A DNA stretch of 64,000 nt from an uncultured archaeon (lineage in GTDB: Archaea > Asgardarchaeota > Lokiarchaeia > Sigyniarchaeales > SOKP01). The stretch is taken from contig CAZALK010000010.1 of the NCBI GenBank assembly GCA_964486045.1, positions 64,001 through 128,000 of the forward strand, given 5' to 3'. Below, one piece after another: positions 1 to 64,000 of this stretch. A program made the translations under genes and the position numbers. Every line of letters begins with the position of its first letter. Position 1 is the first letter of the stretch. The notes below the pieces were generated by a model. That model was not told the DNA's origin, ran no database searches, and saw nothing but the letters and a program-made list of their open reading frames with translations.

Positions 1-168
1 TTATACTTATTTAAATGTAAAAATCAACATTTAAGAATTAGGTTCCTTAATTATAAAAATAAAAACCGAATTTATATTGTTTAAAGGTCCTAAAGAATTG
101 AGAAATATTTAAATAAAAAAGTTTAGAGGTAGTTTGTTTTGATCTGTTTTGTCCTTTTCTCTTTTTAC

Positions 169-510
169 CTAACCAATTTGAGTCTTATAATGTTCCACGC
201 AAAACCATGTCTTAGATTTTTTATGATAAGTCATATCTCTATTATGTTTACTACATATTGGGCACTTTACAATAGAGGCTCTTAGAGGACGTTCAATATC
301 CCACCATTTATCAGAAAAACGCTTTAGTATTTCAATTTTTTCCTCAGATGGGTGAATATATTTTCCATTTTTATCATGCTTTAAGTTATGTTCTTGGTCA
401 CTAATTTCCATCTGTCTTTCTGCGCATTCCTTCAAAATAATTAATCATAAATTGTTCCTAGCTCTCTGTAATTTTGGATCTTTGATCCGTATAGTTCTAC
501 CGTTTTTCAT
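169..510 (-). pseudogene. Small Zn-finger protein interrupted by an in-frame TGA (445..447)
   Basis: ATG at 510 gives MKNGRTIRIKDPKLQRARNNL*LIILKECAERQ..., in frame with track ORF 169..435; C-terminal CPIC...WFCxxH motif. Confidence 0.4.
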
Positions 511-688
511 TTATATTCATGTTTATTTTAGTGTGTCTCAAATTTAAATCTTTGTAGAGCGACAGATTTCTAATACCTTAAATACTAAAAATTTGCCTTA
601 AATAGTAAATATCGGCAATGCTGAATACTCTACCTAATTTATATCCTCTATAATCTGATAGTTCTGCTAATGAATTAAGCAGATCACC

Positions 689-838
689 GTGCATTATACA
701 GAAGACGCCCCTCCTATTGAAACAACAGATACTATCATCCCTAATGATTCAATCTTCGGTTATTCAACTATAGTAATTGTTATTATACTGTTCTTCAGTA
801 TTTCAATTAGATTATTCAAAGACAGAAAAAAAATATAA
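689..838 (+). pseudogene. Orphan C-terminal fragment of a membrane-anchored surface protein (Loki-CTERM/PGF-CTERM-like tail)
   Basis: Reads VHYTEDAPPIETTDTIIPNDSIFGYSTIVIVIILFFSISIRLFKDRKKI*: P/T linker, IxGY, TM helix, basic tail; frame closed upstream by TGA at 671. Confidence 0.4.
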
Positions 839-954
839 AATTAATATCATCGTTTTTTTATTTTGATCTTGAGTAATAAAAATTTTTCTAAATGGCATTT
901 TACTAATCTTTCACTCCTATTTTTCTTTTATAAAGATTCATATTTTTATGGTGT

Positions 955-1209
955 ATGGTAGAATCGATTCATCTAAAAGAAATGGAAGACCTTGGTCTTA
1001 GCACTACGATAGAAGGATATTATGTTGAAGAAGATCAAAAATCAGTATCTATTAGGTTACCAAATAGTATGTCTTTTTGGGTACCTAAACGGTTTATTGA
1101 TACTCAATTTTTTAGGGAGACTGATCTCAAGCAAGAGTTCCTTATTGACAATTGGATACTGCGAAAGATCGGACTTAGGTTAGATAAGATCAAAAAAATA
1201 GATCGTTAA
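955..1209 (+). CDS. Hypothetical protein (small beta-rich domain)
   Basis: 84 aa ORF with ATG start and normal composition. Confidence 0.55.
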   Translation: MVESIHLKEMEDLGLSTTIEGYYVEEDQKSVSIRLPNSMSFWVPKRFIDTQFFRETDLKQEFLIDNWILRKIGLRLDKIKKIDR

Positions 1210-1441
1210 AATCTTTTTGGGCTTCTATATCTCGTATGAATTGCTGAAGTGGAGAATCATCCTCAATATAATGAAGAACATCTGAGTGTATCCAAGTAGT
1301 TAAAGGTTTGGCTTCTCTGTACTTTGCCTGTTCATCAGGGCTTAGTGTTAAGTACTCTGAATATTCCTTACACCATCGTATAACTTTATTACTTTTTGCG
1401 CGAAAGTAGTTTCTTTTCTTATGGAGGTTTTGGTAAAGCAA
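1190..1441 (-). CDS. Hypothetical protein, possibly a fragment
   Basis: 83 aa ORF, TTG start, overlaps neighbour by 20 bp. Confidence 0.3.
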   Translation of the reverse strand: MLYQNLHKKRNYFRAKSNKVIRWCKEYSEYLTLSPDEQAKYREAKPLTTWIHSDVLHYIEDDSPLQQFIRDIEAQKDFNDLFF

Positions 1442-1966
1442 ATTCAGCTGACATCAAAAGCACATCATAATTAAAATTTTCAAATTGCATTATTAGTTCA
1501 TTACCTAATGCACTTAGAATTAATATTCAATGGGAGAAGAAAGACGGGAACATCATTCTATATTAATTCCCCCATGTTCTTCCTTAATTTTGATATGAAA
1601 AGGGATTTTATCATTTTGTTTCTGTTCCACGCTTTGAAAAAAGAAATTTGGCATTAGTACAGGAAGGAAAAGAAAAAGGAAGTTAAGTTTTGTTCTTAAT
1701 AGATTCAATTTGAGATATTAAAGGCCACTGATTATAATTTAATTCTTTCTTATCGTATCTATTATTAAATTAGGAATTTATAAAGGGAAATCATTAATAA
1801 ATCCTCTGTCCCTTCACAAATATTGATGATTATTTCCTTCTTAAAGTCATGATAATACAAAACAAGACCAAAGGAAAAAGAACATTTACACCTGAACAAA
1901 AAGAGTAATATAAGACCAAGAAAGAAGCACAAAGTAGTGTTAAGAAATTTATACTTTATTTAATCG

Positions 1967-2926
1967 TTAAAAAAGATTTGAAATTAAATATGAAAACACC
2001 TCATCAATTCCTTCTCCTGTGAGTGCTGATGTTTCAAAAAAAGGGAAATCATATTCCTCTGCTAAATCTTGAGCTCTGGATCTAATTTCTTCCCGATCCA
2101 CTGCTATATCGATCTTATTTCCAACGAGAACAATTGGAATTGATTTATCTTTAATGAATTGATGAGTTTCTTTAATCCAATCAATTATATTATTAAAGGT
2201 CTCTATTCTAGAATAATCGAATAAAATTAGAACCGCATTTGAATAGTTATAATAATATTTTCTAACTTTAGCAAAGCTTTTTATTCCTCCTAGATCGAGG
2301 AGATATAATAATAGATTATAATTCTTTGAAATTTGTAATTTTTTTTCTATTATTGAAATTCCGATTGTAGGTTTGTAAGCTTCATTGTAAGTTCCCATAC
2401 AATACATTCGTACTAAAGCACTTTTCCCTGCTGATTCAGGTCCCACAACAACAATTTTATTTTGATTATTTTTAGTATACAGTGTCCTATTTTTAGGTTT
2501 AAATATTAATTGCATATTTTCGTTTAATTTTGGAATTTTTGATATAGACTCTTGATTATTTAGAATCAGTGATATTTTTTCTGCTGTTAAATAGGCATAT
2601 GGAATAATTTGATCAATATTTGAATAAGGATCTCCTATTAATACAAAAATTGCGGGAGTTACTTTTTTTAACTCCACAAAAAATAGTTGAAATTCATTGG
2701 TACTGAATGTTCCACATCCAAATGAAGTTTCAGCATATTGTCTAATTCTATTTATTGTTTGATCCAAAATTGACATAATAGCTCCTATCATTTCCTCATC
2801 AAATCCTCTGATTGACTGTTTAGCAATAATTAACCCATCTAAATCTAAAATAATGGTTGCTAATAATCCTTGTGTTTCATAAATTAAATCTGAAAGTATA
2901 TCTTCTAGTACTCCTAATTTTGACAT
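1967..2926 (-). CDS. Roadblock/LAMTOR domain fused to a Rab-like small GTPase
   Basis: N-terminal roadblock pattern (GLLATIILDLDGLIIA...EEMIGAIMS); G1 GPESAGKS, G2 YKPTIG, G3 DLGG, G4 NKID, G5 ETSAL; no C-terminal Cys. Confidence 0.9.
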   Translation of the reverse strand: MSKLGVLEDILSDLIYETQGLLATIILDLDGLIIAKQSIRGFDEEMIGAIMSILDQTINRIRQYAETSFGCGTFSTNEFQLFFVELKKVTPAIFVLIGDPYSNIDQIIPYAYLTAEKISLILNNQESISKIPKLNENMQLIFKPKNRTLYTKNNQNKIVVVGPESAGKSALVRMYCMGTYNEAYKPTIGISIIEKKLQISKNYNLLLYLLDLGGIKSFAKVRKYYYNYSNAVLILFDYSRIETFNNIIDWIKETHQFIKDKSIPIVLVGNKIDIAVDREEIRSRAQDLAEEYDFPFFETSALTGEGIDEVFSYLISNLF

Positions 2927-2932
2927 TAGTTT

Positions 2933-3598
2933 CTATAGATCCATATTATATTTGATGTTTAAAATTTTGAATAAATTCTTTAAAATATTCAGACTAGGAA
3001 TGAAGCACATTACACAATCTATTTTTATCTCTTTCAGTGCCAAGTTCGTTTTGATTAAAACCAAATAATCTGATATTTGAGAATATTTTGCAATAATTCT
3101 ATTTAGCATTGCATTTAATGTGTCAAGTGCTACTGTAGGAACATTAGGGACTAATTTAATTGACATTAAATCAGCTAAACCATTTGCATAATGCCCAGAT
3201 AATATGTTACCTATTTCAGTTATGATGCTTAACGAAAGCTCGTCAAGATCCTCACTAGTTCTTACGTTTTCAACAGAAAGATTAGAATCTTCATTCAGAT
3301 AATTAACTAAATTAAAGATTGATTCTTTTGTAAATATTTGAATAATTGATAAATCTGATGTAAGGTGGATTTCAGAATAGATCCCAAATACCTCAACTTT
3401 TGGGCTTTCAAATAATTCTTCTACCTTCCAGAAGGGAATAATATCAGCTGAAGTTAGTGAAACCTCTATTTCATAATTAAATAATTTTGAAAAAGCTGTA
3501 ATTGCATGCCCAGACCCGATGTTTCCAATTTCCTTTAACATGTCTAATTGTTCTGGAGTTAGGTGGAATTCTTCTGGTATCTTAAAATCGTTATTCAT
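2933..3598 (-). CDS. cheC: Chemotaxis phosphatase CheC
   Basis: Two D/S-x3-E-x2-N motifs (DMLKEIGN, SIITEIGN). Confidence 0.92.
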   Translation of the reverse strand: MNNDFKIPEEFHLTPEQLDMLKEIGNIGSGHAITAFSKLFNYEIEVSLTSADIIPFWKVEELFESPKVEVFGIYSEIHLTSDLSIIQIFTKESIFNLVNYLNEDSNLSVENVRTSEDLDELSLSIITEIGNILSGHYANGLADLMSIKLVPNVPTVALDTLNAMLNRIIAKYSQISDYLVLIKTNLALKEIKIDCVMCFIPSLNILKNLFKILNIKYNMDL

Positions 3599-3624
3599 TT
3601 TGTTTTTTCTCTTTTTTTTGATTT

Positions 3625-4173
3625 TTAATAAAATTTTTTAAAATCTGTTTCTCCAGTTGATTTTACATACAAGGAAAAATCGTTTGTGTCAAAAATCACG
3701 TTTCTCCCCTTTGAACCCCCAGTCTCTTCTTTGATAATTTGTATTTTTAATATATCTAATTCTTCCTTAACAGAAGCGATATTATTAAATCCCACATCAT
3801 TATTTTCTAAATCAAATATTTTTGAGCCTCCTATAATAAATGCCCTAATATTCTCTCTTACAGCACCATGATTTAGTAGTTCTTCCATTAATAATTTTAC
3901 AGAAAAGCTTGCGTATTTATGCGGATATTGGATTATTTTAGTTGGACTTGCTTTGGGTAATAAAATATGAGACATTGCGCTTAATTTGTTTATTTCGTCA
4001 AATAAAACCAGGGCAATGCACGAGCCCAATCCATAAATTGAAATAGTTGGTTTACGATTTGAAAGAAAGTTTTTGCTGTTAGAGAGTGCATAATGCCCAA
4101 TTAGTACAGATATATTTCCATTTCTATCCGTTTCCTTGATTTGATCAATTGGCTCTATAATACTCACCTTCAA
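3625..4173 (-). CDS. cheD: Chemoreceptor glutamine deamidase CheD
   Basis: GLGSCIAL...HILLP catalytic Cys/His; GGSKIF, ETGGSKGR motifs. Confidence 0.93.
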   Translation of the reverse strand: MKVSIIEPIDQIKETDRNGNISVLIGHYALSNSKNFLSNRKPTISIYGLGSCIALVLFDEINKLSAMSHILLPKASPTKIIQYPHKYASFSVKLLMEELLNHGAVRENIRAFIIGGSKIFDLENNDVGFNNIASVKEELDILKIQIIKEETGGSKGRNVIFDTNDFSLYVKSTGETDFKKFY

Positions 4174-4199
4174 TCATGGGTTTAAGTATTGAATATTTA

Positions 4200-5318
4200 T
4201 TATATAAATTTTGTTGCAAATTTAATCATATAATCATGAACTTTATATACTGGAAGTATTAGATTTGCTGCACCTAGCTTTGCTGCTGCTCTTGGCATCC
4301 CATAAATAACACATGTCTCCTCAGATTCAGCGATAGTTTTGCCACCATTATTTTTAATTGCTTTTAATCCCCTTGCACCATCATCTCCCAACCCTGTTAA
4401 TAGAATTCCCATTACATTATTTTTGTATATTTCTGCAGCTGAAAAAAATAAAACATCCACAGAAGGTTTGCAAAAATTGACTGGTTTATCATCAGATATT
4501 CGAATGTGAGGTCTATTTTTTATAGTTATAATCTTCGTGTGTTTTCCACCAGGACTCAAGTAAACATTACCGGGTAATATTCTCTCCCCATCGTCTGGGA
4601 TTTTTACGTTTATTTCACAAACTTGATCCAGAGATTTACTAAGTTGTTTCATAAAAAATGCATCAAGATGTTGAACGATCAAGATTGGGCTTGGAAAATC
4701 CTGAGGAATCTCTTTTAAAATAAATTTTAAAGTTCTTGGTCCACCGGTGCTGGTGCCTATTACTATTAAATTTGCTTCTAATATAAGTTGAGGAGCTTTT
4801 GGAAGATGTAACGGTTTGGGTTTTATTGGTGTTCTTATTTTTCTCTTTACTTCTAATTCATTAATAGATTGTTTGCTAATTGATTTTCTTATTAGATTAT
4901 TTCGTTTTTCATAACTTTTTTTTATTTTTGCTGCGTATAAAACACTTGAAACTAATTTTTCTTGAACCTTTGGGAATTCAGTTTTCCATAGACCTTTGGG
5001 TTTTATTATAAAATCTAATGCTCCTAAAAGTAACGCTTGAACAGAATTATCTAAGTTTTCTGGATTAAAAACTGAAAAAATTATAGTTGGTATTGGATAA
5101 TGTTCTGAAAGAAATTTTAATACTGTTAACCCGTCAACCTCAGGCATTATTAAATCTAATATTAATACATCAGGATTCAACTCTTCAATTTTTTCAATTG
5201 CCTCCCTCCCGTTTCGAGCAGTATCAACAGCAGAAATTTCATTGTGTGAAATTAGCATTTCAGAGATTAATTTTCTTTGATATGCTGAATCTTCTGCAAG
5301 TAATACTCTAACAGACAT
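4200..5318 (-). CDS. cheB: Chemotaxis response regulator / methylesterase CheB
   Basis: N-terminal REC (LDLIMP); methylesterase GTSTGG, VQHL, GLGDDG, KPSVD, YGMP. Confidence 0.96.
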   Translation of the reverse strand: MSVRVLLAEDSAYQRKLISEMLISHNEISAVDTARNGREAIEKIEELNPDVLILDLIMPEVDGLTVLKFLSEHYPIPTIIFSVFNPENLDNSVQALLLGALDFIIKPKGLWKTEFPKVQEKLVSSVLYAAKIKKSYEKRNNLIRKSISKQSINELEVKRKIRTPIKPKPLHLPKAPQLILEANLIVIGTSTGGPRTLKFILKEIPQDFPSPILIVQHLDAFFMKQLSKSLDQVCEINVKIPDDGERILPGNVYLSPGGKHTKIITIKNRPHIRISDDKPVNFCKPSVDVLFFSAAEIYKNNVMGILLTGLGDDGARGLKAIKNNGGKTIAESEETCVIYGMPRAAAKLGAANLILPVYKVHDYMIKFATKFI

Positions 5319-5326
5319 GATAATGT

Positions 5327-6358
5327 TTAATTGACCTTCATATATATTCGATTTAATGAGTCTACTAACTTTAAATTACTCTGGGAGCTAAAAATTGTTT
5401 CTGTTTTACCTATGATTAATAAGCCCCCTGCATTTAAACGATTTTCAATGATTTTTAAGAACTTATTTCTTGCAACTCTATTAATGTATATTAGGAGATA
5501 TCGACAAAAAATGATATCATAAACCTGTGATGTTTGATGGCCTTTCATTACATCTTCCCCAATAAACTTGATATACTTTTTTATTTTTTCATTTATAGTG
5601 TATGTAAATCCGAATCCCACTTTTTTCTTCAAAAAGTAATTTTTTTCAAAATACTTTGAAACATTTTTTGTTGATTCTTCGTTATACACTCCGATATTTG
5701 CTCTTTTAATAGCGTTTTCATCAATATCAGAAGCTATAATTCTGAATTTAGGAAATTGTGGAATTTGTTTTTTAAAATTATCTAAAATTATTGCAATAGA
5801 ATATGGTTCTTCACCGTTTGCACATGGACAAGACCAAATATTAATAGTCTCCTTAAATCTTTGGAAATTCTTCAGCTTTTTATATAAAATACTTTTTGGA
5901 ACGATTTTCTTTGCTGATAATTTATTTTTTAACCTGTGTTCTAAGTCCTTCTTTCTATTGGAAATCTTTTCAATTTTATTTGGTTTCTTTTCACTTTTTT
6001 TACGATATTTTCTTTCTGGATTGGGATGTAAATTACTAATTACATCTTCTCTTTTGTAATTTCCACTTTTTAATATAATGTCTTCCAATTGGTCATAAAC
6101 TTCCCAATTTCTAAAAAAAGTAGAATAATTGATATTAAAACTAATTAAAAATTTATTTATTTCTTTAGGATTTTCTACTAAATATTTGTAATACGATTCA
6201 AAGTTAGAACAATTAACACGAATCATTCGAGATTTAATTCTTTTCTCGATATGTTTTCTTTGATAATATCCTAGTTTTAACCCAGTTGTTTTATTCAAAA
6301 ATCGAATTAATAAATCATAAAAATCCTCATCAAATTTAATATCCTCAATTAGTATCAC
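5327..6358 (-). CDS. cheR: Chemotaxis methyltransferase CheR with a lysine-rich insertion
   Basis: INYSTFFRN, IWSCPCANGEEPYS, IIASDID, DIIFCRYLLIY, GGLLIIGKTE. Confidence 0.93.
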   Translation of the reverse strand: MILIEDIKFDEDFYDLLIRFLNKTTGLKLGYYQRKHIEKRIKSRMIRVNCSNFESYYKYLVENPKEINKFLISFNINYSTFFRNWEVYDQLEDIILKSGNYKREDVISNLHPNPERKYRKKSEKKPNKIEKISNRKKDLEHRLKNKLSAKKIVPKSILYKKLKNFQRFKETINIWSCPCANGEEPYSIAIILDNFKKQIPQFPKFRIIASDIDENAIKRANIGVYNEESTKNVSKYFEKNYFLKKKVGFGFTYTINEKIKKYIKFIGEDVMKGHQTSQVYDIIFCRYLLIYINRVARNKFLKIIENRLNAGGLLIIGKTETIFSSQSNLKLVDSLNRIYMKVN

Positions 6359-6368
6359 TTGTGAACAC

Positions 6369-6923
6369 TTATTTTTCTATTAATTTTTCAATTTCGGTAA
6401 ATCGTTCACTGATACGTTCAAATGAATACTTAATATGCATTTGGATTTCTTTAACTTCGGCAAAAAGCTTTCTTATATGAGATCTATCGGACTTTGATAA
6501 AACAAACTGATTTTTTGAATATATTTTATGAATTGGCTCATGTATAGATGGAGAAGAGACAAATGGCTCTAAAACCTCATCCCTACTAAATTCTTGTCTA
6601 GATTGCCCAGGAAAACTTAGATCAGAAACATCCTCTTTAATTTCTTTAAGTATACTAACGAATTCAGCAGGTTCAATGCCTTGTTTTATAACTTCATATT
6701 TGAAATTATAAAATTTCTTCTTAGTTTTAAGTTTTCCAGCCCAATTCGCTGCCATGTACCTATGAAACAACCGGGAGTGACTACCTGCCCAGATCCAAAT
6801 TAGTTTTAGTCCTTTATCTACAATTAAATAAACTTCAGAGGGATTGAACAACTTCTCTGGTCTGAGCTTGATTGTTTCACCGTCGACCTTATAAACATAA
6901 TCGTAATAGCTACTTTCTGTCAT
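6369..6923 (-). CDS. Single gelsolin-domain protein with a C-terminal helical/coiled-coil extension
   Basis: FNPSEVYLIVD-x5-IWIWAGSHS and VIKQGIEPAEF match the gelsolin-repeat pattern. Confidence 0.75.
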   Translation of the reverse strand: MTESSYYDYVYKVDGETIKLRPEKLFNPSEVYLIVDKGLKLIWIWAGSHSRLFHRYMAANWAGKLKTKKKFYNFKYEVIKQGIEPAEFVSILKEIKEDVSDLSFPGQSRQEFSRDEVLEPFVSSPSIHEPIHKIYSKNQFVLSKSDRSHIRKLFAEVKEIQMHIKYSFERISERFTEIEKLIEK

Positions 6924-7034
6924 TCTTTTGGGTTTTTAACGTATTGAGAAGAGTTTATTTTAATTTAGATTTCCTAGTAATTTGTACAAAATATAAAAAA
7001 AAATATTAGTTTGATTTATCGTTATTCAAATTTT

Positions 7035-9035
7035 CTACGAATAGAACCTTAATAGAGCATCTAATAATTCCTGGAGTGTTTCTAAGTTTGGAATAAATAA
7101 GAAAGTTCCTGTAATTTTAAAATCTGTTACAATCACGCTCGTATCTATAACTAGTGATAATTTCTTCAATAGCCCAATTTCTTCTTTTAGAATCCTAAAT
7201 AACTGTTGTCCAGTGTCTACAGACATGTCAGGAGGTTCTGTCATCAATTTTAAGCCAAGTAAATTACCAATTGCACTTACATAATGACTTCCAAGAATAT
7301 GTCCTAGTTCAGAGAGTGCACTTTTATAGAGGTCAGGAAAATCAGAAGCCTTGTTAATTTTCTTTCTTAAATCTATCTGCCTTTTACTAGTATCATCAAC
7401 TATTATTGAAGTAATGTCAACTGCATCTTTCAAATTAAATATTGTTAACACTGTAGCTCTTGCTCTTCCAACAACATTACTCCATGCAACTAAGAGTTTT
7501 TCATCTTTTCTGCTAATTGAATTTGCATAATCATCTAATTCCACCATCTGAACGGAAGGAATGTTGATATCAACTCTCTTGTTAATCATCTGAGCTAAGG
7601 CATTTGCAGCATTCCCTGCGCCTATATTACCAACTTCTTGAAGGGCATCTCTTTGAACTTCCGAGAGTTCAATTTTTGATAACTCCAGAAGTTCAGGAGC
7701 TTTTTTAGTTTTTGCTGGTGTTTCTGAAATTTCATGTCTAATTTCAAGTTTTTTAAAGATAATTGAGAGAGTTTCAATATCTGGAATAAAGAAGAACATA
7801 CCTTTTAGTTTTAAGTCAGATACTTTTATAGATGTCTGAATGATAATGAAAAAATCTGCAATCGCTTCAAATTCTTTTGAAAGAAATTCCCCTATTTCCC
7901 CAGCAGTACTCATAGTAAATTCAGGGACGTCAATCATTAGCTTTGTGCCAAGCAGATCAGCTAAGGCTGAAGCATAATGACCTGCCATAATGTTTCCCAT
8001 TTCTGTTATCGTGGATATAGCATAATCATCAAGATCCTTTTTAGTTTTAACCTTATTAGGTACAATCTTTGAATCTGGACCTGCTAAATCTGATATTAGA
8101 TGCATTAGGGGCTTCATTTCAAAGATATTCAGTATAGTTGCTGGAGAGGGCTTTTCTATATGACAAAAAATTCCACATACTTTATCATTTTTACCACCGA
8201 ATTGGCTTGGGAGTTCATCTAATGGAATTATGCCTACATCAGTGAGAGTTACGTCAATCTTCTTTTTTACTAATCTAGATAAAGCAGTGACTGCATTTCC
8301 TGTCCCAATATTCCCTAATTCTTTCAAAGTGTCTTGTTGTTCTGCTGATAAAACTACTAGCTTTTCTTTTTTAACTTTTTTAACTTTTTTGGTGGTTGTT
8401 GCTTTTGGTAGTTTTTGTTTCTTTTTTGGTGCTTGAACAATTTGTGGAATTACAAGCGTAGAATCAATATCTGGTCTATCAATTATCTTCGGTTGCACTT
8501 TAGGACGTTCTAGGCTTGTTGGCTTTATATCGATTTTTTTCTCAATTTTTCGACCCATTGATTTGATATATGGCTGAATTAAAGCATCTAAATCTAATAA
8601 TATCAAAGATTCATCCTCGAATACTCCGGTTAATTTTATTAGTTTAAAATCTATATTAGTCTTAACAATAGTTCCTTGTTTTTTGAAGATTGCAAGGGGT
8701 ATATCTCTAACACCGATTACTACATCTACTAACACTGCTATTTTAAGATTTCTGTATTCTAGCAATAAAATCCTTGAAAACTCATCGATGCCATAATCTA
8801 TATCATTCCCATATATATTATGTCTTAATGATATGATTGAGTAGATCTCCCCTCTTATACTGATAATGCCCACGATTGATTTATCTGTTAATGGTACAGA
8901 AACAATATCATCTCCGGGTACATAAATTTCCTTAATGTTTGAAACTTCGAGAAGATATTTTTCATCAAGCACTTGTATTATTACCACATTTATGTTTTCT
9001 CCAAATTCTATTTCTTCAGATTTACTTTTAAACAT
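7035..9035 (-). CDS. CheW-CheC-CheC fusion protein
   Basis: N-terminal CheW (VGIISIRGEIYSIISL, IAVLVDVVIGV), K/P-rich linker, two CheC domains (DTLKELGN, STITEMGN; DALQEVGN, SALSELGH). Confidence 0.9.
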   Translation of the reverse strand: MFKSKSEEIEFGENINVVIIQVLDEKYLLEVSNIKEIYVPGDDIVSVPLTDKSIVGIISIRGEIYSIISLRHNIYGNDIDYGIDEFSRILLLEYRNLKIAVLVDVVIGVRDIPLAIFKKQGTIVKTNIDFKLIKLTGVFEDESLILLDLDALIQPYIKSMGRKIEKKIDIKPTSLERPKVQPKIIDRPDIDSTLVIPQIVQAPKKKQKLPKATTTKKVKKVKKEKLVVLSAEQQDTLKELGNIGTGNAVTALSRLVKKKIDVTLTDVGIIPLDELPSQFGGKNDKVCGIFCHIEKPSPATILNIFEMKPLMHLISDLAGPDSKIVPNKVKTKKDLDDYAISTITEMGNIMAGHYASALADLLGTKLMIDVPEFTMSTAGEIGEFLSKEFEAIADFFIIIQTSIKVSDLKLKGMFFFIPDIETLSIIFKKLEIRHEISETPAKTKKAPELLELSKIELSEVQRDALQEVGNIGAGNAANALAQMINKRVDINIPSVQMVELDDYANSISRKDEKLLVAWSNVVGRARATVLTIFNLKDAVDITSIIVDDTSKRQIDLRKKINKASDFPDLYKSALSELGHILGSHYVSAIGNLLGLKLMTEPPDMSVDTGQQLFRILKEEIGLLKKLSLVIDTSVIVTDFKITGTFLFIPNLETLQELLDALLRFYS

Positions 9036-9079
9036 TTTAGTTACCTATTATTTTTTGATTAAATATATAAAAAAAAAAT

Positions 9080-9940
9080 TTATTTTATCATAATTCCTTT
9101 CCAGATTAATTCTACTTCAGGATCATCCTCATTCACTTCAGTGTAAAAGTCCAATTGCTTAAAAATCGAAATTTGGCCACCACTTGTGTGTTTATAAACG
9201 TAATTTAGTAAGTCATCAATACTAATGAAATTAAATCCTGCTACTTTTAATTCTGAATCATTCACAATTAACAAGTCTTCTCGTTTGAAAAAACGATTTT
9301 CTTCAATAAATTCTACCATCAATGTAGGATCTACCTCTTTACTAATTACCTTAATTGGTGTGTCAAACGGTATATTTCGAAACGACTTACTGGTTGCAAA
9401 AATAACCTTATCTGGAAGTAGATTTTCTTGCTTAGCATAATTGGTAATTTCAGTTAATACTTTCTTGTAATTACTTAATTCTAAGATATCGTGACAAGAA
9501 ACCAACAACACTTTATTTTCACTAGTTTCAATGATAAAATCAAGAAACCGATCTGAACTAGAATTTATATTAATTTTTATTGACTCTACCTTCAAATCTT
9601 CCGTATATTTAAGATTTTGATAGAATCTCCACTTTACTGCTTTTTTATCATTTTCTTCCCTGCTGATAAAAACTTGAAAAAGTTTTTTCAATTGTTCAAG
9701 GTTTAATTTCGATAAATCTGCTATTTTATCAACATCAGTACCTATTGGAACATAATCCTTACTAGTAGTTGTCTTTGACTTTGATTTTGTGTTTTTAGTT
9801 TTTTTGGTTTTTTTAGATTCAACATCATCCAAATAAATTTGTAATTCGCTTTTTGTGAATTTTGGGAGAATTTGTTCAATAAGGTATAATAAATATTCTT
9901 TCGATTTATCATCCATTGTTTCATAAAACTGTAAATTCAT
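9080..9940 (-). CDS. Hypothetical protein in the che cluster
   Basis: 286 aa, GGAGG ribosome-binding motif upstream, co-oriented within the cluster. Confidence 0.8.
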   Translation of the reverse strand: MNLQFYETMDDKSKEYLLYLIEQILPKFTKSELQIYLDDVESKKTKKTKNTKSKSKTTTSKDYVPIGTDVDKIADLSKLNLEQLKKLFQVFISREENDKKAVKWRFYQNLKYTEDLKVESIKININSSSDRFLDFIIETSENKVLLVSCHDILELSNYKKVLTEITNYAKQENLLPDKVIFATSKSFRNIPFDTPIKVISKEVDPTLMVEFIEENRFFKREDLLIVNDSELKVAGFNFISIDDLLNYVYKHTSGGQISIFKQLDFYTEVNEDDPEVELIWKGIMIK

Positions 9941-9966
9941 TTTTTTTCCTCCTTTTTTTATTTTTG

Positions 9967-11982
9967 TTACCCAACGAAAAATGATTCCAATTCTGATTGC
10001 TTAACATCGCTACTACTTCCTATATTTTTTAAATAGTACATAACCTCTCTTTCTTGAAACGGTAATAAAGTATCAAATGTGAAAGAAATTTTCTGTTCTC
10101 TATTATTTTTTGATTTGCTAACTTTATAATCTAAGTTTGAAGATATAAGCTCAAAAGAATCTGGAAAAGTATCTGTAACATTGACATCACTTAATTTTAT
10201 ATTAGACCCATTTTTGGCTACAATGTAAATAGCAAATTCATTGCTACTTCTCCCTGGGAAGATCTCTTTTCCTACCATCAATTTACGCCGCTTGTGAGAT
10301 ATTTTAATAGCAGATTGATCCATCTTTGAGAGATCATCCATTATAATGAAAAATTCATTCTTATCTCCTGATCCTACATATTTTGGATAGTATGAGTGTA
10401 CTTGTAATGGAAAATTATACGCTTTTTTATAATCTGGTGTAATAGCCTTAAGAGGGTATTTTATTTCCAAGAAATCTTCTACTTCAATCACAGAATCTAA
10501 ACGATAATTCTTTAGATTGATACTTAACTCAAGAGTATGTTCATGTGAAGGATCATTATCATCAGGACTAACTTTTATTTCAAGATCGTCAACTTCTAAT
10601 GCGCCAGATGATCTATATAATTTATACTCGGAAATATCCCTAGGGGGTAAAAAGTCTTCTGGAATTGTTTCTAAAACCAGAAGTCCCTTAATTGGAATCG
10701 TTCCTTCATTGTTAATAATTATCCTAGAATTTATTTTCGTTTCTTGAAATGATTTGATTTCTCCTTCTGCTAATTTTTTCTTAATTAAAACGCGAGTTAA
10801 CTTAAATGTAGTCTCATCGTATTTTGAAATTAGCGTTGAATTACTCTCAGTTTTGTAATCTACGGAATATTCAACTTTTCTAGTAAAATTGGGTTCTTTC
10901 TCATCAATGATATCAAAATATTCTGATGTAAATTTCCCCCGAGGGAGTACAACTTTCTCATTAGCTTCACTAAAATCATATCCTAGTATTTTCTTCGATT
11001 TTGTTTTATCATAGATTAATATCGACTTCAATTTCATCTTGAAATCACTATGGTTTTCAAATATAAGTGAACACTGCCAATGATTAGGAGCATAATTTTT
11101 CTCAGATTTCTTGATTGCATGCATAGCATGAGAGTATCCTGAGAATTTATTTATTTTTACTCCAGATATGACTTTTTCTGATAGGTTAAAAGTTAATTCA
11201 TATTTACCAGTTTTTATGTTTTCTTTCTTTTTGGGAAATATTTTAGCGATAAACACTATTTCTACTTTTTCCATAGAGTTTAAGTTATTTATGGAGCATT
11301 CAATTGAATTTTGAGATATCTTAAAATCGCTATTTGAGTTACTTTTAAATTCCAAGTCATAAAAACCCTGAGAAAAATCTTTCTTTAGTTTAATTTTCTC
11401 TAGAGATGAATCTGATATATTTTCGATTGAAATCGAAAATTTTATGACATTCTCCCTTCCTATCATTAATAGATAATTATTAGCTTTACCATTGCTAGTA
11501 AGATATTCACTATCAACCGAAGAACTGCTTTTAAGATCTTCAACTTTATTTTCAATATTTTCCTGTAATTTTACCAAATCTGGTATTTCCTCCGAGTTGA
11601 CAATTTCATATTTTAAAACTTTATTTGAACTCGGTTCAAAAATCCCTAAACTGATGTTGTTTTCATCACTTTGATTATTAAATTGAGATCCAGAGAATTG
11701 TAAGTTTGCATCCCATATCCGATCCTTAATTGAATTATTGAATATTGAAATATTTCCATTACCGAGTGCTGATTTTCTACTTCCATTATTATCATAGTCA
11801 AATTCTAAAAATTCCTCATTTAATATTAAAATATCTGAAAACGCACCTGTGTAGCTTGATTCAATTTTCTTCTCTCGATATGTTTTTTCGACAAGTTTTC
11901 CTCCTTCTCTTATAGGGATACCAAGAAAATTTGGGCTCATTTTCGTTTTTAATTCTTCATAATCAACTTTTTTAAATCCCAT
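9967..11982 (-). CDS. Large cytoplasmic multi-beta-sandwich protein (DUF11/Ig-like repeats; N-terminus resembles an adaptin mu-homology domain)
   Basis: Repeated N-x-(G/S)-x3-L/I-x2-V-x-V-x-D/E-x-(I/F)-P-x2-F strands; no signal peptide or TM; GGAGG upstream. Confidence 0.6.
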   Translation of the reverse strand: MGFKKVDYEELKTKMSPNFLGIPIREGGKLVEKTYREKKIESSYTGAFSDILILNEEFLEFDYDNNGSRKSALGNGNISIFNNSIKDRIWDANLQFSGSQFNNQSDENNISLGIFEPSSNKVLKYEIVNSEEIPDLVKLQENIENKVEDLKSSSSVDSEYLTSNGKANNYLLMIGRENVIKFSISIENISDSSLEKIKLKKDFSQGFYDLEFKSNSNSDFKISQNSIECSINNLNSMEKVEIVFIAKIFPKKKENIKTGKYELTFNLSEKVISGVKINKFSGYSHAMHAIKKSEKNYAPNHWQCSLIFENHSDFKMKLKSILIYDKTKSKKILGYDFSEANEKVVLPRGKFTSEYFDIIDEKEPNFTRKVEYSVDYKTESNSTLISKYDETTFKLTRVLIKKKLAEGEIKSFQETKINSRIIINNEGTIPIKGLLVLETIPEDFLPPRDISEYKLYRSSGALEVDDLEIKVSPDDNDPSHEHTLELSINLKNYRLDSVIEVEDFLEIKYPLKAITPDYKKAYNFPLQVHSYYPKYVGSGDKNEFFIIMDDLSKMDQSAIKISHKRRKLMVGKEIFPGRSSNEFAIYIVAKNGSNIKLSDVNVTDTFPDSFELISSNLDYKVSKSKNNREQKISFTFDTLLPFQEREVMYYLKNIGSSSDVKQSELESFFVG

Positions 11983-12035
11983 TTTATTTTTCCTCCAATA
12001 TATTTCTTAATAAATTATTTTCTTTAAAAAAAATT

Positions 12036-14114
12036 TTAATTAGTTATTTGAGATACTATATTTTTATTGAACTTCGAAGAAATTATACTTAGCACATCAA
12101 TTATTAGACAAATAGCCCCTTCACCTGTTATTGTAGAACCTAAAATATCACGAGAATCTGAGTAATTAGATTTAAATGGTTTTACAACAATGTCAAGCTG
12201 CTGTAGTTGTTTGTCAGCTATAAATACTGCCGAGTTTGTTTCATCTCTTTGGCACCAAACAGCTATTTTTTTATGAGCGTTTGTTGTACTTTTCTTTACC
12301 ATCTCTAAATGCTCCTCTAAATAAATTATTGGTATTTTTTTACTACCAATTCTGTAATATTGTTCTCCATCTTCATGTTCAACCTGATTTGGGTTGAAGA
12401 AGTATATTTGTTTTATGTTTTCAGTTGGAATAGCGAATAAGTCATTAGAAATTTGCATTAGTTGTGCTCTTAGAATTGCTCGTGTAAATGGAACAATTAG
12501 TGTAAATCTTGTTCCAATATTTTTTTCAGAGTAAATTGTAAAATCTCCACCAAGTTCTCCTATTTTCTCAGCCACTATAGCCATTCCCATACCTCTTCCG
12601 GAAAGGATATCGGCCTCAGAGAGTGTTGAAAATCCAGGCATTAAAATGAATTTATGAAGCTCTTCATTATCTATCTCTTTTACCTCGTTCTCATCGTAGT
12701 AACCTTTCTCTACAACTTTCTTTCTAATTTTATCGTAATTAATCCCAGCACCATCATCTTGTACTTCAATATAAATTGAGCCTGCTCGTCTATATGTATT
12801 GATTCTCAAAGTGGCAACGTCATTTTTACCCATTTTCCGCCTTTCCTTCGGTAACTCTATTCCATGATAAATAGCATTCCTTATAAGCTGAACTAAAGGA
12901 GAATTTAGGTCTTCTAAAATTTTCCTGTCAATTTCGACATTTGTTCCTTCTAAAATCAACTTAAGTTTTTTACCAGTTTCATTTGCTAAATCGCGAACTA
13001 ATCTCTTATATTTTCTAAATGTTGACTCAACTCTGACTAATTTTAATCTGAATAGAATTTCTTGAATATCGAGAAATGGTTTATCCATTTTATCAAATAA
13101 TCGAGAGATAGTTCTATCTTGTTTTTCCTTTAAAAGTTGAGAGATATGATTCTTCATTACTATTAGTTCTCCAAAATAATTCATAAGCTCTTCTAAGTAT
13201 TCAACATTAACTTTTACACTAGAAATTCTAATAGTTTCTCCCGAAAAATCATCTACTATTTTAGAAACCCTTTCAACCTCTTCATCAAAAGTCTCTTCTT
13301 CCATATCAGTTTCATATCTTGATTCTATACTTACATCCTCAGGTTTCTCCCTTTCCCATTGTTCTTTAAGTTCGATAATTATTTTTTCAAACTCTTCAGG
13401 TTTCATTGGTTTTATGACTTTGCTTTCAATCTCTAGGATCTCAGCGATCGTGTGAGATATTTCGGTTTTATTCTTTGTAGTTATGAAGTATATTTCAAAC
13501 TCATTCTTCAAAGTTGCTTTTTCTAAATCTTCAGGAGCAGGATGAGTCCAGCATATTTTGCCATTTTCATTTAGTGCTCGAAATATTATAAATAACCTAA
13601 CTTTTTTGAAGACACATGTTTCTTCAAGCCTAATATAAATTTTAAATGGTTTGTTCTGCTTTTTTTGTAGAATTTTAGAGATTTCTTCTTGTGATAACGC
13701 TTGGATAAATGTTATATCGTAATCACTTTCAAAACTTTCAAAGCTATCTTTGATATCTTCCACAAATTTTGCGTCTAAGTCAGTTAAATCTCCAGTTTTT
13801 ACTCTTTTTATTACCATTCTTAACACATCAAGTGATTCAAAGAGCATATCAACGAAATCACTTTTCTTATTAAGACTGGCTTTTTTTTCTTTTGCATTTT
13901 CTAAAAAGGATTCAAAATGATGGCAAAATTTTGATAAGTTATCAAACCCTGCCATTGCAGTTAATCCTTTTAACGTGTGAAAAGTAAAAAAGAGTCCTTG
14001 AACTGGTTTTAGATCATCTGGATTTTCCTCTATATTTAGAATTTCATCTTCTGTTTTCTGAATCAGATCCTCTGCTTCACTAACAAATAGTTTCATATCG
14101 TCTTTGGATGACAC
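12036..14114 (-). CDS. cheA: Chemotaxis histidine kinase CheA
   Basis: Hpt FHTLKG, P2 domain, LIRNAIYHGIE, DDGAGI, PGFST...SGRGMGM, C-terminal CheW-like P5. Confidence 0.97.
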   Translation of the reverse strand: MSSKDDMKLFVSEAEDLIQKTEDEILNIEENPDDLKPVQGLFFTFHTLKGLTAMAGFDNLSKFCHHFESFLENAKEKKASLNKKSDFVDMLFESLDVLRMVIKRVKTGDLTDLDAKFVEDIKDSFESFESDYDITFIQALSQEEISKILQKKQNKPFKIYIRLEETCVFKKVRLFIIFRALNENGKICWTHPAPEDLEKATLKNEFEIYFITTKNKTEISHTIAEILEIESKVIKPMKPEEFEKIIIELKEQWEREKPEDVSIESRYETDMEEETFDEEVERVSKIVDDFSGETIRISSVKVNVEYLEELMNYFGELIVMKNHISQLLKEKQDRTISRLFDKMDKPFLDIQEILFRLKLVRVESTFRKYKRLVRDLANETGKKLKLILEGTNVEIDRKILEDLNSPLVQLIRNAIYHGIELPKERRKMGKNDVATLRINTYRRAGSIYIEVQDDGAGINYDKIRKKVVEKGYYDENEVKEIDNEELHKFILMPGFSTLSEADILSGRGMGMAIVAEKIGELGGDFTIYSEKNIGTRFTLIVPFTRAILRAQLMQISNDLFAIPTENIKQIYFFNPNQVEHEDGEQYYRIGSKKIPIIYLEEHLEMVKKSTTNAHKKIAVWCQRDETNSAVFIADKQLQQLDIVVKPFKSNYSDSRDILGSTITGEGAICLIIDVLSIISSKFNKNIVSQITN

Positions 14115-14138
14115 ATAATCACCTTATTTTTTATGTAT

Positions 14139-14537
14139 TTAGGCTTTTTTATACTTTAGTATACGATCCATAACCTCTAAGATTTGTTCAGTTTTGAATG
14201 GTTTTTGGATAAAATCTTTTGCCCCTTTTTTAGCAGCTTCTAGAACTAGAGCTTCCTGTCCTAGTGCTGATACTACAACGATTAATGCCTTTGAGTTTAT
14301 TTTTAGAATCTCCTCTGTAGCTTCAATTCCACCCTTTTCTGGCATTACTAAGTCCATAGTGACCAAATCTGGGCTTAATTTTTTATATAGGGAGATTGCT
14401 TCTACTCCGTTGGAGGCTTCACCGATTACTTCAATTTGTTCGATCTTGCTAATGATGTTTTTTAGCATATTTCGGGTAAATTGCGCGTCATCGACGATAA
14501 GTACCCTTTTCTTCCCATTCTTTTCATTCTTTGACAT
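14139..14537 (-). CDS. cheY: Chemotaxis response regulator CheY
   Basis: VDD, TMDLVMP, VSALGQ, DFIQKPF; adjacent to cheA. Confidence 0.95.
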   Translation of the reverse strand: MSKNEKNGKKRVLIVDDAQFTRNMLKNIISKIEQIEVIGEASNGVEAISLYKKLSPDLVTMDLVMPEKGGIEATEEILKINSKALIVVVSALGQEALVLEAAKKGAKDFIQKPFKTEQILEVMDRILKYKKA

Positions 14538-14566
14538 TTTATTTTATTCAACTCCTATTTTTTGTT

Positions 14567-15088
14567 TTATGTTAATGATGATAAATCTTGTTGAATCCTA
14601 AATTTTTCTACCTCGCTAAAAATCTTAGATAAGTCAAGCACCACCCTTGGTCTATCCTCAAAATTAATTATACCTTTGATAAATTCAATAGCAACACTTG
14701 TTTGAAAAATAGGACTCAACCCAATAATCTCCTCAGGAAGGATGTGATCAATACTGACTATTTGATCCACATAAAAACCTATGAGATCATTTTCTACTTT
14801 TAAAATTATTATAAACTTCTTTGTCTCACTTGAATCTTGTTCAAAAGAGGACCGCTTCTCATGGTATAAGAGGTATTTATCTAAGTCTAATTTTCTTCTT
14901 AAGTTAATTACATGAATAATATCTCCCCTGTAATTGTATATACCATCTATATAGTCGATGCTTTTCGGTAATTTCCTGATTTGTCCTGCCTGAATTATTT
15001 CCTTAACATCCAGGAGGTCAATAACAAATTCTTCCCACCCTATTTTAAAAGTAAGGATGGAAATTTGATCTATTTCTTTTTGAGCCAT
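14567..15088 (-). CDS. cheW: Chemotaxis coupling protein CheW
   Basis: VKEII...LPKS...GIYNYRGDIIHVINLR, GFYVDQI. Confidence 0.93.
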   Translation of the reverse strand: MAQKEIDQISILTFKIGWEEFVIDLLDVKEIIQAGQIRKLPKSIDYIDGIYNYRGDIIHVINLRRKLDLDKYLLYHEKRSSFEQDSSETKKFIIILKVENDLIGFYVDQIVSIDHILPEEIIGLSPIFQTSVAIEFIKGIINFEDRPRVVLDLSKIFSEVEKFRIQQDLSSLT

Positions 15089-15108
15089 TTTTTATATACC
15101 TACCGTTT

Positions 15109-15921
15109 TTATATTATAAAATATTGGTTAATGTTTTTTTCAAATTCGTTAAAGGGAGTTACATCCCCATTAAAATTTTTTAAATAGTCTTTATATTGAT
15201 ATAAAAATTCATCTGCAATGAGGTACATATACCTTTGAAGCAGTGAATTCATATTGTCTACCAAAAATGCAAAAATTACATTACTTTTTGATATAACATA
15301 GAATTGTTGATTCCCAAAATTAATTTCCTTGAGCTTAGCACCAGTTTCCTCTCCTATAATTGTATTGGAAAAGGATAAAAGAGCTGAAATAAATCCACCA
15401 ATGTGAACCTCGTGGTCAGCAATATTGCTACGAGCCTTATTTATTTTTGAAATAAAAGGACTTCCCGCAGAACCAATTACGAAAATAGCAATAATTCCCT
15501 CACTTCGAGGGATTTGAACCGTATTCTCAAATACTTCTATTATCTCTGTGATTGAAGCATTCGAAACTACTTTTTGATTTATTTTTTTTGATAAGAGGTA
15601 TAGACTTCCAAAACTTACAGACTGGTCCTTTTCCTCCATATAAATAATAACTGAAATATCATCCTCACTATTTTTAAAATATTGGATGAAAATTGTAAAA
15701 TCATCTAAAGGAATGATTGAATTTCCCTGCTTTTTGTTAATTATCTCTTTTTTATATAATTCAATAATATTCTGGATAAGCGGGACACCTATTCCTTTTT
15801 GAAATCCAATGTCAAATTTAGCACTAGAGCTAATGTCTGAAATCATTAAAATGCCATAACCTAGCATCTGTAATTTTTCTGAGCCATTGTTACTATTTTG
15901 AGCATTGTTCATAGCTATCAT
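15109..15921 (-). CDS. Longin-domain protein (possibly two longin-like domains); first gene of the che cluster
   Basis: C-terminal IFVIGSAGSP...GGFISALLSFS...LKEINFG...EFLYQY...FNGDVTPF, the Asgard longin pattern. Confidence 0.7.
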   Translation of the reverse strand: MIAMNNAQNSNNGSEKLQMLGYGILMISDISSSAKFDIGFQKGIGVPLIQNIIELYKKEIINKKQGNSIIPLDDFTIFIQYFKNSEDDISVIIYMEEKDQSVSFGSLYLLSKKINQKVVSNASITEIIEVFENTVQIPRSEGIIAIFVIGSAGSPFISKINKARSNIADHEVHIGGFISALLSFSNTIIGEETGAKLKEINFGNQQFYVISKSNVIFAFLVDNMNSLLQRYMYLIADEFLYQYKDYLKNFNGDVTPFNEFEKNINQYFII

Positions 15922-16375
15922 ATTTCTTACATGCTTTTTTTTTACAAAATCTAATTTTATGTTTAATGACTATGAGTTTTTTTACCTTTTTTCAATACCC
16001 ATAAAACTTTTGGTAAAAAATCATTAAGATCTTTAAGTTTTATTGTATTTTTATATATTTGAACTAAAAATCTTATATTAGAAAATATATATAAAGTTTT
16101 TGTTATAAAAAGATGTTATTCTAATGGAAGTAACAATTGTTTTTTATCATTTTAATGTTGTTCTTATTTTATTTTGATCATCGATCTTCTAGAATTTCAC
16201 TTTTTCTAGATGCATCAACGATTTTGTACTAAAAGAGCCTTCTACCCATTTATATTTGCTAATCCTCCCTTACTTATAACAAAAGTTTAAATTTCTAAAA
16301 AAAATTACATATTAAAGGTATACAAATTTATAATAAAGCACACAAAAATAAATTTGAACACATACATTTAAGACC

Positions 16376-17062
16376 ATTACAAGAAGTGAATCAGATATAA
16401 CAACAAATAATGTAAATATAGCAAAAGAAAAGTTTTTCCAAGAAATCCAAATCGTATGCCCCAAATGTAAAAGTAATAAGGAGCTGAAAATACCTGTCAA
16501 GGTAATAAATCAAAGTAAACAACTTACAACAATCTCAATACCGTCAGGATTATGTTGTGAGCATAGTTTTCAATCGTTTGTTGATAAGAATTTTATTGTT
16601 AGGGGCTATCAAAATGTAGACTTTGAGTTTTCTCATATGGAATTATATGAAAGTAGTGATTCATCTTTAGAGGATAAAGATGATCACGGAGATAAAGCAT
16701 TGGATATTTCTTCCTTACCTATTTTTCAAGGAATACTCCAAATATTAAGAGATTGTGTAGATGATAAAGAGATATTGGGGAGTGGGATATTTAGTATTGA
16801 AGGGAAAGTTTTATACTCATCTCTCCCACAAACTACGCTATTTAATACTATCCGAGAATTTGAAGTGAGGAGTGAAAGGAACTTGGTGAGTGTAAAACAA
16901 ATGTATCTTGAATTAGAGAATAATGAAAAATTTATTTCTAAATTTATGCAAATTAATGGGAGGAAATTCAATTTGGTCTTAATGTTTTCTTTTAGGGTGA
17001 AGTTTGGCATGGGGAATTTGCATTTAAGGGATTTATTGAAGAAAATCGCGAAACTAAATTAA
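16376..17062 (+). CDS. Zn-ribbon plus roadblock-like domain protein; true start lies upstream of track ORF 16637, probably non-AUG
   Basis: Frame open from 16358 and encodes CPKC...GLCCEHSFQSFVDKNFIVRGYQ before M16637; no ATG/GTG/TTG in that stretch, first ATT at 16376; C-terminal ILGSGIFSIEGKVLYSSLP is roadblock-like. Confidence 0.65.
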   Translation: MTRSESDITTNNVNIAKEKFFQEIQIVCPKCKSNKELKIPVKVINQSKQLTTISIPSGLCCEHSFQSFVDKNFIVRGYQNVDFEFSHMELYESSDSSLEDKDDHGDKALDISSLPIFQGILQILRDCVDDKEILGSGIFSIEGKVLYSSLPQTTLFNTIREFEVRSERNLVSVKQMYLELENNEKFISKFMQINGRKFNLVLMFSFRVKFGMGNLHLRDLLKKIAKLN

Positions 17063-17428
17063 ATTATAGCATTAAAAGTAAAAAAATCCTGATTTAAAAT
17101 TTTTTAATTCACTAATTACCCCTAATTCTGGGTTTTTTCCCATTATGACTCACAGAAATACCAATGTTACTCACAAATAAGAATTTGAGTTGGTTTCTTG
17201 ATAAAAATCAATAGTACAAGTTACTATCATTTTTATTAAAACTCTAAAAAAGTTTATCAAAATTCTATATACGTCAAATATTTTGCCTTCAAAATGATTT
17301 CAAAAAATTAGCAAAGAGTTATTTGTATGTAAACACGTTTTTTGAAAATATAAACCGAAATCATTTAAATATGGAAGTATAATATACAATTAAATAAATA
17401 AATTTGAATATAAAAGAGAAAAAAAGAT

Positions 17429-17683
17429 ATGCTTATAAGAGAGGAGGATATTAATAGGAAAATCCATACTGTCAAAAATATTTTAGACAATGTGTATGAG
17501 ATCCTTTCGTTATTTAAGCCTTTAATGGAAAAAATGCTTAAAATGGATGAAGCAAACCAATATAAGGTTAACGGCACTTTTGAAAAGGCAGCCTCCTTAT
17601 TTGGCAATATTTCCGATTTATGTATGGAAATAGAGGAAAGTTCTTTACCAACAAGTGCTTTTCTAGAAAGCTTAGGAAACTAA
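17429..17683 (+). CDS. Hypothetical helical protein
   Basis: 84 aa ORF with ATG start. Confidence 0.6.
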   Translation: MLIREEDINRKIHTVKNILDNVYEILSLFKPLMEKMLKMDEANQYKVNGTFEKAASLFGNISDLCMEIEESSLPTSAFLESLGN

Positions 17684-17874
17684 ATTTCTAGAGAATTTCT
17701 TAATCTTTCACTAGAATACTTGAGGGTATTGTTAGTATATCAATTAGATTTTAATTTTTCATTATTCCAACCAACAAAAAAAGCACCTGTTACTTTCATT
17801 TTACTAACTTCTTAGGCTAACTGGTTAATATTTAACTAAAATCTAATTTTCAAATATCCCAAATAGCTTAAAAA

Positions 17875-17975
17875 TGCGCCCGCCGGGATTTTCCCTAGGA
17901 ATCAAATTGATTCAAAGAATTGAACCCGGGACGCTGACTTGGGAAGCCAGCATATTACCACTATACTACGAGCGC
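17875..17975 (-). tRNA. tRNA-Gly(CCC) with a 30-nt intron in the T-loop (~17890..17919)
   Basis: Acceptor GCGCTCG/CGGGCGC-A, anticodon arm CTGGC-TTCCCAA-GTCAG, T arm CCGGG-TTCAA[intron]AT-CCCGG; 71 nt after intron removal. Confidence 0.92.
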
Positions 17976-18312
17976 TCAATAGTTAAAAAATTATGTTTTT
18001 TCGGTTAATATTAACGTAATATTTATTATAATAATCCGAAATATTAATTAAAATTTTTTGATTTAATAGGATAAGATTATTTCGCATAAGAAGTAAGAGC
18101 AAATGTCCTATTTTAATAAAATTATATTCAATCCCAAAAAATTGATGTTATGAGGTACTAAATGAAGAAATGAGGGGATTAAATTTCACAATAAAATTCT
18201 TAAAAACTTTATTGCTTTATTTTTCGAAATCTTTATTTTGACTCGGATTTTCACAAAGATTTAATTTTTAGCGTTTGAATATAAGTCTTAATTATAATTT
18301 CAAAAATCCATT

Positions 18313-18963
18313 ATGGAAAAATTAGAACTGATCATAGAAACACTTAACCGTCATATCCCAATAAGGATCTTTGGCTTATTTTCTATCTCATTCGGAATTA
18401 TAGGGGACCTGGTTGCGTATTCAATGTATCCCGGGTATGACATAACAAGAAATGCGGTAAGTGCATTATGTGATGGATCTGGTGGAGTGCTTTTTCAGAT
18501 AGGTATTGTCTTATCTGGAATTTTTGCATTTTTCTTTACGATTTATCTAGGAAATACGTTTAGTAATGAAATTGTGAGTCAAAAACTCAGAAAAATCTCA
18601 ATACAGTTTGCAATTATTTCTTGTGTTAGTTTTATATCTTTAGGAGCCTTCTGCGGTACAAATTTGATAATAGCTCTAATCCATGGTACTTCTGCTATAA
18701 TAAGCTGGGGATTTGGTTTTTGTTACATCACCCTTTATAACATCTTAATGTTTAGGGATCCTAAATATTCAAAATATCTTAGTTATTTCGGTTTTTTTGT
18801 TTCATCTATAATTGCAACGTTGATTACTATATTTTTCTTACACCTTATACCAACTTTGAGGCAACTCATGGTTTTCCTCCCAATTCTTGAGTGGATCAAC
18901 ACTTTTACAGTTATCCTATGGTATTTCATAATCTCAATTTATATGATAAACAAAAAAATTTGA
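18313..18963 (+). CDS. DUF998/Frag1-DRAM-Sfk1-like membrane protein
   Basis: About 6 TM helices; YPGYDITRNAVSAL, HG, LEW motifs. Confidence 0.7.
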   Translation: MEKLELIIETLNRHIPIRIFGLFSISFGIIGDLVAYSMYPGYDITRNAVSALCDGSGGVLFQIGIVLSGIFAFFFTIYLGNTFSNEIVSQKLRKISIQFAIISCVSFISLGAFCGTNLIIALIHGTSAIISWGFGFCYITLYNILMFRDPKYSKYLSYFGFFVSSIIATLITIFFLHLIPTLRQLMVFLPILEWINTFTVILWYFIISIYMINKKI

Positions 18964-19052
18964 TTTCTCGAAACAAAATATTTCTTTATGAAAGAGTTCT
19001 ATGAAATTTATTATGCAAATTTTTATTAGGAATAAAGCGTAGTGAGATAATT

Positions 19053-19745
19053 ATGAGAAAGTTTAATCAATTCTTTGACAAACTTTTCAGTATTATCCCT
19101 GGATACATATTTGGCTTGTTAGCATTCACAATTGGATTTTTAGGGGATATAGTGGCGTTATTATTATCTCCAGAATATCAAATGTGGAGGAATTCTATTA
19201 GCATGTTAGGTCTTGCAACGGGGGGGATTTATTTACGATTAGGCTTGATAATCTCTAATATTTTTGCGATCCCTTTTGTTATTTATTTTGGAAGAGTATT
19301 AAAAGATGAAAATGTAAACGAATTTGTAAGGAAACTCGCAATAGGATGTGGAATTTTTACTTCTGTAAGTGTTATATTAACAGGAGCTTTCACAGGTAGA
19401 GGGGTGTTTCTTGATACTATGCATGGTGTATTTGCGCTTTTGAGTTTTATTGGCGGAGCAATTTTTTGTTCACTTTACACATTTTTAGTCGTTAAAAATA
19501 GAAAATTCTCAAAATCGATCTTCTATATTGGTTTTATTATTAGTGGAATCATAGTCTCTTATTTAATACCATTCTTCATAACGAGTTTTTGCGACTTATT
19601 TCAAAATATCTGTTACTCTCTTGGGGTGGCTATATACATAATAATGCCAACTTATGAGTGGACTGGGATTTTTGCCATATTATTCTGGTATTTAACTAAT
19701 TCGATATATATAATGAGAAAAAAGATTGATTTTGTGAAAGAATAG
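19053..19745 (+). CDS. DUF998-like membrane protein, tandem paralog of the previous gene
   Basis: PEYQMWRNSISMLG, HG, YEW; aligns with 18313..18963. Confidence 0.7.
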   Translation: MRKFNQFFDKLFSIIPGYIFGLLAFTIGFLGDIVALLLSPEYQMWRNSISMLGLATGGIYLRLGLIISNIFAIPFVIYFGRVLKDENVNEFVRKLAIGCGIFTSVSVILTGAFTGRGVFLDTMHGVFALLSFIGGAIFCSLYTFLVVKNRKFSKSIFYIGFIISGIIVSYLIPFFITSFCDLFQNICYSLGVAIYIIMPTYEWTGIFAILFWYLTNSIYIMRKKIDFVKE

Positions 19746-19781
19746 AGTTTTTTTAATTTAATAACCTTAGTGGAGGATTAA

Positions 19782-20456
19782 ATGGATTCTATAGATTTTG
19801 TAAGAGATATAAATATAGAACAAACGGATGCTCTCATAGTTATTGACATCCAAAATGATTTTATCCCAGGAGGAGCTTTACCCGTGGAGGAGGGTGATTT
19901 AATAATCAATAGAATTAATGAAGTTGCAGATCTTTTCAAAAAAGTAAGCAGGAATGTGATATTGACTCAAGATTGGCACCCTTCAGGACATCTATCTTTT
20001 GCGAGTAGTCATCCAGGGATGAATCCTGGTGATGAATATCATTCTATGGATAGTGCTATAGGTCCGGTTCTTTGGCCTGATCATTGTGTTCAAGGAACTC
20101 ATGGTGCTAAATTTCATGAAAACTTAGATTTAAACCTAGCTAGCATTATTCTAAGGAAGGGAAGGAACCCAAAAGTTGATAGCTATTCTGCCTTTCTTGA
20201 AAATGATAAAAAAACAGAGACTGGTTTAGCAGGATATTTAAAATCTAATAATGTTAAGCGTATTTTTGTTTGTGGATTAGCTCTTGATTACTGTTGCTAT
20301 TTTTCTGCTATGGATGCTGTTGATTTAGGATTTAATACATATTTTATAATGGATTTAACCAGAGGAATTGATCTACCCCCAGGAAATATATTAAATTCAA
20401 TAGAAAATATGAAGAAAAAAGGGATCAAATTTACCAATCAGGGGAATTTCAAATAA
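19782..20456 (+). CDS. pncA: Nicotinamidase/pyrazinamidase
   Basis: IDIQNDFIPGGAL, TQDWHP, WPDHCVQGT, DSYSAF, GLALDYC. Confidence 0.95.
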   Translation: MDSIDFVRDINIEQTDALIVIDIQNDFIPGGALPVEEGDLIINRINEVADLFKKVSRNVILTQDWHPSGHLSFASSHPGMNPGDEYHSMDSAIGPVLWPDHCVQGTHGAKFHENLDLNLASIILRKGRNPKVDSYSAFLENDKKTETGLAGYLKSNNVKRIFVCGLALDYCCYFSAMDAVDLGFNTYFIMDLTRGIDLPPGNILNSIENMKKKGIKFTNQGNFK

Positions 20457-20492
20457 TAATAGTTATTTTATATCTTTCTTTTCAATCAAATA

Positions 20493-20972
20493 ATGGAAAA
20501 AAAGTTTCCCTATAAGTCAATTTTAGTTGTATGTAGTGTCAACACTGCTAGAAGTGTCATGTGTGAGGGTTTCTTAAAGGATTTCTTTCTTAAGCATAAT
20601 CTGAATGTCAAGGTTAATTCTGGGGGAATTTCATCTTACGCTAGAGATGGGATGTTAATATCGATGGATGCCAAATTAGCGATGAGGGAGATAGGATTAA
20701 AATTATCAGAAGATTATTTATCAAAGGATTTAAAAAAGCATCCAGAATTAATTAAAGGAACAGATTTGATTCTTACATTAACAGATAAACATAAAGAAGA
20801 AATTAATGCCTTCTACAATCTCAATAGTATAGAGATTTTAACTTTAAAAGAATTTGCTGGAGAAAATGGAGACATCAGGGATCCTAGCATGAAAGAGCTT
20901 GAAGGATTTAGAATAGCACGAGATGAAATATATAGGTGTTTAATAGAAGGTTTACAAAAATATACGTTTTAA
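20493..20972 (+). CDS. Low-molecular-weight protein tyrosine phosphatase family
   Basis: VCSVNTARS (CX5R) and DIRDP. Confidence 0.9.
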   Translation: MEKKFPYKSILVVCSVNTARSVMCEGFLKDFFLKHNLNVKVNSGGISSYARDGMLISMDAKLAMREIGLKLSEDYLSKDLKKHPELIKGTDLILTLTDKHKEEINAFYNLNSIEILTLKEFAGENGDIRDPSMKELEGFRIARDEIYRCLIEGLQKYTF

Positions 20973-20975
20973 AAA

Positions 20976-21821
20976 ATGATAGAGTATCTAATTATTGCAG
21001 TTCTCCAAGGATTATTTGAATGGCTCCCTATCTCATCATCGGGGCAAACTATGATTGTAGCCACAAACTTCTTTGGTATTTCTTCAGAGAATGCTTATAG
21101 TCTTGCAATTTGGTTGCATTTAGGAACAACTTTTGCAGTTTTACTAAAATTTAGAAAAAATTCCATTAAGATACTAAAAACATTAACTCATAAAGAAAAT
21201 GAATTCAATAAAATCGCTTTTAAAGAAAGAAATTGGATAATTTGGGCTACAATAGGGACGGGAATTACTGCTATTCCTCTTTATTTGTTGTTTAAAATAA
21301 TATTTTTAGAGTCCTTTACTGCTTTTCAAGGAGATTTTATAACACTCTTTATTTCTGGTTTATTAATAATTACTGGGGCAATTTTAATAGCAACGAGAAA
21401 AATTTATGGGAATCAGGAAATAGAGCATACTTCTAAAAAGATCATACAAAAAGATAGTTTTCTGTCAGGTCTTGTTCAAGGAGTTTCGATCTTACCGGGG
21501 ATATCTCGCTCTGGTGTCACTGTTGGTGCAATTTTATTAGAAAAGTACAACCAGGATGATGCGCTCAGGTTAAGTTTTTTAATGTCTGTCCCTGTCGCTA
21601 TTGCTTCTATATTAGTTGATATTATGTTAAGTAAAGGGTCAATCTTTGGAACTTTAGACATTCTTACTATTCTAATAACAACAATCGTAAGTTTTGTGGT
21701 GGGGTATTTAACAATTGAATTTTTATTTAGAATAGCACGGCAAATTAATTTTGGGTATTTTTGCATTTTATATGGAGTAATAGCCTATTTAATTATTGTG
21801 CCTTTTTTGGTTATCGCTTAG
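20976..21821 (+). CDS. uppP: Polyprenyl-diphosphate phosphatase (BacA/UppP family)
   Basis: QGLFEWLPISSSG, HLGT, LPGISRSGVT, SFLMSVP. Confidence 0.92.
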   Translation: MIEYLIIAVLQGLFEWLPISSSGQTMIVATNFFGISSENAYSLAIWLHLGTTFAVLLKFRKNSIKILKTLTHKENEFNKIAFKERNWIIWATIGTGITAIPLYLLFKIIFLESFTAFQGDFITLFISGLLIITGAILIATRKIYGNQEIEHTSKKIIQKDSFLSGLVQGVSILPGISRSGVTVGAILLEKYNQDDALRLSFLMSVPVAIASILVDIMLSKGSIFGTLDILTILITTIVSFVVGYLTIEFLFRIARQINFGYFCILYGVIAYLIIVPFLVIA

Positions 21822-22711
21822 ACGATTAAGGTATAACTTTCAATGTACTCTTTTAACTCCTTTTCAATATTAGGAATACCCCTAAAACTTGGAAAATCAT
21901 TCAGATCTACAATATAAAATTTTGATTTATCTCGTGGGCATACCAAATCAAATCCAAAAATCTTAAGATTTAACTCAGATGATAAAATTTTTGAGAAGTG
22001 CTTGATCTCTTCATTAACTTCAAATCTTTCTCGTTTAAGCTTACTCACGTCAATCGTATCTGGTTTTTCTCTTAAATAAAGATAAATAGGATTCTCTCTT
22101 TTTATCCCAAAAACCTTATCTCCTATTACATAAATTTTTATCTCAAATCCATCACATTCAATGAATTGTTGAATATATACATCATAAGAGAGGAATTGTT
22201 TATATTTTTCGCAGAATTTATCAACATCATCAATTTTTTGAACAAGAAAATTAAATCTGTTATATTTTTCATGTTGGTTATGACTTTTAATAACAATAGG
22301 CAATTTCGATAAAGCCCATTCCTTAAATTTGTTTACATCTGTTAAAGATTGGTTCCATGAATTAGGCATTAGAAACTCCTCCAAAGTACCTTTGTGCTTT
22401 TCTAATACTTTTCTTATTGAATAATCAAGAGCTATTTTATTTTTACAAACTAAAACAGTATCTACATCATGGAGAGTTGGTAAATTATAAAGTTTAGCAA
22501 AATGTAATAAATCAATTGAGCATTCATTTCTAACCTTTACAACGATTAGATCTGCATCTTTTACCGATTGAGTCATATCTGATAAGGAGAAGAAATCTTT
22601 AGTCGGGTCATGGTGTACCAATTCAACTGTTTTGGCAAGTTTAAGACTATTTATGACTTCTTTAATGACATTATGATTTTGAATAACTGAAAAAAAGATT
22701 TTTTTTACCAT
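21818..22711 (-). CDS. ATP-grasp protein, ITPK1-like inositol phosphate kinase candidate
   Basis: YIQQFI...IKIYVIGD, IFGFDLV, IVDLNDFPSFRG; ATG at 22711 preferred over the longer track start at 22861. Confidence 0.75.
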   Translation of the reverse strand: MVKKIFFSVIQNHNVIKEVINSLKLAKTVELVHHDPTKDFFSLSDMTQSVKDADLIVVKVRNECSIDLLHFAKLYNLPTLHDVDTVLVCKNKIALDYSIRKVLEKHKGTLEEFLMPNSWNQSLTDVNKFKEWALSKLPIVIKSHNQHEKYNRFNFLVQKIDDVDKFCEKYKQFLSYDVYIQQFIECDGFEIKIYVIGDKVFGIKRENPIYLYLREKPDTIDVSKLKRERFEVNEEIKHFSKILSSELNLKIFGFDLVCPRDKSKFYIVDLNDFPSFRGIPNIEKELKEYIESYTLIV

Positions 22712-23173
22712 AATTATCAATAAAAAAGGGGAATATGTTCTTAAATTTATCAGTTCCAAATGGAATATTTCGCTTATCTTTAAAAACTTGCTGATTATTA
22801 GATCGCTTTGCTCTCCCTCAGGTTGAATTTCATTTAACTTCGTCATCTCCATAAGCACCAATTAGAACATGAAATACATTATATTCGCCTAAGAAGTCAC
22901 CCCTTTTAAAATTATCAAATGATAATTTATTTAAAAATTTAATAAATTTTATCAATCTTTTTAATTAGTCAGCAAATCTGACATTCATTTAAATAGTATT
23001 TAAATAGGATACTTTAATATAAACAATAATATGGCTGATAAAATTGTCAGAATTTCGAATTATTTATAAGGTAGAAAGGATAGAAAACATAATATAAAAA
23101 ATAAGGAAAAATTATATAATAAGATTTACAATCAACAGATTTAATTTTTAAAAATTATTATTAGTCAAATTTT

Positions 23174-24268
23174 ATGACGGGATCTGAAATTAGGGTTGCT
23201 ATAGTCGGTGTAGGAGATGTTTGCTCCGCGCTCGTTCAAGGAACGGAGAATTACAAGGATAACCCAGAAAAAATTATTGGTTTACTCCCAGAAATAACCC
23301 AATATGATATCAATGATGTTAATTTTGTTGTTGGTTTTGACGTTAACTCAAATAAAGTTGGAAGAGATTTAAGTGAAGCAATATTTGTTTCACCAAATTG
23401 CAACACGAAACTGTATCATCCAGATTTTGTAAATGCCCCTATATTAAAAGGACCCGTATTGGATGGATTAGACAGCAATATTAAAAATATAGTTCCTGTT
23501 TCTGAAAACCAAATTGCTGTTGATGTTTCCCAAGAAATGAAAATACGGGATGTAGATGTAACAGTAATATTACTCCCTACTGGAAGTCATAAAGCCGTAA
23601 AATTTTATGCCTTAGCAGCTATTGACGCTGGAGCAAGTATAATTAATGGGATGCCGTCTCCTGTTGTTAATGATCCAGAGATTGTAAAAAAAGCAGAGGC
23701 TCAAAACCTTTCACTAATAGGAGATGATGTTAAATCTCAAGTTGGGGCAACAATAATTCATCGATCTCTTGCGAATCTTTTTCCCATGAGAGGAGCGATT
23801 TTGGATAAAACAATCCAGTTAGATTGGGGTGGATGTAGTGATTTCTACAACTTATTAACCCCCATGCCAAACGGTGAGTTAAGATACGAGATGGGAAAAC
23901 GTCAATCAAAAACTGAAGCAGTTATCGCTAATCTTCCAAACAAAGATACTGTGGAATGTCAGATTTCTGCTGTGGATTACATACCTTTTTTAAAAAATCA
24001 AAAAGAAGCATATATGAGACTGGAAGGAAGAATTTTTGGGGGTGCGTCAGTTCGTGTAGATATTACTATGTTTGTGGAAGATGGTAATAATTCTGCCGGG
24101 ATAATTGCGGATTGTATTAGGATTTCAAAGATTGGAAAAGATAGAAACATCGGTGGTGTATTACAATCAGCCTGCTCGTTTTTTATGAAACATCCACTGG
24201 AGCAATTGGAGGATTACATTGCGAAGAAATATCTCTCAGAATTTATAGAGAATAAAAAAGAGAGATAA
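23174..24268 (+). CDS. ino1: myo-inositol-1-phosphate synthase
   Basis: VAIVGVGDVCSALVQG, GDDVKSQVGATIIHR, SKTEAV, VEDGNNSAG. Confidence 0.94.
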   Translation: MTGSEIRVAIVGVGDVCSALVQGTENYKDNPEKIIGLLPEITQYDINDVNFVVGFDVNSNKVGRDLSEAIFVSPNCNTKLYHPDFVNAPILKGPVLDGLDSNIKNIVPVSENQIAVDVSQEMKIRDVDVTVILLPTGSHKAVKFYALAAIDAGASIINGMPSPVVNDPEIVKKAEAQNLSLIGDDVKSQVGATIIHRSLANLFPMRGAILDKTIQLDWGGCSDFYNLLTPMPNGELRYEMGKRQSKTEAVIANLPNKDTVECQISAVDYIPFLKNQKEAYMRLEGRIFGGASVRVDITMFVEDGNNSAGIIADCIRISKIGKDRNIGGVLQSACSFFMKHPLEQLEDYIAKKYLSEFIENKKER

Positions 24269-24300
24269 AGTGAAAATAGCTAATAGTAATTGGTTTACCC

Positions 24301-25209
24301 CTAAACTGTCGCGGGAGTTTTAAATCGTACTTGTTGCATAATAACTACGTTATAGATATAATCAGATATTAAACTCACAGCTTCAGGAATTCTTCTAAAA
24401 CTTGGGAAATCATTAACATCGATAATGTAAGGTATTCCATCTTTTGTTCGAATATAATCTACACCAAAAATAGACATCCCTATTCTACGTCCTAGACGTA
24501 AAATTCTTCTTTTTAGTTTTTTTTCAATTGGAACACGGATGTGAATTAAATCTAAAGGAGTTAAATTCTGTTTTTGGAGCAACCGGTTATGTGATGTAAT
24601 AGAGACCACCCATCTATCTATTACGTATACCTTATAAATCAGATCAAATTCTCCTAAGTAATTTTGAATAAATAATGGTTTTTCTTGATGATACTTAACC
24701 AGTTTCTTTAATTGATCTGGACTTCTTGCAATTCCAATAATTCGATCATTTTTAGGTAGATTTGGTATGTTATGAGTGTCAAGTTTAATAATAACAGCCT
24801 TTTTATTGACACATACATCAAAAGCTTCATCAAGAGATGAACATGTTTCTGGAATAGTCAATTTATTATGTTTTTGTTCGATAAACTTAAATGTTTCAGT
24901 TCTACTTTCGCATAACTTAACTGATTCAAAACTATTTAACCAGGGAATATTAGGTGCTATATCTTTAACTATGCTATATATTCTCTGATTTTTTTTCTCT
25001 GATAAAAGCTTAACAATAAATAACGAAATTGGGTATTTTTTTAATTTTTTCTTTAAATACTTGGCATTAAAGGAATTGGAATCCTTTTTTAAAAGATTGA
25101 TTATTGAGATATTATAGTTCTTGTTACAGAAATTTTTGATTTTCTTACAAATTTCGAGATCCCTGTTCCAAATAGCGCCAACATAAATTGTATTGAGTTT
25201 ACCTGACAC
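24301..25209 (-). CDS. ATP-grasp protein, ITPK1-like
   Basis: FIQNYL...YKVYVID, IFGVDYI, IIDVNDFPSF. Confidence 0.75.
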   Translation of the reverse strand: MSGKLNTIYVGAIWNRDLEICKKIKNFCNKNYNISIINLLKKDSNSFNAKYLKKKLKKYPISLFIVKLLSEKKNQRIYSIVKDIAPNIPWLNSFESVKLCESRTETFKFIEQKHNKLTIPETCSSLDEAFDVCVNKKAVIIKLDTHNIPNLPKNDRIIGIARSPDQLKKLVKYHQEKPLFIQNYLGEFDLIYKVYVIDRWVVSITSHNRLLQKQNLTPLDLIHIRVPIEKKLKRRILRLGRRIGMSIFGVDYIRTKDGIPYIIDVNDFPSFRRIPEAVSLISDYIYNVVIMQQVRFKTPATV

Positions 25210-25391
25210 TCTAAAAACCCTATTTATTTGATAAACTATTTATAAATTATGGTATATAAATTTATTGATTCTATGCGAACAGCTTGTTATTATGTTTTAA
25301 AATCAAGATGTTTTTAGGATGTAAATTATAATATTCAATCAGCAAAAAATTTAATAAAATTGCTTGGTTTAAGGCAAATAAGGGAATTCTA

Positions 25392-26210
25392 GTGAAAAAA
25401 ATTGGGATAATTATTGATAAATACCATTTAAATAATAAAGTCACTAGTTTCTTAGAATATTTAAAATCAATAGCAAAAGTTAAGTTATACGTAGAAGAAT
25501 CATATTTTTTAATAAGTTCGAGTCACCAGTTTGATGAGGATATATTTTTCCTTAAAGGAAAAGGTGATATAATTTTAAGTTTAGCAAAATTAATTGAAGA
25601 GCATACTACTATTCCTGTAATAAATTCCTTTAAAGCAACCTGTTTAGCTATTAACAGGTTCCTAAATAGTACATACTTAAGAAAAGCAGGAATCCCTGTA
25701 CCTGATTTTTCTTTAAATCCTGACGGAACATCACCACCATTTAAAGATTATATTATTAAAAACATCGTTGATCAAGGAGTCTACAAATTTAACCCAATAA
25801 TAATTGAAAAAGATGGGAATACAAGAGTAGCCGATAAAAGAGCATTGGATGAAGTTAATGGAAAAGAACATCAATATAACTTCCTTTATTATCAGAAATT
25901 TATCAAGAGTAAATGGGAATATAAGATCTATGGCATAGGTGAGAATATTTATTATTATAAACAACTACCTGTTCTGGTAAATCCTATTAAAACTGATTCA
26001 CGGCAAAAAATAGATGAGATTTCAGACTTAGAGGAATATTGTTTAAAAGCAATGGAAATAATGGATATAAAAATTACTTCCCTTGATTTTCATAAAGATC
26101 AGGATGATAAATTTTTTCTCACAGATATAAATTGCACTCCTAATTTTAACTATATGAGAAATGGTTATAAAATTGTAGCAGATTATTTATTAAAAGAAGC
26201 AAAAAATTAA
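25392..26210 (+). CDS. ATP-grasp protein (ITPK1/RimK-like)
   Basis: PVINS, LRKAGIPVP, YYQKFI...EYKIYGIG, LTDINCTPNF. Confidence 0.72.
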   Translation: MKKIGIIIDKYHLNNKVTSFLEYLKSIAKVKLYVEESYFLISSSHQFDEDIFFLKGKGDIILSLAKLIEEHTTIPVINSFKATCLAINRFLNSTYLRKAGIPVPDFSLNPDGTSPPFKDYIIKNIVDQGVYKFNPIIIEKDGNTRVADKRALDEVNGKEHQYNFLYYQKFIKSKWEYKIYGIGENIYYYKQLPVLVNPIKTDSRQKIDEISDLEEYCLKAMEIMDIKITSLDFHKDQDDKFFLTDINCTPNFNYMRNGYKIVADYLLKEAKN

Positions 26211-26217
26211 CGGTTAA

Positions 26218-27024
26218 TTGAAAATGAATATTGGCATATTATCAAAGAGAACAACGACATTTGCAGGAAAAATAAAAAAATATTATGAAAACAAAGGCTT
26301 CAAAGCTACAATTTATACTTTAGATACTCTTGTCATCAATAAGACTCTTTTTAAAAATGATTTTTATATCCTAAAATCAAAAAATCTATTCTTTTTGTAT
26401 GCCGGGTTTTTTTTGGAAGCAAATAATATACCCGTTATACCAAATCCACAAGTTTCTTTTAGGCAAAAAAATCGAATACAATCCCATTTCCTCATAGAAA
26501 AAGCAGGCCTATTAACCCCGAGGTTTTATTTAGGTACTAAAGAAACATTACTAGATCAACTAGATTCAAAAGTTTTTCCTTTAATACTAAAACCAATTAT
26601 GGGCTCAGGAAGTATAGGTGTAAAAGTTATCAATTCTATTAAAGAATTAAAAAAAGAAGAAAACAAAATTCTATATCTTGAAGATTTTATAAAAGGAATA
26701 CATTACAATGTTTATTTTATAGATAAATGTGTCTGTACTTTAATCAAACCATCGTTATCTAATGAACATGTTGAGATGAAGGTAATAAAAACGTCCAAAG
26801 ACATTAGGGAGTTGATTAAAAAGTGGAGATTTTTCCTCACCGAGAATAATCTATTTGGACATTTGGATTTAGTTAGAGATGAATCAAGTAAAGAATTATA
26901 TGTTGTAGATCCAGGTTCATTCCCCGAATTTACAAATTGGAATTGTAATGAATCTCCAGTTAAGAAAATCTGTGATTTAATATTAAATAAATATGAGGAA
27001 AAGAAAGCTAATTTGGACAATTAA
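26218..27024 (+). CDS. ATP-grasp protein (RimK/ITPK1-like)
   Basis: PVIPNP, FPLILKPIMGSGSIGV, YLEDFI, GHLDLV, VVDPGSFPEF. Confidence 0.72.
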   Translation: MKMNIGILSKRTTTFAGKIKKYYENKGFKATIYTLDTLVINKTLFKNDFYILKSKNLFFLYAGFFLEANNIPVIPNPQVSFRQKNRIQSHFLIEKAGLLTPRFYLGTKETLLDQLDSKVFPLILKPIMGSGSIGVKVINSIKELKKEENKILYLEDFIKGIHYNVYFIDKCVCTLIKPSLSNEHVEMKVIKTSKDIRELIKKWRFFLTENNLFGHLDLVRDESSKELYVVDPGSFPEFTNWNCNESPVKKICDLILNKYEEKKANLDN

Positions 27025-27047
27025 AATTATTTTTTAACAAAATAATA

Positions 27048-28022
27048 GTGAAAATGAGCAATAAAGAAGAGTTAGAAGAATATGAGATTTTTGGAATAAA
27101 ACAAAAAGTTAGATTATATAAAATCAAAAACTTCATCTTTGATTTTGGAGGTGTATTAATTGAGAAAACCTTTGTGCTTAAAAATTTACTTGACATGCTT
27201 GAAGCGGATTTGAATATTACCATTCCTCGATTTGAAAATCCATATATCAGGAAATTGAAACGTAAATTAAGTTCTGGAAGAATTTCCTCCCGGATATTTT
27301 TAGAAAGGATTTTTAACAGATTTTATTATCCATTTCAGAAAAAGAATGGAACTCTACCTTCAAAAAAAGTGAATGTGGATTATTACTTAGAATTATGGTT
27401 TGATTTATACTCTCAAGTCACTCATGTGTCTGGAGAAATGGCAGAAATCATTGAGCGTTTACATCAAGCCGGATATATAGTAAGCTTAATGTCAAACACT
27501 CATGAAATCCATGTTAGATCAAATAATTTAAGAGGCTTTTATGATTCCTTTGATAATACTTTTCTATCAAATGAAATTGGGCTTATCAAGCCTGATATGG
27601 AGAAATATAAATATGTGATAAATAAATTAGGCACAAAACCAAAAAATTGTATCTTTATTGACGATAAAATTCAAAATTTAGTCCCAGCTAGAGAATTAGG
27701 GATTATAGTTATCAGATTTGAATCATTTGAAGATTTTAAAGTGAAATTAAATGAATTGGGAATAGGAGAAATCAGTAAGGATTTAAGAAATAAAATAAGA
27801 AAAAAATATAAGAAGTACAAAAAGACAAAAAAAAGGTATAATATAGCAAAGAAAGAATATAAAGAAGCAAAAAAAGAATACCTAAAAAAGAAAAGGAATT
27901 CTCTGAAAAGAAAATTAGAATTCCAACAAAAAAGAGCTGAATATAATAAAAGAAAAACTGAATACAAGAAAGAAAAGAAAAAGAAAAAACAAGACCTCAT
28001 TTCAAAAATAAAGATAACTTAA
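27048..28022 (+). CDS. HAD-superfamily phosphatase with a lysine-rich C-terminal extension
   Basis: FDFGGVL, MSNT, KP, FIDD motifs; ~75-residue K/R/Y-rich tail. Confidence 0.88.
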   Translation: MKMSNKEELEEYEIFGIKQKVRLYKIKNFIFDFGGVLIEKTFVLKNLLDMLEADLNITIPRFENPYIRKLKRKLSSGRISSRIFLERIFNRFYYPFQKKNGTLPSKKVNVDYYLELWFDLYSQVTHVSGEMAEIIERLHQAGYIVSLMSNTHEIHVRSNNLRGFYDSFDNTFLSNEIGLIKPDMEKYKYVINKLGTKPKNCIFIDDKIQNLVPARELGIIVIRFESFEDFKVKLNELGIGEISKDLRNKIRKKYKKYKKTKKRYNIAKKEYKEAKKEYLKKKRNSLKRKLEFQQKRAEYNKRKTEYKKEKKKKKQDLISKIKIT

Positions 28023-28045
28023 CGATTACATATTATATTACTAAA

Positions 28046-29161
28046 TTATGTATTTTCTTCATTCTCTTCTTTTTCTTTATTAAATTCTTCAACTTTTTGC
28101 ATTATTGATTCTGATGGTGTTGTTGGTATAGGTATTTTTTCATAAACTTCAATAAATTTTACATCCTCAATTTCTTCTGCCATATGTGTTTGTAAGTCCA
28201 TGGCAAGCCCGAATTTAACATATGTTAAATTTTGGAAAAGAAGCATCTTTGGAATTATAATTTCAAGTGTTTTATCATCCTTGATGTAATTAACTTTAAA
28301 TTCAGATATATTCTCATTAGGAATTCCTTTATTTATCATAAAATACTCTATTTTTGCATTGAAATCTTCTATTTTGTCTATGATTTCTAAATTATAATCA
28401 AGATTTTGTCCTGCTAAAGGGTGATTGTAATCGATAATAACTCTTCCTTGAACAACATTAGTTATTACACCTCTTTGTCCTTTTTTATTTAAGAACTCAC
28501 GGCCTAATTCGGGATTCTTACCTTCACTTACCTTTCGAAATTTAGCAATACCCATTCTTTCTATTTTCTGGGGATCTCTTTTCCCATATGCTTTAGAAGT
28601 GGGAATTCTAACCGATTTTTTCTCAAAGTAGTTCATTTCTTTAATTATTTCTGTAAGACCTTCATTCAAAAATCCAGGCTTTCCTACAATAACAAATTCA
28701 GGAGTATAAAAACCTTTTTCAGCCTTCTTTTCATCATATGTTCCTGCTTTTTTAGCATCTTCTTCACTAGAAACTCTAAATATAATACCTTTTTGGGTGC
28801 GTCCAGTTAATTTAACTAATATAAAATCTCCTTCTTCAACTTTTTTTCCTTGTAATTTTGATTTTTTTTGTTCTAATCTTTTTAATTCTTCTTGTATCTT
28901 TTCCACTTCTTTCTCTTCTATAGATGCTTCTTCAACAGCGTTAGTAGGACTTGTTTTAGGAGTTTCTTTCAAAATTACTTTAGCATTTTCTATAATTTTT
29001 GAAGCAGTTGCTTTTCCAATTCCCTTAAGTGCAGTTAAATCGTCAGTTTTTGCATTAGCTAATTTTTCAACTGTATCAATACCGGCTTGCTTTAAAGTAT
29101 CCTCTTTTTTGCCAACGCCTTTTACATCACTTAAACTAAAACTCATAATTAACCCATTCAA
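28046..29161 (-). CDS. Long-type archaeal FKBP peptidyl-prolyl isomerase with an N-terminal helix-hairpin-helix domain
   Basis: EGDFILVKLTGR, AYGKRDP, IDYNHPLAGQNL; N-terminal VKGVG...LKGIGKATA. Confidence 0.88.
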   Translation of the reverse strand: MNGLIMSFSLSDVKGVGKKEDTLKQAGIDTVEKLANAKTDDLTALKGIGKATASKIIENAKVILKETPKTSPTNAVEEASIEEKEVEKIQEELKRLEQKKSKLQGKKVEEGDFILVKLTGRTQKGIIFRVSSEEDAKKAGTYDEKKAEKGFYTPEFVIVGKPGFLNEGLTEIIKEMNYFEKKSVRIPTSKAYGKRDPQKIERMGIAKFRKVSEGKNPELGREFLNKKGQRGVITNVVQGRVIIDYNHPLAGQNLDYNLEIIDKIEDFNAKIEYFMINKGIPNENISEFKVNYIKDDKTLEIIIPKMLLFQNLTYVKFGLAMDLQTHMAEEIEDVKFIEVYEKIPIPTTPSESIMQKVEEFNKEKEENEENT

Positions 29162-29243
29162 TTAAAATATAATAAATATAGAATAAAGAGTTAGGTTTTC
29201 AAATATATGATTACTTTTAGATTTTTCTAATTTTTGAATATCA

Positions 29244-29366
29244 TTATGAGACTGGTTTATATAGTATTCCTAAACCAGATGCATAATTTTTTACTTCTTG
29301 CATTTCTTGAGATGTCGGTCTTCGATTTATTTCTGGATAATCAAAACTATGATACTGAGGTCTATA
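29244..29366 (-). pseudogene. Displaced allelic 3' end (40 codons plus stop) of the radical SAM gene 32007..33119
   Basis: YRPQYHSFDYPEINRRPTSQEMQEVKNYASGLGILYKPVS* vs YRPQWKSFEYPEINRRPTSQEMQEVRGYTDKLGILWKPVS*, 31/40 identical. Confidence 0.9.
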
Positions 29367-29390
29367 TTTTTTATTATTAACCAATGAAAA

Positions 29391-30563
29391 TTAAGTCCAG
29401 AACTCTCTTTTTCTTGGCAAACTTTTATCATAAATATTTATCATCTCTCTCATTAAGTCTGCTCCTAAACTGATTTGATCTCCTTTAACAGTATATTTTT
29501 TTTTAACTGGATCGTATTGGATGGAACCGGAATTAGAGACTGGTATGTTTAAGAATGGGGAATTTAAAATATCAGCAAGAAACTTGTTACTACCAGAAGT
29601 TATTCTTGATCTCCCCATTGTCCCATCCCCATCATAATAACCAAGTAGAAACGCTAACAATAGCTTCCGATGTTTAAAATGTGGTAGTCGTATATTTTTT
29701 GATTTCTTTTTTCCTACTATAAATCCATGAGAAATAAGATAGTTACAAAATTGAGTGTTAATTAATCTAATTCTTCGAAATACATGTATCTCACCTTCAG
29801 AAGTGATATATTTTTCAATACCGGGTTCATTGTTTATAATATCTAACCCAATAGAATCGGAAAACCTCTGCAGTAGAATGAAATCATCTTCTAGACACCC
29901 TACACCTAACCTATAATATGGTTCTCCTGCCTTATTTATACTATGTAATCTAATATATGCCTCAGCAAACAACCAACCTAACCAATATGCTTTTTCATTT
30001 GTATCAATTTTTTTAAAATAATCAAGTTTTAGATTAGGGTGCTGCTCTAATATACCATTTGAACCACGAGCATATAGCTTAAGTTTATTATAATTTTTAT
30101 AATTTTTAATGATAGTTCTAATATTATTCTTTACTGAATCAATCTTATCTATTAATTTTGAATCCGATTCTTTTAATATCCAATAATTAAAAGATTTTAT
30201 AAGGATATTTTCAATTTTCGTTAATAAATTTAAGCCTAATTGCTTTCCTTTTTGACTTTTTTGACATTTGTATCTAATATAATAAGGTTTTAAACCAAGC
30301 AACAGACTAAAGAATGCTGTATTTTCATTTGCTTTTCTGATACAAAAACAAGGATTTGGAATGAAAAATATTTGTTTTTTAATTGCTTTGAAAAGAGCAG
30401 TAGCATCAACAATTTTTTGTTCTTCTTCATCATTAGTAATAGTGATTCCAAAATCATCTTCAAAATTATTTATTCCACATTCTGGATTTATATTATAATC
30501 TTTACCTTTAAGCCTTACATCCTGCCTACAACTTAAGTCGTCTTTATTGTTTTTTTCGCTCAT
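29391..30563 (-). CDS. Free-standing two-motif LAGLIDADG endonuclease-like protein
   Basis: AYWLGWLFAEAYI and LAFLLGYYDGDGT motifs; ~180 aa N-terminal extension. Confidence 0.85.
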   Translation of the reverse strand: MSEKNNKDDLSCRQDVRLKGKDYNINPECGINNFEDDFGITITNDEEEQKIVDATALFKAIKKQIFFIPNPCFCIRKANENTAFFSLLLGLKPYYIRYKCQKSQKGKQLGLNLLTKIENILIKSFNYWILKESDSKLIDKIDSVKNNIRTIIKNYKNYNKLKLYARGSNGILEQHPNLKLDYFKKIDTNEKAYWLGWLFAEAYIRLHSINKAGEPYYRLGVGCLEDDFILLQRFSDSIGLDIINNEPGIEKYITSEGEIHVFRRIRLINTQFCNYLISHGFIVGKKKSKNIRLPHFKHRKLLLAFLLGYYDGDGTMGRSRITSGSNKFLADILNSPFLNIPVSNSGSIQYDPVKKKYTVKGDQISLGADLMREMINIYDKSLPRKREFWT

Positions 30564-30855
30564 AATATATCAGTCTCAATCAAGTGAATTTTACTGCTTC
30601 CTACCATGCCGTTTATTCATCAATTACAATTTTTTTTTTTATAATCGGCATTATTCAATATTTTTTATAAATTTTCTATAAAAATACAAATATTTTCATT
30701 CTGTTCAACTATATAAAAATTTATGCTTATAAATTTTACGGAATATTTATAAAGGAAGAATTTATAAGAGGATTTCAATAGTATATATAAAGGCAAAATC
30801 GTTAGGTTGAAAAAGGCAAAAATTTATAAACATAGATACTTATTTAACACCTTAC

Positions 30856-30930
30856 ACTACTATTAACTATTCTGAATGAATACCTAATACTACTATTAAC
30901 ATTTTTGGATGAATACCTGATATTACTATA
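30856..30930 (+). repeat. 33-bp tandem repeat, two full copies plus a partial third
   Basis: actactattaactattctgaatgaatacctaat / actactattaacatttttggatgaatacctgat (28/33), then attactata. Confidence 0.75.
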
Positions 30931-31261
30931 ATGTTTTATGACTCCGGTTTAGATTTGGTAAGTTAACTTATTCTTTTTGTTTAATCTTTATAAAAATCTC
31001 TCATTCAGAATTGAAGACTTTTGATGATGTCAATTTTTTTCCTTTAGTTTATGATTTTTATCACATTATATGATATGGGTTTTAAAAATGAAGAAAAAGA
31101 CTCAGTGTTTCATAGGTTTTAAATCATATAAAATATTCAAGAAAGATAAATTAGGAATCTAAGCAGAAAGTTGCTTATTCAATAAAAAAAACCCTTTCTA
31201 CAGGTAGCTCAAAATCATTAAAACTTATATTAAAGACACTTGGATGGTGTTATAATTAATT

Positions 31262-31942
31262 ATGAGTAATATTAATATTATTTTGAAGAGATGTAATGAA
31301 GTTATTAATCAAGCAGAAGATGTTATAAAAAAGAATGAGCCTAGGCGTGTAATATACATTATTACCTCAATACAAAATATACTTAATACAGTATATTCAG
31401 GTGAAGTTCCTGATTATTTGAATTATGAATATTTTATTGAACATGTTTTTCCAAAAATTTCAAGTCAGCCTGAATATATTTCAAAATATAAAAAAATAGA
31501 TAAACTTGTTGTTTACTTGGAAACATTTAAAGCCTTTAGAGATGACTTAGATAGTGGTTTAATTTCACACCTTTCTAATATTATATCTGTGGATATTTTT
31601 AGTAGTTTGATTGATCAAGCAACTCAACTTCGAGAAAATAATACTGAACCATTGAATCGAGCTGCATGTGTACTAACCAGAATAGTGTTGGAAGATACAT
31701 TATTAAGATTAAGTAGAAATAATAACCTCACACTTTCTAATGAAAAAGCCTCTATAGCTAATGACGAATTGAGGAAGAAAAACATCTATGGCCAGGCAAA
31801 GTGGAGAGAGATCCAATCATGGTTAGATATTGGAAATAAAGCTGCTCACCCTGATCCAGAGTTTATGACAATTAGCGAAATAGATATAGATAATATGATA
31901 AATAATGTGAGGAGATTTACTGAATTATATCTCCAGAATTAA
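31262..31942 (+). CDS. DUF4145/HEPN-like protein
   Basis: AACVLTRIVLEDTL...WLDIGNKAAH. Confidence 0.7.
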   Translation: MSNINIILKRCNEVINQAEDVIKKNEPRRVIYIITSIQNILNTVYSGEVPDYLNYEYFIEHVFPKISSQPEYISKYKKIDKLVVYLETFKAFRDDLDSGLISHLSNIISVDIFSSLIDQATQLRENNTEPLNRAACVLTRIVLEDTLLRLSRNNNLTLSNEKASIANDELRKKNIYGQAKWREIQSWLDIGNKAAHPDPEFMTISEIDIDNMINNVRRFTELYLQN

Positions 31943-32006
31943 TTTAAGAAAAACAATGAGATGATAATCTGTTATACTAATAAGGAAAACTCAATAATTT
32001 TCAAAA

Positions 32007-33119
32007 TTAAGAAACCGGTTTCCAGAGAATTCCTAATTTATCCGTATAACCTCTGACTTCTTGCATTTCTTGTGAAGTAGGTCGACGGTTTATCTCAGGA
32101 TATTCAAATGATTTCCACTGTGGACGATATTGAGACATTATGTTTACGACAGCCTTCGATAACTCTTTAGCTACATAATCCAAAATCGGTTTAGAGCAAC
32201 ATTCTATATGTTTGGGCATAACAAGATGACGGATGATAATTTCACCACTACCCTCATCATGCACCCGTTTATGATTTCTAGCAATGACATCGAAGTAGTT
32301 ATCAATACCAGAATATTTTTTGGCACATTGATTATTACCATACTTCCAATCTGGCAACCAAAAATCCATCAAATCAATAATGAGAGATAAAGCTTTATCA
32401 GTCAAATAAAAATTGGAGTTCCAAAGTTGTGTGATATTTGACTTCTGATAAAGTAAGTTTCCAATTATTGTATGAATATTTGGAATTGGGTCTCCTCCCA
32501 CATAATTAATATTTATTGCTCCTTTTTTGGCTAAATTATCTGCTATTACTGCTAATTGTTTGCTATCCACTTTTTGGGCTATGTCATCAATTTCCTTTTT
32601 ATTTTTCCATGCTTGTGAAATATCGTAATTTTGGCAGAAAACACACCCAAAATTGCAACCTTGAAAAAAAATTGTCCCACTGGGAATAAGGGGTGTTTCT
32701 TCTCCCATATGTAGAAATGCTGAAGAAATATATGAATCTTTACTTATTAAACAAAATCCTACTTGTCCATCAATCCTATTCGTTTCACATCGACGCTCAC
32801 AGTATATACAACTTTCAAGATATTTAATGGCTAGAGTTTCGATTAAATGGATATATGACCTAGGAGAAATTTTACGAGATTTAATTTCTTCGATGTTCTT
32901 TTTTAATAAATCATTAAACTCCCGTGATTTTTTTTTTAGTGTTATTTCAAGATTCTCAATCGAATCACTTGATTCATAATCACAATCAATAGTTTTAGCG
33001 ATTAAAAACCTTGCGATTTGTGAGCCATCAATAATCCCTCGATATCTTGAAAAGCGTTTAAGGATATCCTCATTTTGCCATACCGAATCAGAATCTGGTC
33101 TAATGATTCTAAAAACCAT
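32007..33119 (-). CDS. Radical SAM protein, PflX-like (pyruvate formate-lyase activating enzyme family)
   Basis: CIYCERRC, HMGEE, GCNFGCVFCQNYDIS, RHLVMP, NIMSQYRP. Confidence 0.9.
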   Translation of the reverse strand: MVFRIIRPDSDSVWQNEDILKRFSRYRGIIDGSQIARFLIAKTIDCDYESSDSIENLEITLKKKSREFNDLLKKNIEEIKSRKISPRSYIHLIETLAIKYLESCIYCERRCETNRIDGQVGFCLISKDSYISSAFLHMGEETPLIPSGTIFFQGCNFGCVFCQNYDISQAWKNKKEIDDIAQKVDSKQLAVIADNLAKKGAININYVGGDPIPNIHTIIGNLLYQKSNITQLWNSNFYLTDKALSLIIDLMDFWLPDWKYGNNQCAKKYSGIDNYFDVIARNHKRVHDEGSGEIIIRHLVMPKHIECCSKPILDYVAKELSKAVVNIMSQYRPQWKSFEYPEINRRPTSQEMQEVRGYTDKLGILWKPVS

Positions 33120-33144
33120 AATATGGGAAAAAAATCTTTGTTAA

Positions 33145-33876
33145 CTATCTTTCAAAAGATAACCATTCAATAATATTTGACAAAAATTTTAAATTGTCAC
33201 CAGAATCAAGTCCAAAATCACTGTCTTCCGTTATCCAATCAGATGAACCAATTGATACACATCTACCTTCATAAAAACGGGAAACCGCACAAATCGGGAC
33301 TGGCCCAATTGCTCCTAATTCTTCATCGATGTAATATTTAAATTCTGATTTTTGAGAAGTCACAATTATATCATCTACATCTTCCTCAGAAATTGTAAGG
33401 AAAGTACTGTTTGGGAATACTAACTCGGTAATCCCCTCAGTAATAGGATGATTGAACATTTCAGTAATTAAGACATTGTTTTTTTTAACTAAAAAATTAG
33501 ATGAAGATTCTTGTATCAAACCATTCCAAAATCTCCGAACACCTGTAACCTTATATAAGACCCTAATAGATCCTTTTTTCATGGATATATCTCTATCCCC
33601 TCCATCTCCACTAGTTAAAAAAATACTACTCCCCTCTCCTACAAATTTTTTAATTGCTCTCAATTCATCATGGGTGAATTTATCATCCTTTCCGTTAATA
33701 GTATGTTGAATATTTCCTATGAATAATATGTCAAAATCTTCAAGTTTTTCGAACTCAATTGGACCTTCATTTTTATCAATATATTCTATTTCATAACCGT
33801 CATCTCCTAAGGAAAATTCGGGGAATTCTTCAATTTTCTCCTTATGAGATAAATCTACTATTATATGGGATGACAT
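33145..33876 (-). CDS. GIFT-domain protein (IFT52 N-terminal/GldG-like)
   Basis: KFTHDELRAIKKFVGEGSSIFLTSGDGG, HPITEGI, GRCVSIGSS...DNLKFLSNIIEWL. Confidence 0.65.
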   Translation of the reverse strand: MSSHIIVDLSHKEKIEEFPEFSLGDDGYEIEYIDKNEGPIEFEKLEDFDILFIGNIQHTINGKDDKFTHDELRAIKKFVGEGSSIFLTSGDGGDRDISMKKGSIRVLYKVTGVRRFWNGLIQESSSNFLVKKNNVLITEMFNHPITEGITELVFPNSTFLTISEEDVDDIIVTSQKSEFKYYIDEELGAIGPVPICAVSRFYEGRCVSIGSSDWITEDSDFGLDSGDNLKFLSNIIEWLSFER

Positions 33877-34082
33877 TGTAATATTACGGGATTAAAGCAA
33901 GGTTTTTCTATGTTAAGATAAAATAATTACTTTAATAAACGTATGTAATTTTTATAAATTTTATCTATTATAATTCTATTTCTTAATTTTCTCTTTTAAA
34001 TTTTATTAAAAAAGAAATAGAGAACGTAAAATTTAAATAATAGGAGAACGAGTTCATTTAGATTAAATAATTTAAATTGGAT

Positions 34083-34769
34083 TTATATAGGGATAAATTC
34101 GCGCTCTACAGGACCTTCTTTTTTGATGATAACAATATCAATCCCATTACCACTGAACATATCTCGAATAATGCTAGATGTAACAGCTTTTCTAATGATT
34201 TGTTTACCCACTTCTACAGATAAATTATCCTTATATTTCGCTTCTAAAACACCATAAGAAAAATTTTGTCCACTTCCAATTGCACAATATTTTTCATTTA
34301 AAATGGAACCATAAGATCCGATGCTTAGAATTGTTGGACCTTCTCTTTCAGTTAATCCTCCTAACATTAACCCTACTTGAAAGGGAAACATCTTATTAGA
34401 ATATAATATGTTTGATAACATTTTTCCAGCAGATTTTACCAAAATTTTTTTATTTTCATGGTTTAACTGGAACATTGTAGTTTCTGCACGTAACACATCT
34501 GCAAGATATTGAGCATCCGCTGGTGAACCTGCTATAGTCATCCATATATGATCTTGAATTTTTAAAACTTTTTCCGCAGTTTTACTTGCTACAAAATAAC
34601 CCATCGATGCTCTTTTATCTGTTCCGAAAATAACTGCATCTTTACAAGTCAAACCTACTGTCGTTGTTCCAGTTTTCAAGCGGTTTGCAGTAATATTCTT
34701 TTCTATTTTTTGGGTCCTCTTAATTTCAAATCCAAATTTAGAAGAGTTTAATTTTTCTTCATTTCTCAT
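34083..34769 (-). CDS. psmB: Proteasome beta subunit
   Basis: Propeptide then KTG|TTTVG, DKRAS, GSG, IRDMFSG. Confidence 0.95.
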   Translation of the reverse strand: MRNEEKLNSSKFGFEIKRTQKIEKNITANRLKTGTTTVGLTCKDAVIFGTDKRASMGYFVASKTAEKVLKIQDHIWMTIAGSPADAQYLADVLRAETTMFQLNHENKKILVKSAGKMLSNILYSNKMFPFQVGLMLGGLTEREGPTILSIGSYGSILNEKYCAIGSGQNFSYGVLEAKYKDNLSVEVGKQIIRKAVTSSIIRDMFSGNGIDIVIIKKEGPVEREFIPI

Positions 34770-34984
34770 ATGGTCATTTAAGGAGTTATAATTTAATAAA
34801 TTTCTTCTAATTTAATATAAACATTGGATGATCAAACCAAGAAAATTTATCAGAAATAATTAATAAATATTGAGATGATTTTATTAGTATCTACATCAAC
34901 CAAATTATTAACTAAGGAATTCTCAATAAGAGTCTAAATGTTAAAAACAATACTTTTAAAACAATTTTAAATAATCTTTTTTAA

Positions 34985-35917
34985 ATGGTTGAATTTATCG
35001 GGTTAGTTTTTACAACTTATGCTGTATTCACATGGGCAATAGTTTCACTTGTTTATAAAACAGGATTAGAGAAAACTGACCCAAAAGCAAATTTATTTTT
35101 TAGATTATGTTGTGTCTCAATTGGTTCACTTTTTTTCTCTCTAATTTTCGGAAATTTTCTAATTTTTAGTAGCATGAATAATTCTGAATTGGGATTATAT
35201 CTATTAGCGTGTCTTATATCAGGAATTAGCGTCACAATTGGGGATTTACTGTATTATTTCTCATTAAAGAAAATAGATGCCTCCCGTGCGTATCCTCTCG
35301 TCCAGCTCTCACTTATTTTTGTGTTTCCATTTAGTGTCTTTTTATTTGGTGAAGAATTGAAACTTTCAGTATTATTTGGAGGTTTATTATTCTTAACTAG
35401 TGTTTTTATACTAAGTTCTAAGGATAAAAACGAAATCGAGACTAACGGAAGTTTAAAAAAAAAAGAAGCTGAAAATGTTATTATTGGAGCCGTGTTCGCT
35501 GTATGTGCTGCCTTTCTTTGGGCTGTAGCGATTATTTCTTTTAATCAAGCAAGAATTATTTCGAATGATGTATTCGTAACAAATTTCTTAAGAGTGGCTA
35601 TGGCAACAATTTTATTCCTTATATTAGGAATATTCAAGCCTGTTTATTTTTCGGGTTTTAAAAAGGAAAGTCGAGGAAATTTAAAATATTTTATATATAT
35701 AGGAATCGCAGGCATAATTTCTTTAGGATTGGCAGATTCATTATTTTATAAAGCAGCAGAAATCAATGGGTTAATTCTAACAACAGCTATTACAATTAAT
35801 ACACCTTTCGTAAATTTTTGTTTCTCAATTTTAATTTTAAAAGAAAAGTTTCGCAAGAGGTTTCTAGTTGCGGTTGGGTTGATAATTTTAGGTAACTATG
35901 TCATATTATTCATTTAA
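34985..35917 (+). CDS. EamA/DMT family transporter
   Basis: 10 TM helices in two repeats; SLKKIDASRAYP, LFGEEL, ILKEK. Confidence 0.88.
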   Translation: MVEFIGLVFTTYAVFTWAIVSLVYKTGLEKTDPKANLFFRLCCVSIGSLFFSLIFGNFLIFSSMNNSELGLYLLACLISGISVTIGDLLYYFSLKKIDASRAYPLVQLSLIFVFPFSVFLFGEELKLSVLFGGLLFLTSVFILSSKDKNEIETNGSLKKKEAENVIIGAVFAVCAAFLWAVAIISFNQARIISNDVFVTNFLRVAMATILFLILGIFKPVYFSGFKKESRGNLKYFIYIGIAGIISLGLADSLFYKAAEINGLILTTAITINTPFVNFCFSILILKEKFRKRFLVAVGLIILGNYVILFI

Positions 35918-36074
35918 TTCTATTAAAAATAATTATACTTTAACTCTTGCTCAGAAAGCTATTTAAATCAAAGTCAAAAATAATAAAAAATAAACAACAA
36001 CAAATAAAAATGAAAGAAATAATTTAATTATTTAATTAGATTAGCACAAAATTAAAATTCTAGATGAAAATAAT

Positions 36075-36755
36075 ATGATGTTATTCTTACATAAGGATAA
36101 AATTCGAGCAGACAGCTATATTACAGGTTTTTATGTTTTAGGCTATGTACTTTTTTTTGTGTTCTTTAGATTAGAAGTGATAATGTCATTGATAGTTTAT
36201 CCTTTCATAGCATTATTTTTTTATGGTATAATAAAAATAATTGATGGGACCAACAAAAGAAACAGAGGAAATATGAAAAATCTCAACAGAGTTTTATTTG
36301 GATTATCTTTAATAGCCTTTTCAATAGTATTCCTTAACTTTTTTCTTAGATTACCTAACGTATCTTTTCAAAATACAATCCATTTAGCTGCCTATCCAAT
36401 TCTTATTGTAGGAGTTTCAAGCATAATTAAAGGGAGTTTAATTGAAGTTTATTCAATAAAGTTTCGGTATATTAATATCCTGATTGGAGGAGTATCGATA
36501 GTAATCTGTATGCTAGCCTTCCTCTCTTCTCGTATATTTCCACCTATTCTTAATATTTTTCACGTATTTTCTCTCACTATTATTCTCATAGTTAATATTG
36601 TAAGCAGAGCCGCGCTATATTTAAGCGAGTACAATTTATCGGTTTTGAATTTCAGAAATTTTAAACTCTTCTTCTATATAATCTCTGATTACTTTATTTA
36701 TATAAACAAGGATGGGAATATTGTTTTGAATAAACTGGCACAAAATATAAAATAA
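36075..36755 (+). CDS. Hypothetical multi-pass membrane protein
   Basis: About 6 hydrophobic segments. Confidence 0.7.
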   Translation: MMLFLHKDKIRADSYITGFYVLGYVLFFVFFRLEVIMSLIVYPFIALFFYGIIKIIDGTNKRNRGNMKNLNRVLFGLSLIAFSIVFLNFFLRLPNVSFQNTIHLAAYPILIVGVSSIIKGSLIEVYSIKFRYINILIGGVSIVICMLAFLSSRIFPPILNIFHVFSLTIILIVNIVSRAALYLSEYNLSVLNFRNFKLFFYIISDYFIYINKDGNIVLNKLAQNIK

Positions 36756-36781
36756 AATTCAACCCATAGACTTAAAATTAT

Positions 36782-37972
36782 TTAAGATAGTGCATTTTCA
36801 ATACGATCCATTCCCTTTATGATATTTTCACGAGAGATACAATAAGAAAAGCGAATATATTCTTCTTTTTCCTCGGGAATTTTTTTTCCAAAGTATGTTC
36901 GGGAAAGAACTGCGACATCCAAATTTTCTAAAAAATATTCTTGCAGTTCTAAACTGTTTTTAAGGTTCAATTTCTTACAAGCTCCTGTGACATTAGCAAA
37001 TATATAAAAAGCTCCTTTAGGTAAGACAGCTGTGATTCCGTCTATTCTATTTAATCTTTTATGAATAAGATCCCTCCGTCTTTTAAACTCTTTTATCATG
37101 GAAATTGAAGGTGCTTTATCCCCGGTAATAGCAGTGGTTCCTGCCATTTGTGTAAATGTTGCTGTGCAAGAAATTGTGTTTGTTAACCATCGTGCAAAAT
37201 ATGCAGCTAAATCTTCATTAACAATAGCATACCCTAATCTCCATCCAGTCATAGAAAAGAACTTACTAAATCCGTCTAAGATTATGGTTCTCTCTAACAT
37301 CTCTGGTAGAATGGCTATAGTTTTATAATTAATATTATCATACACAATATTAGAATAAATCTCATCAGAAAGAATCCATAGATCATTTTCTACAGCAATC
37401 TTGGCTAAAATCTCTAAATTTTTTTGATTGAGTACAGATCCTGTTGGGTTTTGGGGGCTGTTGATGATAATCAATTTTGTTTTGTCAGAGATTTTGTCTA
37501 ATAGACCTTCAATATTATAGTTCCATTCTTCACTTTCTAGTAATTGTGCAGATATAGCCTTACACCCGTGAACATTTATTAAACTCTCATAAATTGGATA
37601 TCCAGGGTTCGGATATATTACCTCATCTCCCGGATTTGTGCACGATAATATGGTTAAATCCACAACAAATTTAGCACTAGGTAAAACTACAACATTTTTA
37701 GATGTAACATTTAATCCTCTGTTTTCATTCATGAACTCAGCAATTCCACTCCTTAACTCAGGAATTCCAGCAGATATTGAATAATGTGTGAAATTCTTCT
37801 TAATTGCTTCAATACCTGCTTTTTTAATATGTTTTGGTGTATCGAAATCGGGTTCACCAATTGAGAATGAGATTATATTTTTTTTCCTTCTTTCTGGAAA
37901 ACTTTGAATACGACTTAACACCTCAAAAGCAGTTTCAGTACCTAGCCGATTTAACCTTTCAGCATAATTCAT
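36782..37972 (-). CDS. PLP-dependent aminotransferase, class I (aspartate aminotransferase-like)
   Basis: GEPDFDTP, NSPQNPTG, SDEIY, GFSKFFSMTGWRLG. Confidence 0.95.
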   Translation of the reverse strand: MNYAERLNRLGTETAFEVLSRIQSFPERRKKNIISFSIGEPDFDTPKHIKKAGIEAIKKNFTHYSISAGIPELRSGIAEFMNENRGLNVTSKNVVVLPSAKFVVDLTILSCTNPGDEVIYPNPGYPIYESLINVHGCKAISAQLLESEEWNYNIEGLLDKISDKTKLIIINSPQNPTGSVLNQKNLEILAKIAVENDLWILSDEIYSNIVYDNINYKTIAILPEMLERTIILDGFSKFFSMTGWRLGYAIVNEDLAAYFARWLTNTISCTATFTQMAGTTAITGDKAPSISMIKEFKRRRDLIHKRLNRIDGITAVLPKGAFYIFANVTGACKKLNLKNSLELQEYFLENLDVAVLSRTYFGKKIPEEKEEYIRFSYCISRENIIKGMDRIENALS

Positions 37973-38170
37973 TTTAAGATCAAGTTACCCTTTTTTAGTT
38001 CCTTTTTCCTATTTAACAGAAAAGATTTAGTGTTATTTAATGTTTTATAAAGAAATGACTACGGGGAAAGATATCCCATAAAATTAAGTGAAGTAGTTGT
38101 TCAATCAGACCCTAAGATGAATTTCCCGAATTAATTAATTAGATGGTTTTTTCAGAAGGAGTTAAGAAAA

Positions 38171-38746
38171 TTAAGGATTTGTTATCTGTTCAATTTTTAG
38201 CAAGTTTCTTTTAAGACTTAGTTGCCAGCCCTTATCAGATTCTCCCATAAAACCTCCAAGATCACCATTCTTTTTTATTACACGATGACAGGGAATAATT
38301 AGGGGTAATGGGTTTCTTCTTAATATATTTCCAATAGCTCTATATGCCTTAGAGCCCATTTTGCTTCCGATTTCGAAGTATGTGGTGATTTCACCCCTAT
38401 TTAAGTTCATTAAATTATTAATAACTTTTTGAGAAAAATCGGTTGGAAATTTATTGTATATGTCTAAATCAATGTTTAAATTGTTTGAATAATCATATAG
38501 ATTAATATTTTTACCAGATAAAAAATTAAGGATTACCTCATGCAACTCTTGAAGCCCGGAATAATTTATGAGATCTTTTTCAGGGACTAATTCATAGCCC
38601 ATTCTTTTAATATAATCAATTGCTTGTATTTCTTTTTCAAAAAATTTAACTTCATCTAACTTTATTTTTTGCTCTTTAGCTTTGAATTCAAAGGATATTA
38701 AAATGGTAGCTTTTAATTGCTCTGATTTGATATAAGTTGATAACAT
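38171..38746 (-). CDS. ogt: Methylated-DNA-protein-cysteine methyltransferase
   Basis: RAIGNIL-x2-NPLPLIIPCHRVI. Confidence 0.93.
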   Translation of the reverse strand: MLSTYIKSEQLKATILISFEFKAKEQKIKLDEVKFFEKEIQAIDYIKRMGYELVPEKDLINYSGLQELHEVILNFLSGKNINLYDYSNNLNIDLDIYNKFPTDFSQKVINNLMNLNRGEITTYFEIGSKMGSKAYRAIGNILRRNPLPLIIPCHRVIKKNGDLGGFMGESDKGWQLSLKRNLLKIEQITNP

Positions 38747-38921
38747 AATTTTTACTTCTTAAAATAATATTTAAGCCTAATAATTTTTTCTCATTTCGAA
38801 AATTATTTAAAATTAATCTCTCTTAATAGTTATAGATTTCTACTAAAAAAATAACTTATGTTAATATTAATAACTTAAACCAATTAATTTTTAGTATACA
38901 AAACTTATAGGTAAAAAACCA

Positions 38922-39977
38922 ATGCCAAAGGATTTAAGAGATATGTTGGATAACATTGAATCCAGTGAACAACAAACTGCTATTCTACAATCAAAGGTGG
39001 ATAAATTATCATCACTAGTAGAACGACAAAAAAGAATTATTAGTGAACAGGAATCTATTGTTGAGGAACAGAAAAGTAAAATCTCAAAAATGAGTGACAT
39101 TCCAGAAGATATTCTAGAATTAAAAGAACTGATTGGAGCACAGAGGCAAAACCTTAATGAGAGAGAACTTGAATTGGAATATACAAAAGGAGAAGTAGCC
39201 CAATCACAGAAAGAACTTGAATTAATAAAAAAGCAGATAATTCCTACTCAACGTAAAATGGAAGAATCCTATGAAACGATTGGAAATTTAAGAGCAGAGT
39301 TGGCTGAAAAAAATTCAGAGTTACTTTTAAAAAATGAAGCAGTTAAAAACTTGAACAACAAAATAGAAGAATTACAGGCATTTACCGATAAATTCAAGGA
39401 AGAACAAGTAAAATTAATAACACAATTAGAAGATAAACGTCGAAAAGAATCACAAGGATTAAAAGCTGAAGTGAGTAAATTAGAATCCACTTTATTAGAA
39501 AGAAAGTTACAATCCACGGAAAGAGATTCTGATGCAAAAGATGCAATTTCTAGGATGGAGAGTATGAAAGACAAATACGAAGAATTAATTAATAAAGTTG
39601 GGGAACTAGGTGATAAAAATAGAGAGGCTAATAACGAAATTGAGCGCTTGGAAAGGAAAAATAATGACGATATTGAACGGCTGACAAAAAAGATTAAAGA
39701 AATTCAAGAATTTCAGAAGGAAAATATTGACAAAGTACATCATTTTGATAAATTAAAGCCATTAATGGAAAAAGAAACACTTTTTAAAGCCTTCCTTATA
39801 GTTGAGGAAGTTGGAGCAATCTCACTTGAGGATCTTCGAAATGCACTTGGATCCCCGATAGTATTAATAAAAAAGATGGTGCAACAATTGGAAGATGTAG
39901 GAATTCTGGATAAGAACGTACAGGGTAAAATTATCATTAAAAAAATTGAAGAAATTGAAGAAGTTGAAGAAATTTAA
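38922..39977 (+). CDS. Long coiled-coil protein with a C-terminal winged-helix domain
   Basis: ~280 aa E/K/Q heptad region, then AFLIVEEVGAISLEDLRNALG...VQQLEDVGIL. Confidence 0.75.
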   Translation: MPKDLRDMLDNIESSEQQTAILQSKVDKLSSLVERQKRIISEQESIVEEQKSKISKMSDIPEDILELKELIGAQRQNLNERELELEYTKGEVAQSQKELELIKKQIIPTQRKMEESYETIGNLRAELAEKNSELLLKNEAVKNLNNKIEELQAFTDKFKEEQVKLITQLEDKRRKESQGLKAEVSKLESTLLERKLQSTERDSDAKDAISRMESMKDKYEELINKVGELGDKNREANNEIERLERKNNDDIERLTKKIKEIQEFQKENIDKVHHFDKLKPLMEKETLFKAFLIVEEVGAISLEDLRNALGSPIVLIKKMVQQLEDVGILDKNVQGKIIIKKIEEIEEVEEI

Positions 39978-40076
39978 TCTATATTCTCTTCCCCTAATTC
40001 TTATACGATAATTCTTTGAATTCCTAAAAACCTCATTAGGACTAAATATAAAAAAAAGGAGTAGAATAAACTATCA

Positions 40077-40454
40077 TTATACTTTAGCTAATTGGTCATA
40101 AAGATTGGGTAAAGTTTCTTTAAAGGTATCATCAGGTATTTTCTCAAGTATTTCAGCAGCAATCGTCTTTAGCACCTCTCGATATTTACCTGGTTTTTCA
40201 TCTCGTCGAAGTATTAGAGCAACAACATAATTCTCAACAGAAATGAAATCTTGTCCTACTCCTGAGAAAAACGACACCACTTTGTTATTCTTCAGTGCGA
40301 TAGAAGCGAATCCCGGTTTCAAGCTCTGATATCTGTGACTTGAGTATACTTGTGTGAGTAAATTATTCGTGATCTTTAATGTTTTTGGGTAAAAACCCTC
40401 GTTTATTGGACCTATTTCATTATCCCAACGGATTACGAGTATTCCAACCGGCAT
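40077..40454 (-). CDS. uDENN/longin-like protein
   Basis: N-terminal GILVIRWDNEIGP...YP, as in DENN/NPRL2-type longin domains. Confidence 0.65.
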   Translation of the reverse strand: MPVGILVIRWDNEIGPINEGFYPKTLKITNNLLTQVYSSHRYQSLKPGFASIALKNNKVVSFFSGVGQDFISVENYVVALILRRDEKPGKYREVLKTIAAEILEKIPDDTFKETLPNLYDQLAKV

Positions 40455-40511
40455 TTAATTCCTCTCCCCCATGTCGTCAATTATTTTTAAGATAAAGATT
40501 CCAGAAGGCAT
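40455..40511 (-). other. 18-codon in-frame upstream ORF resembling the N-terminus of the downstream gene
   Basis: MPSGIFILKIIDDMGERN* abuts (TAA-ATG) MPVGILVIRWDNEIGP. Confidence 0.5.
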
Positions 40512-40774
40512 ATTTTTTCACTAAAAATTTTTTCTACTGTGTGTTTCTAACCTATTTTAAGTAGTAAATTTTGATAAATACTACTTTTGATATTATTTTA
40601 ATATATTATAGTTATATATTTCTTTTTGTTTTTTAATGATACGTTATCTAACCATTAACATCGAAAGGTTAAGTAAAATTTAAATTAAAATTATAACTTT
40701 GAAATATTGTCACCCATAAAAGCTAACCTTAAATCACTGTAGCTTTTAAAATATATTTACTGTTCTTCATAATT

Positions 40775-40972
40775 GGAGGGGTAACCGAGTTTGGTCAATT
40801 TGATCATATCAACTAAGGCCTAGTTTCGCGCCTTGAATGGGTCAAGACTACAGGTGCTGGACTTAAGATCCAGACATGAAATGAATGTATTCGTGGGACA
40901 ATGGCAAAGGCCTCCGAGAGTTCGAACCCTGCTTAATCACTTCGGTGGCAGTAGGAAATCTCTCCCCCTCCA
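40775..40972 (+). tRNA. tRNA-Leu(UAA) with three introns (40799..40851, 40874..40901, ~40926..40957)
   Basis: Acceptor GGAGGGG/CCCCTCC-A, anticodon arm CTGGA-CTTAAGA-TCCAG, variable arm GGC-AAAG-GCC, T stem GAGAG/CTCTC; 85 nt after removal; clear BHB at intron 1. Confidence 0.88.
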
Positions 40973-41153
40973 CACTTATTTCCTCAGTTTCTATAGCCTT
41001 TCGCATCCTAATCCCAAGAAAAACCTTTAAACTTAATTTTTACCTTTCAACTTATCATTGTTTTAATCCCATAAGTAAAAACAAGCAAAATTATAAATAA
41101 ATATAGAACAATTCAATATATATAAGAAATCTTAATGAAAGGTAAGGAGTCCT

Positions 41154-41849
41154 ATTTCAGAATATTTATCTTTAGCGTTATCACTTGAATATATTATTGT
41201 AACACATAGAGAGTCGCAAGAAATCATTTATTATAAGACAGCAGGTAACTTTGATCCTGATTTACTTGATATTTTCCGAAGTTCAATTCAATATGGAATT
41301 TTAAACTTACCACCTGAACAAGGTGAAATTGAACAAGCTACTTTAGAGGGTAAATTTCTAATTACTCGTGCCGGTAGGATGATCTGGATTACTTTAATTA
41401 AAAATAACATCCCTACGCTTTTTGCAAGAGAAGTTTTAAAAATTTTTTGTGAGATATTTGAAGATTCATATAACCGTGAGATTATTGACTTGTATTCACA
41501 TTTTAAAGGTGATATTTCCATTTTTCGAAAGGAATCGAAATCCCGGCAAAGCATTGAGGGTTTAATTGAAGATGTTTTTCATTTATACTTGAATTTGCCA
41601 TTTAAAATAGGCTCCTCAAAAGGTAAAAAATTATCCCCAAAATCAAAAAAGATAATTCAGTTTGCAAAAGACCTTATTCATAAAACTAAAGATTACATTT
41701 ATTTGGAAAAATTATTTAACGAAGTGAGTAGGTCTCTTACATTCAATAATGAAGATCCTGCCGATTTAATTTTTGATTTAGTTAATACTAAAATTCTCTT
41801 GCCAGTCTCTTTAGAAAATGGAAAAAAGAAATTGATTGTTCATTTCTAA
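41154..41849 (+). CDS. Longin plus winged-helix-like protein; start lies upstream of track ORF 41379, probably ATT
   Basis: Frame open from 41139 (ISEYLSLALSLEYIIVTHRESQEIIYYK...FDPDLL...FKGDISIF); AAGGAG just before ATT 41154. Confidence 0.6.
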   Translation: MSEYLSLALSLEYIIVTHRESQEIIYYKTAGNFDPDLLDIFRSSIQYGILNLPPEQGEIEQATLEGKFLITRAGRMIWITLIKNNIPTLFAREVLKIFCEIFEDSYNREIIDLYSHFKGDISIFRKESKSRQSIEGLIEDVFHLYLNLPFKIGSSKGKKLSPKSKKIIQFAKDLIHKTKDYIYLEKLFNEVSRSLTFNNEDPADLIFDLVNTKILLPVSLENGKKKLIVHF

Positions 41850-41923
41850 GTGAAAACTTTTTTGATCAAAAAGTTGAAAAAAATGTAATATTGATGTTGA
41901 ATGGAAGGTATTCATTTTTTTTG

Positions 41924-42553
41924 TTAATCTGTATCTTCTAATTTATTGATCAAGGAAGCCCCACAATTAGGGCAATATTCTATTTCTCTGCCAATTTCAG
42001 ATCCACATTTATAACACATTATTTCGAGCTCAAGAACAATAGGAATGATTTCCATAACATTTTTTAAGGTTTCTGTTAAAGCCTTTCGAATTTCTTCGAC
42101 TTTCTCTTTCTTTTTTTCCTGTGGAAAAGAGTGCACGTAAATTGAAGAAAGCTCTACTAAAAAATTCTCAATAAATTTGAGTTGATCAAGATAATTCTTA
42201 TTTACCTTATGTTTTAATAATTCTTCTCCCGCTTCAGTTAAAGAGTAGACTTTTCTCAATGGACCTATTGGACTTTTAACCTTTTGGGCTTTTAAAAATC
42301 CATCTTTGTCCAGTTTTGATAATATCGGATAAACAGTGCCAGATTGGGCCTTCCAAGTTCCAGCAAAATGCCTATTAAGGTTTTTAATCAAATCATAACC
42401 TGAGAGTTGCTTGCTATTAAAAATGTTTTCAATTATTATAAATTCAAGGGGTGTAAGCCTACTTTTTTTTAGATTAATAAATACTTCCTCTCGAATCTTA
42501 GACTTCAAGCTTTTTAAATCTTCCTCAAAATCTAAGAACTTACCAAGCCACAT
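41924..42553 (-). CDS. PadR-family transcriptional regulator with a C-terminal zinc ribbon
   Basis: SGYDLIK...GTVYPILSKL...RKVYSLTEAG; CYKC...CPNC. Confidence 0.9.
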   Translation of the reverse strand: MWLGKFLDFEEDLKSLKSKIREEVFINLKKSRLTPLEFIIIENIFNSKQLSGYDLIKNLNRHFAGTWKAQSGTVYPILSKLDKDGFLKAQKVKSPIGPLRKVYSLTEAGEELLKHKVNKNYLDQLKFIENFLVELSSIYVHSFPQEKKKEKVEEIRKALTETLKNVMEIIPIVLELEIMCYKCGSEIGREIEYCPNCGASLINKLEDTD

Positions 42554-42566
42554 TTTAATACTATCC

Positions 42567-43079
42567 TTAGATATTTTTTTTTTGTCTTTTCCGCATTTTT
42601 TCTAGTTCTTTTTCAATAGCTCTCTCTTTTCCTGATTGACGTTTTCCACTTATCTCAACCCTTCTGCTAAAATAGAGAATGTAAATAATAAAGTGTAAAA
42701 TAACTGCCGTTCCCCAAAAAATACTAGGAAAAATCACCCAATAAAACTCTGAAAATGTTACAACATTCACGATAAACAAAAATAGCATGACAAAAATATA
42801 TGTTACTAAATGGTAAATTACTCCTCGTTTAGCCATTGGATAAATTCCTCTTGCGTATAAAATATATGCTAATACATGCATATTAACTCCGATTAACCAT
42901 GAGAAACAAGGAAAAATGAACCAGTAAAGTTCTGGTGTATAGAAAAAATTCACTAGAAAAAGCAATATGTTGACGATTATGAATAATACTACATGCATTT
43001 TCACAGAAAACCTAAAACTCACTTTTTGCGCAGCTATTTCTCTTAAATTTTCTTCTGAAAACCCGGAATTTAAACTCAT
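42567..43079 (-). CDS. Tandem 2TM-domain membrane protein
   Basis: Two repeats of H-x4-I...N...YWxIFP...W...H. Confidence 0.75.
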   Translation of the reverse strand: MSLNSGFSEENLREIAAQKVSFRFSVKMHVVLFIIVNILLFLVNFFYTPELYWFIFPCFSWLIGVNMHVLAYILYARGIYPMAKRGVIYHLVTYIFVMLFLFIVNVVTFSEFYWVIFPSIFWGTAVILHFIIYILYFSRRVEISGKRQSGKERAIEKELEKMRKRQKKNI

Positions 43080-43296
43080 AAGTGTCGCTCGGAAGATCTA
43101 TTTTCAGATTTTAAAATCTAATTTTTACTAGTATTTAAAAACATGCATCCTATTAAAAACGCTTGATATTCTCAAATTCATAGAGATAATACTAATTATA
43201 TTCTTATCAATAGAATCAATCAAGAGTATGCTTGATTGGAAAAACTATAAATATAAATTTTAACATTTTTACACAAATCTTCAGCTTGGTAACTTT

Positions 43297-43944
43297 ATGT
43301 CGTCATTATCGGATTATCTTGACAAACTAGAAGAATGGGATCATAGGGCATTCCTAAATATTTACAAAAGTGACTTCAGCAAGAGAACAAAAAAATTTGC
43401 GATAGCCTTTAGTTTTCTAGGTTCTTTATATTTTTGGGGCTTGATTTGGTTAATTTGGTTTATTTACGGGTATGTAACAAAAGATTATTACCTTCTAGTC
43501 ATTTTTACAAGTGGGTTTGAGCAGTCAATTATTATTCACAGCATCATTAAATATAAAATAATCAGAAGAAATCGACCTTACATAAAATTAAAGAAGAATG
43601 GTGTTAAGAAACATGACGATTTTATCAGAATTCCATATATTATGAGCGAATCAGATAAAAAGTCATTTCCTAGTGGGCATGTTGCTTTCTTTCTTCTTTT
43701 TGGTCTCATTTTTGCTTTTTATTTTCAGAGTTCATTAATGTTAATTATCTTCGTCATATTAGATATTGTAATTGCACTTTCACGACTGGTTTTAGGAGTA
43801 CATTTTCCTATAGACGTTATTTTTGGTTTTGTGTTTGGTCTTCTTTACGGTTTATTATATCTTGGGGTCACCTATATCTACTGGTTAAAGTTTTATTACT
43901 GGCTCGGTCCAATTTTCTCGAGTATATTCCACTTTTGGTTATAA
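43297..43944 (+). CDS. PAP2-family phosphatase
   Basis: K...RNRP, SFPSGH, SRLVLGVHFPID. Confidence 0.92.
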   Translation: MSSLSDYLDKLEEWDHRAFLNIYKSDFSKRTKKFAIAFSFLGSLYFWGLIWLIWFIYGYVTKDYYLLVIFTSGFEQSIIIHSIIKYKIIRRNRPYIKLKKNGVKKHDDFIRIPYIMSESDKKSFPSGHVAFFLLFGLIFAFYFQSSLMLIIFVILDIVIALSRLVLGVHFPIDVIFGFVFGLLYGLLYLGVTYIYWLKFYYWLGPIFSSIFHFWL

Positions 43945-44051
43945 AAAGAATAATGGGATTGACCAATTCTAAAGTAGAGTTAGCCTTTGCGTTTTTGCCA
44001 TAGATTAATTAAAAAAATATTTAAAAATGAGACTAGATTTACTTTTCCATT

Positions 44052-45503
44052 ATGAGTGTTGAAACAAGTTCAGAAATAGAAGAAAAAACAGGATTTTTCA
44101 TTCTTATAAAAAGGCTTTGGCAACATTTCTTAGTTTATAATACACTTGCTTTTACAATTTCTACTTTATTTATCAATATCGTTATTGTTTCTGGAATTAT
44201 GTGGCCTGGAGATACATTTGCAGATCATGCAAATGAATTAGGTATTTTGACAGGAACCTCGATGTATATTGTAGCGTTATCGGGGATCCTCTTTGGTGTT
44301 TTAGCGGATAAATTTTCAAGAATAAAGTTGATGTCAATAGTTGAATTGATTTTTGGAATGGGTTTATTCCTCAATGGGTTGGTACCAGAGGGTCAAGGTG
44401 GAACAACATTTTATTTATTCCTTACGTTTAGTTTGGTAAGAGGATTTTCAATCGGAGGTATCTGGCCTCTTATTTCTTCTCATGTTAACGATTCTACAGA
44501 AGATAAAGAACGATCTCAATTTTTTGGCGCGATGCAAGCAATGTTTCAATTGTTTCAAATTATAGGAATGTTAATCTCAGCATTAGCATTTCAAAATAAT
44601 TATTGGAGACAATTTTATTTTATCGCAGGAATAGTCGCAATGTTCTTTAGTGTAATAATATTCATTAAGGGGAGAGAACCAAAACGTGGTGCTACACGCG
44701 ATGAATTAAAAGATGTTCTTTCAAGTGAAGAGATTGTTTATGAATATCGGTTGACCAAAGAAACAATAAAATCCACGATAATAGCACCCACAAACTTAAT
44801 TGCTTTTTTCGAAGGCATATTCACTTCGATCATATTATCTGTTCCTGACTTCCTGTTAATTGCTTATTTGCAATCTCCTCCTTACTACATATCCCCACTT
44901 GTAACGGCTTTCTTTATGATTATTTTTGGGTTGCCTGGAGGTGTAATTGGTTCTTTAGCTTTTGCTAAACTATCTGATCGGTTAGGTAAAAAAAATATCA
45001 AAAATAGAATATATATGATTGTAATTTCAATAATAATATTATCGTTTGTTTATCTCCTTATTTTTAATATACCTATTCCAGTCATGTCTATTTCAGAAGG
45101 AAGTAACTTTTTATTTGTTATGTCTATCCCCACTATGTTGGTAATGGGTTTATTGGCACTTATAGCACGTTCAACTGTGGGACTTTGGAATATAAATCAA
45201 CCGCCTCTCCTGCAAAAAATAAATCTACCTGAAGCTCAGGGTAAAATTACTTCCGCAAATCAATTCTTAGAGTCAATTGGAAGCGGTACAGGGCCAATAA
45301 TTGCAGGAATTTTATTAATAACCTTTCAAAATTTCCAACTTACAATACTTATAACTACGATATTGGGCATGATTGGTGGTTTATTTTGGTTAACATCTTC
45401 AATTTGGATAAATAAAGATATAAATCGTATTTCCACCATTTTAAAGGAGCGAGAAATCGAATTAAGTCGCAAATCAAACTCAAATAACATTGATAACAGA
45501 TAA
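44052..45503 (+). CDS. MFS transporter
   Basis: GVLADKFSR motif A; 12 TM helices. Confidence 0.9.
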   Translation: MSVETSSEIEEKTGFFILIKRLWQHFLVYNTLAFTISTLFINIVIVSGIMWPGDTFADHANELGILTGTSMYIVALSGILFGVLADKFSRIKLMSIVELIFGMGLFLNGLVPEGQGGTTFYLFLTFSLVRGFSIGGIWPLISSHVNDSTEDKERSQFFGAMQAMFQLFQIIGMLISALAFQNNYWRQFYFIAGIVAMFFSVIIFIKGREPKRGATRDELKDVLSSEEIVYEYRLTKETIKSTIIAPTNLIAFFEGIFTSIILSVPDFLLIAYLQSPPYYISPLVTAFFMIIFGLPGGVIGSLAFAKLSDRLGKKNIKNRIYMIVISIIILSFVYLLIFNIPIPVMSISEGSNFLFVMSIPTMLVMGLLALIARSTVGLWNINQPPLLQKINLPEAQGKITSANQFLESIGSGTGPIIAGILLITFQNFQLTILITTILGMIGGLFWLTSSIWINKDINRISTILKEREIELSRKSNSNNIDNR

Positions 45504-45558
45504 TTCAAACATACCAAAAAACTTTTTTTCCATATTCCTTTATCATTATTGTTAACAT

Positions 45559-46857
45559 ATGCAATTACGCTTGAAAAAAAGAAAAAAGGAATCGATACCA
45601 CTCAGTCATAAATATACCTCAGATTTCGATTCAGTCATTTTGATTGTTATCTGGAATTCACTCGGATTTTTTTTTGTAGACTTTATTATCACATATATTA
45701 TTAGTCAAGTCTTAGGTGCTTCTGGCGTTGCTATTGGGCTTTTCCCTGCATTTTTAATGTTTGGTATGTTAATCAGTTCATCATTTGCAGGTTTTTTAGC
45801 AGATCGTTTCCCAAAACAAAAATTAATTATGATTGGTTCATTTGGGCGCGGATTATCATATTTTGGACTTTATTTTTCAATTATTACCAAATCCTTAACG
45901 GGAATGTATATCAGTGCGTTTGCCCTTGGAGCAGGAGCGATGTTATTTTGGATTCCATTAGATACACTTATTTCAGAGAAGTCCTCGAAATATCATCGTT
46001 CTTCCGCTTTTGGGCGCAGGAGATTTGCTTTAGGAATTGGACAAGTGATTGGTGCAATAGTAGGTTTCACCATTTTTGCATTGACAAATTATTTCATACC
46101 GGATAATATTTTTCTAGTTTTTTGTGCTATTCCATTATTTGGAGTTGCTAATTTTTACGCTGGAATACGGTTCTACAGAAAAGTTAATGAAGATAATAAG
46201 TTTCAAGATGGTGAAGATCAAAGATCTACGATTGATAATCCCGGTTTATCAGGTAAATCAGAACAAAAATATGTATTAGGAATAACCTTATTGTTCTTCG
46301 CAATGATTTTAGGTGCAATTAATGCTGGAATTTATAGACCCTTTATATTACCAATCATCTTTCAAAATATAAGTAGTAATGTAAATTTGATCTCTTGGTT
46401 TTTTCTCCCTTCTACCATTATCGGAACATTAATTGCACCAAAATTAGGGAATCTTGGAGATAAACTTAATCCTTATCTTACTGTCTCAATAACAAGTTTA
46501 ATTGGAGGAATTTTAACATTACTTATCATTTTTTCTAAGGATATATGGACTTTTTCTTTGTTATTGGTATTCGATAACACAATCATACTTGCATCTGGAT
46601 TTGTATTTATTAATTTTCTCAGCCGCATTTCCATTAAGGACAGGGGTAAAATCTTCGGTTTAATTAGCACTTTCGAGTCAATTGGATTTATAATAGGCCC
46701 CATCCTCGGTGGTTTAGTTTGGGATGCTTTTAGCTCCAGTGCCCCTTTTATTATTTCAATTATTGTTGAATGGTCCTTAATTCCCTTTTTCGCATTTGGG
46801 ATATGGATTCTCAACCCAAAAATAGTAGAAGTATTAGAAGACCAAATTATAAAGTGA
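45559..46857 (+). CDS. MFS transporter
   Basis: GFLADRFPK, DRGKIFG...GPILGG. Confidence 0.9.
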   Translation: MQLRLKKRKKESIPLSHKYTSDFDSVILIVIWNSLGFFFVDFIITYIISQVLGASGVAIGLFPAFLMFGMLISSSFAGFLADRFPKQKLIMIGSFGRGLSYFGLYFSIITKSLTGMYISAFALGAGAMLFWIPLDTLISEKSSKYHRSSAFGRRRFALGIGQVIGAIVGFTIFALTNYFIPDNIFLVFCAIPLFGVANFYAGIRFYRKVNEDNKFQDGEDQRSTIDNPGLSGKSEQKYVLGITLLFFAMILGAINAGIYRPFILPIIFQNISSNVNLISWFFLPSTIIGTLIAPKLGNLGDKLNPYLTVSITSLIGGILTLLIIFSKDIWTFSLLLVFDNTIILASGFVFINFLSRISIKDRGKIFGLISTFESIGFIIGPILGGLVWDAFSSSAPFIISIIVEWSLIPFFAFGIWILNPKIVEVLEDQIIK

Positions 46858-46888
46858 AAAATAAGTAGATAAAAATCCTTTTAATTTA

Positions 46889-47425
46889 CTAATACCAATC
46901 AACAAATTCTTCGACCATGTGTCGTTCTCTTTGCTTATTAACAGCCTTTACTCTAGCTTCATCAATATGACCTATTGCGATAACACCCATTAATTCGTAT
47001 TTCTCTAGAGAATATTTAAAAATCTCGTTAACCTCATCCTTTTTATTTAGAATTTCACCAATCCATGTAGCCCCAATGTCTTCATGAGCATGAACGGCCA
47101 GGAGGATATTTTGCATAAAGGCTCCAATCGCTTGAATATCTTTTGTTCTATCATAACCTTTCTCTAAATCCAAAAAAACAACTAAGCTTGCATAAGCTTC
47201 TTCAATAATCCCTCCATATTTAGTAAGTTCTGAAACCATTCTTTTAACGGTGGGATGAATAACAACGCAAACATGCCATGGTTGTGAATTTCTCCCAGAA
47301 GGAGCCCATCTACCGCAATCTAACCAGTCCATAATTGTTTTTTTATCAATTTTTTGGTAAACAAAGCTTCTAATGCTTTTTCTTTCTTTGATAAATTCAA
47401 CAATATCATTTTTAATTAGATCCAT
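46889..47425 (-). CDS. Nitroreductase family protein
   Basis: RKSIRSF, WAPSGRNSQPW, QNILLA, GATWIG. Confidence 0.92.
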   Translation of the reverse strand: MDLIKNDIVEFIKERKSIRSFVYQKIDKKTIMDWLDCGRWAPSGRNSQPWHVCVVIHPTVKRMVSELTKYGGIIEEAYASLVVFLDLEKGYDRTKDIQAIGAFMQNILLAVHAHEDIGATWIGEILNKKDEVNEIFKYSLEKYELMGVIAIGHIDEARVKAVNKQRERHMVEEFVDWY

Positions 47426-47573
47426 ATTTGTAAATTGGTAAATCTTACATTAAATATTTTTCCCTCTCGGATAATATGTAGATGTTATCACCATATTTCT
47501 TCTATTTTTGTTTTAGATACCTTATTATCTAAATTAGTAAGCAAATTTTATGTTATTTTCTTGGGGAAACAAG

Positions 47574-47918
47574 ATGGGAAAACTTTGGAGAAAAAAAAAT
47601 GATAATGACCTATTGAGCTCCCCACAAGAGGCAATGGGATTCTCAAAAGAATATTCTTCGCTGCTACATAACTTTATCATAAAGAAGTACGACTTCTCAA
47701 ACCTCAACCAAATAGAGGATATTAAAAAGCAATTATTAGGTCGCAGAATACTACTGATTAACGTAAAAGAAATTTTGGAGAATGGAGAAGTGTCAGAACT
47801 AAAAAGTTGCATAGAAGAATTGAAAATTTTTTTAAGAGAGAATGGAGGATCTATAGGGCGTCTTGGTGATCAATATCTCATATTAACACCAAATTCTCAT
47901 ATAAAAATAGCAAACTAA
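47574..47918 (+). CDS. sepF: Archaeal SepF-family cell division protein
   Basis: IKKQLLGRRILLIN...IEELK...GGSIGRLGDQYLILTP; ATG 47574 preferred over 47550. Confidence 0.75.
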   Translation: MGKLWRKKNDNDLLSSPQEAMGFSKEYSSLLHNFIIKKYDFSNLNQIEDIKKQLLGRRILLINVKEILENGEVSELKSCIEELKIFLRENGGSIGRLGDQYLILTPNSHIKIAN

Positions 47919-47935
47919 TGAACCTTACGAAATAA

Positions 47936-48436
47936 TCACCTTTCATTAGACTTATGCTTGATGATCAAATCCCGAAATACCTTGAGATTCTTCTTCCTTT
48001 GGTCAATATAACCCTCAGTCCACCCTCTCGTCTCATCGTACTCCCATGTAGTAGAGTAAAGAATCGCATCGTACACCTCAAAGGGCATTCTTGTTTTGGT
48101 ATAAAGTATTAATAAGCCAAGAATCTGATACCCGATATATATATCATCCATATCCGCAACCCAACTACCCTTAAGGGGTGGTTTTGGTCTCAAAATGGGG
48201 TTCTCGACAATCTCTTTAAATTTATGAATATAATTTAGAATCTCATCCAAGAAATATTCCAGTACCTTACTGGTGATTACCTTTCCAAGAGAAGAGTAAG
48301 AAGTTTCGAAATCAAGCCCACAGAGCTCAAGGAAAAACCTCTCCCATTGATGTTCATGATCTAGCTCCCTAATATCAAAAGGATTTAAACCTCTGCTTAT
48401 TAATTCATCCATTACCTCCAACATATTATTCTCCAT
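47936..48436 (-). CDS. Hypothetical protein (islet 2 cargo)
   Basis: 166 aa ORF with ATG start. Confidence 0.65.
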   Translation of the reverse strand: MENNMLEVMDELISRGLNPFDIRELDHEHQWERFFLELCGLDFETSYSSLGKVITSKVLEYFLDEILNYIHKFKEIVENPILRPKPPLKGSWVADMDDIYIGYQILGLLILYTKTRMPFEVYDAILYSTTWEYDETRGWTEGYIDQRKKNLKVFRDLIIKHKSNER

Positions 48437-48504
48437 TTAAAAAAAGAAGAGTATATTTTTTTATAAAAAATATAGAAATATTAATATTTAAAATTAGAGC
48501 GTTC

Positions 48505-48873
48505 TTATTTATATTTCCCTAAATAGTATCCTGATAAACTAGAATATGATATGATTATGTCATCAAAGGATAATGACTCGTAATTCCGGTCATTAGTTGC
48601 GCGAAGAAGCGTTTCGTAAAACAATTTTAGCTGAACATTAGATTCAAACTGAACTTGGAAGGTATTCTCCATAATATCTCTTGGATCTTTACCCCACCTA
48701 AGTAATTCTACCGTCATATCCACTCTTAATAGAGCCTTCAAGGTAGAAAAGAGATAAATATGGTTTTCTCCTAGTATATAAGTTGCGAGTTGATGTATGA
48801 ACAATTTTGAGTTGAGAGAATTCTCTGAGACTCCTGCACGTGATGACACCAAATTCTCATATAAAAATAGCAA
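48505..48873 (-). CDS. Hypothetical protein or fragment (islet 2 cargo); start uncertain
   Basis: The called TTG start falls inside the antisense of the repeat, so the gene is probably 5'-truncated or starts further in. Confidence 0.4.
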   Translation of the reverse strand: MLFLYENLVSSRAGVSENSLNSKLFIHQLATYILGENHIYLFSTLKALLRVDMTVELLRWGKDPRDIMENTFQVQFESNVQLKLFYETLLRATNDRNYESLSFDDIIISYSSLSGYYLGKYK

Positions 48874-48887
48874 ATTAATAAGTAGGA

Positions 48888-49613
48888 TTATTTAATTTTC
48901 GGAATCAGTAAAACAAAATTGCTTCCTTTTGAAAAATCCCCTTTAACTTTATCTTCAATCCAAATTTCACCCTTATAGGAATCAACCAAATTCTTAACTA
49001 AAAATAATCCAAATCCCATAGTTTTTCCATTATTTGGGCTTGTATTCTTCAGTTTAAAAATATTCTTTTTCCTTTCATTATCGATTCCAACACCATTGTC
49101 TATAAATTCCATTTTCAAATATTTCTTCTTATGTTTACACACTTCAGAAATTTTGATTGTTATTTTAATGATTTCATTTTTATTATGTACAACCGCATTG
49201 ATTAATAGATTTTCGAACACATCTTGAAGGAGTGAATTCGCATTAACGTAATATTCCGTGAAAGAAGTATTAACATTAAACGTTACATTCTCTTGAAGTG
49301 GAGTCTTTACAAAATTAAGTGCAGTCCTCAATAAATCACATACCTCAATTTTATGAAGATTCAATTGATCCTTCTCTAGTTGAGAAAGTTTATGGACATT
49401 TGATATAAGTCTAAATCCCCTTGAAGTTTGCTGTTTAATTGTTCCAAGAAGATCTTTTACTTTACCCTTTCGTTTTGGATCATTGATGTAAAGATCAGTA
49501 AGTTCACTTGAAGTTCTTATATTTTGTAAAATCTGATTTAAATCGTGGATCAACAAGTTAGATAGGAGATTGTCTTTTTCCATTTGATTATCTGAATTAA
49601 AAATTTCAAACAT
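48888..49613 (-). CDS. Histidine kinase core (HisKA plus HATPase) with no sensor domain
   Basis: HDLNQIL, VFENLLINAVVH, DNGVGI, GFGLFLVK. Confidence 0.88.
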   Translation of the reverse strand: MFEIFNSDNQMEKDNLLSNLLIHDLNQILQNIRTSSELTDLYINDPKRKGKVKDLLGTIKQQTSRGFRLISNVHKLSQLEKDQLNLHKIEVCDLLRTALNFVKTPLQENVTFNVNTSFTEYYVNANSLLQDVFENLLINAVVHNKNEIIKITIKISEVCKHKKKYLKMEFIDNGVGIDNERKKNIFKLKNTSPNNGKTMGFGLFLVKNLVDSYKGEIWIEDKVKGDFSKGSNFVLLIPKIK

Positions 49614-49967
49614 GAATTTAAGGTCTTTACAAATCTGTCTTGATATTTATATATTAATTATTAAAACAAGTATTTAAATAAATAGTTGTTTAATTTTTCA
49701 TGTCAGTCATATGAAAAAAAAGAAATATTAGGAAATGTTGGAGAAATTAAAATAAGTGGAAGAATTATTTTATGGTGTTTATATTAACACTTCTAATAAT
49801 TGTAATTTTGATGCATCATTATCTTGTTTCAACTATAAGTATTTCTCCGATACTAAATTCCCCCTGTGCTCTAAAACAGTTAAATTTTGAATTATTTACA
49901 TTCTAATTTATGATAATTTAAAATATAAAAACTATAATGGTAAATGTTTGTATGCAACTCCCTCCTA

Positions 49968-51488
49968 CTATTCCTTGAAAATTATAATATCATCCCATAC
50001 AGATCTCTCTTTCCCGTAAGGATCATTTTCTACTTTTATATCCTTCCCGAATATCATGGTTGCTCTATTATCTCTATATTGAGCCCATTTTGGAACTTCT
50101 TTATTATTAGGGTTACCGTTTCTAGCGAACGAAATCCAACAATCCATCATTTTTCCACTAAGTTCCTCAGTTTCTTTATTGGATTCAGGGAATAACTTGA
50201 AGTTCACATTCCGAGGTGTGTCTAATGTACCGAATACGAAGGGAATTTCAATTGCGTGAACAGAACCTAACGATCCATTTCTTATAGGTGAAGGATAAGT
50301 GAACATATACATATAAGTGTCAGGTTGATTTTTCGATTGCATTTCTGCTAATAATGTGGATGGTACACGGAAAAATGCATCAGTTACTATAGCACTATAT
50401 ACCTCGGTAGGATTTTCCCTCGTCTCACTATAAAGATCAATTATTTCGCGGACTTTTTCTTCGGATTGTCCCATTGGTTTCATCATTAAATTCAATCTAT
50501 TGAATAATGCTTCAGTATTTTTTATGCCAGGATACCATAATTCCCATAATCTCATTTCATCTTTATTAGTACCGTGTAAAATTTCAATGTTTTTTGTTTC
50601 ACCATCAAGCACAGCTTTTAGAGGATGTTTTGGTAATGTTTTACCGTCAATGAGAGGGGAATACCCTAAAGCAAATGCAGTTCCTCCTTCCAATACTTGC
50701 TGATCCATCTTTGTCTGAGCCTTGATAATCTCCTCTGCCGAAATTTTTCTTAAACTGTCAATATCATCTTTTTCGATTTTCAGAAGTGAAGCTAACCTTT
50801 GTGCCGTTGCTATTGCCCTACCCTTTTGGTAACCAAGCGGATTTGTGCTTCCAGATTGTGGGATAATGCGATTAAACAAACCCTTAGCTGTAGGCATGCC
50901 AAGTAAACAACAAATTGCTCCCGCACCAGCAGATTCACCAAATACGGTAACATTCTCTGGATCTCCCCCAAAGTTCACAATATTTTCTTTAATCCATCTT
51001 AACGCTTCGATTTGATCGAGCAACCCAACATTTGCCGAAAAATTAGGGGCATCGGGAAGATAAAGAAACCCTAAAGGTCCTAATCTATAATTAATTATAA
51101 CTATAACTACATCACCACGAGCTGCTAAAGGAATTCCATCATAATTATTCGCTGAACCAGTCTTATATGAACCTCCATGGATCCAAAACATAACAGGTCG
51201 TTTCTTATCATCGGATGCTGGAGTCCAAATGTTAAGTGTAAGGCAACTTTCTTCCCTCTGTGGAGGAGCAGGATCTGGAGTGAAAGGACTGGGAGGTTGT
51301 GGAGCAACAGGACTCAACTCAGTTGCTTTTAACACACCATTCCATGAGTGCTTCGACTTTGGAGCATTAAATCTTAATTCCCCAACAGGAGGTTCCGCGT
51401 ATGGAACTCCTTTATATATTTCTATACTTTTATCAATATATCCTTGTAGCTTTCCACTACTAATCTCAATAATTTTTGTTTTTTTCAT
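49968..51488 (-). CDS. Type-B carboxylesterase (PnbA-like)
   Basis: WIHGG, NYRLG, FGGDP, FGESAGA, GSVHAIE. Confidence 0.95.
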   Translation of the reverse strand: MKKTKIIEISSGKLQGYIDKSIEIYKGVPYAEPPVGELRFNAPKSKHSWNGVLKATELSPVAPQPPSPFTPDPAPPQREESCLTLNIWTPASDDKKRPVMFWIHGGSYKTGSANNYDGIPLAARGDVVIVIINYRLGPLGFLYLPDAPNFSANVGLLDQIEALRWIKENIVNFGGDPENVTVFGESAGAGAICCLLGMPTAKGLFNRIIPQSGSTNPLGYQKGRAIATAQRLASLLKIEKDDIDSLRKISAEEIIKAQTKMDQQVLEGGTAFALGYSPLIDGKTLPKHPLKAVLDGETKNIEILHGTNKDEMRLWELWYPGIKNTEALFNRLNLMMKPMGQSEEKVREIIDLYSETRENPTEVYSAIVTDAFFRVPSTLLAEMQSKNQPDTYMYMFTYPSPIRNGSLGSVHAIEIPFVFGTLDTPRNVNFKLFPESNKETEELSGKMMDCWISFARNGNPNNKEVPKWAQYRDNRATMIFGKDIKVENDPYGKERSVWDDIIIFKE

Positions 51489-51698
51489 AATAATTCACCT
51501 TAGATTTATATCTAAATAAGTTTATCTTCTTTTTTGAAAAATTTCGATAAACCTTTCGATTTGGTCTATATGCTATTTTTTCTTTTATATCCCTTATCTA
51601 ATGATATTTCATCTCAATTCTTAAATATTAAAAAAATATTTATTTGATTAAATAATTAAAAACATAACGTAGAATATTTTAAACGAGATTTCATTTCA

Positions 51699-52010
51699 AT
51701 GTCATCGCAAAATACTATTAATCGTACACTCTCGAAAGCCATTCTTAAGGACGAGGTAAACATCAAATTAAAAATTTGGAATACATATTTAACGGGAAAA
51801 CTTATTCAATTCGATAACTATATGAATTTAATCGTTGAAGATGCGAAAGAGATCTATTTTGGTCGGGGGGGAAAACGTTCTAAGGATTTGGGAACTGTGA
51901 TGATTAGGGGGGCAAGTGTGATTTTCATAGGCCAGGATCGTGAAAAACTAGTATTCACTGATGATTCAGAGGAAGATTTAATGCATCATTCAGAGGACGA
52001 GGGAGGTTAA
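51699..52010 (+). CDS. Sm-like archaeal protein (LSm/SmAP)
   Basis: GKLIQFDNYMNLIVEDA, LGTVMIRG; conserved position upstream of rpl37e. Confidence 0.92.
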   Translation: MSSQNTINRTLSKAILKDEVNIKLKIWNTYLTGKLIQFDNYMNLIVEDAKEIYFGRGGKRSKDLGTVMIRGASVIFIGQDREKLVFTDDSEEDLMHHSEDEGG

Positions 52011-52015
52011 ATGAA

Positions 52016-52237
52016 ATGACTAAAGGTACTCCAAGCAAAGGTAAGAAAAATAAGGCACCTAGCCATAAAACCTGTAGACGTTGCGGACATCATTCATATC
52101 ACCGGAGCAAGAGGTTTTGTGCGTATTGTGGATTTGGACGATCAGCCAAAATAAAAAAGCCCTCGTGGCGCAATAGACACCGTGCGTTTAACGGTAATAA
52201 GTCGTTTTACCGCAATAAAAGAAAAGCATCTGCATAA
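52016..52237 (+). CDS. rpl37e: 50S ribosomal protein L37e
   Basis: MTKGTPS, CRRCG...CAYCGFG. Confidence 0.96.
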   Translation: MTKGTPSKGKKNKAPSHKTCRRCGHHSYHRSKRFCAYCGFGRSAKIKKPSWRNRHRAFNGNKSFYRNKRKASA

Positions 52238-52816
52238 CCACTCGACCTAACATTTTACATTGGTTTTCATCTCAACCTTAGATTAAGGAAAAATGATATA
52301 TCTTCTTTATATCAAAATAAAGGAAGAACATTGGAAATAATGAAAATCGTTGTTTCCCTCTTTCCTTCGATATCTCAGATAAAGTTCATGGGGTGATGAA
52401 TTCAGAAATTAATTATAGAAAAAATAGAATATGAAAAAATTTTAAGATCTTTAATCTTATCAAGTTTCGGTTTGATTTATGAGGATTGGAAACGAAAGGA
52501 ACTTATCGATTATTAAAATCTTTTTCTTATCAGGTAAAATTTCAAAGTAAGGTAAAACTTTCTATCTTGCACTTCTCTACAAAGCCAATCTATACTTAAA
52601 TTCTTATACTTTGATTGAAAAATTAAACTGCAGATATATTTACAAATAATAAAAATGATTAAAAATTAGGTTTTTTTGATGTTAAGAATAATAAAATATT
52701 CACATTTCTCTTTTTGACTTATTTCACTTTTTCTTATTAATCGACTAAAAGAGAATTTGATAATCCGAATTTCGCTCAATATTTAAAAAGGTAAATACTT
52801 ATAATACTATTAGGGA

Positions 52817-54388
52817 ATGACAGAGTTTCGAATTAACAAATTTATCACTTTGGAGCTGGAAGGGAAAGATACAGTAATTTATGTATCCGGTAAACGATTC
52901 CAGCAATGCATGTACCTATTTTTAGTTATTCCCGTTGATAACCTTGACCAGATTTATGAGATTGAATCTATTGACGAGGTTGCTGAAGAACTTGATAGAT
53001 CTATTAACCCAAAATATAGCAGACATATGAGAATCTCACCAGAAGAGGAGTTCTGGGCGCACTGTAGCAATATTCAAGCGTTCTATGAAAATAACTATAA
53101 CACCAAGATACTTCATAGAAACTTGGCGTTCCCGCTATTGATGAAGCTTTATGAAGCCGAGGATCCTAAAGCCATAAAAGTATTTAAAGAAGAGATTGCT
53201 CAAAGGCTTTCAAGCGATCATGAAAATACGGTTCTCTTTTTGTTGGAAAATAACTATCAATTTTTTCTCACAACTGAAGAATTCGATACTGTTTATCATA
53301 GTCAAGACTCAGAAAAAAAAACCCTGATTAAGGAATTCATACACGACAGATTTAACGATAATAAGACTGACATTGAACTACAAAATAAGCTTTTTGAGTA
53401 TATCAAAGTGATGTGTTCGAAGCAAGAATTACAAAAATATCAATATGTGACGTTCAATGAGAGAAAATATTTTGTTAGAGAAGGAGGATTGACTATTAAT
53501 GAAAAAGGAATTATTATTGACAGAATTGGTCAGATAAAAGGGTTATCTAAGCTCAAAGGATTGAAGAGACTGACGATCCTACGCACTTTGATTACTTCAA
53601 CCGCAGGATTGGAAGGTCTAACTCAATTAGAACACCTAGATTTATGTGTAAATAGAGTCAAGATAATAGAGGGATTGAATACACTAATCAACCTGAAGAG
53701 TTTGAAATTATCATATAACCAAATCGAAAAAATATCTGGACTAGAAACTCTGAAGAACTTAGAAGAATTACTTTTAAATTCCAATCAAATTACTGAGATA
53801 AAGGGGCTTGAATCCCTTACAAAATTAAAGAAGTTAACCCTACATTCTAATTTAATCAGTGAAATTAAAGGGCTAGCCACCTTATTAAACGTAGAGCAAC
53901 TTAATTTAAGTCGCAATAAAATCTCAAGAATTAAGGGTCTGGAAGGTGTTATAAAATTAAATTATCTAGACCTTAATAGGAATAGCATAGAGAAAATAGA
54001 AGGTTTGACATCCCTTAAGGAATTAGAAAGCCTTGTACTAGAGAACAATTGCATAAGTAAAATAAGAGGACTAGACAATCTTAGTAAACTAAAATCCCTT
54101 AATTTAGGAAAAAACAAAATCACAGAAATGGAGGGATTAGATACTCTAAATTGTCTTACTTCGCTATGGCTCGATAAAAACCAGATTCTTGAGATGAAAG
54201 GGTTAGATGAACTTAGAAATTTGCGTGAAGTTAACCTACAAGAAAATTTAATATACGGTATTCGCGGGATTAATGAATTTAAAAGCCTAGAATATTTAAA
54301 CCTTTATGGTAATAAACTTATAGAAGATATAAATCACGAATTCGAAGGATTTTTTGAAATAAGAAGGGTATTAGATAAACAGAAATAA
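52817..54388 (+). CDS. Leucine-rich repeat protein (SDS22-like 22-aa LRRs) with a conserved N-terminal domain
   Basis: About 12 LxxLxLxxNxIxxIxGL repeats; N-terminal domain shared with 58789..60393. Confidence 0.9.
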   Translation: MTEFRINKFITLELEGKDTVIYVSGKRFQQCMYLFLVIPVDNLDQIYEIESIDEVAEELDRSINPKYSRHMRISPEEEFWAHCSNIQAFYENNYNTKILHRNLAFPLLMKLYEAEDPKAIKVFKEEIAQRLSSDHENTVLFLLENNYQFFLTTEEFDTVYHSQDSEKKTLIKEFIHDRFNDNKTDIELQNKLFEYIKVMCSKQELQKYQYVTFNERKYFVREGGLTINEKGIIIDRIGQIKGLSKLKGLKRLTILRTLITSTAGLEGLTQLEHLDLCVNRVKIIEGLNTLINLKSLKLSYNQIEKISGLETLKNLEELLLNSNQITEIKGLESLTKLKKLTLHSNLISEIKGLATLLNVEQLNLSRNKISRIKGLEGVIKLNYLDLNRNSIEKIEGLTSLKELESLVLENNCISKIRGLDNLSKLKSLNLGKNKITEMEGLDTLNCLTSLWLDKNQILEMKGLDELRNLREVNLQENLIYGIRGINEFKSLEYLNLYGNKLIEDINHEFEGFFEIRRVLDKQK

Positions 54389-54680
54389 AAGAAATATAAA
54401 ATAAAAAAAGATATAAAAACTAACTGAAGACTTGAGATGCTAGCCCAAATCGTCTGATAAAAGTTCTCCGAATAAAGCCAAAAGAAGATCTAACAAAATT
54501 ACTCAAAAAGAAATCGAAGAAGTTACCCTAAAACCCGACCTTTTTAATCAGAACTTAGACCAAGAATACAATAGAATTTTTCCCCTTTTAATTAGAAACA
54601 TAAAAAAGAAGTATAACCTCAAAGAACTAGGTAAAGTATGGAAAGAAAACAACCACCTCATTTTTAATTTTGAGATTGTC

Positions 54681-55112
54681 ATGGAAGCCGACGTTCGAAA
54701 GCTAAACGATAGACGAAAGGAATTATCGCTAAAAATCATTAACGAAACCAACCCGAAAATTATTCGGCAATACCAATCCAAGATAGAAAAGTTAAAAACA
54801 TTTATTCTTAAGTACACAGGCAACGTTTACACCCCACTAATTAAAAAGTATAACTCGCTAAAAGACACTATTAATACACAGTTAGAGCAGTTTTGTTTTA
54901 CCGTTGTGGATGCATTCAATACAAAGCTTGAAAAAGTTTCGAAAAAATTTGCTATGAATATTACCGAATTCTATTTTGATGACGGTTTAGAACTTCGAAT
55001 AATAATTAAGAATAAATCATCAAGCATTTTTCCTCTTAAAAGCCTACAGTTTAAAGATTTGGATACTAAACACAAAAAAGTAATAATCCAGATCCTCAAG
55101 ACCGGTTTATAA
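54681..55112 (+). CDS. Hypothetical protein (islet 3 cargo); 5' end probably damaged
   Basis: Frame open from 54444 with no canonical start; nearest ATG (54437) is out of frame. Confidence 0.5.
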   Translation: MEADVRKLNDRRKELSLKIINETNPKIIRQYQSKIEKLKTFILKYTGNVYTPLIKKYNSLKDTINTQLEQFCFTVVDAFNTKLEKVSKKFAMNITEFYFDDGLELRIIIKNKSSSIFPLKSLQFKDLDTKHKKVIIQILKTGL

Positions 55113-55432
55113 TGATAAGTTCACTACTTGATGCATTTACTACTATTATTAAATACTCGAAGTAAAACGGGGATCGGTCTTTTAGTCTTAGTTCCCAACG
55201 TTCTTCCTTATTACAATATGATAAGAGATTTATCTTTCTGTTTTTGTCTCAAACTTTCAGTGAAAAATTAGGCATAAATCGTTTTACCGCAATAAAAGAA
55301 AAGCTTCTACGTAAGTTGAATATTTTAGTATAAAAATCTTATTCTTAAAGGTTTAAGAGATATTAATTATTATTGAGCTTAAAATTATGATTAATTATTA
55401 CTCTTTAATTCAAATCTATGCCATAAAAATAA

Positions 55433-55807
55433 ATGAATGAATTAGAAATTCAAAGCTTGCAGGAAGAATTAGTAAAATTAGAAGGAATTACAGATATTAT
55501 AGGTGCGGCTCTCGTCAACCACAATGGTTTACTAATATCTTCAAGATTACCTCGTGATGTTGATGACAGAAAGTTTTGTGCTATGGCAGCTACTATGTTT
55601 AGCGCAATTGAAACTGCCGCTTCAACAATAGATAGTAATAATATTGATAATCTAACAGTAGAATTTAGTAATTTTCAATTAATCATTATGGAAGTTGATG
55701 AACACATGATTTTAGTCTCATTATTGAACAATAATATAAATCTAGGACTCATCTTTATAGAGATTGAAGAAGCTATCAAAAAAATAAGGAAAGTATTGAA
55801 TAGCTAA
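55433..55807 (+). CDS. Roadblock/LC7 domain protein
   Basis: IIGAALVNHNGLLISSRLP...AMAATM...NLGLIF. Confidence 0.9.
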   Translation: MNELEIQSLQEELVKLEGITDIIGAALVNHNGLLISSRLPRDVDDRKFCAMAATMFSAIETAASTIDSNNIDNLTVEFSNFQLIIMEVDEHMILVSLLNNNINLGLIFIEIEEAIKKIRKVLNS

Positions 55808-55895
55808 ATCTCTTAGATTTAAAGATAAATAATATAAAAGTTATTAGATGTGCAATTTAGGAGTATTCTATTTAATAAAACGGATTAAGATATCA

Positions 55896-57569
55896 TTAGA
55901 TTAAATCTGCATCCTTAATTATCTTATTATGGTCAAAAGCTAATTTCATCTTTTTCAACAGCTTAATAGGTATAAGATCTACGTCTTTTGAATCATCACC
56001 ACTTTTCATTAATGAAATATCTCCTGTGATTATGCATTTATAGGCAGTGCTATGAACAGTACCTCGAGGATCACGCCCTTCCCCATCATAAACACCAATT
56101 TTTTCAACAATTTTTATATCTAAATTAGTTTCCTCCTTAACCTCGCGAACTAAGGCTTTTATAGGTTTTTCCCTTCTTTCTCTAAAGCCTCCTGGAAGTG
56201 CATAAAAACCCTGAAACGGAGGAAATTTTCTTTTGATCAGAACAATATTACCTTTCTCATCTTCGATTACACCATCAACAGTTTTTCCAATGCTAGATTC
56301 TTTAACTTGCATTTTCGTATACAGGTTGAAAGCTATTGTAACGATTAAGATTCCAGTTATAATAATTGCAATAATGCTATTTAACAAAATTGATGCGAAA
56401 TCCCCTACTTGTATACTTAAAGCAACCATTAGGAGACCACCAAGATCAACCAAAATCCCTGCTCCAAATAGTAAATTTAACAAGTTGAGACCTTTTTCTG
56501 TTCTTTTTTGGATTTCTTCATTTTTTTTAACATATAAACCTTGCATTGAGTCATAAATAATTTTAAATTTCTCGTTTATCCTTGCCACTATTCGATCAAT
56601 CTCAAATTGAGTTAATAGGTGTTTTAGCACGCTAGTATAATGTTGTCTTCTGTTATAATCCAGTTCGTTATATATCAGACTTAATTTTGTTTGAACCAAA
56701 CCTCTTAAAAGTCTAAGATTCCGAATTTTTCTTTCAATTGTATTTACATCCTTAAAGCCTTCTGATTGTGTTTTTAAAAAGAGTATGTCCAGGGATTCGT
56801 TCATAGATCTAAGCGAAAATAAAACAGTTCTCATTTTTGGTGTAGGAGTTAATACAAACTCTTTCATGTAAGAATCAAAAAAGTTGGAATAATTATCTTC
56901 TGCCATATAAATAAAACCCGAATTTCTACGGATGAAATGTAGTTCTGATAACCGATTTGATAGATTATTTTCTATTCTCCTATCGTATAAAACTTCAGAA
57001 TAATCTTCCCATTGACCTGAATAAATTTCGGTCCAAGAGCTAATAGTTTTTTTATATTTCTCAATATTTTCTTGAGTGAATTCAATTACGTCTGGTTTAG
57101 TTCTATCCGAAGTTACAAACACATACATAGGACTTTCTAAATCGAACAATATGCCTCGATTTACCTCTTTTTCATCATATTTCCTGAGAACGGTAATAAC
57201 AATTTGAGGGATTTGTTGTATGAAATTTGATTTGATTTTTTCTTTTTTTGCAGGATCATTTTTATAATATTCGACATCAAATTGGAAATATCCTAATGTA
57301 TTATATTCATTTTGGTCATTTTCATCCTCATAAGGAAAACTCTCTAAATAAGGTACCCATTTACATGAGAGTGTTGTATTTTTTGCCAGATCGATTATAT
57401 CAGCCCCAAATTCTTCACGTATTTTAAAATAAATATCCTCTATTTTCAGAACACTTAAGTGTTGCTTAATAACTTGCTCGATCTCCTTACTTTTGACCTC
57501 ACCATTAATTAGAGAAGTATTTAAAAAGCAACTTACAAACCAGTATTCACTTTTATATATAAATTCCAT
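55896..57569 (-). CDS. 2-TM membrane protein (CorA-like layout) fused to a C-terminal Nudix ADP-ribose pyrophosphatase-like domain
   Basis: Soluble N-terminal domain, long helices, 2 TMs, then TVDGVI...ALPGGF, intact GX5EX7REUXEE, RDPRG, LAFDH. Confidence 0.8.
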   Translation of the reverse strand: MEFIYKSEYWFVSCFLNTSLINGEVKSKEIEQVIKQHLSVLKIEDIYFKIREEFGADIIDLAKNTTLSCKWVPYLESFPYEDENDQNEYNTLGYFQFDVEYYKNDPAKKEKIKSNFIQQIPQIVITVLRKYDEKEVNRGILFDLESPMYVFVTSDRTKPDVIEFTQENIEKYKKTISSWTEIYSGQWEDYSEVLYDRRIENNLSNRLSELHFIRRNSGFIYMAEDNYSNFFDSYMKEFVLTPTPKMRTVLFSLRSMNESLDILFLKTQSEGFKDVNTIERKIRNLRLLRGLVQTKLSLIYNELDYNRRQHYTSVLKHLLTQFEIDRIVARINEKFKIIYDSMQGLYVKKNEEIQKRTEKGLNLLNLLFGAGILVDLGGLLMVALSIQVGDFASILLNSIIAIIITGILIVTIAFNLYTKMQVKESSIGKTVDGVIEDEKGNIVLIKRKFPPFQGFYALPGGFRERREKPIKALVREVKEETNLDIKIVEKIGVYDGEGRDPRGTVHSTAYKCIITGDISLMKSGDDSKDVDLIPIKLLKKMKLAFDHNKIIKDADLI

Positions 57570-57731
57570 TATGGTTATACCCTATTTATTATGTTAATTT
57601 CAATTATGAATATAAGGATTTAATAATCTTTGTATATCAAAAATTCTAGTTATTAAATATTTATAACAAGAGAATTTATCTTTACTTGAACCTATTATTG
57701 ATATTGTTATTTCCACAACTCAATTATAAAA

Positions 57732-58676
57732 ATGACGATTAAGCAATTACAAGAAGAAGTTTTAAAATTGAAACGACAAAATGATGTGACGATCTTAGCT
57801 CATTACTATCAATCTATAGAAATTCAAGAGATCGCTGATCATTTAGGAGATTCGTTAGGGTTATCTCGAACAGCAAAGGAAAAAGCTAACACCGAATATA
57901 TTATATTTGCAGGAGTGGACTTCATGGCAGAAACGGCTTCTATTTTAAACCAAGACAAACATGTGTTAATTCCTAATCCAGAGTCTTGTTGTCCAATGGC
58001 TGCATTTCTCACTCCAGAAAAAGTAATTCAGTATAAAAAAGAAAACCCACGATTACCAATGGTTACGTACGTTAATAGTACAGCTGCAGTAAAAGCAGAA
58101 TCGGATATTTGCTGTACATCCTCGAATGCTGTTAAACTAACTCAGAAAATAGCAAAAGAATTTAATACTAATTCAGTCTTATTTGGACCAGATGCAAATT
58201 TGGCAGATTATGTAGAACAAAAATCAGGAATAAAAACTGTCAAGGCTCCTCTAAGGGGTCACTGTATTGTTCATTCACAGCTAACCATTGACGACATGAA
58301 AGCCTCTAGGCATAATTATCCTGAGGGAATAATATTGGTGCATCCTGAATGTAAGAGGGAGGTTAGAGACTTGGCAGATTTTGTAGGATCCACGGCTCAT
58401 ATGTATAACAGAGTTAAAAATAGTTCATTGAATGAGAATAAATTTATAATAGGAACAGAAAAAGGACTGATGGACAGGATGGCTAAAGATTTTAACCAAA
58501 AAGAGTTCTTTATAGCAAGTGATAAAATGATATGCTATAATATGAAGAAGAACTCTATTGAACTAATGAAGTATGTGTTGGAAAACTTAGATGATAAGAT
58601 GTTTGAAATTAAAATACCTTCTGAAATTGCGCGGAAAGCTTTGAAACCGATTGAAAAAATGTTAGATTACTCTTGA
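57732..58676 (+). CDS. nadA: Quinolinate synthase
   Basis: LAHYYQ, GDSL, FMAETA, CPMA, YVNS, CTSSNA, CIVH, HPEC, GST. Confidence 0.96.
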   Translation: MTIKQLQEEVLKLKRQNDVTILAHYYQSIEIQEIADHLGDSLGLSRTAKEKANTEYIIFAGVDFMAETASILNQDKHVLIPNPESCCPMAAFLTPEKVIQYKKENPRLPMVTYVNSTAAVKAESDICCTSSNAVKLTQKIAKEFNTNSVLFGPDANLADYVEQKSGIKTVKAPLRGHCIVHSQLTIDDMKASRHNYPEGIILVHPECKREVRDLADFVGSTAHMYNRVKNSSLNENKFIIGTEKGLMDRMAKDFNQKEFFIASDKMICYNMKKNSIELMKYVLENLDDKMFEIKIPSEIARKALKPIEKMLDYS

Positions 58677-58788
58677 ATCTAATTTTGCTTCAGGGTTAGA
58701 GCGTGCGATGAGATAATAACAATTATCATTATCTACATAATCAATTTTAATATCTCCATGATTTTAACTAATAATATTGAGATTAGGA

Positions 58789-60393
58789 TTAAAAAAAAGA
58801 CGTAATCTTTGTTTGATTTTTATCGAGAAGCCATTTCACAAAATAATTTGTGACTCTTCCTGACCAAACTGCATTCCTAGTGGTTTCACTTTCAAATCTT
58901 TGAATATCTCGATATGTAAATTTATTAGTTAACATAAGATTTTTCATTCGGAGTACCCATTCTACAAAATGTTTATATAATTTATTATTTGAGGAAGCTA
59001 CTCTCGCAAATGATGACTCATAGAACTCTTTATCTCTTCGAGAATACCCCGAGAAATATCTATAATTCTGGTTCATCCAAAAGTATTTTTCTGTAGATTC
59101 AGTAAATTTTTTGATATTACAGTTCCATAATTTCACGGTTTCAATTGCCGGTAACTCATTTAAAACCTCAGGAATTTCAGTAATATTATCATTCCCTGAT
59201 AAATCCAAATAATTTAGATTTGTAAATCTTTTAAGGCCTTTAAATTCCGAAATTCTATTATTTCTCAAAGAAAGGCTATGTAAATTTGTGGTATGTTCTA
59301 ATTCTTCAATACTTGTAATTCTATTGTTATTCAACTTTAGGATTTTGACATTCGGAAATTTTTCCAGCCCTTTAAAATCGGAAACAAGATTGTTGCTTAA
59401 ATCTAGTTCTTTTATATCACCTAAATTATTATTTGTTAATTCAATATCTGATATGGATTGAATATTTTGATTATTTAAATACAACTTTTCATTTTTAAAA
59501 ATTCCAATAATCTTATCTTTACATTTTATAAAATCATATTTGAATTCAAAATCTTTAAAATATTCGAGATGCCGATTGATATATTTTATTAAGGGAAATC
59601 TGCTCTTTGATTTTAACTTATCATAAACACTTTTAACAAAAATTTCTCTATAATTTTGTGGAATTTCAGTTATAATTTTTGATGTAATCACTGATAAATG
59701 TTCGATCCCAAAATTTCTAAGGAGTTCATTTGTAAATATGGTCATTAAACGAACATAATCAGGTGATGGATTAAGTTCGAGATTGCTCTTTATTTGGGCT
59801 AATAACTCATTTAAAATTGATGGATTAATTTCTTCTAAAATACTTTCAAATTCTTCTGAACTTAAATATTTCAAATAACCATTTTGAGTTAAGAATTGAG
59901 TAACTGTAGGATACTTACTCCCAAATCTCATGGCTATCTCTTCTCTAAATACTTTTTTGGCAATGGGATCACCAACTTCGCTTAATCTCTTTAGTAACGG
60001 GAAAGCAAGGTTTCTGTGAAGAATTCTAGTATCATAGCCATTTTCTGCCCATACTTGCAAATTTGAACAATGTCCCATAAATTCTTCTTCAGGAGTTATT
60101 TTTCTACTCATATTTTGATTTCCTTCTAAAGATCTATCTAAATATTCGGCAGCTTCATCAATTGAGTCAATTTCATCATAGTCTTCCACGCGATCAACTG
60201 GTATATTAAGCAACAAATACATACATTGTTGAAAAATACGGCCTTTCACGTAAATATTTGTTCTCCCACCCTCAAGTTTTAGTTTAAGATATTTATTAAT
60301 CTCAAATTCTCTTATATGAGTTCTTGATCTAAGATTTAGATAAAAAAGTGTCGAAATAATACTCACGTATACGAATAATTGAATTTCATACAT
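58789..60393 (-). CDS. LRR protein with the same N-terminal domain as 52817..54388
   Basis: EFEINKYL...FQQCMYL...SIDEAAE...EEEFMGHCSNLQ...ILHRNLAFPLL; about 5-6 LRRs. Confidence 0.88.
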   Translation of the reverse strand: MYEIQLFVYVSIISTLFYLNLRSRTHIREFEINKYLKLKLEGGRTNIYVKGRIFQQCMYLLLNIPVDRVEDYDEIDSIDEAAEYLDRSLEGNQNMSRKITPEEEFMGHCSNLQVWAENGYDTRILHRNLAFPLLKRLSEVGDPIAKKVFREEIAMRFGSKYPTVTQFLTQNGYLKYLSSEEFESILEEINPSILNELLAQIKSNLELNPSPDYVRLMTIFTNELLRNFGIEHLSVITSKIITEIPQNYREIFVKSVYDKLKSKSRFPLIKYINRHLEYFKDFEFKYDFIKCKDKIIGIFKNEKLYLNNQNIQSISDIELTNNNLGDIKELDLSNNLVSDFKGLEKFPNVKILKLNNNRITSIEELEHTTNLHSLSLRNNRISEFKGLKRFTNLNYLDLSGNDNITEIPEVLNELPAIETVKLWNCNIKKFTESTEKYFWMNQNYRYFSGYSRRDKEFYESSFARVASSNNKLYKHFVEWVLRMKNLMLTNKFTYRDIQRFESETTRNAVWSGRVTNYFVKWLLDKNQTKITSFF

Positions 60394-60528
60394 TGTTAGA
60401 ACAATTCAGGATCTTCTGGAAGGTAATTATAATAGAATGAGGTTACATTTGTTAAACTCATTCCAAAAGATTATTTCAGTGTTGGTATTAAAACCCCAAC
60501 TTTTTCCCTTTTTTGTTAAAAACCATGT

Positions 60529-61644
60529 TTATTGTATTTCTCTCATGCTTGGTGTCAATGAAAGGATATTCAGATTTAAATCTATTTTTGAGCCCATTAA
60601 AATAACTTCTCGAAGTAGCTTTCCTTCTTCTGACATTTGTAATTTTTTGGATTGTGTAATTCCTTCCATTAATTTCTCTCTTTCTATATCTAAGAAACCC
60701 ATTTCTATAGCGTTCTTAATAACGAGATTTAATACTAATAATTGGAATTGATCTTGAATAGCATCCCATATTAAACCCATTTCCTTTAGTTGGTTAGTTA
60801 TTTCTTCAGCCATAACATCTAAATCATAAGTTTTATCATAAATATCTTCTTGAAGATTGATGATTTCATTGATTAATTTATCTTTTATGAGCCGAAGTGT
60901 AGTTGTTCCTACTAAATCTTCTTCATGAAAGAAGAAATCATTATTTTTACGCTTAATCAAATAAAAACCAAAATCAAACTTTATTAATTTGAACCTGGCT
61001 AAATAATTGATTGCTTCTCTTGATACTTTATATACTTCACAAAACCGATCTAAATTTAATTTATAACCAACAAATTCTTCAGTATTTGACTCGTCTAAAT
61101 GCCAATACTTTCTAGCAAAAGCACCCTGACCTAGAATTGAGTTATAAAAAATATAAAAAAGTGACAAATACAGATCTCTATCCTGCTGTAATTCAAAAAA
61201 ATTATCTCCTATTTTAGAGATAATTCTGATTATATGGATTATAAATGGATCTTCCACACTGATTTCCTTGTAAAAAGCTATTAAATCTTCGAGCTTCCTG
61301 ACGTTTTCTTTTAATTCATTTACGACAAATAACTCATCCTTTAGTTTTAAAGGTTCTTCGCCTAGTTTTTCTATTCCTTTTTCAGTTATTACATATCCTC
61401 GGTATTGCTTTTTTGTTTGCTTATCCGTAATTAACCGATGTTCCACATTATTCTGTTTCCTATGGGTGTTAAGGTATTTAGAAACCGTGGATCTACTTAA
61501 ATTTGAATATTTTAGTAAATTTGTAAACCTTTGTGGACCTAAGTTTCTGAGAATAAATAATATCCTCCTACTATTATCTTCGATGTTAGAGGATTTTTTT
61601 AAAAGCTCTACCCTTAATTTTTTTGATATATTCCAACTTTCCAT
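60529..61644 (-). CDS. Winged-helix DNA-binding protein
   Basis: RRILFIL..GPQRFTNLL..SNLSRSTVSKYL...YVITEKG. Confidence 0.8.
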   Translation of the reverse strand: MESWNISKKLRVELLKKSSNIEDNSRRILFILRNLGPQRFTNLLKYSNLSRSTVSKYLNTHRKQNNVEHRLITDKQTKKQYRGYVITEKGIEKLGEEPLKLKDELFVVNELKENVRKLEDLIAFYKEISVEDPFIIHIIRIISKIGDNFFELQQDRDLYLSLFYIFYNSILGQGAFARKYWHLDESNTEEFVGYKLNLDRFCEVYKVSREAINYLARFKLIKFDFGFYLIKRKNNDFFFHEEDLVGTTTLRLIKDKLINEIINLQEDIYDKTYDLDVMAEEITNQLKEMGLIWDAIQDQFQLLVLNLVIKNAIEMGFLDIEREKLMEGITQSKKLQMSEEGKLLREVILMGSKIDLNLNILSLTPSMREIQ

Positions 61645-61831
61645 AATAATAAAATGTTAGTCCAGGTTTATTAAAGTATACTTTTTTTCTATACTAAGAC
61701 TAAAAGAATTGTTAAATACCAATAGTATAGAATTAAGTATATTTTCTTAAAAAATCAATATAATATAAAATTTTAAAAACTTAGGAATTGATTTTAGAAC
61801 TTGATATTAAATTTAAAATTAATAAAAATAT

Positions 61832-62038
61832 ATGCTAATGTCGATAGAAGACCCCAATATTTTAAAGAGATTAAAAAGTATTGAGGAAAGGTTAAATAGA
61901 ATAGAAGAACGTCTTTCCTTTGTTGAAAATAGATTAGGTGGATATCCACCTCGGCTTCCCCCGCAGCCAGGACCAATACAGCCACCAGGTCCACCAAGTC
62001 CGCCTGGACACCCCCCAGAACCTTTTCGGGTAGTGTAA
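61832..62038 (+). CDS. Small coiled-coil plus proline-rich protein
   Basis: LKSIEERLNRIEERLSFVENRL followed by PPRLPPQPGPIQPPGPPSPPGHPPEP. Confidence 0.7.
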   Translation: MLMSIEDPNILKRLKSIEERLNRIEERLSFVENRLGGYPPRLPPQPGPIQPPGPPSPPGHPPEPFRVV

Positions 62039-62181
62039 AACTAAATATTCTCGAAGAATAACGTCAATCGGTTTACAATGAACTAAACAAACTCAAGTCT
62101 AATTCAAAATACCAAAGACCTTAAGTAGAAATTTAACTAATATCATTTTAATAACAAACATACATAATTTATAAAAAAGAG

Positions 62182-62445
62182 TTGGTAGAAAAAATGACTC
62201 AATATAGGTTTAGACTTACAGGTGTGCCTCCTGATCAAGCAATCAAGCTTGTTGAGTTGGATCCTAATAATTCAATTGCAGACATTAAAAAAACTGTGCA
62301 AAGAGAATACAAATTGAACCCGATCCTTGCAATTCAGTTTATTTTTAAAGGAAAAGTATTACCTGATCAATTAAAATTTGCTAAAATAGGAATTCATCCA
62401 AAAAAAGACGTTATAACAGTTATGGCCACACAAGCTGGTGGGTAA
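62182..62445 (+). CDS. Ubiquitin-like protein with an exposed C-terminal di-glycine (start may be ATG 62194)
   Basis: Beta-grasp pattern SIADIKKTVQ...QFIFKGKVL; ends TQAGG*. Confidence 0.85.
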   Translation: MVEKMTQYRFRLTGVPPDQAIKLVELDPNNSIADIKKTVQREYKLNPILAIQFIFKGKVLPDQLKFAKIGIHPKKDVITVMATQAGG

Positions 62446-62520
62446 AATAAGTTCACGGGGTTATTAAGAGAAAAAAGCCGGCTAATTTTTCTCTCTTTTT
62501 TTTTATTTTTTATGGAAAAT

Positions 62521-62931
62521 TTATTGTTCGATAGTCAAAAACTTTTTTGAATACGTAAATTCTGTTAATTCAGTTGTAAATGATTTGAATTTGGAGATTT
62601 CACCATTGAAATCCTCAAGATAATTTCCATATTTTTCAAGGAATTTTTCTATAATGCTTTCTGAAATGGATTCCAACATTTTTTTATCATAATTTCCTTT
62701 CTTACATTTTAGAACTAAATGAAACCGCGATTTATGCGTATAAAAGAAAAAGATGAAACTATCCAGAGTCAAAGTTTTCAAACTTTCTTTAAAATTTCGT
62801 TTTGTAAACCTACAAACTATATCAAAATAGCTTGCTAGAGACTGTTGATCCTCTAATCCTTCATCACTTATGAAATTATGATAAAATAAGGCAATTCCTG
62901 ATTGATTTATAATCATTATTTCGCGAATCAT
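62521..62931 (-). CDS. Stand-alone longin-domain protein
   Basis: IMIINQSGIALFYHNF...LKTLTL...EKFLEKY...FNGEISKF. Confidence 0.8.
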   Translation of the reverse strand: MIREIMIINQSGIALFYHNFISDEGLEDQQSLASYFDIVCRFTKRNFKESLKTLTLDSFIFFFYTHKSRFHLVLKCKKGNYDKKMLESISESIIEKFLEKYGNYLEDFNGEISKFKSFTTELTEFTYSKKFLTIEQ

Positions 62932-63288
62932 GTTAAAAACACTAGATTTATGGATCTTATGGTAATTTGGTTGTTCTAAACAAACTAATATATTCTTATG
63001 AAAAACTATTTATCAAACTTAGTTTTCAACTAAATTATAGAACACTGTATTTTTAAATTTTATTTAATGATTTTTCTAATCATTGATAACTTATCTTAGC
63101 ATAATTTGCACATGATAACTATATAAAACTATTATATTCATTTAATAACAAAAGAAAACTTTGTTTTATCCCAGTTTCAGAAACATTAAATTTCTTAAAT
63201 TAGAAATCTCTATGGCTATAAAAATAAAGAAGAAAAGGAAAATGTTATACCTTAAAGCAATTTGAATTTGAGTCGTTATAAAATCATA

Positions 63289-63786
63289 TTATTCAATTTC
63301 AAATTTTAATTTAATAGGTACTTGTCTTTCTAGCGTATCTGCGACGGGTGAATGCGTCTCACATAGTTTCAGAAGTTCAGTTAATTGGTCAGGAGTCGCA
63401 TTTTTTGCTTTAATCTTAACAGTATAATTAAAATTCTGAAATCCCGGACCTGGTTCATTATCTACAGTATATAATCGAGCAATATTAAATTGCCCTTCAC
63501 TCTCGATAAATATTCTCTCCAACTCAATTCCACGTATCGTAGCATGCATTGCAATAACTCCAATTTCACATGAAATTAAACTTGCGTGGGTTGCCGCCAT
63601 AGATGAAAATTCCTCATCTCCATTCAAGAAAAGTTCTTTGTTACCTGCAGTAATTTTTGAACGCATTCCCCCAATCCATTCAGCACTCATTTTTTGTGCG
63701 ATTTGGCATTTTGGAAGATCATCTTTAAACATGGCAATATCATCATTTAGTTCTTCTACATCCATACCATTAAACATTTTTGTCAA
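63289..63786 (-). CDS. OsmC-family protein
   Basis: ASLISC...RGIELERI...HSPVADTL. Confidence 0.8.
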   Translation of the reverse strand: MTKMFNGMDVEELNDDIAMFKDDLPKCQIAQKMSAEWIGGMRSKITAGNKELFLNGDEEFSSMAATHASLISCEIGVIAMHATIRGIELERIFIESEGQFNIARLYTVDNEPGPGFQNFNYTVKIKAKNATPDQLTELLKLCETHSPVADTLERQVPIKLKFEIE

Positions 63787-64000
63787 ATTATTTCATACTC
63801 TCTTTTTATTATTTTTAGTTTAACTTATATGATACTCTATTATGATTTAATATTATTGGTATTTTTTTAGAATTCAATGGAAAATCCCTTCTAATATTGG
63901 AGATTAAGATAATTACTTGATTAAATATTAGACTTCTGCTAAAATAAATGATTCTTAAATGAAACCAGACATTATCCTTTAAAATTCAAATGAAAAAGTT

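Follow-up and report, generated by a model that had tools for sequence, protein, structure and literature searches.

In a Lokiarchaeial genome we found a chemosensory operon interleaved with genes for a gelsolin-domain protein, a roadblock-Ras GTPase and a tandem-longin protein. The operon is the sole chemosensory pathway of the genome, F1-like and of the CheC/CheD type, and it is a strong candidate for a putative coupling of chemical sensing to the actin cytoskeleton in an organism in which no archaellum was detected. We give roughly even odds to the reading that the output is encoded within the operon, the gelsolin and the GTPase steering actin-based protrusion in place of CheF and an archaellum. 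We found no paper in the literature that describes this operon.

In the open reading frame list of the 64-kb window (the whole stretch of DNA analysed), thirteen genes run in one direction on the minus strand, from position 15921 to 1967. The initial annotation counted twelve, although its own list held thirteen; its description of co-oriented genes with gaps of 6–111 bp matches the coordinates. From the longin end to the GTPase end the gaps are 20, 29, 24, 53, 26, 44, 111, 10, 8, 26, 26 and 6 bp, a spacing that suggests joint transcription. All of the che gene calls proved canonical in Pfam: cheW (14567–15088; CheW, 90.6 bits), cheY (14139–14537; Response_reg, 92 bits), cheA with domains P1-P2-P3-P4-P5 (12036–14114; Hpt, P2, H-kinase_dim, HATPase_c and CheW), a cheW-cheC-cheC fusion of 666 aa (7035–9035; CheW and four CheC half-sites, 137 bits; NCBIfam CheC, 219 bits), cheR (5327–6358; CheR, 146 bits, and CheR_N), cheB with REC and methylesterase domains (4200–5318; CheB_methylest, 201 bits, and Response_reg), cheD (3625–4173; 79 bits) and cheC (2933–3598; 70 bits). 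The phospho-acceptor residues of CheY (DD, D, S and K) can all be read in its sequence, so that the receiver site is intact, as is the phospho-histidine box of CheA. The best NCBIfam model for CheA is CheA_Halo (348 bits, under that model's cut-off). A fourteenth gene of the operon, cheB2 (REC and CheB_methylest, 443 aa; C10:62612–63943), lies in the same direction just outside the window. It is separated from the GTPase gene by a spacer of ~2 kb (positions 1–1966), as against ~75 bp in relatives, which holds a dispersed repeat, a ~280-bp segment present in at least 10 copies across the genome.

The genome is 99% complete and encodes ten MCP domains, all outside the operon, and two high-scoring actin homologues, putative targets of an actin regulator. 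Since its cheA is single (one H-kinase_dim match genome-wide), the MCPs have no other pathway to feed. The initial annotation had seen no cheF, arl or pilus gene in the window and proposed a genome search for cheF, archaellum genes and MCPs. The observation also holds genome-wide for CheF, archaellin, ArlD/E and the T2SSF (PilC/ArlJ) family, none of which was matched in profile searches; divergent motility genes could escape Pfam models. Across the class, CheF was found in 1 of 161 genomes, and archaellin above the cut-off only in G016, the presumed genome of Ca. Lokiarchaeum ossiferum. As regards pili, however, contig 1 carries a type-IV-filament-like locus with a 719-aa T2SSE-type ATPase, a 140-aa pilin-like protein, a 6-TM protein of 507 aa and an A24-like peptidase.

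Such a locus could mean that Che steers a conventional appendage missed by the models, either this filament or a very divergent archaellum, with the eukaryote-like genes as accessories. Bacterial Che systems that control type IV pili are known. Many Asgard genomes are also reported, in a 2026 survey, to encode Aap-like pili and scattered components of the archaellum (PMC13705601). Yet the locus lies far from che, beside ribosomal-protein and cdc6 genes, and does not co-vary with it: its platform-like gene occurs in 109 of the 161 class genomes whatever their che status, and was not found in four che-bearing genomes (G067, a single contig, G072, G029 and G053). No match to CheF, ArlCDE or the PilC/ArlJ family was found, and the exact tracking of the operon by its gelsolin paralogue is left unexplained by an appendage. 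We therefore regard this explanation as distinctly unlikely.

The gelsolin gene (6369–6923) encodes a 184-aa protein (P0002) with a single gelsolin domain (~aa 10–98) followed by a tail of ~85 aa, which contains an invariant PG(E/Q)SR motif and an amphipathic C-terminal helix. Its score against Pfam Gelsolin is sub-threshold (16.4 bits). The original gelsolin call was borne out by PDB sequence searches, which returned gelsolin-family chains only: phmmer matched villin, ProGel 7c2f and 2DGel (E 5e-6 to 5e-5), and a profile of 20 orthologues gave eight matches, all eight to gelsolins, with Asgard ProGel 7c2f the best (E 2.7e-7). The genome has at least seven gelsolin-domain genes, and the che-linked one is a separate paralogue, the most divergent of them. 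Strong orthologues are present in 41 of the 47 class genomes with an orthologous CheA, versus 0 of the other 114. Of the six CheA-bearing genomes without one, five have the locus at a contig end or on a cut contig, and G006 carries a variant cluster from which the gene is missing.

The GTPase gene (1967–2926) encodes a 319-aa protein (P0004), for which the roadblock-Rab-like call also stood. The Ras-family G domain (Pfam Ras, 123 bits) covers aa 157–317, and Robl_LC7, weak in the Pfam scan of the N-terminus, gave a match in each of 15 orthologous N-termini (best E 1.8e-6). Motifs G1, G2, G4 and G5 are intact; G3 reads DLGG, without Gln, and there is no C-terminal Cys. Judged from its sequence, the G domain is Ras/Rab-like and not MglA-like, against the parallel with MglA drawn initially. 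The che-linked orthogroup was found in ~32 of the 47 CheA-bearing genomes versus 1 of the 114 others, and in every locus carrying it the gene adjoins cheC, gelsolin or cheB2. Three che-bearing genomes (G085, G062 and G069) and probably most of genus g5 have no such orthologue; the GTPase thus cannot be an obligatory output.

The first gene of the operon (15109–15921) encodes a 270-aa protein (P0001) without a Pfam or NCBIfam match, whose annotation as a longin was nevertheless confirmed by structure prediction. Its AF2 model (pLDDT 82, pTM 0.80) has two domains of beta-beta-alpha-beta-beta-beta-alpha-alpha order, the longin topology, and the top Foldseek matches are the tri-longin RabGEFs Fuzzy-Inturned, Mon1-Ccz1 and BLOC-3 (E 1e-5 to 1e-3), with AP2 sigma/mu, LAMTOR and roadblock proteins among the further matches. 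An orthologue heads the operon in ~25 loci. Paralogues, however, occur in 139 of the 161 class genomes; in the loci fetched they have neither che genes nor GTPases as neighbours, and several adjoin Zn-ribbon genes. In G070 the whole block from cheW to cheB2 is gone, whereas the longin gene (79% identity) and a divergent Zn-ribbon gene are still there. The longin protein is the least securely attached part of the operon. Its conserved partner here is a Zn-ribbon gene on the plus strand (16358–17062; sole canonical start at 16637), for which no family match was found. In genera g1, g5 and g13, genes for homologues of 200–230 aa are transcribed away from the longin gene; they are kept also where che genes are missing.

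The longin and GTPase proteins bear on an explanation in which the pathway is chemosensory with an output other than motility: through these two proteins it would regulate the remodelling of membranes or vesicles, contact between cells or the deployment of surface proteins, with the gelsolin as a secondary effector. Bacteria have Che systems of the 'alternative cellular function' type. In eukaryotes, longin/roadblock platforms and Rab/Rag-like GTPases are switches of membrane identity, and the longin protein's top structural matches are RabGEF subunits; roadblock-GTPase architectures are also known in Loki MK-D1 (PMC10933270). Furthermore, profile searches detected no motility organelle in the genome, and cheR is decayed or missing in several relatives of the same genus, which would suit a pathway with no need of gradient adaptation. 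Against this, it is the gelsolin, from a family of actin regulators, that has the tightest coupling to che, while the GTPase is lost in some lineages, and the rich adaptation set (cheR, two cheB, cheD and three CheC modules), typical of gradient sensing, is intact in most loci. A non-motility output is possible, in our view, but unlikely.

Two further proteins follow CheA. The first (P0005; 9967–11982), called a 671-aa beta-sandwich protein in the initial annotation, indeed has DUF11-type repeats (Pfam DUF11, 35 bits, and the NCBIfam DUF11-type repeat). No signal peptide or TM segment was found in its sequence, and it is listed as cytoplasmic. Its gene always stands directly after cheA, in distant Loki-type che clusters as well, and its length ranges from 663 to 1220 aa among relatives. 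The second (P0003; 9080–9940) is a che-specific protein of 286 aa without a Pfam match, whose AF2 model (pLDDT 86) has a nuclease-like core fold of the PD-(D/E)xK type. The best fold matches were consistently Card1/Can2 and restriction endonucleases, at borderline scores (Foldseek E 4e-3; VIA Z 8.2, rmsd 3.6 over 121 residues). No (D/E)xK Lys was seen in the conserved alignment columns, as read from the sequences and not from structural superposition. Among 400 Asgard genomes the gene is single-copy and limited to 46, every one of which is che-bearing, with 0 of 239 outside the class; just 68 clusters were found among 1.84 billion representatives.

Comparison of cheA neighbourhoods, as had been proposed, showed that the gelsolin, longin and roadblock-GTPase genes stay syntenic with che across 9 genera. 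The order longin-cheW-cheY-cheA-DUF11-286aa-cheW/C/C-gelsolin is found in ~25 fetched loci from 3 families of the class, among which CheA identity falls to 49%. The GTPase gene follows cheR-B-D-C, or comes straight after the gelsolin gene where cheR-B-D-C is missing (L028–L030). In G067 the che block is split, with gelsolin and GTPase still embedded among che genes; an inserted ATP-synthase operon in G029, G041 and G153 has left the GTPase-cheB2 pair together. G070, where the block is cleanly absent, lacks this gelsolin and GTPase together with the DUF11 and 286-aa orphans. Gene trees for CheA, the longin, the gelsolin and the 286-aa protein agree to a large extent (normalised RF 0.39–0.57 versus 0.99 for shuffled labels), a pattern that fits co-inheritance but that a common species history could produce by itself. 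The che operon has been passed on vertically as one block, at a conserved site adjoining aEF-2, PurN and FttA. In distant Loki-type che clusters the trio of DUF11, 286-aa and CheW-CheC proteins is kept and no gelsolin, longin or GTPase was detected, indicating that the core pathway works without them.

The conserved site, the widest gap of the operon directly before the gelsolin gene (111 bp; 60–195 bp in relatives) and the persistence of the longin gene after che loss would suit eukaryote-like genes that are passengers with their own promoters, trapped in the che block near aEF-2 and inherited by linkage. We consider this very improbable: although the proteins have diverged to 38–80% identity across 3 families, their ORFs are still intact and tightly spaced in an unchanged order and orientation, and many residues are invariant; the eukaryote-like genes remain with che through one split and an insertion; and neither the gelsolin (161 class genomes) nor the 286-aa protein (400 Asgard genomes) was ever seen without che.

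What we found is thus neither a loss of synteny nor cheF plus an archaellum, either of which the initial annotation had named as evidence against its Che relay to a GTPase and an actin regulator. That relay has partial support: synteny favours it, as do the lack of CheF and archaellin matches and the fact that the gelsolin, 286-aa and, for the most part, GTPase genes occur and are lost along with che; it fits less well with the three che-bearing genomes lacking the GTPase, the wider longin family and the filament-like locus.

In the preferred reading, steering of actin-based protrusion, MCPs would feed CheW and CheA; CheR, the two CheB, CheD and the three CheC modules supply adaptation and signal termination. 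The DUF11 and 286-aa proteins are most likely adaptors or scaffolds that take CheY-P, in the place of euryarchaeal CheF. From there the signal would reach the dedicated gelsolin paralogue, causing local severing, capping or nucleation of Lokiactin, and also the GTPase, which could keep a polarity or membrane site in place or reset it and, lacking the catalytic Gln, would be slow-hydrolysing and partner-dependent; the tandem-longin protein may be its regulator or platform. The net effect would be biased growth or retraction of protrusions, hence movement, along chemical gradients. Asgard gelsolins act on actin in vitro (PMC7444086), and crawling by means of Lokiactin-dependent protrusions is reported for two cultured Asgard archaea (PMC13716822). 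The published crawling cannot depend on this operon, because G016 lacks this operon type.

The euryarchaeal F1 system (Halobacterium, Haloferax) combines CheA/W/Y/B/R/C/D with the CheF adaptor and the ArlCDE archaellum switch. The present operon resembles it in a Che set with CheC and CheD, a CheA with P2 whose best NCBIfam model is haloarchaeal, and MCPs encoded elsewhere; it differs in the CheW fused to two CheC modules and in five non-Che genes (DUF11, 286-aa, gelsolin, GTPase and di-longin), no CheF, archaellin or ArlD/E having been found. Chemoreceptor arrays have been seen, and che gene sets reported, in Ca. L. ossiferum (PMC9834061), of the same class and likewise with che genes and MCPs. 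Its presumed genome, in contrast, has three CheAs only 27–29% identical to this one, archaellin genes and no embedded partners. The likeness to the Myxococcus xanthus Frz pathway, which acts on the polarity module of MglA GTPase and MglB roadblock, is by analogy only: in both, a small GTPase of the Ras superfamily and a roadblock domain have a genetic tie to a Che-type pathway, with no rotary organelle. Here, however, roadblock and G domain form one polypeptide, the G domain is of the Ras/Rab type without a conserved switch-I Arg or the Gln of G3, CheA is not a CheA-CheY fusion, and the GTPase gene lies inside the operon, with some lineages able to do without it. The longin protein recalls tri-longin RabGEF, Ragulator and MglB platforms in its successive longin-fold domains and in the small GTPase of the same operon, but it has two domains instead of three, low whole-chain TM-scores (0.26–0.31) and no sequence similarity found, and its paralogues adjoin Zn-ribbon genes, not GTPases; a GEF or GAP role is putative. 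The gelsolin, finally, shares with the Asgard mini-gelsolins ProGel, 1DGelX and 2DGel (Akil et al. 2020, PMC7444086) a single gelsolin/cofilin-type domain, best matched by ProGel 7c2f and 2DGel, and its domain-plus-C-terminal-extension layout recalls 1DGelX. Unlike them, this putative actin binder is much more divergent and is confined to che operons.

Thirteen successive open reading frames on the minus strand, separated by gaps of 6–111 bp, run from position 15921 to position 1967 of the window, which spans C10:64001–128000 of the genome (G000); the initial annotation had the gene list and the spacing right, but counted twelve genes. Pfam identifies CheW, CheY, CheA, a CheW-CheC-CheC fusion, CheR, CheB, CheD and CheC among the products. 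CheA has Hpt, P2, dimerisation, HATPase and CheW-like domains by Pfam; the sequences, as read, also show its HxxKG histidine box and, in CheY and CheB, the receiver residues. A second, co-oriented REC-CheB gene (cheB2, 443 aa), found immediately before the window, forms the 14th gene of the operon. It is separated from the gene for the roadblock-Ras GTPase (RB-GTPase) by a 2-kb spacer (window 1–1966), which measures ~75 bp in relatives. Within the spacer (about 1490–1930) is an element of ~280 bp with at least 10 copies on other contigs at 75–91% identity, a MITE-like dispersed repeat. At the opposite end, past the divergent promoter region, two tandem genes for DUF998 membrane proteins and an isochorismatase-family gene (18313–20456, plus strand) seem unrelated to the operon. 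A protein language-model atlas added only leads that were family-internal or weak. We rate the system as chemosensory, with a non-canonical output module built in.

We searched for CheA in the 161 genomes of the class Lokiarchaeia in our collection. CheA was present in 53, and 47 of them, from ten genera, have an orthologue at ≥49% identity. About 40 neighbourhoods were fetched and scanned with the 13 operon proteins. The order longin, cheW, cheY, cheA, DUF11 gene, 286-aa gene, cheW-cheC-cheC fusion, gelsolin recurs with the same orientation and tight spacing in ~25 loci from nine genera and three families, so the linkage of the eukaryote-like genes to cheA seen in the window holds among relatives. 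The other loci are cut by contig ends, save three: the cluster in G006 is without the longin and gelsolin genes, the longin gene of G041 is on another contig, and G067, a single-contig genome, has the block in two pieces, with the gelsolin and GTPase genes still embedded among che genes. The RB-GTPase gene follows cheR-cheB-cheD-cheC, or stands directly after the gelsolin gene in three genomes of one genus (g13) whose block is without those four. In three genomes (loci L055, L056 and L057, of G029, G041 and G153) the gelsolin gene is parted from the RB-GTPase-cheB2 pair by an inserted A-type (A/V-type) ATP-synthase operon and a Usp gene, and the pair persists.

Two observations concern the che genes themselves. 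Several operons of the same genus have kept cheB, cheD and cheC while their cheR is reduced to remnants of 55–73 aa (L005, L007, L018) or missing (L011, L012, L015), which suggests repeated decay of receptor methylation. Separately, some genomes have a second family of CheA-like genes, truncated: its open reading frames of ~560 aa have a match to CheA in the P1-P2 part alone, at 38–40% identity (L042 in G153:C290, L043 in G029:C39, G041:C44 and G043:C145).

Gene content follows the same line as gene order. Strong gelsolin orthologues occur in 41 of the 47 genomes with a CheA orthologue, versus 0 of the 114 others. Of the six misses, five can be put down to contig ends or cut contigs; the other is G006, whose variant cluster is without the gene. 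The che-linked GTPase orthogroup is found in ~32 of the 47 versus 1 of the 114, with losses in G085, G062 and G069. In G070 the flanks are collinear with those of the present genome (aEF-2 and PurN on one side, the longin and Zn-ribbon genes on the other) and the whole stretch from cheW to cheB2 is absent; orthologues of the gelsolin, the 286-aa protein and the che-type GTPase were not found anywhere in that genome. The gene trees of CheA, gelsolin, the 286-aa protein and longin are largely congruent. A rival account is passive linkage, by which these genes would travel with che without taking part in its function. Kin genomes are not independent, so the presence and absence counts overstate the statistics; their direction is consistent. 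We consider it very probable, and well supported by comparative genomics, that the gelsolin, the two orphan proteins and, in most lineages, the GTPase are functionally linked to the Che pathway.

Because Pfam support for the longin, gelsolin and roadblock-GTPase calls was below threshold, each was checked. The 184-aa gelsolin candidate scores 16.4 bits against the Pfam gelsolin model alone (cut-off 21), and no other of the genome's gelsolin-domain matches, which number at least eight, is as divergent. Against the PDB, however, it hits gelsolin-family chains only, and a profile of 20 orthologues gave eight matches, all gelsolin-family, the best being the Asgard ProGel 7c2f (E 2.7e-7). By sequence match the protein thus belongs to the gelsolin/cofilin family, as initially annotated, and may bind and regulate actin. 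Beyond the gelsolin domain, the protein's PG(E/Q)SR motif is invariant and its C-terminal helix is conserved.

The call of a roadblock-Rab-like GTPase was likewise upheld. The 319-aa protein has a Ras-family G domain (Pfam Ras, 123 bits) and a weak N-terminal Roadblock match; the copy in this genome scores 19.5 bits against Robl_LC7 (cut-off 23), whereas all 15 orthologous N-terminal domains examined match Robl_LC7 (PF03259; best E 1.8e-6), three of them also matching MAPKK1_Int/LAMTOR3. The GxxxxGK[ST], switch-I Thr, DxxG, NKxD and ETSA elements are invariant in 18 orthologues. In G3, DLGG is succeeded by I, L, A, K or F where eukaryotic Rab and Ras proteins have the catalytic Gln; their C-terminal prenylation Cys is missing too, the chain ending in NLF.

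The 270-aa product of the first gene has zero family matches. Its AF2 model, built with 25 orthologues (pLDDT 82, pTM 0.80), repeats a beta-beta-alpha-beta-beta-beta-alpha-alpha arrangement twice (aa 21–134 and 143–267). Foldseek matches the model to the tri-longin RabGEF subunits of Fuzzy-Inturned, Mon1-Ccz1 and BLOC-3, then to AP2 sigma/mu, LAMTOR and roadblock proteins, at probabilities of 0.96–1.00. The modelled protein thus has longin topology, with two domains in succession, in agreement with the original longin call. A predicted complex of the RB-GTPase with this tandem-longin protein scored 0.19, under the mark, which weighs neither for nor against their association. The longin gene shows wide paralogy, has its own pairing with Zn-ribbon genes and outlives che loss.

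Upstream of a paralogue elsewhere in the genome (L044, G000:C5:185–3209) is a HisKA-REC protein; downstream come an orphan of ~117 aa and a protein of ~161 aa with a C-terminal Zn-ribbon, both of which accompany the paralogue in other genomes too. We rejected the longin paralogues as GTPase partners, as these two conserved neighbours are not GTPases. A Zn-ribbon gene (window 16358–17062, plus strand) is also divergent from the longin gene of the operon; its part encoding CPKC...CCEH is in frame, no ATG, GTG or TTG precedes 16637 in this genome, and relatives encode 200–230 aa. The Zn-ribbon/longin pair persists without the che block in G070, G056 and G105. A roadblock reading of this Zn-ribbon protein found no support: hhalign gave a probability of 0.2 both against the GTPase N terminus and against the longin family, and a PDB profile gave only non-significant MglB rows (E 0.36).

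Two orphans follow CheA. The first is a cytoplasmic beta-sandwich protein with DUF11 repeats. The second, of 286 aa, has a confident model (pLDDT 86) whose core repeatedly but borderline matches PD-(D/E)xK nuclease folds (Foldseek E 4e-3; VIA Z 8.2). Its D134 is invariant, and no Lys of a (D/E)xK motif is seen among the conserved columns listed, as read from the alignment rather than a structural superposition. The protein is single-copy and occurs in 46 of 400 Asgard genomes, all che-bearing and all of the same class; the family comprises only 68 clusters among 1.84 billion representatives. Both orphans also occur in more distant Loki-type che clusters without the eukaryote-like genes. A metagenome contig with a distant 286-aa family member (L065, 596–15739) has the order MCP, CheW, CheY, CheB, CheA (split), CheD, DUF11, the 324-aa member, CheW/CheC, CheR and a 568-aa orphan, so the DUF11, orphan and CheW-CheC trio predates the eukaryote-like additions.

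What the pathway would act upon was sought across the genome (5.18 Mb in 45 contigs, ~30% GC, 99% complete, 7.8% contamination), which encodes a single CheA. The initial annotation had noted no cheF or archaellum gene in the window, and this extends to the genome as a whole: models for CheF (PF04283), archaellin (PF01917), ArlD/E (PF04659) and T2SSF (PF00482) gave zero matches where control genomes match, although very divergent homologues could escape, and MCPsignal matches number ten genome-wide. Across the class, CheF occurs in 1 of 161 genomes and archaellins over cut-off in G016 only. The latter, a single contig of 6,035,313 bp, has six archaellin-family matches, zero CheF matches, three CheA loci (L037–L039, G016:C1) 27–29% identical to the present CheA, and none of the embedded operon partners. 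An appendage that went undetected is a rival output. A candidate for it is a minimal type-IV-filament locus beside rpl3/rpl4 and cdc6 (L001, G000:C1:632000–651999, at 5689–12001), with a 719-aa T2SSE-type ATPase, a 140-aa pilin-like protein, a 507-aa 6-TM protein and a nearby A24-like peptidase. Its platform-like gene occurs in 109 of the 161 genomes irrespective of che status and was not found in several che-bearing ones, including the single-contig G067; as it does not co-vary with che, we rejected the locus as the che output. The genome encodes actin homologues, among them a Lokiactin at C1:345097–346209.

In our preferred reading, to which we give a rough probability of 0.5, the DUF11 and 286-aa proteins would hold the adaptor role that CheF plays in euryarchaea. 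In this genome's lineage the signal would reach the dedicated gelsolin and an RB-GTPase that would be slow and depend on a partner, and the two would bias Lokiactin-based protrusion. The reading is in keeping with published work: actin is regulated by Asgard gelsolins (PMC7444086), Asgard archaea were reported in 2026 to crawl with the help of protrusions that depend on Lokiactin (PMC13716822), and Lokiarchaeia were reported in 2022–23 to have che genes and receptor arrays, for which no output was known (PMC9834061). The crawling study is silent on chemotaxis and on any sensory input (PMC13716822). The weak points of the preferred reading are that the CheY-P contacts are proposed only, that the GTPase is lost in some genomes, that the longin gene has paralogues and survives without che, and that the cultured crawler is without this operon type. 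In another rival, the output is other than motility and runs through membrane or GTPase signalling; the gelsolin, by its family, points to actin.

A stronger version of the preferred reading seems to us rather unlikely. It would have bacterial-type two-component chemotaxis wired to a eukaryote-type cytoskeletal toolkit, CheY-P acting via two che-specific adaptors on the gelsolin and a roadblock-Ras GTPase switch to bias Lokiactin-driven protrusion or crawling, as a pre-eukaryotic forerunner of directed cell migration.

Our literature search, which took in few subscription-only papers, found no description of gelsolin, longin and GTPase genes set among che genes. RB-GTPase architectures have already been published, and Asgard small GTPases, rarely found in operons, are for that reason difficult to pair with regulators (PMC10933270). 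The operon is a concrete, testable candidate link between chemosensing and actin crawling, and narrows the open question to five proteins for CheY-P binding and to the dedicated gelsolin for Lokiactin. If the link is real, an environmental signalling cascade steering the actin cytoskeleton arose in archaea from prokaryotic signalling parts, and one Asgard small GTPase among many orphans gains a partner pathway. If it is not, what is left is an unusual Che variant that brings two new che-specific protein families.

Among known systems, the operon belongs with F1-type chemosensory systems, a class assigned here from gene content rather than CheA phylogeny: it combines a P1–P5 CheA with CheW, CheY, CheB, CheR, CheC, CheD and MCPs. 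It departs from euryarchaeal Che-archaellum coupling, with its CheF adaptor, archaellins, ArlCDE and ArlJ, a pattern that this genome does not follow. Tri-longin RabGEFs of the Mon1-Ccz1 type have three longins per subunit, heterodimerise and have GEF activity, whereas the 270-aa protein has two domains only. Finally, the MglA/MglB module pairs an MglA-type G domain bearing a switch-I Arg finger with a separate MglB homodimer. The RB-GTPase, in contrast, has no conserved switch-I Arg (YKPTIG), its best family is Ras rather than MglA, and its roadblock domain is fused in cis.

Follow-up and report, generated by a model that had tools for sequence, protein, structure and literature searches.

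Asgard archaea encode dozens of small GTPases per genome, almost none of which has, to our knowledge, an assigned role. Similarly, we know of no output for Asgard chemotaxis genes where an archaellum is not found. Both subjects meet in a stretch of 64,000 nucleotides (hereafter the window) on contig 10 of a 5.18-Mb, 99% complete Lokiarchaeial (Promethearchaeota) genome, where a gene for a small GTPase lies within a cluster of chemotaxis (che) genes (Table 1). This raises the question of what a GTPase does in a chemosensory system. A first-pass annotation of the window had proposed that the protein, a fusion of a roadblock domain to a Rab-like GTPase without the catalytic Gln, is a self-contained switch resembling the MglB-MglA pair, possibly gated by CheY-P, CheC or the longin protein of the operon.

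Table 1. Features of the GTPase gene and of the surrounding che cluster (positions in the window).
Feature	Position	Strand	Basis
Roadblock-RasL (Rab-like) GTPase fusion, 319 aa	1967..2926	-	ORF call, Pfam and structure model
Roadblock/LC7 domain, residues 1-125	2552..2926	-	Pfam PF03259 in 63/69 family members and model topology
G domain, residues 155-319	1970..2464	-	Pfam Ras, E 7.9e-36; nearest structures are Rabs
Ile215, position of the catalytic Gln (Ras Q61)	2282..2284	-	Alignment
Pro186, position of MglA Arg53 / Thor-Rab Arg37 (intrinsic Arg finger)	2369..2371	-	Alignment, PMC10933270 numbering
Glu164, Ras G12 position of the P-loop	2435..2437	-	Clade rows compared with other roadblock fusions
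cheC, 6 nt upstream of the GTPase	2933..3598	-	Annotation
cheD, cheB, cheR	3625..6358	-	Sequence motifs; gene order conserved in relatives
Single gelsolin-like domain protein, 184 aa, core cluster member	6369..6923	-	Structure-database matches and co-occurrence
CheW-CheC-CheC fusion	7035..9035	-	
Two conserved uncharacterised genes (286 aa; 671 aa, DUF11-like)	9080..11982	-	
cheA, cheY, cheW	12036..15088	-	
Tandem-longin protein, first cluster gene	15109..15921	-	Structure model
Genome-specific 1.9-kb insert between GTPase and cheB2	24..1932	.	Absent from L046, L095-L098

The ATG of the GTPase gene follows the TAG of cheC after exactly 6 nt, as first reported. All elements of the Ras small-GTPase signature (G1 GxxxxGK[ST], G2 Thr, G3 DxxG, G4 NKxD and G5 SA) are present, as had also been claimed, in the form of GPESAGKS (residues 162-169), Thr187, DLGG-I (211-215), NKID (270-273) and SAL (300-302). 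The G domain reaches 123.5 bits with Pfam Ras, and 15.5 bits, below the cut-off of 22, with the Gtr1_RagA profile. In a fold search with the structure model (pLDDT 85, pTM 0.84), it scores highest against Rabs (Z 22-23.5, rmsd about 2 A) and reaches Z 15.9 against MglA. Thor-Rab (7ezb) is among its closest solved relatives, and alignments with Rab39B and Rab30 show no more than partial matches to the RabF1-F5 motifs. The N-terminal part matches Robl_LC7 weakly on its own (E 0.004), but 63 of 69 family members match this profile, the best with E 8.5e-7, and the model has the topology helix-strand-strand-helix-strand-strand-strand-helix. The roadblock assignment, and with it the fusion described at first, rests on Pfam and topology, because a PDB sequence search with the roadblock part yielded no relevant match and fold searches with the whole model gave match lists filled by the G domain. 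A homodimer prediction with GTP and Mg had a median of 0.41, the mark being 0.42, and carries no weight for or against a dimer. Comparison with close orthologues gives dN/dS values of 0.13-0.19, indicative of purifying selection. Judged from these data, the protein consists of a roadblock domain and a G domain with intact nucleotide-binding boxes, maintained by selection. Its named homologues come mostly from Promethearchaeota. The C-terminus, SNLF, is devoid of the prenylation Cys, as the first-pass annotation had remarked. This absence is uninformative and was rejected as a special feature, since a Cys among the last five residues occurs in one of 69 GTPase-domain proteins of the host genome and Asgard Rab-like proteins generally lack it (Tran et al., 2024, PMC10933270). 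In MK-D1, according to the same study, 26 of 74 small GTPases carry roadblock or longin domains.

The Ile noted at the outset occupies the site of the catalytic Gln, facing this residue of Rab39B, Rab30 and Thor-Rab in the alignments. Of 121 homologues (query included), none has Gln here and 107 have Leu or Ile; in several members G3 is altered further, with Asn, Ser or Ala within DxxG. The host genome encodes at least 65 small GTPases, seven of which are roadblock-RasL fusions. At the Q61 position of the 56 GTPases parsed, 39 Gln and 13 Glu are found (the latter in single-domain Rab-like proteins, most of them in one tree clade), the fusion in the window being the only one with an aliphatic residue. 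In a quick tree of 132 G domains, with SH-aLRT values as its only support, the Gln-less proteins form one group of 52 rows (SH-aLRT 97, stem 0.47). A single loss of Gln accounts for the pattern, as the residue is kept in none of these 52 rows, whereas all 30 roadblock-RasL fusions outside the clade, from other genomes, retain it. Moreover, Glu or Asp occupies the Ras G12 position in 39 of 51 clade rows, in contrast with Gly in 24 of the 30 other fusions, and Pro stands at the position of the MglA Arg finger in all 52 rows. According to the alignments, the clade has thus lost both the Ras-type and the MglA-type intrinsic catalytic residues. In Ras and Rab proteins, substitutions of the Q61L type and at G12 slow hydrolysis and blunt the action of Arg-finger GAPs. 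Slow intrinsic GTP hydrolysis is therefore a reasonable inference for the present GTPase. Rap provides a case of a Gln-less GTPase whose catalytic residue comes from its GAP; a search for Rab25 as a natural example of Leu at this position gave no result.

The relationship with che genes was surveyed in 135 genomes of the family, 44 of them CheA-positive and 91 other. In the tree, 46 of the 52 clade rows directly adjoin a gene of a che cluster, the deepest branches (L077, L078) included; for five rows, the sole che neighbour is cheB2, a second cheB gene. Orthologues are thus mostly beside che genes, and not away from them, and the che-linked copies fall in the one supported clade, the outcome that the first-pass annotation had suggested checking by phylogeny. 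The six other rows represent longer proteins, of 430-488 aa, and branch from within the clade. This nesting is likely but not firm, since a tree in which the che-adjacent rows alone were constrained to be monophyletic could not be rejected (p-AU 0.065). Linkage persists down to 41% identity and through several rearrangements. Rearranged pairs comprise gelsolin-GTPase (L070, L071, L073, L075, L133), cheR-GTPase (L068) and cheB-GTPase-cheB2 (L063, L065), and the GTPase is not adjacent to cheC in L063, L065-L071, L073 and L075. The clade is one lineage that lost Gln once and is located beside che genes, and the host of the GTPase in the window has CheA, CheY, receptors and actins.

The short form of the GTPase occurs in 32 of the 135 genomes; 31 have this CheA, and the 32nd, 69% complete, has an adjacent cheC. 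The GTPase is accessory to the che cluster, as the short form is missing from 13 of the 44 CheA-positive genomes, some of these being cases of broken contigs. In four of them (G003, G024, G199 and G296) the flanks are intact. G003 displays a clean loss of the GTPase gene with cheB2 kept, and in G199 and G296 the cluster is reduced, the GTPase being absent together with cheR, cheB and cheB2. In G024 (L170:6650-6808), the first 53 GTPase codons are joined to the 3' end of the gene between cheC and cheB2, the latter being kept; this remnant is either an internal deletion or an assembly artefact. Another truncated locus is that of G004 (L183:11702-13151), where cheA is cut after about 240 codons and joined to a cheB2 remnant, most of the cluster being deleted. 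In genus g14, CheA is found in two of 42 genomes and both carry the short GTPase and the gelsolin-like gene. The latter is present in 39 of the 44 CheA-positive genomes and in none of the 91 others, the short GTPase in 31 of the 44, counts that show persistence rather than independent events, since the genomes are related and the genes linked. Because it follows CheA more tightly, the gelsolin-like protein is a better candidate than the GTPase for the direct Che output. It should be noted that gain or loss of an operon affects all its genes at once, so that co-occurrence is not independent proof of function.

In six CheA-less genomes, a derived subclade of GTPases of 430-457 aa is encoded at a distance from any che gene. 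These long proteins have a 120-aa C-terminal extension with a weak DUF6290 match. Long copies (L062:1243-3888, L072, L176:6117-8532, L178:5075-7606) adjoin genes for a Cys-rich 190-aa protein and for a 160-aa protein, and with these neighbours they possibly constitute a second, separate module. Outside the family, the clade was detected in a single genome, from family f4, and in a record labelled Helarchaeota. In 16 che clusters of other Asgard families, some of them cut by contig ends, no such GTPase or gelsolin was found in the stretches read.

The GTPase was first taken for the last gene of the che operon. However, the same strand carries cheB2 (G000:C10:62612-63943), which codes for a 443-aa protein with REC and methylesterase domains and stops 57 bp to the left of the window. 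Most close relatives show the arrangement cheC-GTPase-cheB2, the last two genes being 54-130 bp apart. The 1.9-kb insert that separates them here is flanked by an imperfect 25-bp direct repeat of a spacer motif, and other contigs contain parts of it with identities of up to 91%, among them a 280-bp part that is about 90% identical on contigs 11 and 19. It contains three small ORFs (169-435, 955-1209 and 1190-1441), and its 88-aa ORF family is also found directly after cheB2 in L053, L054 and L113. As a TATA-like motif is conserved in the GTPase-cheB2 spacer, cheB2 may have its own promoter and the GTPase may be the last gene of one transcript. A sigma-70 promoter scan, the model of which does not suit archaea, remained at chance level.

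Other genes of the cluster deserve attention. The gelsolin-like protein matches villin and the Asgard gelsolins 7c2f, 7c2h and 7whf (E 5e-6 to 5e-5); it is divergent and its actin activity is only putative. The product of the first cluster gene had been annotated as a longin. The fold holds, but the model (pLDDT 85) contains two longin domains in tandem instead of one, the C-terminal domain resembling the VAMP7 longin (Z 12.8) and the N-terminal domain that of Lst4 (Z 10.6). The N-terminal domain also matches the longins of SMCR8, FLCN and DENND1A, a likeness of fold that alone shows no function. Paralogues of the tandem longin with about 40% identity occur in many che-less genomes, a match being found in 99 of 135. 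The DUF11-like 671-aa gene is also located after cheA/cheD in L214, a more distant che cluster, and in another such cluster, L216, both this gene and the 286-aa gene are; neither cluster has the GTPase or the gelsolin in the stretch read. The 671-aa and 286-aa genes may be the oldest non-canonical members of the cluster. Finally, a divergent 141-aa ORF (16637-17062) corresponds to the C-terminal part of a 210-220-aa family whose relatives have an N-terminal CxxC region. In many loci a member of this family borders the che cluster, at one end or the other, and the copy in the window looks shortened.

What the Che system controls in these organisms can be approached from the motility genes. No archaellin was detected in 37 CheA-positive Asgard genomes, and the host genome (99% complete, with positive controls) gave neither archaellin nor CheF, and no FliMN_C match (FliM/N). 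It has 10 MCP matches and several actins (E 1e-126 to 1e-132). In Lokiarchaeum ossiferum, che genes and putative arrays have been described (PMC9834061). Asgards crawl by means of Lokiactin with gelsolins and profilins, as seen in two cultured species in a study where chemotaxis is not mentioned (PMC13716822). In the host, chemical sensing via the che cluster may therefore be directed at the actin cytoskeleton and not at a rotary motor. The full chain, in which bacterial-type chemotaxis in Lokiarchaeia would act on actin through a Rab-like GTPase, a longin regulator and a gelsolin-like protein for directed crawling, is put forward tentatively, as a possibility more likely to be wrong than right.

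The GTPase is very probably tied to the che system in its function, in one way or another. With a probability of roughly 0.4, it is a slow switch biased towards the GTP state, which a partner resets in trans and which lies on a path from Che to actin. This reading is favoured because the intrinsic catalytic residues have been lost and the roadblock domain cannot supply the chemistry of MglB, which brings the Arg and Gln of MglA itself into position (PMC4316618); both residues are absent here. By analogy with Ras and Rab biochemistry, Leu or Ile at Q61, an acid at G12 and the lack of an intrinsic Arg would make hydrolysis slow and leave this small GTPase, apparently devoted to chemosensing in a single Lokiarchaeial lineage, mostly GTP-loaded. 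A partner would then supply the catalytic residue in trans and reset it, as proposed for the Group 1 Rup GTPases, the roadblock domain serving as a dimer or docking platform and not as a self-sufficient GAP. The gene context suggests that the phosphorylation state of the Che system, through CheY-P or the REC domain of CheB2, could set the nucleotide state or the location of the GTPase via a regulator encoded in the cluster; judged by its fold, the tandem longin is the best candidate for this part. The GTP form would provide a slow, persistent signal biasing actin remodelling through the gelsolin-like protein, and thus the direction of protrusion. Within such a scheme, the GTPase would be a modulating branch and not an obligatory Che output. 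Frz signalling to MglA in Myxococcus and the Gln-less Rup1 GTPases encoded with signalling genes (PMC4316618) offer precedents.

Several observations run against a path from Che to actin, namely the long subclade in CheA-less genomes, the CheA-positive genomes without the short form, four of them with intact flanks, the che clusters of other Asgard families in which no such GTPase or gelsolin was found in the stretches read, and the divergence of the gelsolin-like protein. A che-dedicated GTPase could instead work on the input side, in the positioning or assembly of receptor arrays or in adaptation via CheB2, CheC or CheD. Indeed, cheC upstream and cheB2 downstream are its most persistent neighbours, and the GTPase-cheB2 pair was relocated as a unit in L066, L067, L069 and L009, in the first three of these away from the gelsolin-like gene and cheA, which also weighs against the actin path. 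The joint absence of the GTPase, cheR, cheB and cheB2 in G199 and G296 points in the same direction. However, cheB2 is kept without the GTPase in G003 and G024, and the GTPase has no adjacent cheB2 in L064, L068, L070, L074, L099 and L123-125, so that an input-side role, which has to be taken seriously, is on balance unlikely. It could also be argued that a host so rich in small GTPases and roadblock-RasL fusions simply harbours a general-purpose GTPase that arrived early in the cluster and was retained by linkage or shared expression; some che operons do without the gene, and long variants have been retained where che is absent. Nevertheless, none of the 135 genomes has the short form in the absence of che, the linkage survives divergence and rearrangement, and Gln was lost on the same branch. 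A passenger of this kind is thus improbable.

The remaining alternatives concern the chemistry and the target of the switch. The absence of Gln and of an intrinsic Arg, the acid at G12 and the altered G3 of several members would suit a permanently GTP-bound, non-cycling scaffold regulated by its level or location. Yet conservation at Gly214, at Thr187 and in both switch regions equals that of the remaining G-domain core, as expected of a working switch, and we consider such a scaffold quite improbable. The self-contained MglB-MglA pair of the first-pass annotation, with the fused roadblock as GAP, is consistent with the presence of both domains in one chain, with the pTM of the model and with the conservation of roadblock helix 2 and the following loop. 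It finds no support in the chemistry, as the MglA residues positioned by MglB are Pro and Ile or Leu here, Gln never being present. Furthermore, the G domain is Rab-like and not MglA-like, and the same fusion exists in Gln-bearing paralogues unrelated to che, all of which renders a GAP in cis very unlikely. Lastly, the pathway might control a type IV-like pilus system instead of actin, as MglA controls pili in Myxococcus and the host has a divergent TadA/FlaI-like ATPase (C1:641841-644000; 106 bits against a FlaI cut-off of 550). But the ATPase locus is unlinked to che, no pilus gene was found in any che locus read, and the cluster has a gelsolin-like gene instead; little credit can be given to this target. 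Next to the ATPase gene lie a gene for a hydrophobic protein of 507 aa, a short ORF that is likewise hydrophobic and a V4R gene (L232:2869-6998; G000:C1:639865-644000), possibly a pilus-like assembly locus.

The Gln-less clade provides a conserved signalling context for one Asgard GTPase, together with a short list of candidate partners, apparently soluble. As a natural Q61L-like subfamily, it predicts a novel kind of GAP. If the slow switch between Che and actin is real, a prokaryotic two-component input would be wired to a eukaryote-style GTPase-actin output, and the actin link would illustrate how receptor signalling could couple to small GTPases and actin before eukaryotes. The che-GTPase module, found only in this Lokiarchaeial family and in two or three outside records, need not be ancestral to eukaryotes.

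The roadblock-GTPase architecture itself is already known from the RasL group of Asgard fusions (bioRxiv 10.1101/2024.02.28.582541), with which the present protein shares a roadblock followed by a Rab-like G domain and the lack of a C-terminal Cys. The other fusions sampled keep Gln (30/30) and none was seen beside che, whereas the subfamily described here is Gln-less, has an acid at G12 and is tied to che. The loss of Gln and the che linkage appear to be its new aspects; the literature searched, which left out most subscription journals, contains no description of it. In Myxococcus, Frz-MglA/MglB likewise brings a Ras-superfamily GTPase and a roadblock protein together with chemosensory signalling in a cell that has no rotary motor. 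However, MglA has its own Arg and Gln, MglB is separate and mglA is not near frz (PMC4316618), whereas the Asgard G domain is Rab-like, fused, without Arg and Gln, and encoded inside the che cluster. Group 1 Rup proteins are also Ras-like GTPases without the G3 Gln, encoded near signalling genes, for which a catalytic residue in trans was proposed (PMC4316618). They are single-domain proteins from a four-gene neighbourhood with a cyclase or kinase, unlike the fused roadblock and che neighbourhood of the Asgard GTPase. Rag/Gtr GTPases, which work with Ragulator, also have a G domain and a roadblock in one chain, but with the G domain first and the roadblock at the C-terminus; the order is reversed in the Asgard fusion, whose G domain scores as Ras/Rab (123 bits). 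With archaeal F1-type chemotaxis, which involves CheF and the archaellum (PMC13747009), and with the che genes of L. ossiferum (PMC9834061), the host shares CheA, B, C, D, R, W and Y and scattered MCPs. It differs in that neither archaellin nor CheF was found and that longin, gelsolin-like and GTPase genes lie within the cluster. As for eukaryotic Rabs, their C-terminal prenylation Cys has no counterpart in the Asgard GTPase, the fold of which is nevertheless closest to theirs.

Follow-up and report, generated by a model that had tools for sequence, protein, structure and literature searches.

Does the gelsolin-domain gene found among the chemosensory (che) genes of this archaeal DNA belong to the Che system and, if it does, could it connect the Che system with the actin cytoskeleton? 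The window, i.e., the whole stretch of 64,000 nucleotides that was analysed, comes from an uncultured Asgard archaeon of the Lokiarchaeia. The gene is called GEL hereafter; its parts and its neighbours are collected in Table 1. The strings EVYLIVD, IWIWAGSHS and QGIEPAEF and the C-terminal stretch IRKLFAEVKEIQMHIKYSFERISERFTEIEKLIE, which were quoted by the initial annotation as the signs of a gelsolin-like repeat and of an amphipathic helix, are all located within the 184-residue ORF of GEL.

Table 1. Features of the window around GEL, in the order of transcription, and positions of three sister paralogues. Residues are numbered in GEL; identities are mean pairwise values calculated from the alignment of GEL orthologues.
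Feature	Position	Strand	Residues	Description or evidence
270-aa protein	15109-15921	(-)		ORF; first gene of the conserved block
cheW	14567-15088	(-)		ORF, Pfam
cheY	14139-14537	(-)		ORF, Pfam
cheA	12036-14114	(-)		ORF, Pfam
Ig/DUF11-like protein, 671 aa	9967-11982	(-)		ORF, Pfam
286-aa protein	9080-9940	(-)		ORF
CheW-CheC-CheC fusion	7035..9035	(-)		Pfam CheW 3e-16; CheC 2.1e-40 in four stretches
AT-rich spacer, 111 nt	6924..7034	(-)		between cheW-cheC-cheC and GEL; T run, then TATA-like stretches
GEL gene (P0001)	6369..6923	(-)		ORF and translation; 184 aa, single gelsolin domain, stop codon included
Gelsolin domain	6624..6908	(-)	~6-100	AlphaFold model, Foldseek, VIA-align, HMM matches
Core			10-100	73% identity
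Long helix stretch SHSRLFHRYMAANWAGKLK			48-66	90% identity
Post-domain motif D-L-x-[YF]-P-G-Q-S-R	6594..6623	(-)	101-110	nearly invariant
Variable linker	6495..6593	(-)	111-143	33 aa; 15% identity, length varies
C-terminal amphipathic helix	6372..6494	(-)	144-184	~40 aa; 64% identity
cheR	5327..6358	(-)		GTG start; Pfam CheR 1.7e-42, CheR_N 3.7e-11
cheB	4200-5318	(-)		ORF
cheD	3625-4173	(-)		ORF
cheC	2933-3598	(-)		ORF
Roadblock-Ras-family GTPase fusion	1967-2926	(-)		Pfam Ras 7.9e-36; weak Robl_LC7 match
GEL paralogue	L024:1327-1875
GEL paralogue	L026:1498-1998
GEL paralogue	L030:1486-2124

Fold and architecture of GEL

The full-length homologues of GEL (197 sequences of about 180 residues) are all archaeal or Asgard by label, and the start Met is the same in the 37 orthologues that were aligned (37/37). 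The Pfam model Gelsolin (PF00626) gives 14.8 bits on GEL (E 0.025), i.e., less than its curated cut-off of 21 bits, and a search of NCBIfam with GEL gives no match. The search of the ESM Atlas leads only to unnamed Asgard clusters and to one cluster in which 15% of the members carry Gelsolin. When GEL is compared with PDB chains by phmmer, villin is matched at 4.6e-6 and ProGel (7c2f) at ~4e-5; 2DGel3 (7c2h) and Heimdall 2DGel (7whf) are matched too, these Asgard gelsolins all being at ~4-5e-5. The profile made of the 37 orthologues reaches ProGel at 3.7e-6.

The AlphaFold model of GEL was built on the 37-orthologue alignment. Its mean pLDDT is 67, with values of ~70-79 in the core and ~52-54 for residues 62-75, i.e., a moderate confidence. 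The modelled domain comprises five strands (10-14, 17-20, 31-36, 41-46 and 76-80), a long helix (51-61) and a short helix (86-96), the mixed beta-sheet being packed between the long helix and the shorter one. The best Foldseek match of the model is 7c2f_B (E 6.8e-4, TM 0.66 on the target), and the top matches are all of the gelsolin family. The VIA-align comparison with ProGel gives Z 7.8 and an rmsd of 2.4 A over 78/88 residues. The best 50 VIA-align rows are all gelsolin, villin, CapG, adseverin or fragmin; Sec23/24 chains are absent from these best 50 rows. D36, W45 and G47 are invariant in the 37 orthologues and make up the DWG motif, by which gelsolins can be distinguished from cofilins (Akil et al. 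2020, PMC7444086). The gelsolin assignment is firm despite the sub-threshold Pfam score, because phmmer, the family profile and the structure model all agree. The gelsolin-like repeat read by the initial annotation is thus found by each of these methods, and structure prediction, which had been named as a check of the fold, gives a model that matches gelsolin-family domains, ProGel being the best one.

The acidic residues of the calcium sites are, as we take them, an Asp at a strand end with a Glu on the long helix, and an Asp at the helix end. The alignment of GEL to 2DGel3 indicates that this set is not retained: (i) D36 is kept; (ii) the Glu of the helix is replaced by the invariant His54; (iii) the acidic residue of the helix end falls in the Lys-rich stretch KLKTKKK. 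A calcium-regulated gelsolin, of the 2DGel or eukaryotic type, was considered for GEL and rejected on the basis of these replacements. Since the acidic residues are replaced, GEL looks calcium-independent, like ProGel and 1DGelX.

Downstream of the domain, P105, G106 and R109 of the post-domain motif are invariant among the 37 orthologues, and the conservation of L102 and S108 reaches 90% or more. The linker, with pLDDT values of 36-43 in the AlphaFold model, is probably disordered. The C-terminal end is modelled as one helix (144-183) with pLDDT values of 70-91; it has no Pfam or NCBIfam match. I150, V157, I164, I171 and I178 occupy the heptad a positions of this helix. Its invariant columns are Q161, Y166, S167 and R174, and the positions flanking heptad a are partly polar (Q161, S167, R174). 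Such polar and invariant positions would agree better with the binding of a particular partner than with simple homodimerisation as a coiled coil. The division into a linker and a C-terminal amphipathic helix, initially proposed from the letters of the sequence, agrees with both the model (pLDDT lower than 50 for the linker, much higher for the helix) and the identities of Table 1.

About 8 other gelsolin-domain genes are present in the source genome, elsewhere than in the che cluster. In the tree of gelsolin domains, the 37 GEL orthologues form one clade with a long stem, apart from the other gelsolins, at a modest node support (0.62). The sister of this clade is a small paralogue family of 166-212 residues with the same plan, i.e., domain, linker and C-terminal amphipathic helix. 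No che gene is found near these sister paralogues, and their genera are without detected CheA. This plan is thus older than the che link. The C-terminal helix alone is consequently no mark of array docking, since the paralogues share it.

Fusions of GEL with a Che domain were looked for as well. None is found among the longer proteins searched, which is a weak evidence. A profile search against 1.84 billion representatives gives 15 proteins with E 1e-30 or better; all have at most 205 residues and none is a fused form. As no fusion is found among the relatives, no partner of GEL is supported by fusion evidence.

Gene neighbourhood and distribution of GEL

The ORFs and the Pfam matches place GEL in a run of co-oriented che genes, as had been annotated, and this place is kept in 25 related loci from at least seven genera. 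The neighbours were mapped by tblastn in these loci, 13 of them short and 12 of up to 20 kb (L039-L050). GEL comes directly after cheW-cheC-cheC in 25/25 loci, the protein identity being 43-68%. The conserved order that ends in GEL is: 270-aa gene (putative, presumably longin-like), cheW, cheY, cheA, Ig-like gene, 286-aa gene, cheW-cheC-cheC, GEL. The order of this eight-gene block is common to L039-L050; the gene located 3' of GEL varies.

In the window, the stop codon of GEL (TAA, 6369-6371) is followed 10 nt downstream by the GTG start of cheR (6358), and cheR is also located 3' of GEL in several of the related loci. In three loci of the same genus as the source (L039, 10532-10684; L011; L014), GEL is followed by a cheR remnant of ~50 codons and then by cheB. 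The gene directly 3' of GEL is cheB in L016/L041, L017 and L050, where cheR is not found beside GEL, cheD in L048, and the roadblock-GTPase gene in L046 and L049 (gap of ~20 nt). No recognisable gene is found 3' of GEL in L044 and L045. Because the gene 3' of GEL differs between loci, the coupling to cheR is a local feature of the window. The tight coupling claimed by the initial annotation thus stands as a 10-nt gap in the window but fails as a conserved partnership, cheR being decayed, missing or replaced beside GEL in relatives. For the same reason cheR was rejected as a functional partner of GEL. Besides, GEL and cheB are intact in L039, L011, L014, L041 and L050, where cheR is decayed or missing beside GEL, so the loss of the methyltransferase seems tolerated in such clusters. 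The constant neighbour of GEL is the gene of the array-tethered CheW-CheC-CheC protein.

The upstream spacer of GEL is of ~80-200 nt in all the related loci. In six loci of the genus (alignment A4) it contains 8-11 consecutive T and, after them, TATA-like AT stretches. Such a spacer may act as an internal terminator plus promoter and divide the cluster between two transcription units.

The genome G324, a single contig, has the cluster in two places, and GEL stays with cheW-cheC-cheC. The split is of ~1.08 Mb and falls between the 286-aa gene and cheW-cheC-cheC (L047, G324:C1:1431500-1451499; L051, G324:C1:346000-365999); it is due either to a rearrangement or to a scaffolding error. Another observation concerns the 671-aa Ig/DUF11-like gene, which is matched in two pieces in L044, L045, L046 and L049 (genera g72, g71 and g5). 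The pieces correspond to residues 1 to ~145-240 and ~140-170 to 671 and are ~0.9-1.2 kb apart, so that these lineages have either a split gene or one with a large insertion.

Among 301 sampled genomes of the phylum, only one family out of 30 has full-length GEL orthologues. In the source family (Lokiarchaeia-type Asgard), GEL is present in 33 and CheA in 39 of the 121 genomes, which are related, i.e., these counts are not independent trials. CheA is present in all the genomes with GEL (33/33), and GEL is found in none of the family genomes without CheA (0/82). The same pattern is repeated in seven genera; in genus g4, CheA is present in 2 of the 41 genomes and GEL in the same two. Five genomes have the same CheA type without GEL. 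In each of them a contig ends between cheA and the expected site of GEL, the break falling within the Ig-like gene, immediately behind it or where cheW-cheC-cheC begins. A sixth CheA genome without GEL has only a distant CheA. As contig ends explain the five exceptions, there is no assessable counter-example to the pairing of GEL with CheA.

Outside the family, a distant CheA (24-35% identity) is present in 31 of the sampled Asgard genomes, and no GEL orthologue is found in these 31 genomes with GEL as the query. Two of the distant-CheA clusters were read over 20 kb: they contain classical che genes only, and GEL as well as the four other unusual genes are unmatched there. The comparison of the loci and of the genomes leads to the conclusions that: (i) GEL is a dedicated part of the che cluster in its family; (ii) it is recruited as a fixed component of a chemosensory cluster that is specific to one Lokiarchaeia-type Asgard family. 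The gelsolin-like fold of GEL and its membership of the che cluster, taken together, can be stated with high confidence.

Possible role of GEL

The source genome is 99% complete and contains at least 10 MCP signalling domains. To judge from the genes present, its Che system looks functional. CheF, archaellin and the T2SSF/ArlJ platform have no match in this 99% complete genome, the control genomes being positive. This Che system is thus without a recognised output. In archaea, CheF is the adaptor that connects CheY-P with ArlCDE, the switch of the archaellum (PMC7534055, PMC9126983). With the Pfam model, CheF is found in none of the 301 Asgard genomes sampled, though 46 of them have CheA, and it thus offers no distribution across the phylum to set against that of GEL. 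CheF homologues are mentioned in some Asgard archaea (PMC13705601); either they are too divergent for the Pfam model or they are outside the 301-genome sample.

The preferred reading is that GEL is a ProGel-like, stand-alone, single-domain gelsolin acting as an adaptor between the Che system and the Lokiactin cytoskeleton; its probability can be put at about one half. The mechanism would be as follows: (i) the gelsolin domain, via its almost invariant long helix, would bind Lokiactin at the gelsolin-G1/cofilin site, like ProGel, and probably without calcium control; (ii) the flexible linker and the C-terminal helix would hold GEL to a partner encoded in the cluster, the first candidates being the array-tethered CheW-CheC-CheC protein or CheY-P; (iii) local binding, capping or severing of actin filaments would be coupled to the state of signalling or to where the array lies, the signal presumably running from Che to actin; (iv) GEL would thus supply an output to a Che system that lacks matches to CheF, archaellin and the type-IV filament platform.

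The first of these steps, i.e., the putative binding of actin, is slightly favoured on account of the family to which GEL belongs. ProGel (Thorarchaeota) is the closest solved structure to GEL, with an identity of only 19-23%. PDB entry 7C2F is a complex of ProGel with actin, and ProGel, 1DGelX and 2DGel are described by Akil et al. 2020 (PMC7444086). The long helix faces actin in ProGel and in gelsolin G1, and ProGel binds rabbit actin weakly, with a Kd of ~337 uM (PMC7444086). ProGel and GEL are alike in having a single gelsolin/cofilin-type domain, the DWG motif and no acidic residues of the calcium sites. However, ProGel is a bare domain of ~90 residues whereas GEL adds the PGQSR motif, the 33-aa linker and the conserved 40-aa helix. 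With these 84 further residues, among which two segments are conserved, GEL falls outside the ProGel class when this class is taken as a gelsolin/cofilin domain only. Moreover, GEL is confined to che clusters whereas no che association is reported for ProGel, che genes being unmentioned in Akil et al. 2020 (PMC7444086).

Thor 1DGelX consists of a gelsolin domain and a predicted coiled-coil domain («domain X»); its Kd for actin is 7.7 uM, and both its nucleating and its severing activity are independent of calcium (PMC7444086). GEL has a single gelsolin domain and the 40-aa C-terminal amphipathic helix, which may or may not correspond to domain X. 1DGelX is the best functional precedent for a possible activity of GEL. 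Any likeness is drawn from the description of 1DGelX and not from its sequence, and 1DGelX, which runs like actin on gels, is thus ~2x the length of GEL. No che link is reported for 1DGelX (PMC7444086).

The domain fold of GEL is also that of eukaryotic gelsolin, villin and CapG. These eukaryotic proteins contain three to six domains each, and both calcium and phosphoinositides control their activity; we know of no link between them and two-component signalling. In full-length gelsolin, the C-terminal helix is used as a latch. CheF and GEL are comparable by functional analogy only: both are lineage-specific and encoded with che genes, and CheF links the conserved Che core to a motility or structural machinery. 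There is no sequence or fold relation between CheF and GEL. In Myxococcus, the targets of the Che-type Frz pathway are MreB and the polarity switch made of MglA (Ras-like) and MglB (roadblock). In place of a rotary motor, Frz thus controls a small GTPase, its roadblock partner and a cytoskeleton of the actin family; a roadblock-Ras gene is also carried by the GEL cluster. Nevertheless, Frz is bacterial, it has no gelsolin-fold protein and its components are not orthologous to those of the GEL cluster, where such a link is read from gene context alone.

The full chain from Che signalling to GEL and from GEL to actin is speculative, and we hold it for unlikely. The same doubt applies to a broader scheme, in which the pathway of receptor, CheA and CheY-P would act directly on actin via GEL, the 270-aa (putative longin-like) and roadblock-GTPase genes would take part, and gradients would steer actin-supported protrusions or the cell shape, not a rotary motor. 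Any of the other unusual conserved genes of the cluster (270-aa, Ig-repeat, 286-aa and roadblock-GTPase) could encode the true output.

In archaea, CheF is the known route from the Che system to the archaellum; the Che system with GEL, complete and provided with receptors, has instead a fixed gelsolin-fold protein in its cluster, along with a roadblock-Ras GTPase and a putative longin-like gene. Should GEL bind Lokiactin as well as a Che protein, chemosensing of the two-component type would for the first time be tied by a molecule to an actin cytoskeleton. This would bear on the origin of directed, actin-based cell behaviour before eukaryotes. GEL is a concrete candidate for connecting sensing of the bacterial style with an actin skeleton that resembles the eukaryotic one. 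Even if actin were not its partner, GEL would be a new accessory Che component, of which no description is found in the literature searched.

The main rival of the adaptor reading is that the gelsolin fold is repurposed: GEL would not bind actin but would be a structural or regulatory subunit for the proteins of the cluster. In one version, GEL would work with the putative longin-like and roadblock-GTPase genes in a small-GTPase regulatory platform. The gelsolin-like domain of eukaryotic Sec23 adjoins the Sar1 GTPase and supplies an arginine finger to it, and GEL has four invariant arginines (R51, R55, R109 and R174). The nearest relatives of GEL in sequence and in structure are, however, actin-bound Asgard gelsolins, without Sec23/24 in the best 50 rows. 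Some gelsolin-like domains do not bind actin, e.g., that of Sec23a (PMC7444086). The cluster itself contains eukaryotic signature genes of the trafficking type, among which the roadblock-Ras fusion identified by Pfam. Its GTPase gene comes close after GEL in L046 and L049, but it is missing or a remnant beside GEL in L039, L041, L044 and L045, where GEL is kept. On this balance a repurposed fold is possible but rather unlikely.

It might also be supposed that GEL is an ordinary actin regulator, placed in the che cluster by shared regulation or hitch-hiking and unconnected with Che, either physically or by signalling. The lineage is rich in gelsolin genes, and several others occur in the source genome; in addition, the spacer of ~80-200 nt, with its T run and TATA-like stretches, may provide GEL with a promoter of its own. 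This explanation is nevertheless improbable with regard to four results: the position of GEL is fixed in 25 loci of at least seven genera despite identities of 43-68%; GEL is gained or lost strictly together with CheA; GEL forms its own clade on a long stem; and GEL stays with cheW-cheC-cheC in the split cluster of G324. As for a spurious ORF or a chance likeness to gelsolin, for which only the Pfam score below threshold could be invoked, it is ruled out with near certainty by the 197 full-length, stop-free homologues, by the domain-wise conservation in the alignment and by the agreement of the profile and VIA-align matches.

Actins and receptors

Across 13 genera of the family, the Lokiactin proteins (L057-L080, 23 relatives) have identities of 95-100%; in these genomes the identity of the che proteins is only 40-80%. 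A partner conserved to this extent would be consistent with the near-invariant long helix of GEL, as far as sequences can tell.

Putative chemoreceptor arrays, che genes, eight gelsolin-like genes and a Lokiactin cytoskeleton are reported in one cell, that of «Ca. Lokiarchaeum ossiferum» (PMC9834061). Rodrigues-Oliveira et al. 2022 draw no link among these features (PMC9834061), and the literature searched for a gelsolin gene tied to a che cluster gives no report. GEL makes the role of the putative arrays of L. ossiferum approachable, as GEL (a soluble protein of 184 residues), Lokiactin and CheY can be produced recombinantly.

Two minor observations were made on the source genome. Three MCP signalling-domain matches are found within 9 kb (G000:C2:19059-28172), with an identical score of 117.2 bits each, which suggests that a chemoreceptor gene was recently triplicated in tandem. 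Besides Lokiactin (G000:C1:345094-346236), the source genome has a second actin at L053:1501-2616 (G000:C24:48553-49662), the identity between the two being 83%. Its frame of 386 codons matches the actin model from the start, while the first ATG, GTG or TTG leads to a protein of only 333 residues; this second actin may thus have an unusual start or a damaged N-terminus.

Follow-up and report, generated by a model that had tools for sequence, protein, structure and literature searches.

Three genes on one chromosomal stretch of a Lokiarchaeial genome have acquired a second version of their own 3' end, followed by foreign genes and then by the stranded old end. They lie within the 64-kb window analysed here (coordinates are positions in this window; negative numbers are distances in nucleotides before the stop codon of the target) and comprise a radical SAM gene (RS; PflX/activase-like, Pfam Radical_SAM; 32007..33119, minus strand), sepF (Pfam SepF; 47550..47918, plus strand) and rpl37e (Pfam Ribosomal_L37e; 52016..52237, plus strand). 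We consider it reasonably probable that the replacement of 3' ends by linear donor DNA, coupled at RS with homing, is the whole explanation of these islets. The RS islet is likely to be a homing site of the type described as WHO elements in yeasts and as mORFs in fungal mitochondria, and we lean towards the view that sepF and rpl37e share the RS geometry.

All three tail duplications were confirmed as real by alignment. The displaced RS tail (29244..29368, minus strand) agrees with the RS gene at 88 of 125 nt, and the 41 codons compared comprise 15 identical, 17 synonymous and 9 changed ones. The spare sepF tail (48846..48878, plus strand) matches its gene at 32 of 33 nt, the one difference being synonymous, with a second-best match of 24/33 on either strand of the window; the spare rpl37e tail (55274..55314, plus strand) matches at 37 of 41 nt, and its runner-up in the window reaches 29/42. 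Each spare is open, in frame and closed by its own stop codon, and similarity stops 0–1 nt past that codon. The initial annotation had described precisely this arrangement of cargo followed by a second copy of the gene end, and the alignments bear it out at every locus; its remark that many of the differences are synonymous holds for RS, but not for sepF with one difference or rpl37e with four. Its view that no tRNA is targeted agrees with a search in which neither a tRNA nor an Rfam match was found. The absence of integrases and transposases that it reported stands insofar as none of the five tyrosine recombinases of the genome lies inside the three islets, but the RS islet does encode a LAGLIDADG endonuclease, a candidate mobility enzyme.

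The chance that a chimeric assembly of two strains created the islets is negligible. In favour of such an origin, 7.8% contamination is recorded for this genome, a MAG; against it, the contigs of the RS islet have a depth of 253–274 compared with 274–279 for the flanks, a second sample holds spare and nuclease gene on one contig, two single-contig genomes bear the same scars, and 299 of 552 mismatches fall at third codon positions. The read comparison covered positions 27500–47400, i.e., the RS islet, with the sepF and rpl37e islets outside this range.

At RS, identity painting against the closest empty relatives and against occupied loci separates native from foreign sequence. The last ~300–360 nt of the RS gene form a mosaic of foreign alleles, here termed W-type, as opposed to a spare of only 125 nt, while this spare and the native intergenic DNA behind it match the closest empty relatives (L071–L073, L142, L143 and G028). 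The FKBP-type isomerase gene that follows in the window (28046..29161, minus strand) is the neighbour of RS at empty sites, at a distance of 65–190 nt; in an exact look-up, no other contig carried the FKBP protein of the window. Relatives supply the predicted empty sites for RS as well as for rpl37e, and at both loci likeness to these relatives identifies the distal copy as the native allele and the gene as a hybrid with a foreign functional tail. A tryptophan in the RS tail is found at 34 of 37 occupied loci compared with 4 of 54 empty ones, and occupancy is scattered over the tree of the RS body, with 25 changes against a shuffled mean of 25.2. Stacked tails occur in L074, L079 and L284, and a stray W-type tail is present on contig C13 of this genome.

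The extent of the foreign tract was followed in two near-identical pairs of strains. L290 is identical to the empty allele of L110 at 57–60 of 60 positions up to -180 and foreign from about -136, while its spare begins at -123 and is identical to the empty allele from the first base; in L115, compared with L120, the foreign tract starts at about -142 and the spare at -119. Neither joint has an identical shared core. The start points of native-type RS spares are -125, -124, -123, -119, -113, -107, -99, -96 and -89, and the shorter joints reach down to -87; four unrelated joints fall at -119 to -125, and no native-type spare is longer. This geometry bears directly on the mechanism initially proposed, in which small circles with a foreign tail and cargo integrate by a single crossover. 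In that case, the foreign tract should not exceed the spare in length, and the left end of the spare should consist of donor sequence. The model is contradicted at RS, where, in three hosts, the spare is native from its first base and the foreign tract begins further upstream. Circles would give the correct polarity, and the empty loci L071, L072 and L143 carry a W-type patch but are native again over the last 60 nt, the pattern expected after excision between repeats; such patches also fit gene conversion. The near-identical sepF repeat is compatible with any model, and the excess of identity towards the left edge, which a crossover at a core would produce, is slight (p about 0.02) and may be due to C-terminal divergence. 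The excised circular junctions that had been anticipated did not appear among the contigs of four runs, although contigs drop rare forms. Taken together, we regard integration of circles as quite improbable.

The rpl37e islet shows the same polarity. Its displaced native tail and the DNA downstream resemble G028, and the roadblock gene that follows at 55433 lies 101–279 nt after rpl37e in 31 of 31 relatives of the genus. The cargo comprises an LRR gene (52817..54388, plus strand) from a large genome-wide family and a 0.8-kb dispersed repeat (54459..55270, plus strand) with a 5'-truncated ORF (143–174 aa), but no intact nuclease gene. Copies of the repeat are present on contigs C10, C13, C7, C23, C3 and C11, and similarity to one of them reaches 3 nt before the rpl37e spare; four other copies have no flanking spare tail, and the Atlas returned nothing above 0.80 for the ORF.

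At sepF, where the copies differ at a single position, polarity is not decidable for that reason, and calls of native and foreign are therefore confined to RS and rpl37e. Both the sepF and the rpl37e repeats share 26–29 identical nt, unlike the RS joints. The sepF spare lies 10 nt from a convergent histidine kinase gene, a homolog of which directly follows sepF in L056. The cargo consists of a gene for a 166-aa protein (47936..48436, minus strand), homologs of which follow a GIY-YIG-type gene in L181, L183 and on C8 of G000, and of the 3'-terminal 114 codons of a GIY-YIG-type gene encoding 579 aa (48505..48845, minus strand; domain assignment at E 4e-4, below cut-off), the product being 84% identical to residues 467–579 of P0001. 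This donor gene is broken at codon 467, exactly at the spare joint, and has lost its nuclease domain, which leaves the islet, too, with no intact nuclease; L181 is collinear with the entire cargo up to 48845. The cut could reflect a later deletion, and a genome-wide screen for cargo broken mid-gene at the joint gave few clear cases. We first read the GIY-YIG gene as a homing enzyme, a role that now seems doubtful: a 9,447-codon ORF on C8 terminates in a homologous region and has the same small partner gene behind it, and L181 has no sepF spare. The pair is closer in appearance to a toxin tip and its immunity gene.

The RS islet, by comparison, holds an intact free-standing gene for a double-motif LAGLIDADG endonuclease (29391..30563, minus strand), assigned from homologs, alignment, structural model and Foldseek. 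The motif acids are E201 and D313, with A in place of G after E201; homologs carry PF14528, and LAGLIDADG_3 is the only Pfam match of the protein itself at E<=5. A single-sequence model reached a pLDDT of 35, and the alignment-based model (pLDDT 84.9) was used instead; it has a helical N-terminal part and two LAGLIDADG domains, and its top Foldseek matches are all LAGLIDADG enzymes. Rather than mere cargo, as the initial annotation had it, this gene is the best candidate for a driver at RS, and its clade was found at RS only. It lies distally and co-oriented with the RS gene, not convergent beside the stop codon, and no older RS tail lies between it and the other cargo gene in the window, a HEPN/DUF4145-like gene (31262..31942, plus strand; Pfam DUF4145 at E 5e-4, below cut-off). 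The latter has a 96% homolog at the RS site of L144 and behaves as an exchangeable module, being replaced in strain X2 and placed in a different context in run X3 (runs X3 and X4 represent other organisms and were excluded from habitat and strain claims). In a minor strain, the spare is retained without the nuclease gene, and in the DNA examined a LAGLIDADG gene is absent from 25 of the 34 occupied RS loci of W-type. Since GNAT, HEPN and AAA ATPase cargo likewise keeps to the RS site, fidelity to a locus is by itself no proof of homing; the functional tails of LAGLIDADG-bearing RS loci, moreover, differ from each other around -125, without a visible immune sequence common to them all.

The genome-wide search for tail duplications that had been suggested yielded about 25–35 genes in this 5.2-Mb genome; about 30 genes beyond those of the window bear the same scar, mostly with no mobility gene. 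Tail duplications recur in five other Lokiarchaeia, and the screen, which covered Asgard genomes only, gave 3–15 events per Mb. A cluster of three islets within 26 kb is unremarkable: at about 35 events per 5.2 Mb, roughly 0.5 such clusters are expected by chance (an estimate). LAGLIDADG clades track their targets, namely RS (8 proteins, support 100), acs (4 of 5), PGM (3), an M28 peptidase and a 1066-aa gene, and the target-linked genes are mostly convergent, at -30 to +43 nt from the target stop, with the spare behind. LAGLIDADG loci were located in islets in 7 of 50 evaluable cases compared with 3 of 210 random genes (14% vs 1.4%); most distant homologs have no spare. In this genome, C14 holds a second LAGLIDADG-domain gene, which overlaps the stop codon of another gene whose spare lies 12.4 kb on, and acs has a spare but no nuclease.

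A nuclease-free origin is an alternative. Homology-facilitated illegitimate recombination would found the islets, ordinary recombination would spread them, and the LAGLIDADG protein, perhaps a defence or toxin domain, would travel along as a passenger. LAGLIDADG is present in only 2 of about 35 islets of this genome (the Pfam scan covered the window cargo), most islets having no nuclease; spare lengths range from 18 to 390 nt with neither a common DNA motif nor a shared element; and LAGLIDADG and GIY-YIG domains also terminate very long proteins here. Mirror-image 5' head duplications, which a homology-based route with or without a nuclease predicts, occur at about one fifth of the tail rate. 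This is the model proposed for the arrays of T6SS effectors in Vibrio and for Rhs (PMC5361080), in which C-terminal displacement likewise involves one homologous anchor and one illegitimate joint, moves the old 3' end downstream and is later propagated by ordinary recombination. RS also has the feature of the Vibrio/Rhs products that the foreign tract starts upstream of the joint and the remnant is wholly native, although those are toxin loci, whereas here housekeeping genes are affected genome-wide and keep their function. A nuclease-free origin leaves unexplained why RS spare edges cluster and do not pass an upper limit, why LAGLIDADG genes are enriched in islets and why five clades are target-specific, and we consider it unlikely as a full account.

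Site-specific elements of a tyrosine or serine recombinase, decayed or mobilised in trans, would also leave small recombinase-free islands. CIMEs are small integrase-less islands. The targeting of a 3' end with the gene restored is the classic layout, as for phage 21 and e14 at icd, and some spares here begin with 20–50 identical nt. The integrase-less H47 island of E. coli moves without a recombinase of its own via imperfect repeats (PMC3191183), and both kinds of island resemble the present islets in being small, recombinase-free and flanked by long imperfect direct repeats. However, about 35 unrelated targets share no common motif, left edges vary, and RS has neither a shared att core nor a fixed crossover. 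A tyrosine recombinase, the class covered by the search, was absent here: about 150 loci of relatives gave no integrase match, and those examined at RS and rpl37e gave no match to the five tyrosine recombinases of this genome. An origin of this kind is very improbable.

For the explanation that we favour, tail replacement with homing at RS, we propose that donor DNA would enter in linear form from related Lokiarchaeia. Homologous recombination inside the gene would form the left end, giving the gene a donor tail, a stop codon and whatever follows, while the right end would join the recipient's own tail. This right join would be illegitimate when an islet is founded; in later transfers, a crossover between donor spare and recipient tail could take its place, the spare serving as a second homology arm. 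At RS, the trigger would be cleavage of empty alleles by the free-standing LAGLIDADG enzyme, probably ~120–130 nt before the stop codon, the incoming tail being spared. Repeated rounds may stack and swap cargo, and the nuclease would often be lost. The sepF and rpl37e islets may have arisen by combined one-sided homologous and illegitimate recombination, or may be remnants after deletion of the driver.

The closest parallels are the WHO homing elements at FBA1 of Torulaspora and Lachancea (Coughlan et al., 2020, PMC7282813). RS shares with them a free-standing LAGLIDADG gene behind a conserved gene, which sepF and rpl37e lack; a target 3' end that was replaced and has a discordant history; and stranded 3' fragments that start near one position, as in the four independent RS joints. 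In both systems the fragment is proposed as a second homology arm, elements stack, and stray target fragments occur elsewhere. The present islets differ in residing on an archaeal chromosome, in using several targets (RS, acs, PGM, M28 peptidase and others) instead of FBA1, each with its own clade, and in a nuclease that is usually convergent, accompanied by much unrelated cargo and absent from most islets. No intein or zinc-finger domain was found in the RS-islet nuclease, for which cleavage is a candidate activity. In fungal mitochondria, mORFs with a foreign C-terminus are known at atp6 of Allomyces and at atp6, atp9, cox2 and nad3 of Glomus (PMC3630166). The RS islet resembles these in its hybrid gene, endonuclease ORF and displaced native C-terminus close to a sister allele, with mostly synonymous differences, but is located on a prokaryotic chromosome, with homologous loci in Promethearchaeota; its ORF is out of phase with the host gene, and cargo extends to several kb. 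The literature consulted on Lokiarchaeia with LAGLIDADG and on Asgard mobile elements, mostly outside subscription journals, held no archaeal description of this layout.

We tentatively suggest a broader scenario, to which we give somewhat less than even chances: intron-less homing elements would have radiated in Lokiarchaeia, with a separate LAGLIDADG clade for each housekeeping target, and would swap tails and drag cargo along, the stranded tail allowing islets with or without nuclease to spread between species by host recombination alone and making tail swapping a main route for accessory genes in the class. On the explanation that we favour, marker genes (ribosomal proteins, EF-2) of Lokiarchaeia may have a C-terminus of foreign origin, and island finders based on integrases would overlook such insertions. 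If this explanation is correct, the homing strategy of yeasts and fungal mitochondria would also act on Asgard chromosomes, at several housekeeping genes; it would provide an enzyme–target pair with natural empty and occupied alleles, and an integrase-free route for the gain of LRR, HEPN, kinase and toxin–antitoxin families.

Three genes were each found to be followed by cargo and then by a second copy of their own 3' end (the spare), at the positions claimed in the initial annotation. The radical SAM (RS) gene (32007-33119, minus strand) has a spare of 125 nt (29244-29368; 88/125 nt identical), in which 15 codons are identical, 17 synonymous and 9 changed. The sepF spare comprises 33 nt (48846-48878; 32/33 identical, the runner-up match within the window reaching only 24/33), and that of rpl37e 41 nt (55274-55314; 37/41, runner-up 29/42). 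The islet region contains no tRNA and no Rfam family, in line with the view that tRNAs are not targeted, and none of the genome's five tyrosine recombinases lies within the three islets. Chimeric assembly as the source of the RS duplication is contradicted by the reads (contigs compared over 27500-47400), contig depth in the likely source run being 253-274 across the islet vs. 274-279 in the flanks. In a second sample the spare and a LAGLIDADG gene share one contig with FKBP, the RS gene's neighbor at empty sites, with different DNA past 31057, and a minor strain (depth 14.6) retains the spare and skips 29408-30974; the RS cargo is therefore modular. Elsewhere in the window, a G+C-richer intergenic stretch (40780-41000) with tRNA-like anticodon-arm and T-arm words is possibly an intron-split tRNA; neither ARAGORN nor Rfam gave a hit there, and ~105-112 nt of it is missing from other organisms' contigs. 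Short direct repeats of 57, 42 and 46 nt (71-80% identical) at 7074-7823, 3191-3547 and 21872-24430 probably lie inside paralogous coding modules.

Homologous loci come from Promethearchaeota records. After dereplication, 96 RS loci remained (54 empty, 37 occupied, 5 undecided). In the closest relatives, whose FKBP is 82-86% identical, the site is empty, and the spare agrees with the RS tail of these genomes and the DNA after it, identifying the distal copy as the native one, as had been proposed. For rpl37e, the site is empty in 31/31 genus relatives; the nearest of them resembles the distal copy, which is thus the native one. The region downstream of sepF is variable among relatives, a kinase homolog directly adjoining sepF in one of them (L056), and the single difference in its spare is too little to read polarity. 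Three empty RS loci (L071, L072, L143) have a stretch of foreign-type sequence in the tail, reverting to native over the last ~60 nt, a scar either of islet loss or of gene conversion.

RS is a hotspot whose occupied tails share a signature: the fifth residue before the stop is Trp at 34/37 occupied vs. 4/54 empty loci, while occupancy is scattered over a quick tree of the RS body (25 changes vs. a shuffled mean of 25.2). For tight linkage to account for this association, the tail that carries the insert must be a single old lineage moving sideways. Some 12 loci have a short post-stop motif in common, followed by differing cargo. A stray 170-nt tail of this Trp-bearing (W-type) lineage (C13:20286-20455; 95% identical, one frameshift, motif conserved) lies in a ~35-kb variable region of unrelated defence-like genes.

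The initial annotation had proposed single-crossover integration of a circle, whereby the foreign tract should not exceed the spare and donor sequence should stand at the spare's left end. At RS this is contradicted. The window gene is 92-100% like L079/L080 from -360 to -240 (nt before the stop) and 95-97% like L077 over its last 120 nt, a foreign stretch far exceeding the 125-nt spare. Near-identical strain pairs also turn foreign upstream of the spare: L290 matches empty L110 at 57-60/60 positions up to -180 and is foreign from near -136, its spare starting at -123 and matching the empty allele from base 1, and L115 compared with L120 is foreign from -142, with its spare from -119. No identical core was found at the L290 and L115 joints. 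Native-type spares start at -125 (window, L285), -124 (L091), -123 (L290, L297) and -119 (L115), four unrelated joints within 7 nt, and otherwise at -113 to -87; none is longer, the longer fragments (~-300; L074, L284) being W-type tails pushed out by a later round. The aligned alleles fit a left end that entered by homology and a right end that was joined separately to the recipient's tail.

The RS-islet LAGLIDADG gene has homologs with PF14528, and its confident structure model (pLDDT 84.9) has only LAGLIDADG enzymes, e.g., I-SceI and I-DmoI, among its top matches, with E201 and D313 aligned at the acid positions. All 8/8 members of its clade placed in context sit at RS, mostly convergent and 3-22 nt past the stop, and sister clades lie behind acs (4/5), PGM (3), an M28 peptidase and a 1066-aa gene, with a spare at each. 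Stand-alone LAGLIDADG genes occur in tail islets in 7/50 evaluable cases (80 genome loci) vs. 3/210 random genes, a count that spans five target genes and includes non-independent kin. Three LAGLIDADG genes were found in this genome. A second candidate homing element is C14:37183-51372, where a 1,421-aa LAGLIDADG_3 protein runs over the stop codon of a 563-aa oxidoreductase-like gene whose 110-nt spare lies 12.4 kb on; the third gene, at a contig end, has a convergent neighbor 18 nt away.

No intact nuclease was found in the sepF or rpl37e islet. Locus L181 is collinear with sepF and its whole cargo (86% over 1.1 kb) and has a complete 579-aa gene, of which the window retains codons 467-579, fused directly to the spare. 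This gene shows a weak GIY-YIG match, and since it is likewise similar to the end of a 9,447-codon ORF preceding the same partner gene, a toxin tip with immunity partner is as likely as a homing enzyme. Two open frames of ~9,450 codons each occur at C8:1-28344 and C7:142-28497; that on C8 has a terminal GIY-YIG-type domain, and a 162-aa homolog of the sepF cargo gene comes next, a layout like that of a giant toxin with its immunity partner. A 440-nt piece near a contig end (C22:474-913) matches the 3' portion of the window histidine kinase gene (48888-49613) at 90% identity and is a stray fragment or a second strain. In the rpl37e islet, the cargo is an LRR gene plus a dispersed repeat in truncated form (54459-55270); this 0.8-kb repeat, to whose ORF no family was assigned, has at least 7 partial copies in the genome, three behind LRR genes.

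The claimed recurrence extends well beyond these sites. A screen of low-copy genes gave 25 orphan 3' fragments downstream of the gene of origin, against controls of 5 upstream, 3 fragments of 5' ends downstream and 4 in inverted orientation; the same screen gave 5 mirror-image 5' heads upstream of their gene. Merged screens yield ~35 candidate islets of 0.4-16 kb, EF-2 among them, with no shared motif and unrelated cargo, so that a 26-kb cluster of three, singled out initially, is expected somewhere by chance. Mismatches by codon position (136/117/299 at positions 1/2/3) indicate that spares are diverged working alleles, not decayed copies. In 400-kb samples of five relatives we counted 12 tails and 5 heads vs. 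4 control hits; the single-contig genomes G050 and G055 gave 6 and 2, respectively. Tail duplications surround cargo at EF-2 (C13:92102-95775), an rps7-like gene (C13:50077-51950), a nadB-like gene (C17:74690-79098) and acs (C21:23692-26369; spare present, no nuclease). Two solitary, related tyrosine recombinase genes (C23:57646-58887, C25:2013-3233; 42% identical) were also seen; the former has a CDC48-like gene (49483-51762) on one side and an orphan copy of its tail (59931-60114) on the other, and this one islet may be integrase-linked.

Judged by the search for tyrosine recombinases, the RS islet is not an integrase element. We suggest that a break near the gene end, at RS putatively made by the LAGLIDADG enzyme, would be repaired from donor DNA, the left end converting to the donor's tail and the right end pairing with the donor's spare, or, at the founding of an islet, joining cargo illegitimately. 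The same model was put forward for WHO elements, yeast homing elements at FBA1, in which 3' fragments start close to the cut site and were proposed as a second homology arm (PMC7282813); the layout is that of fungal mitochondrial mORF hybrids (PMC3630166). However, the RS islet has no intein or zinc finger and differs in targets and host, and thus appears to work like these elements while belonging to neither family. Against homing, no nuclease was seen in most occupied RS loci or in most islets of this genome, cargo of other kinds is likewise faithful to its site, and LAGLIDADG cleavage is a prediction. Nuclease-free islets may have lost their driver, as the minor strain lacking 29408-30974 shows directly, or may reflect homology-facilitated illegitimate recombination, a model they fit and one put forward for Vibrio effector arrays (PMC5361080). 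A literature search, as far as the sources were accessible, returned no archaeal papers on such a tail-replacement layout; what is new here is the strain-pair geometry, the clustered spare edges, the target-specific clades and the genome-wide count.
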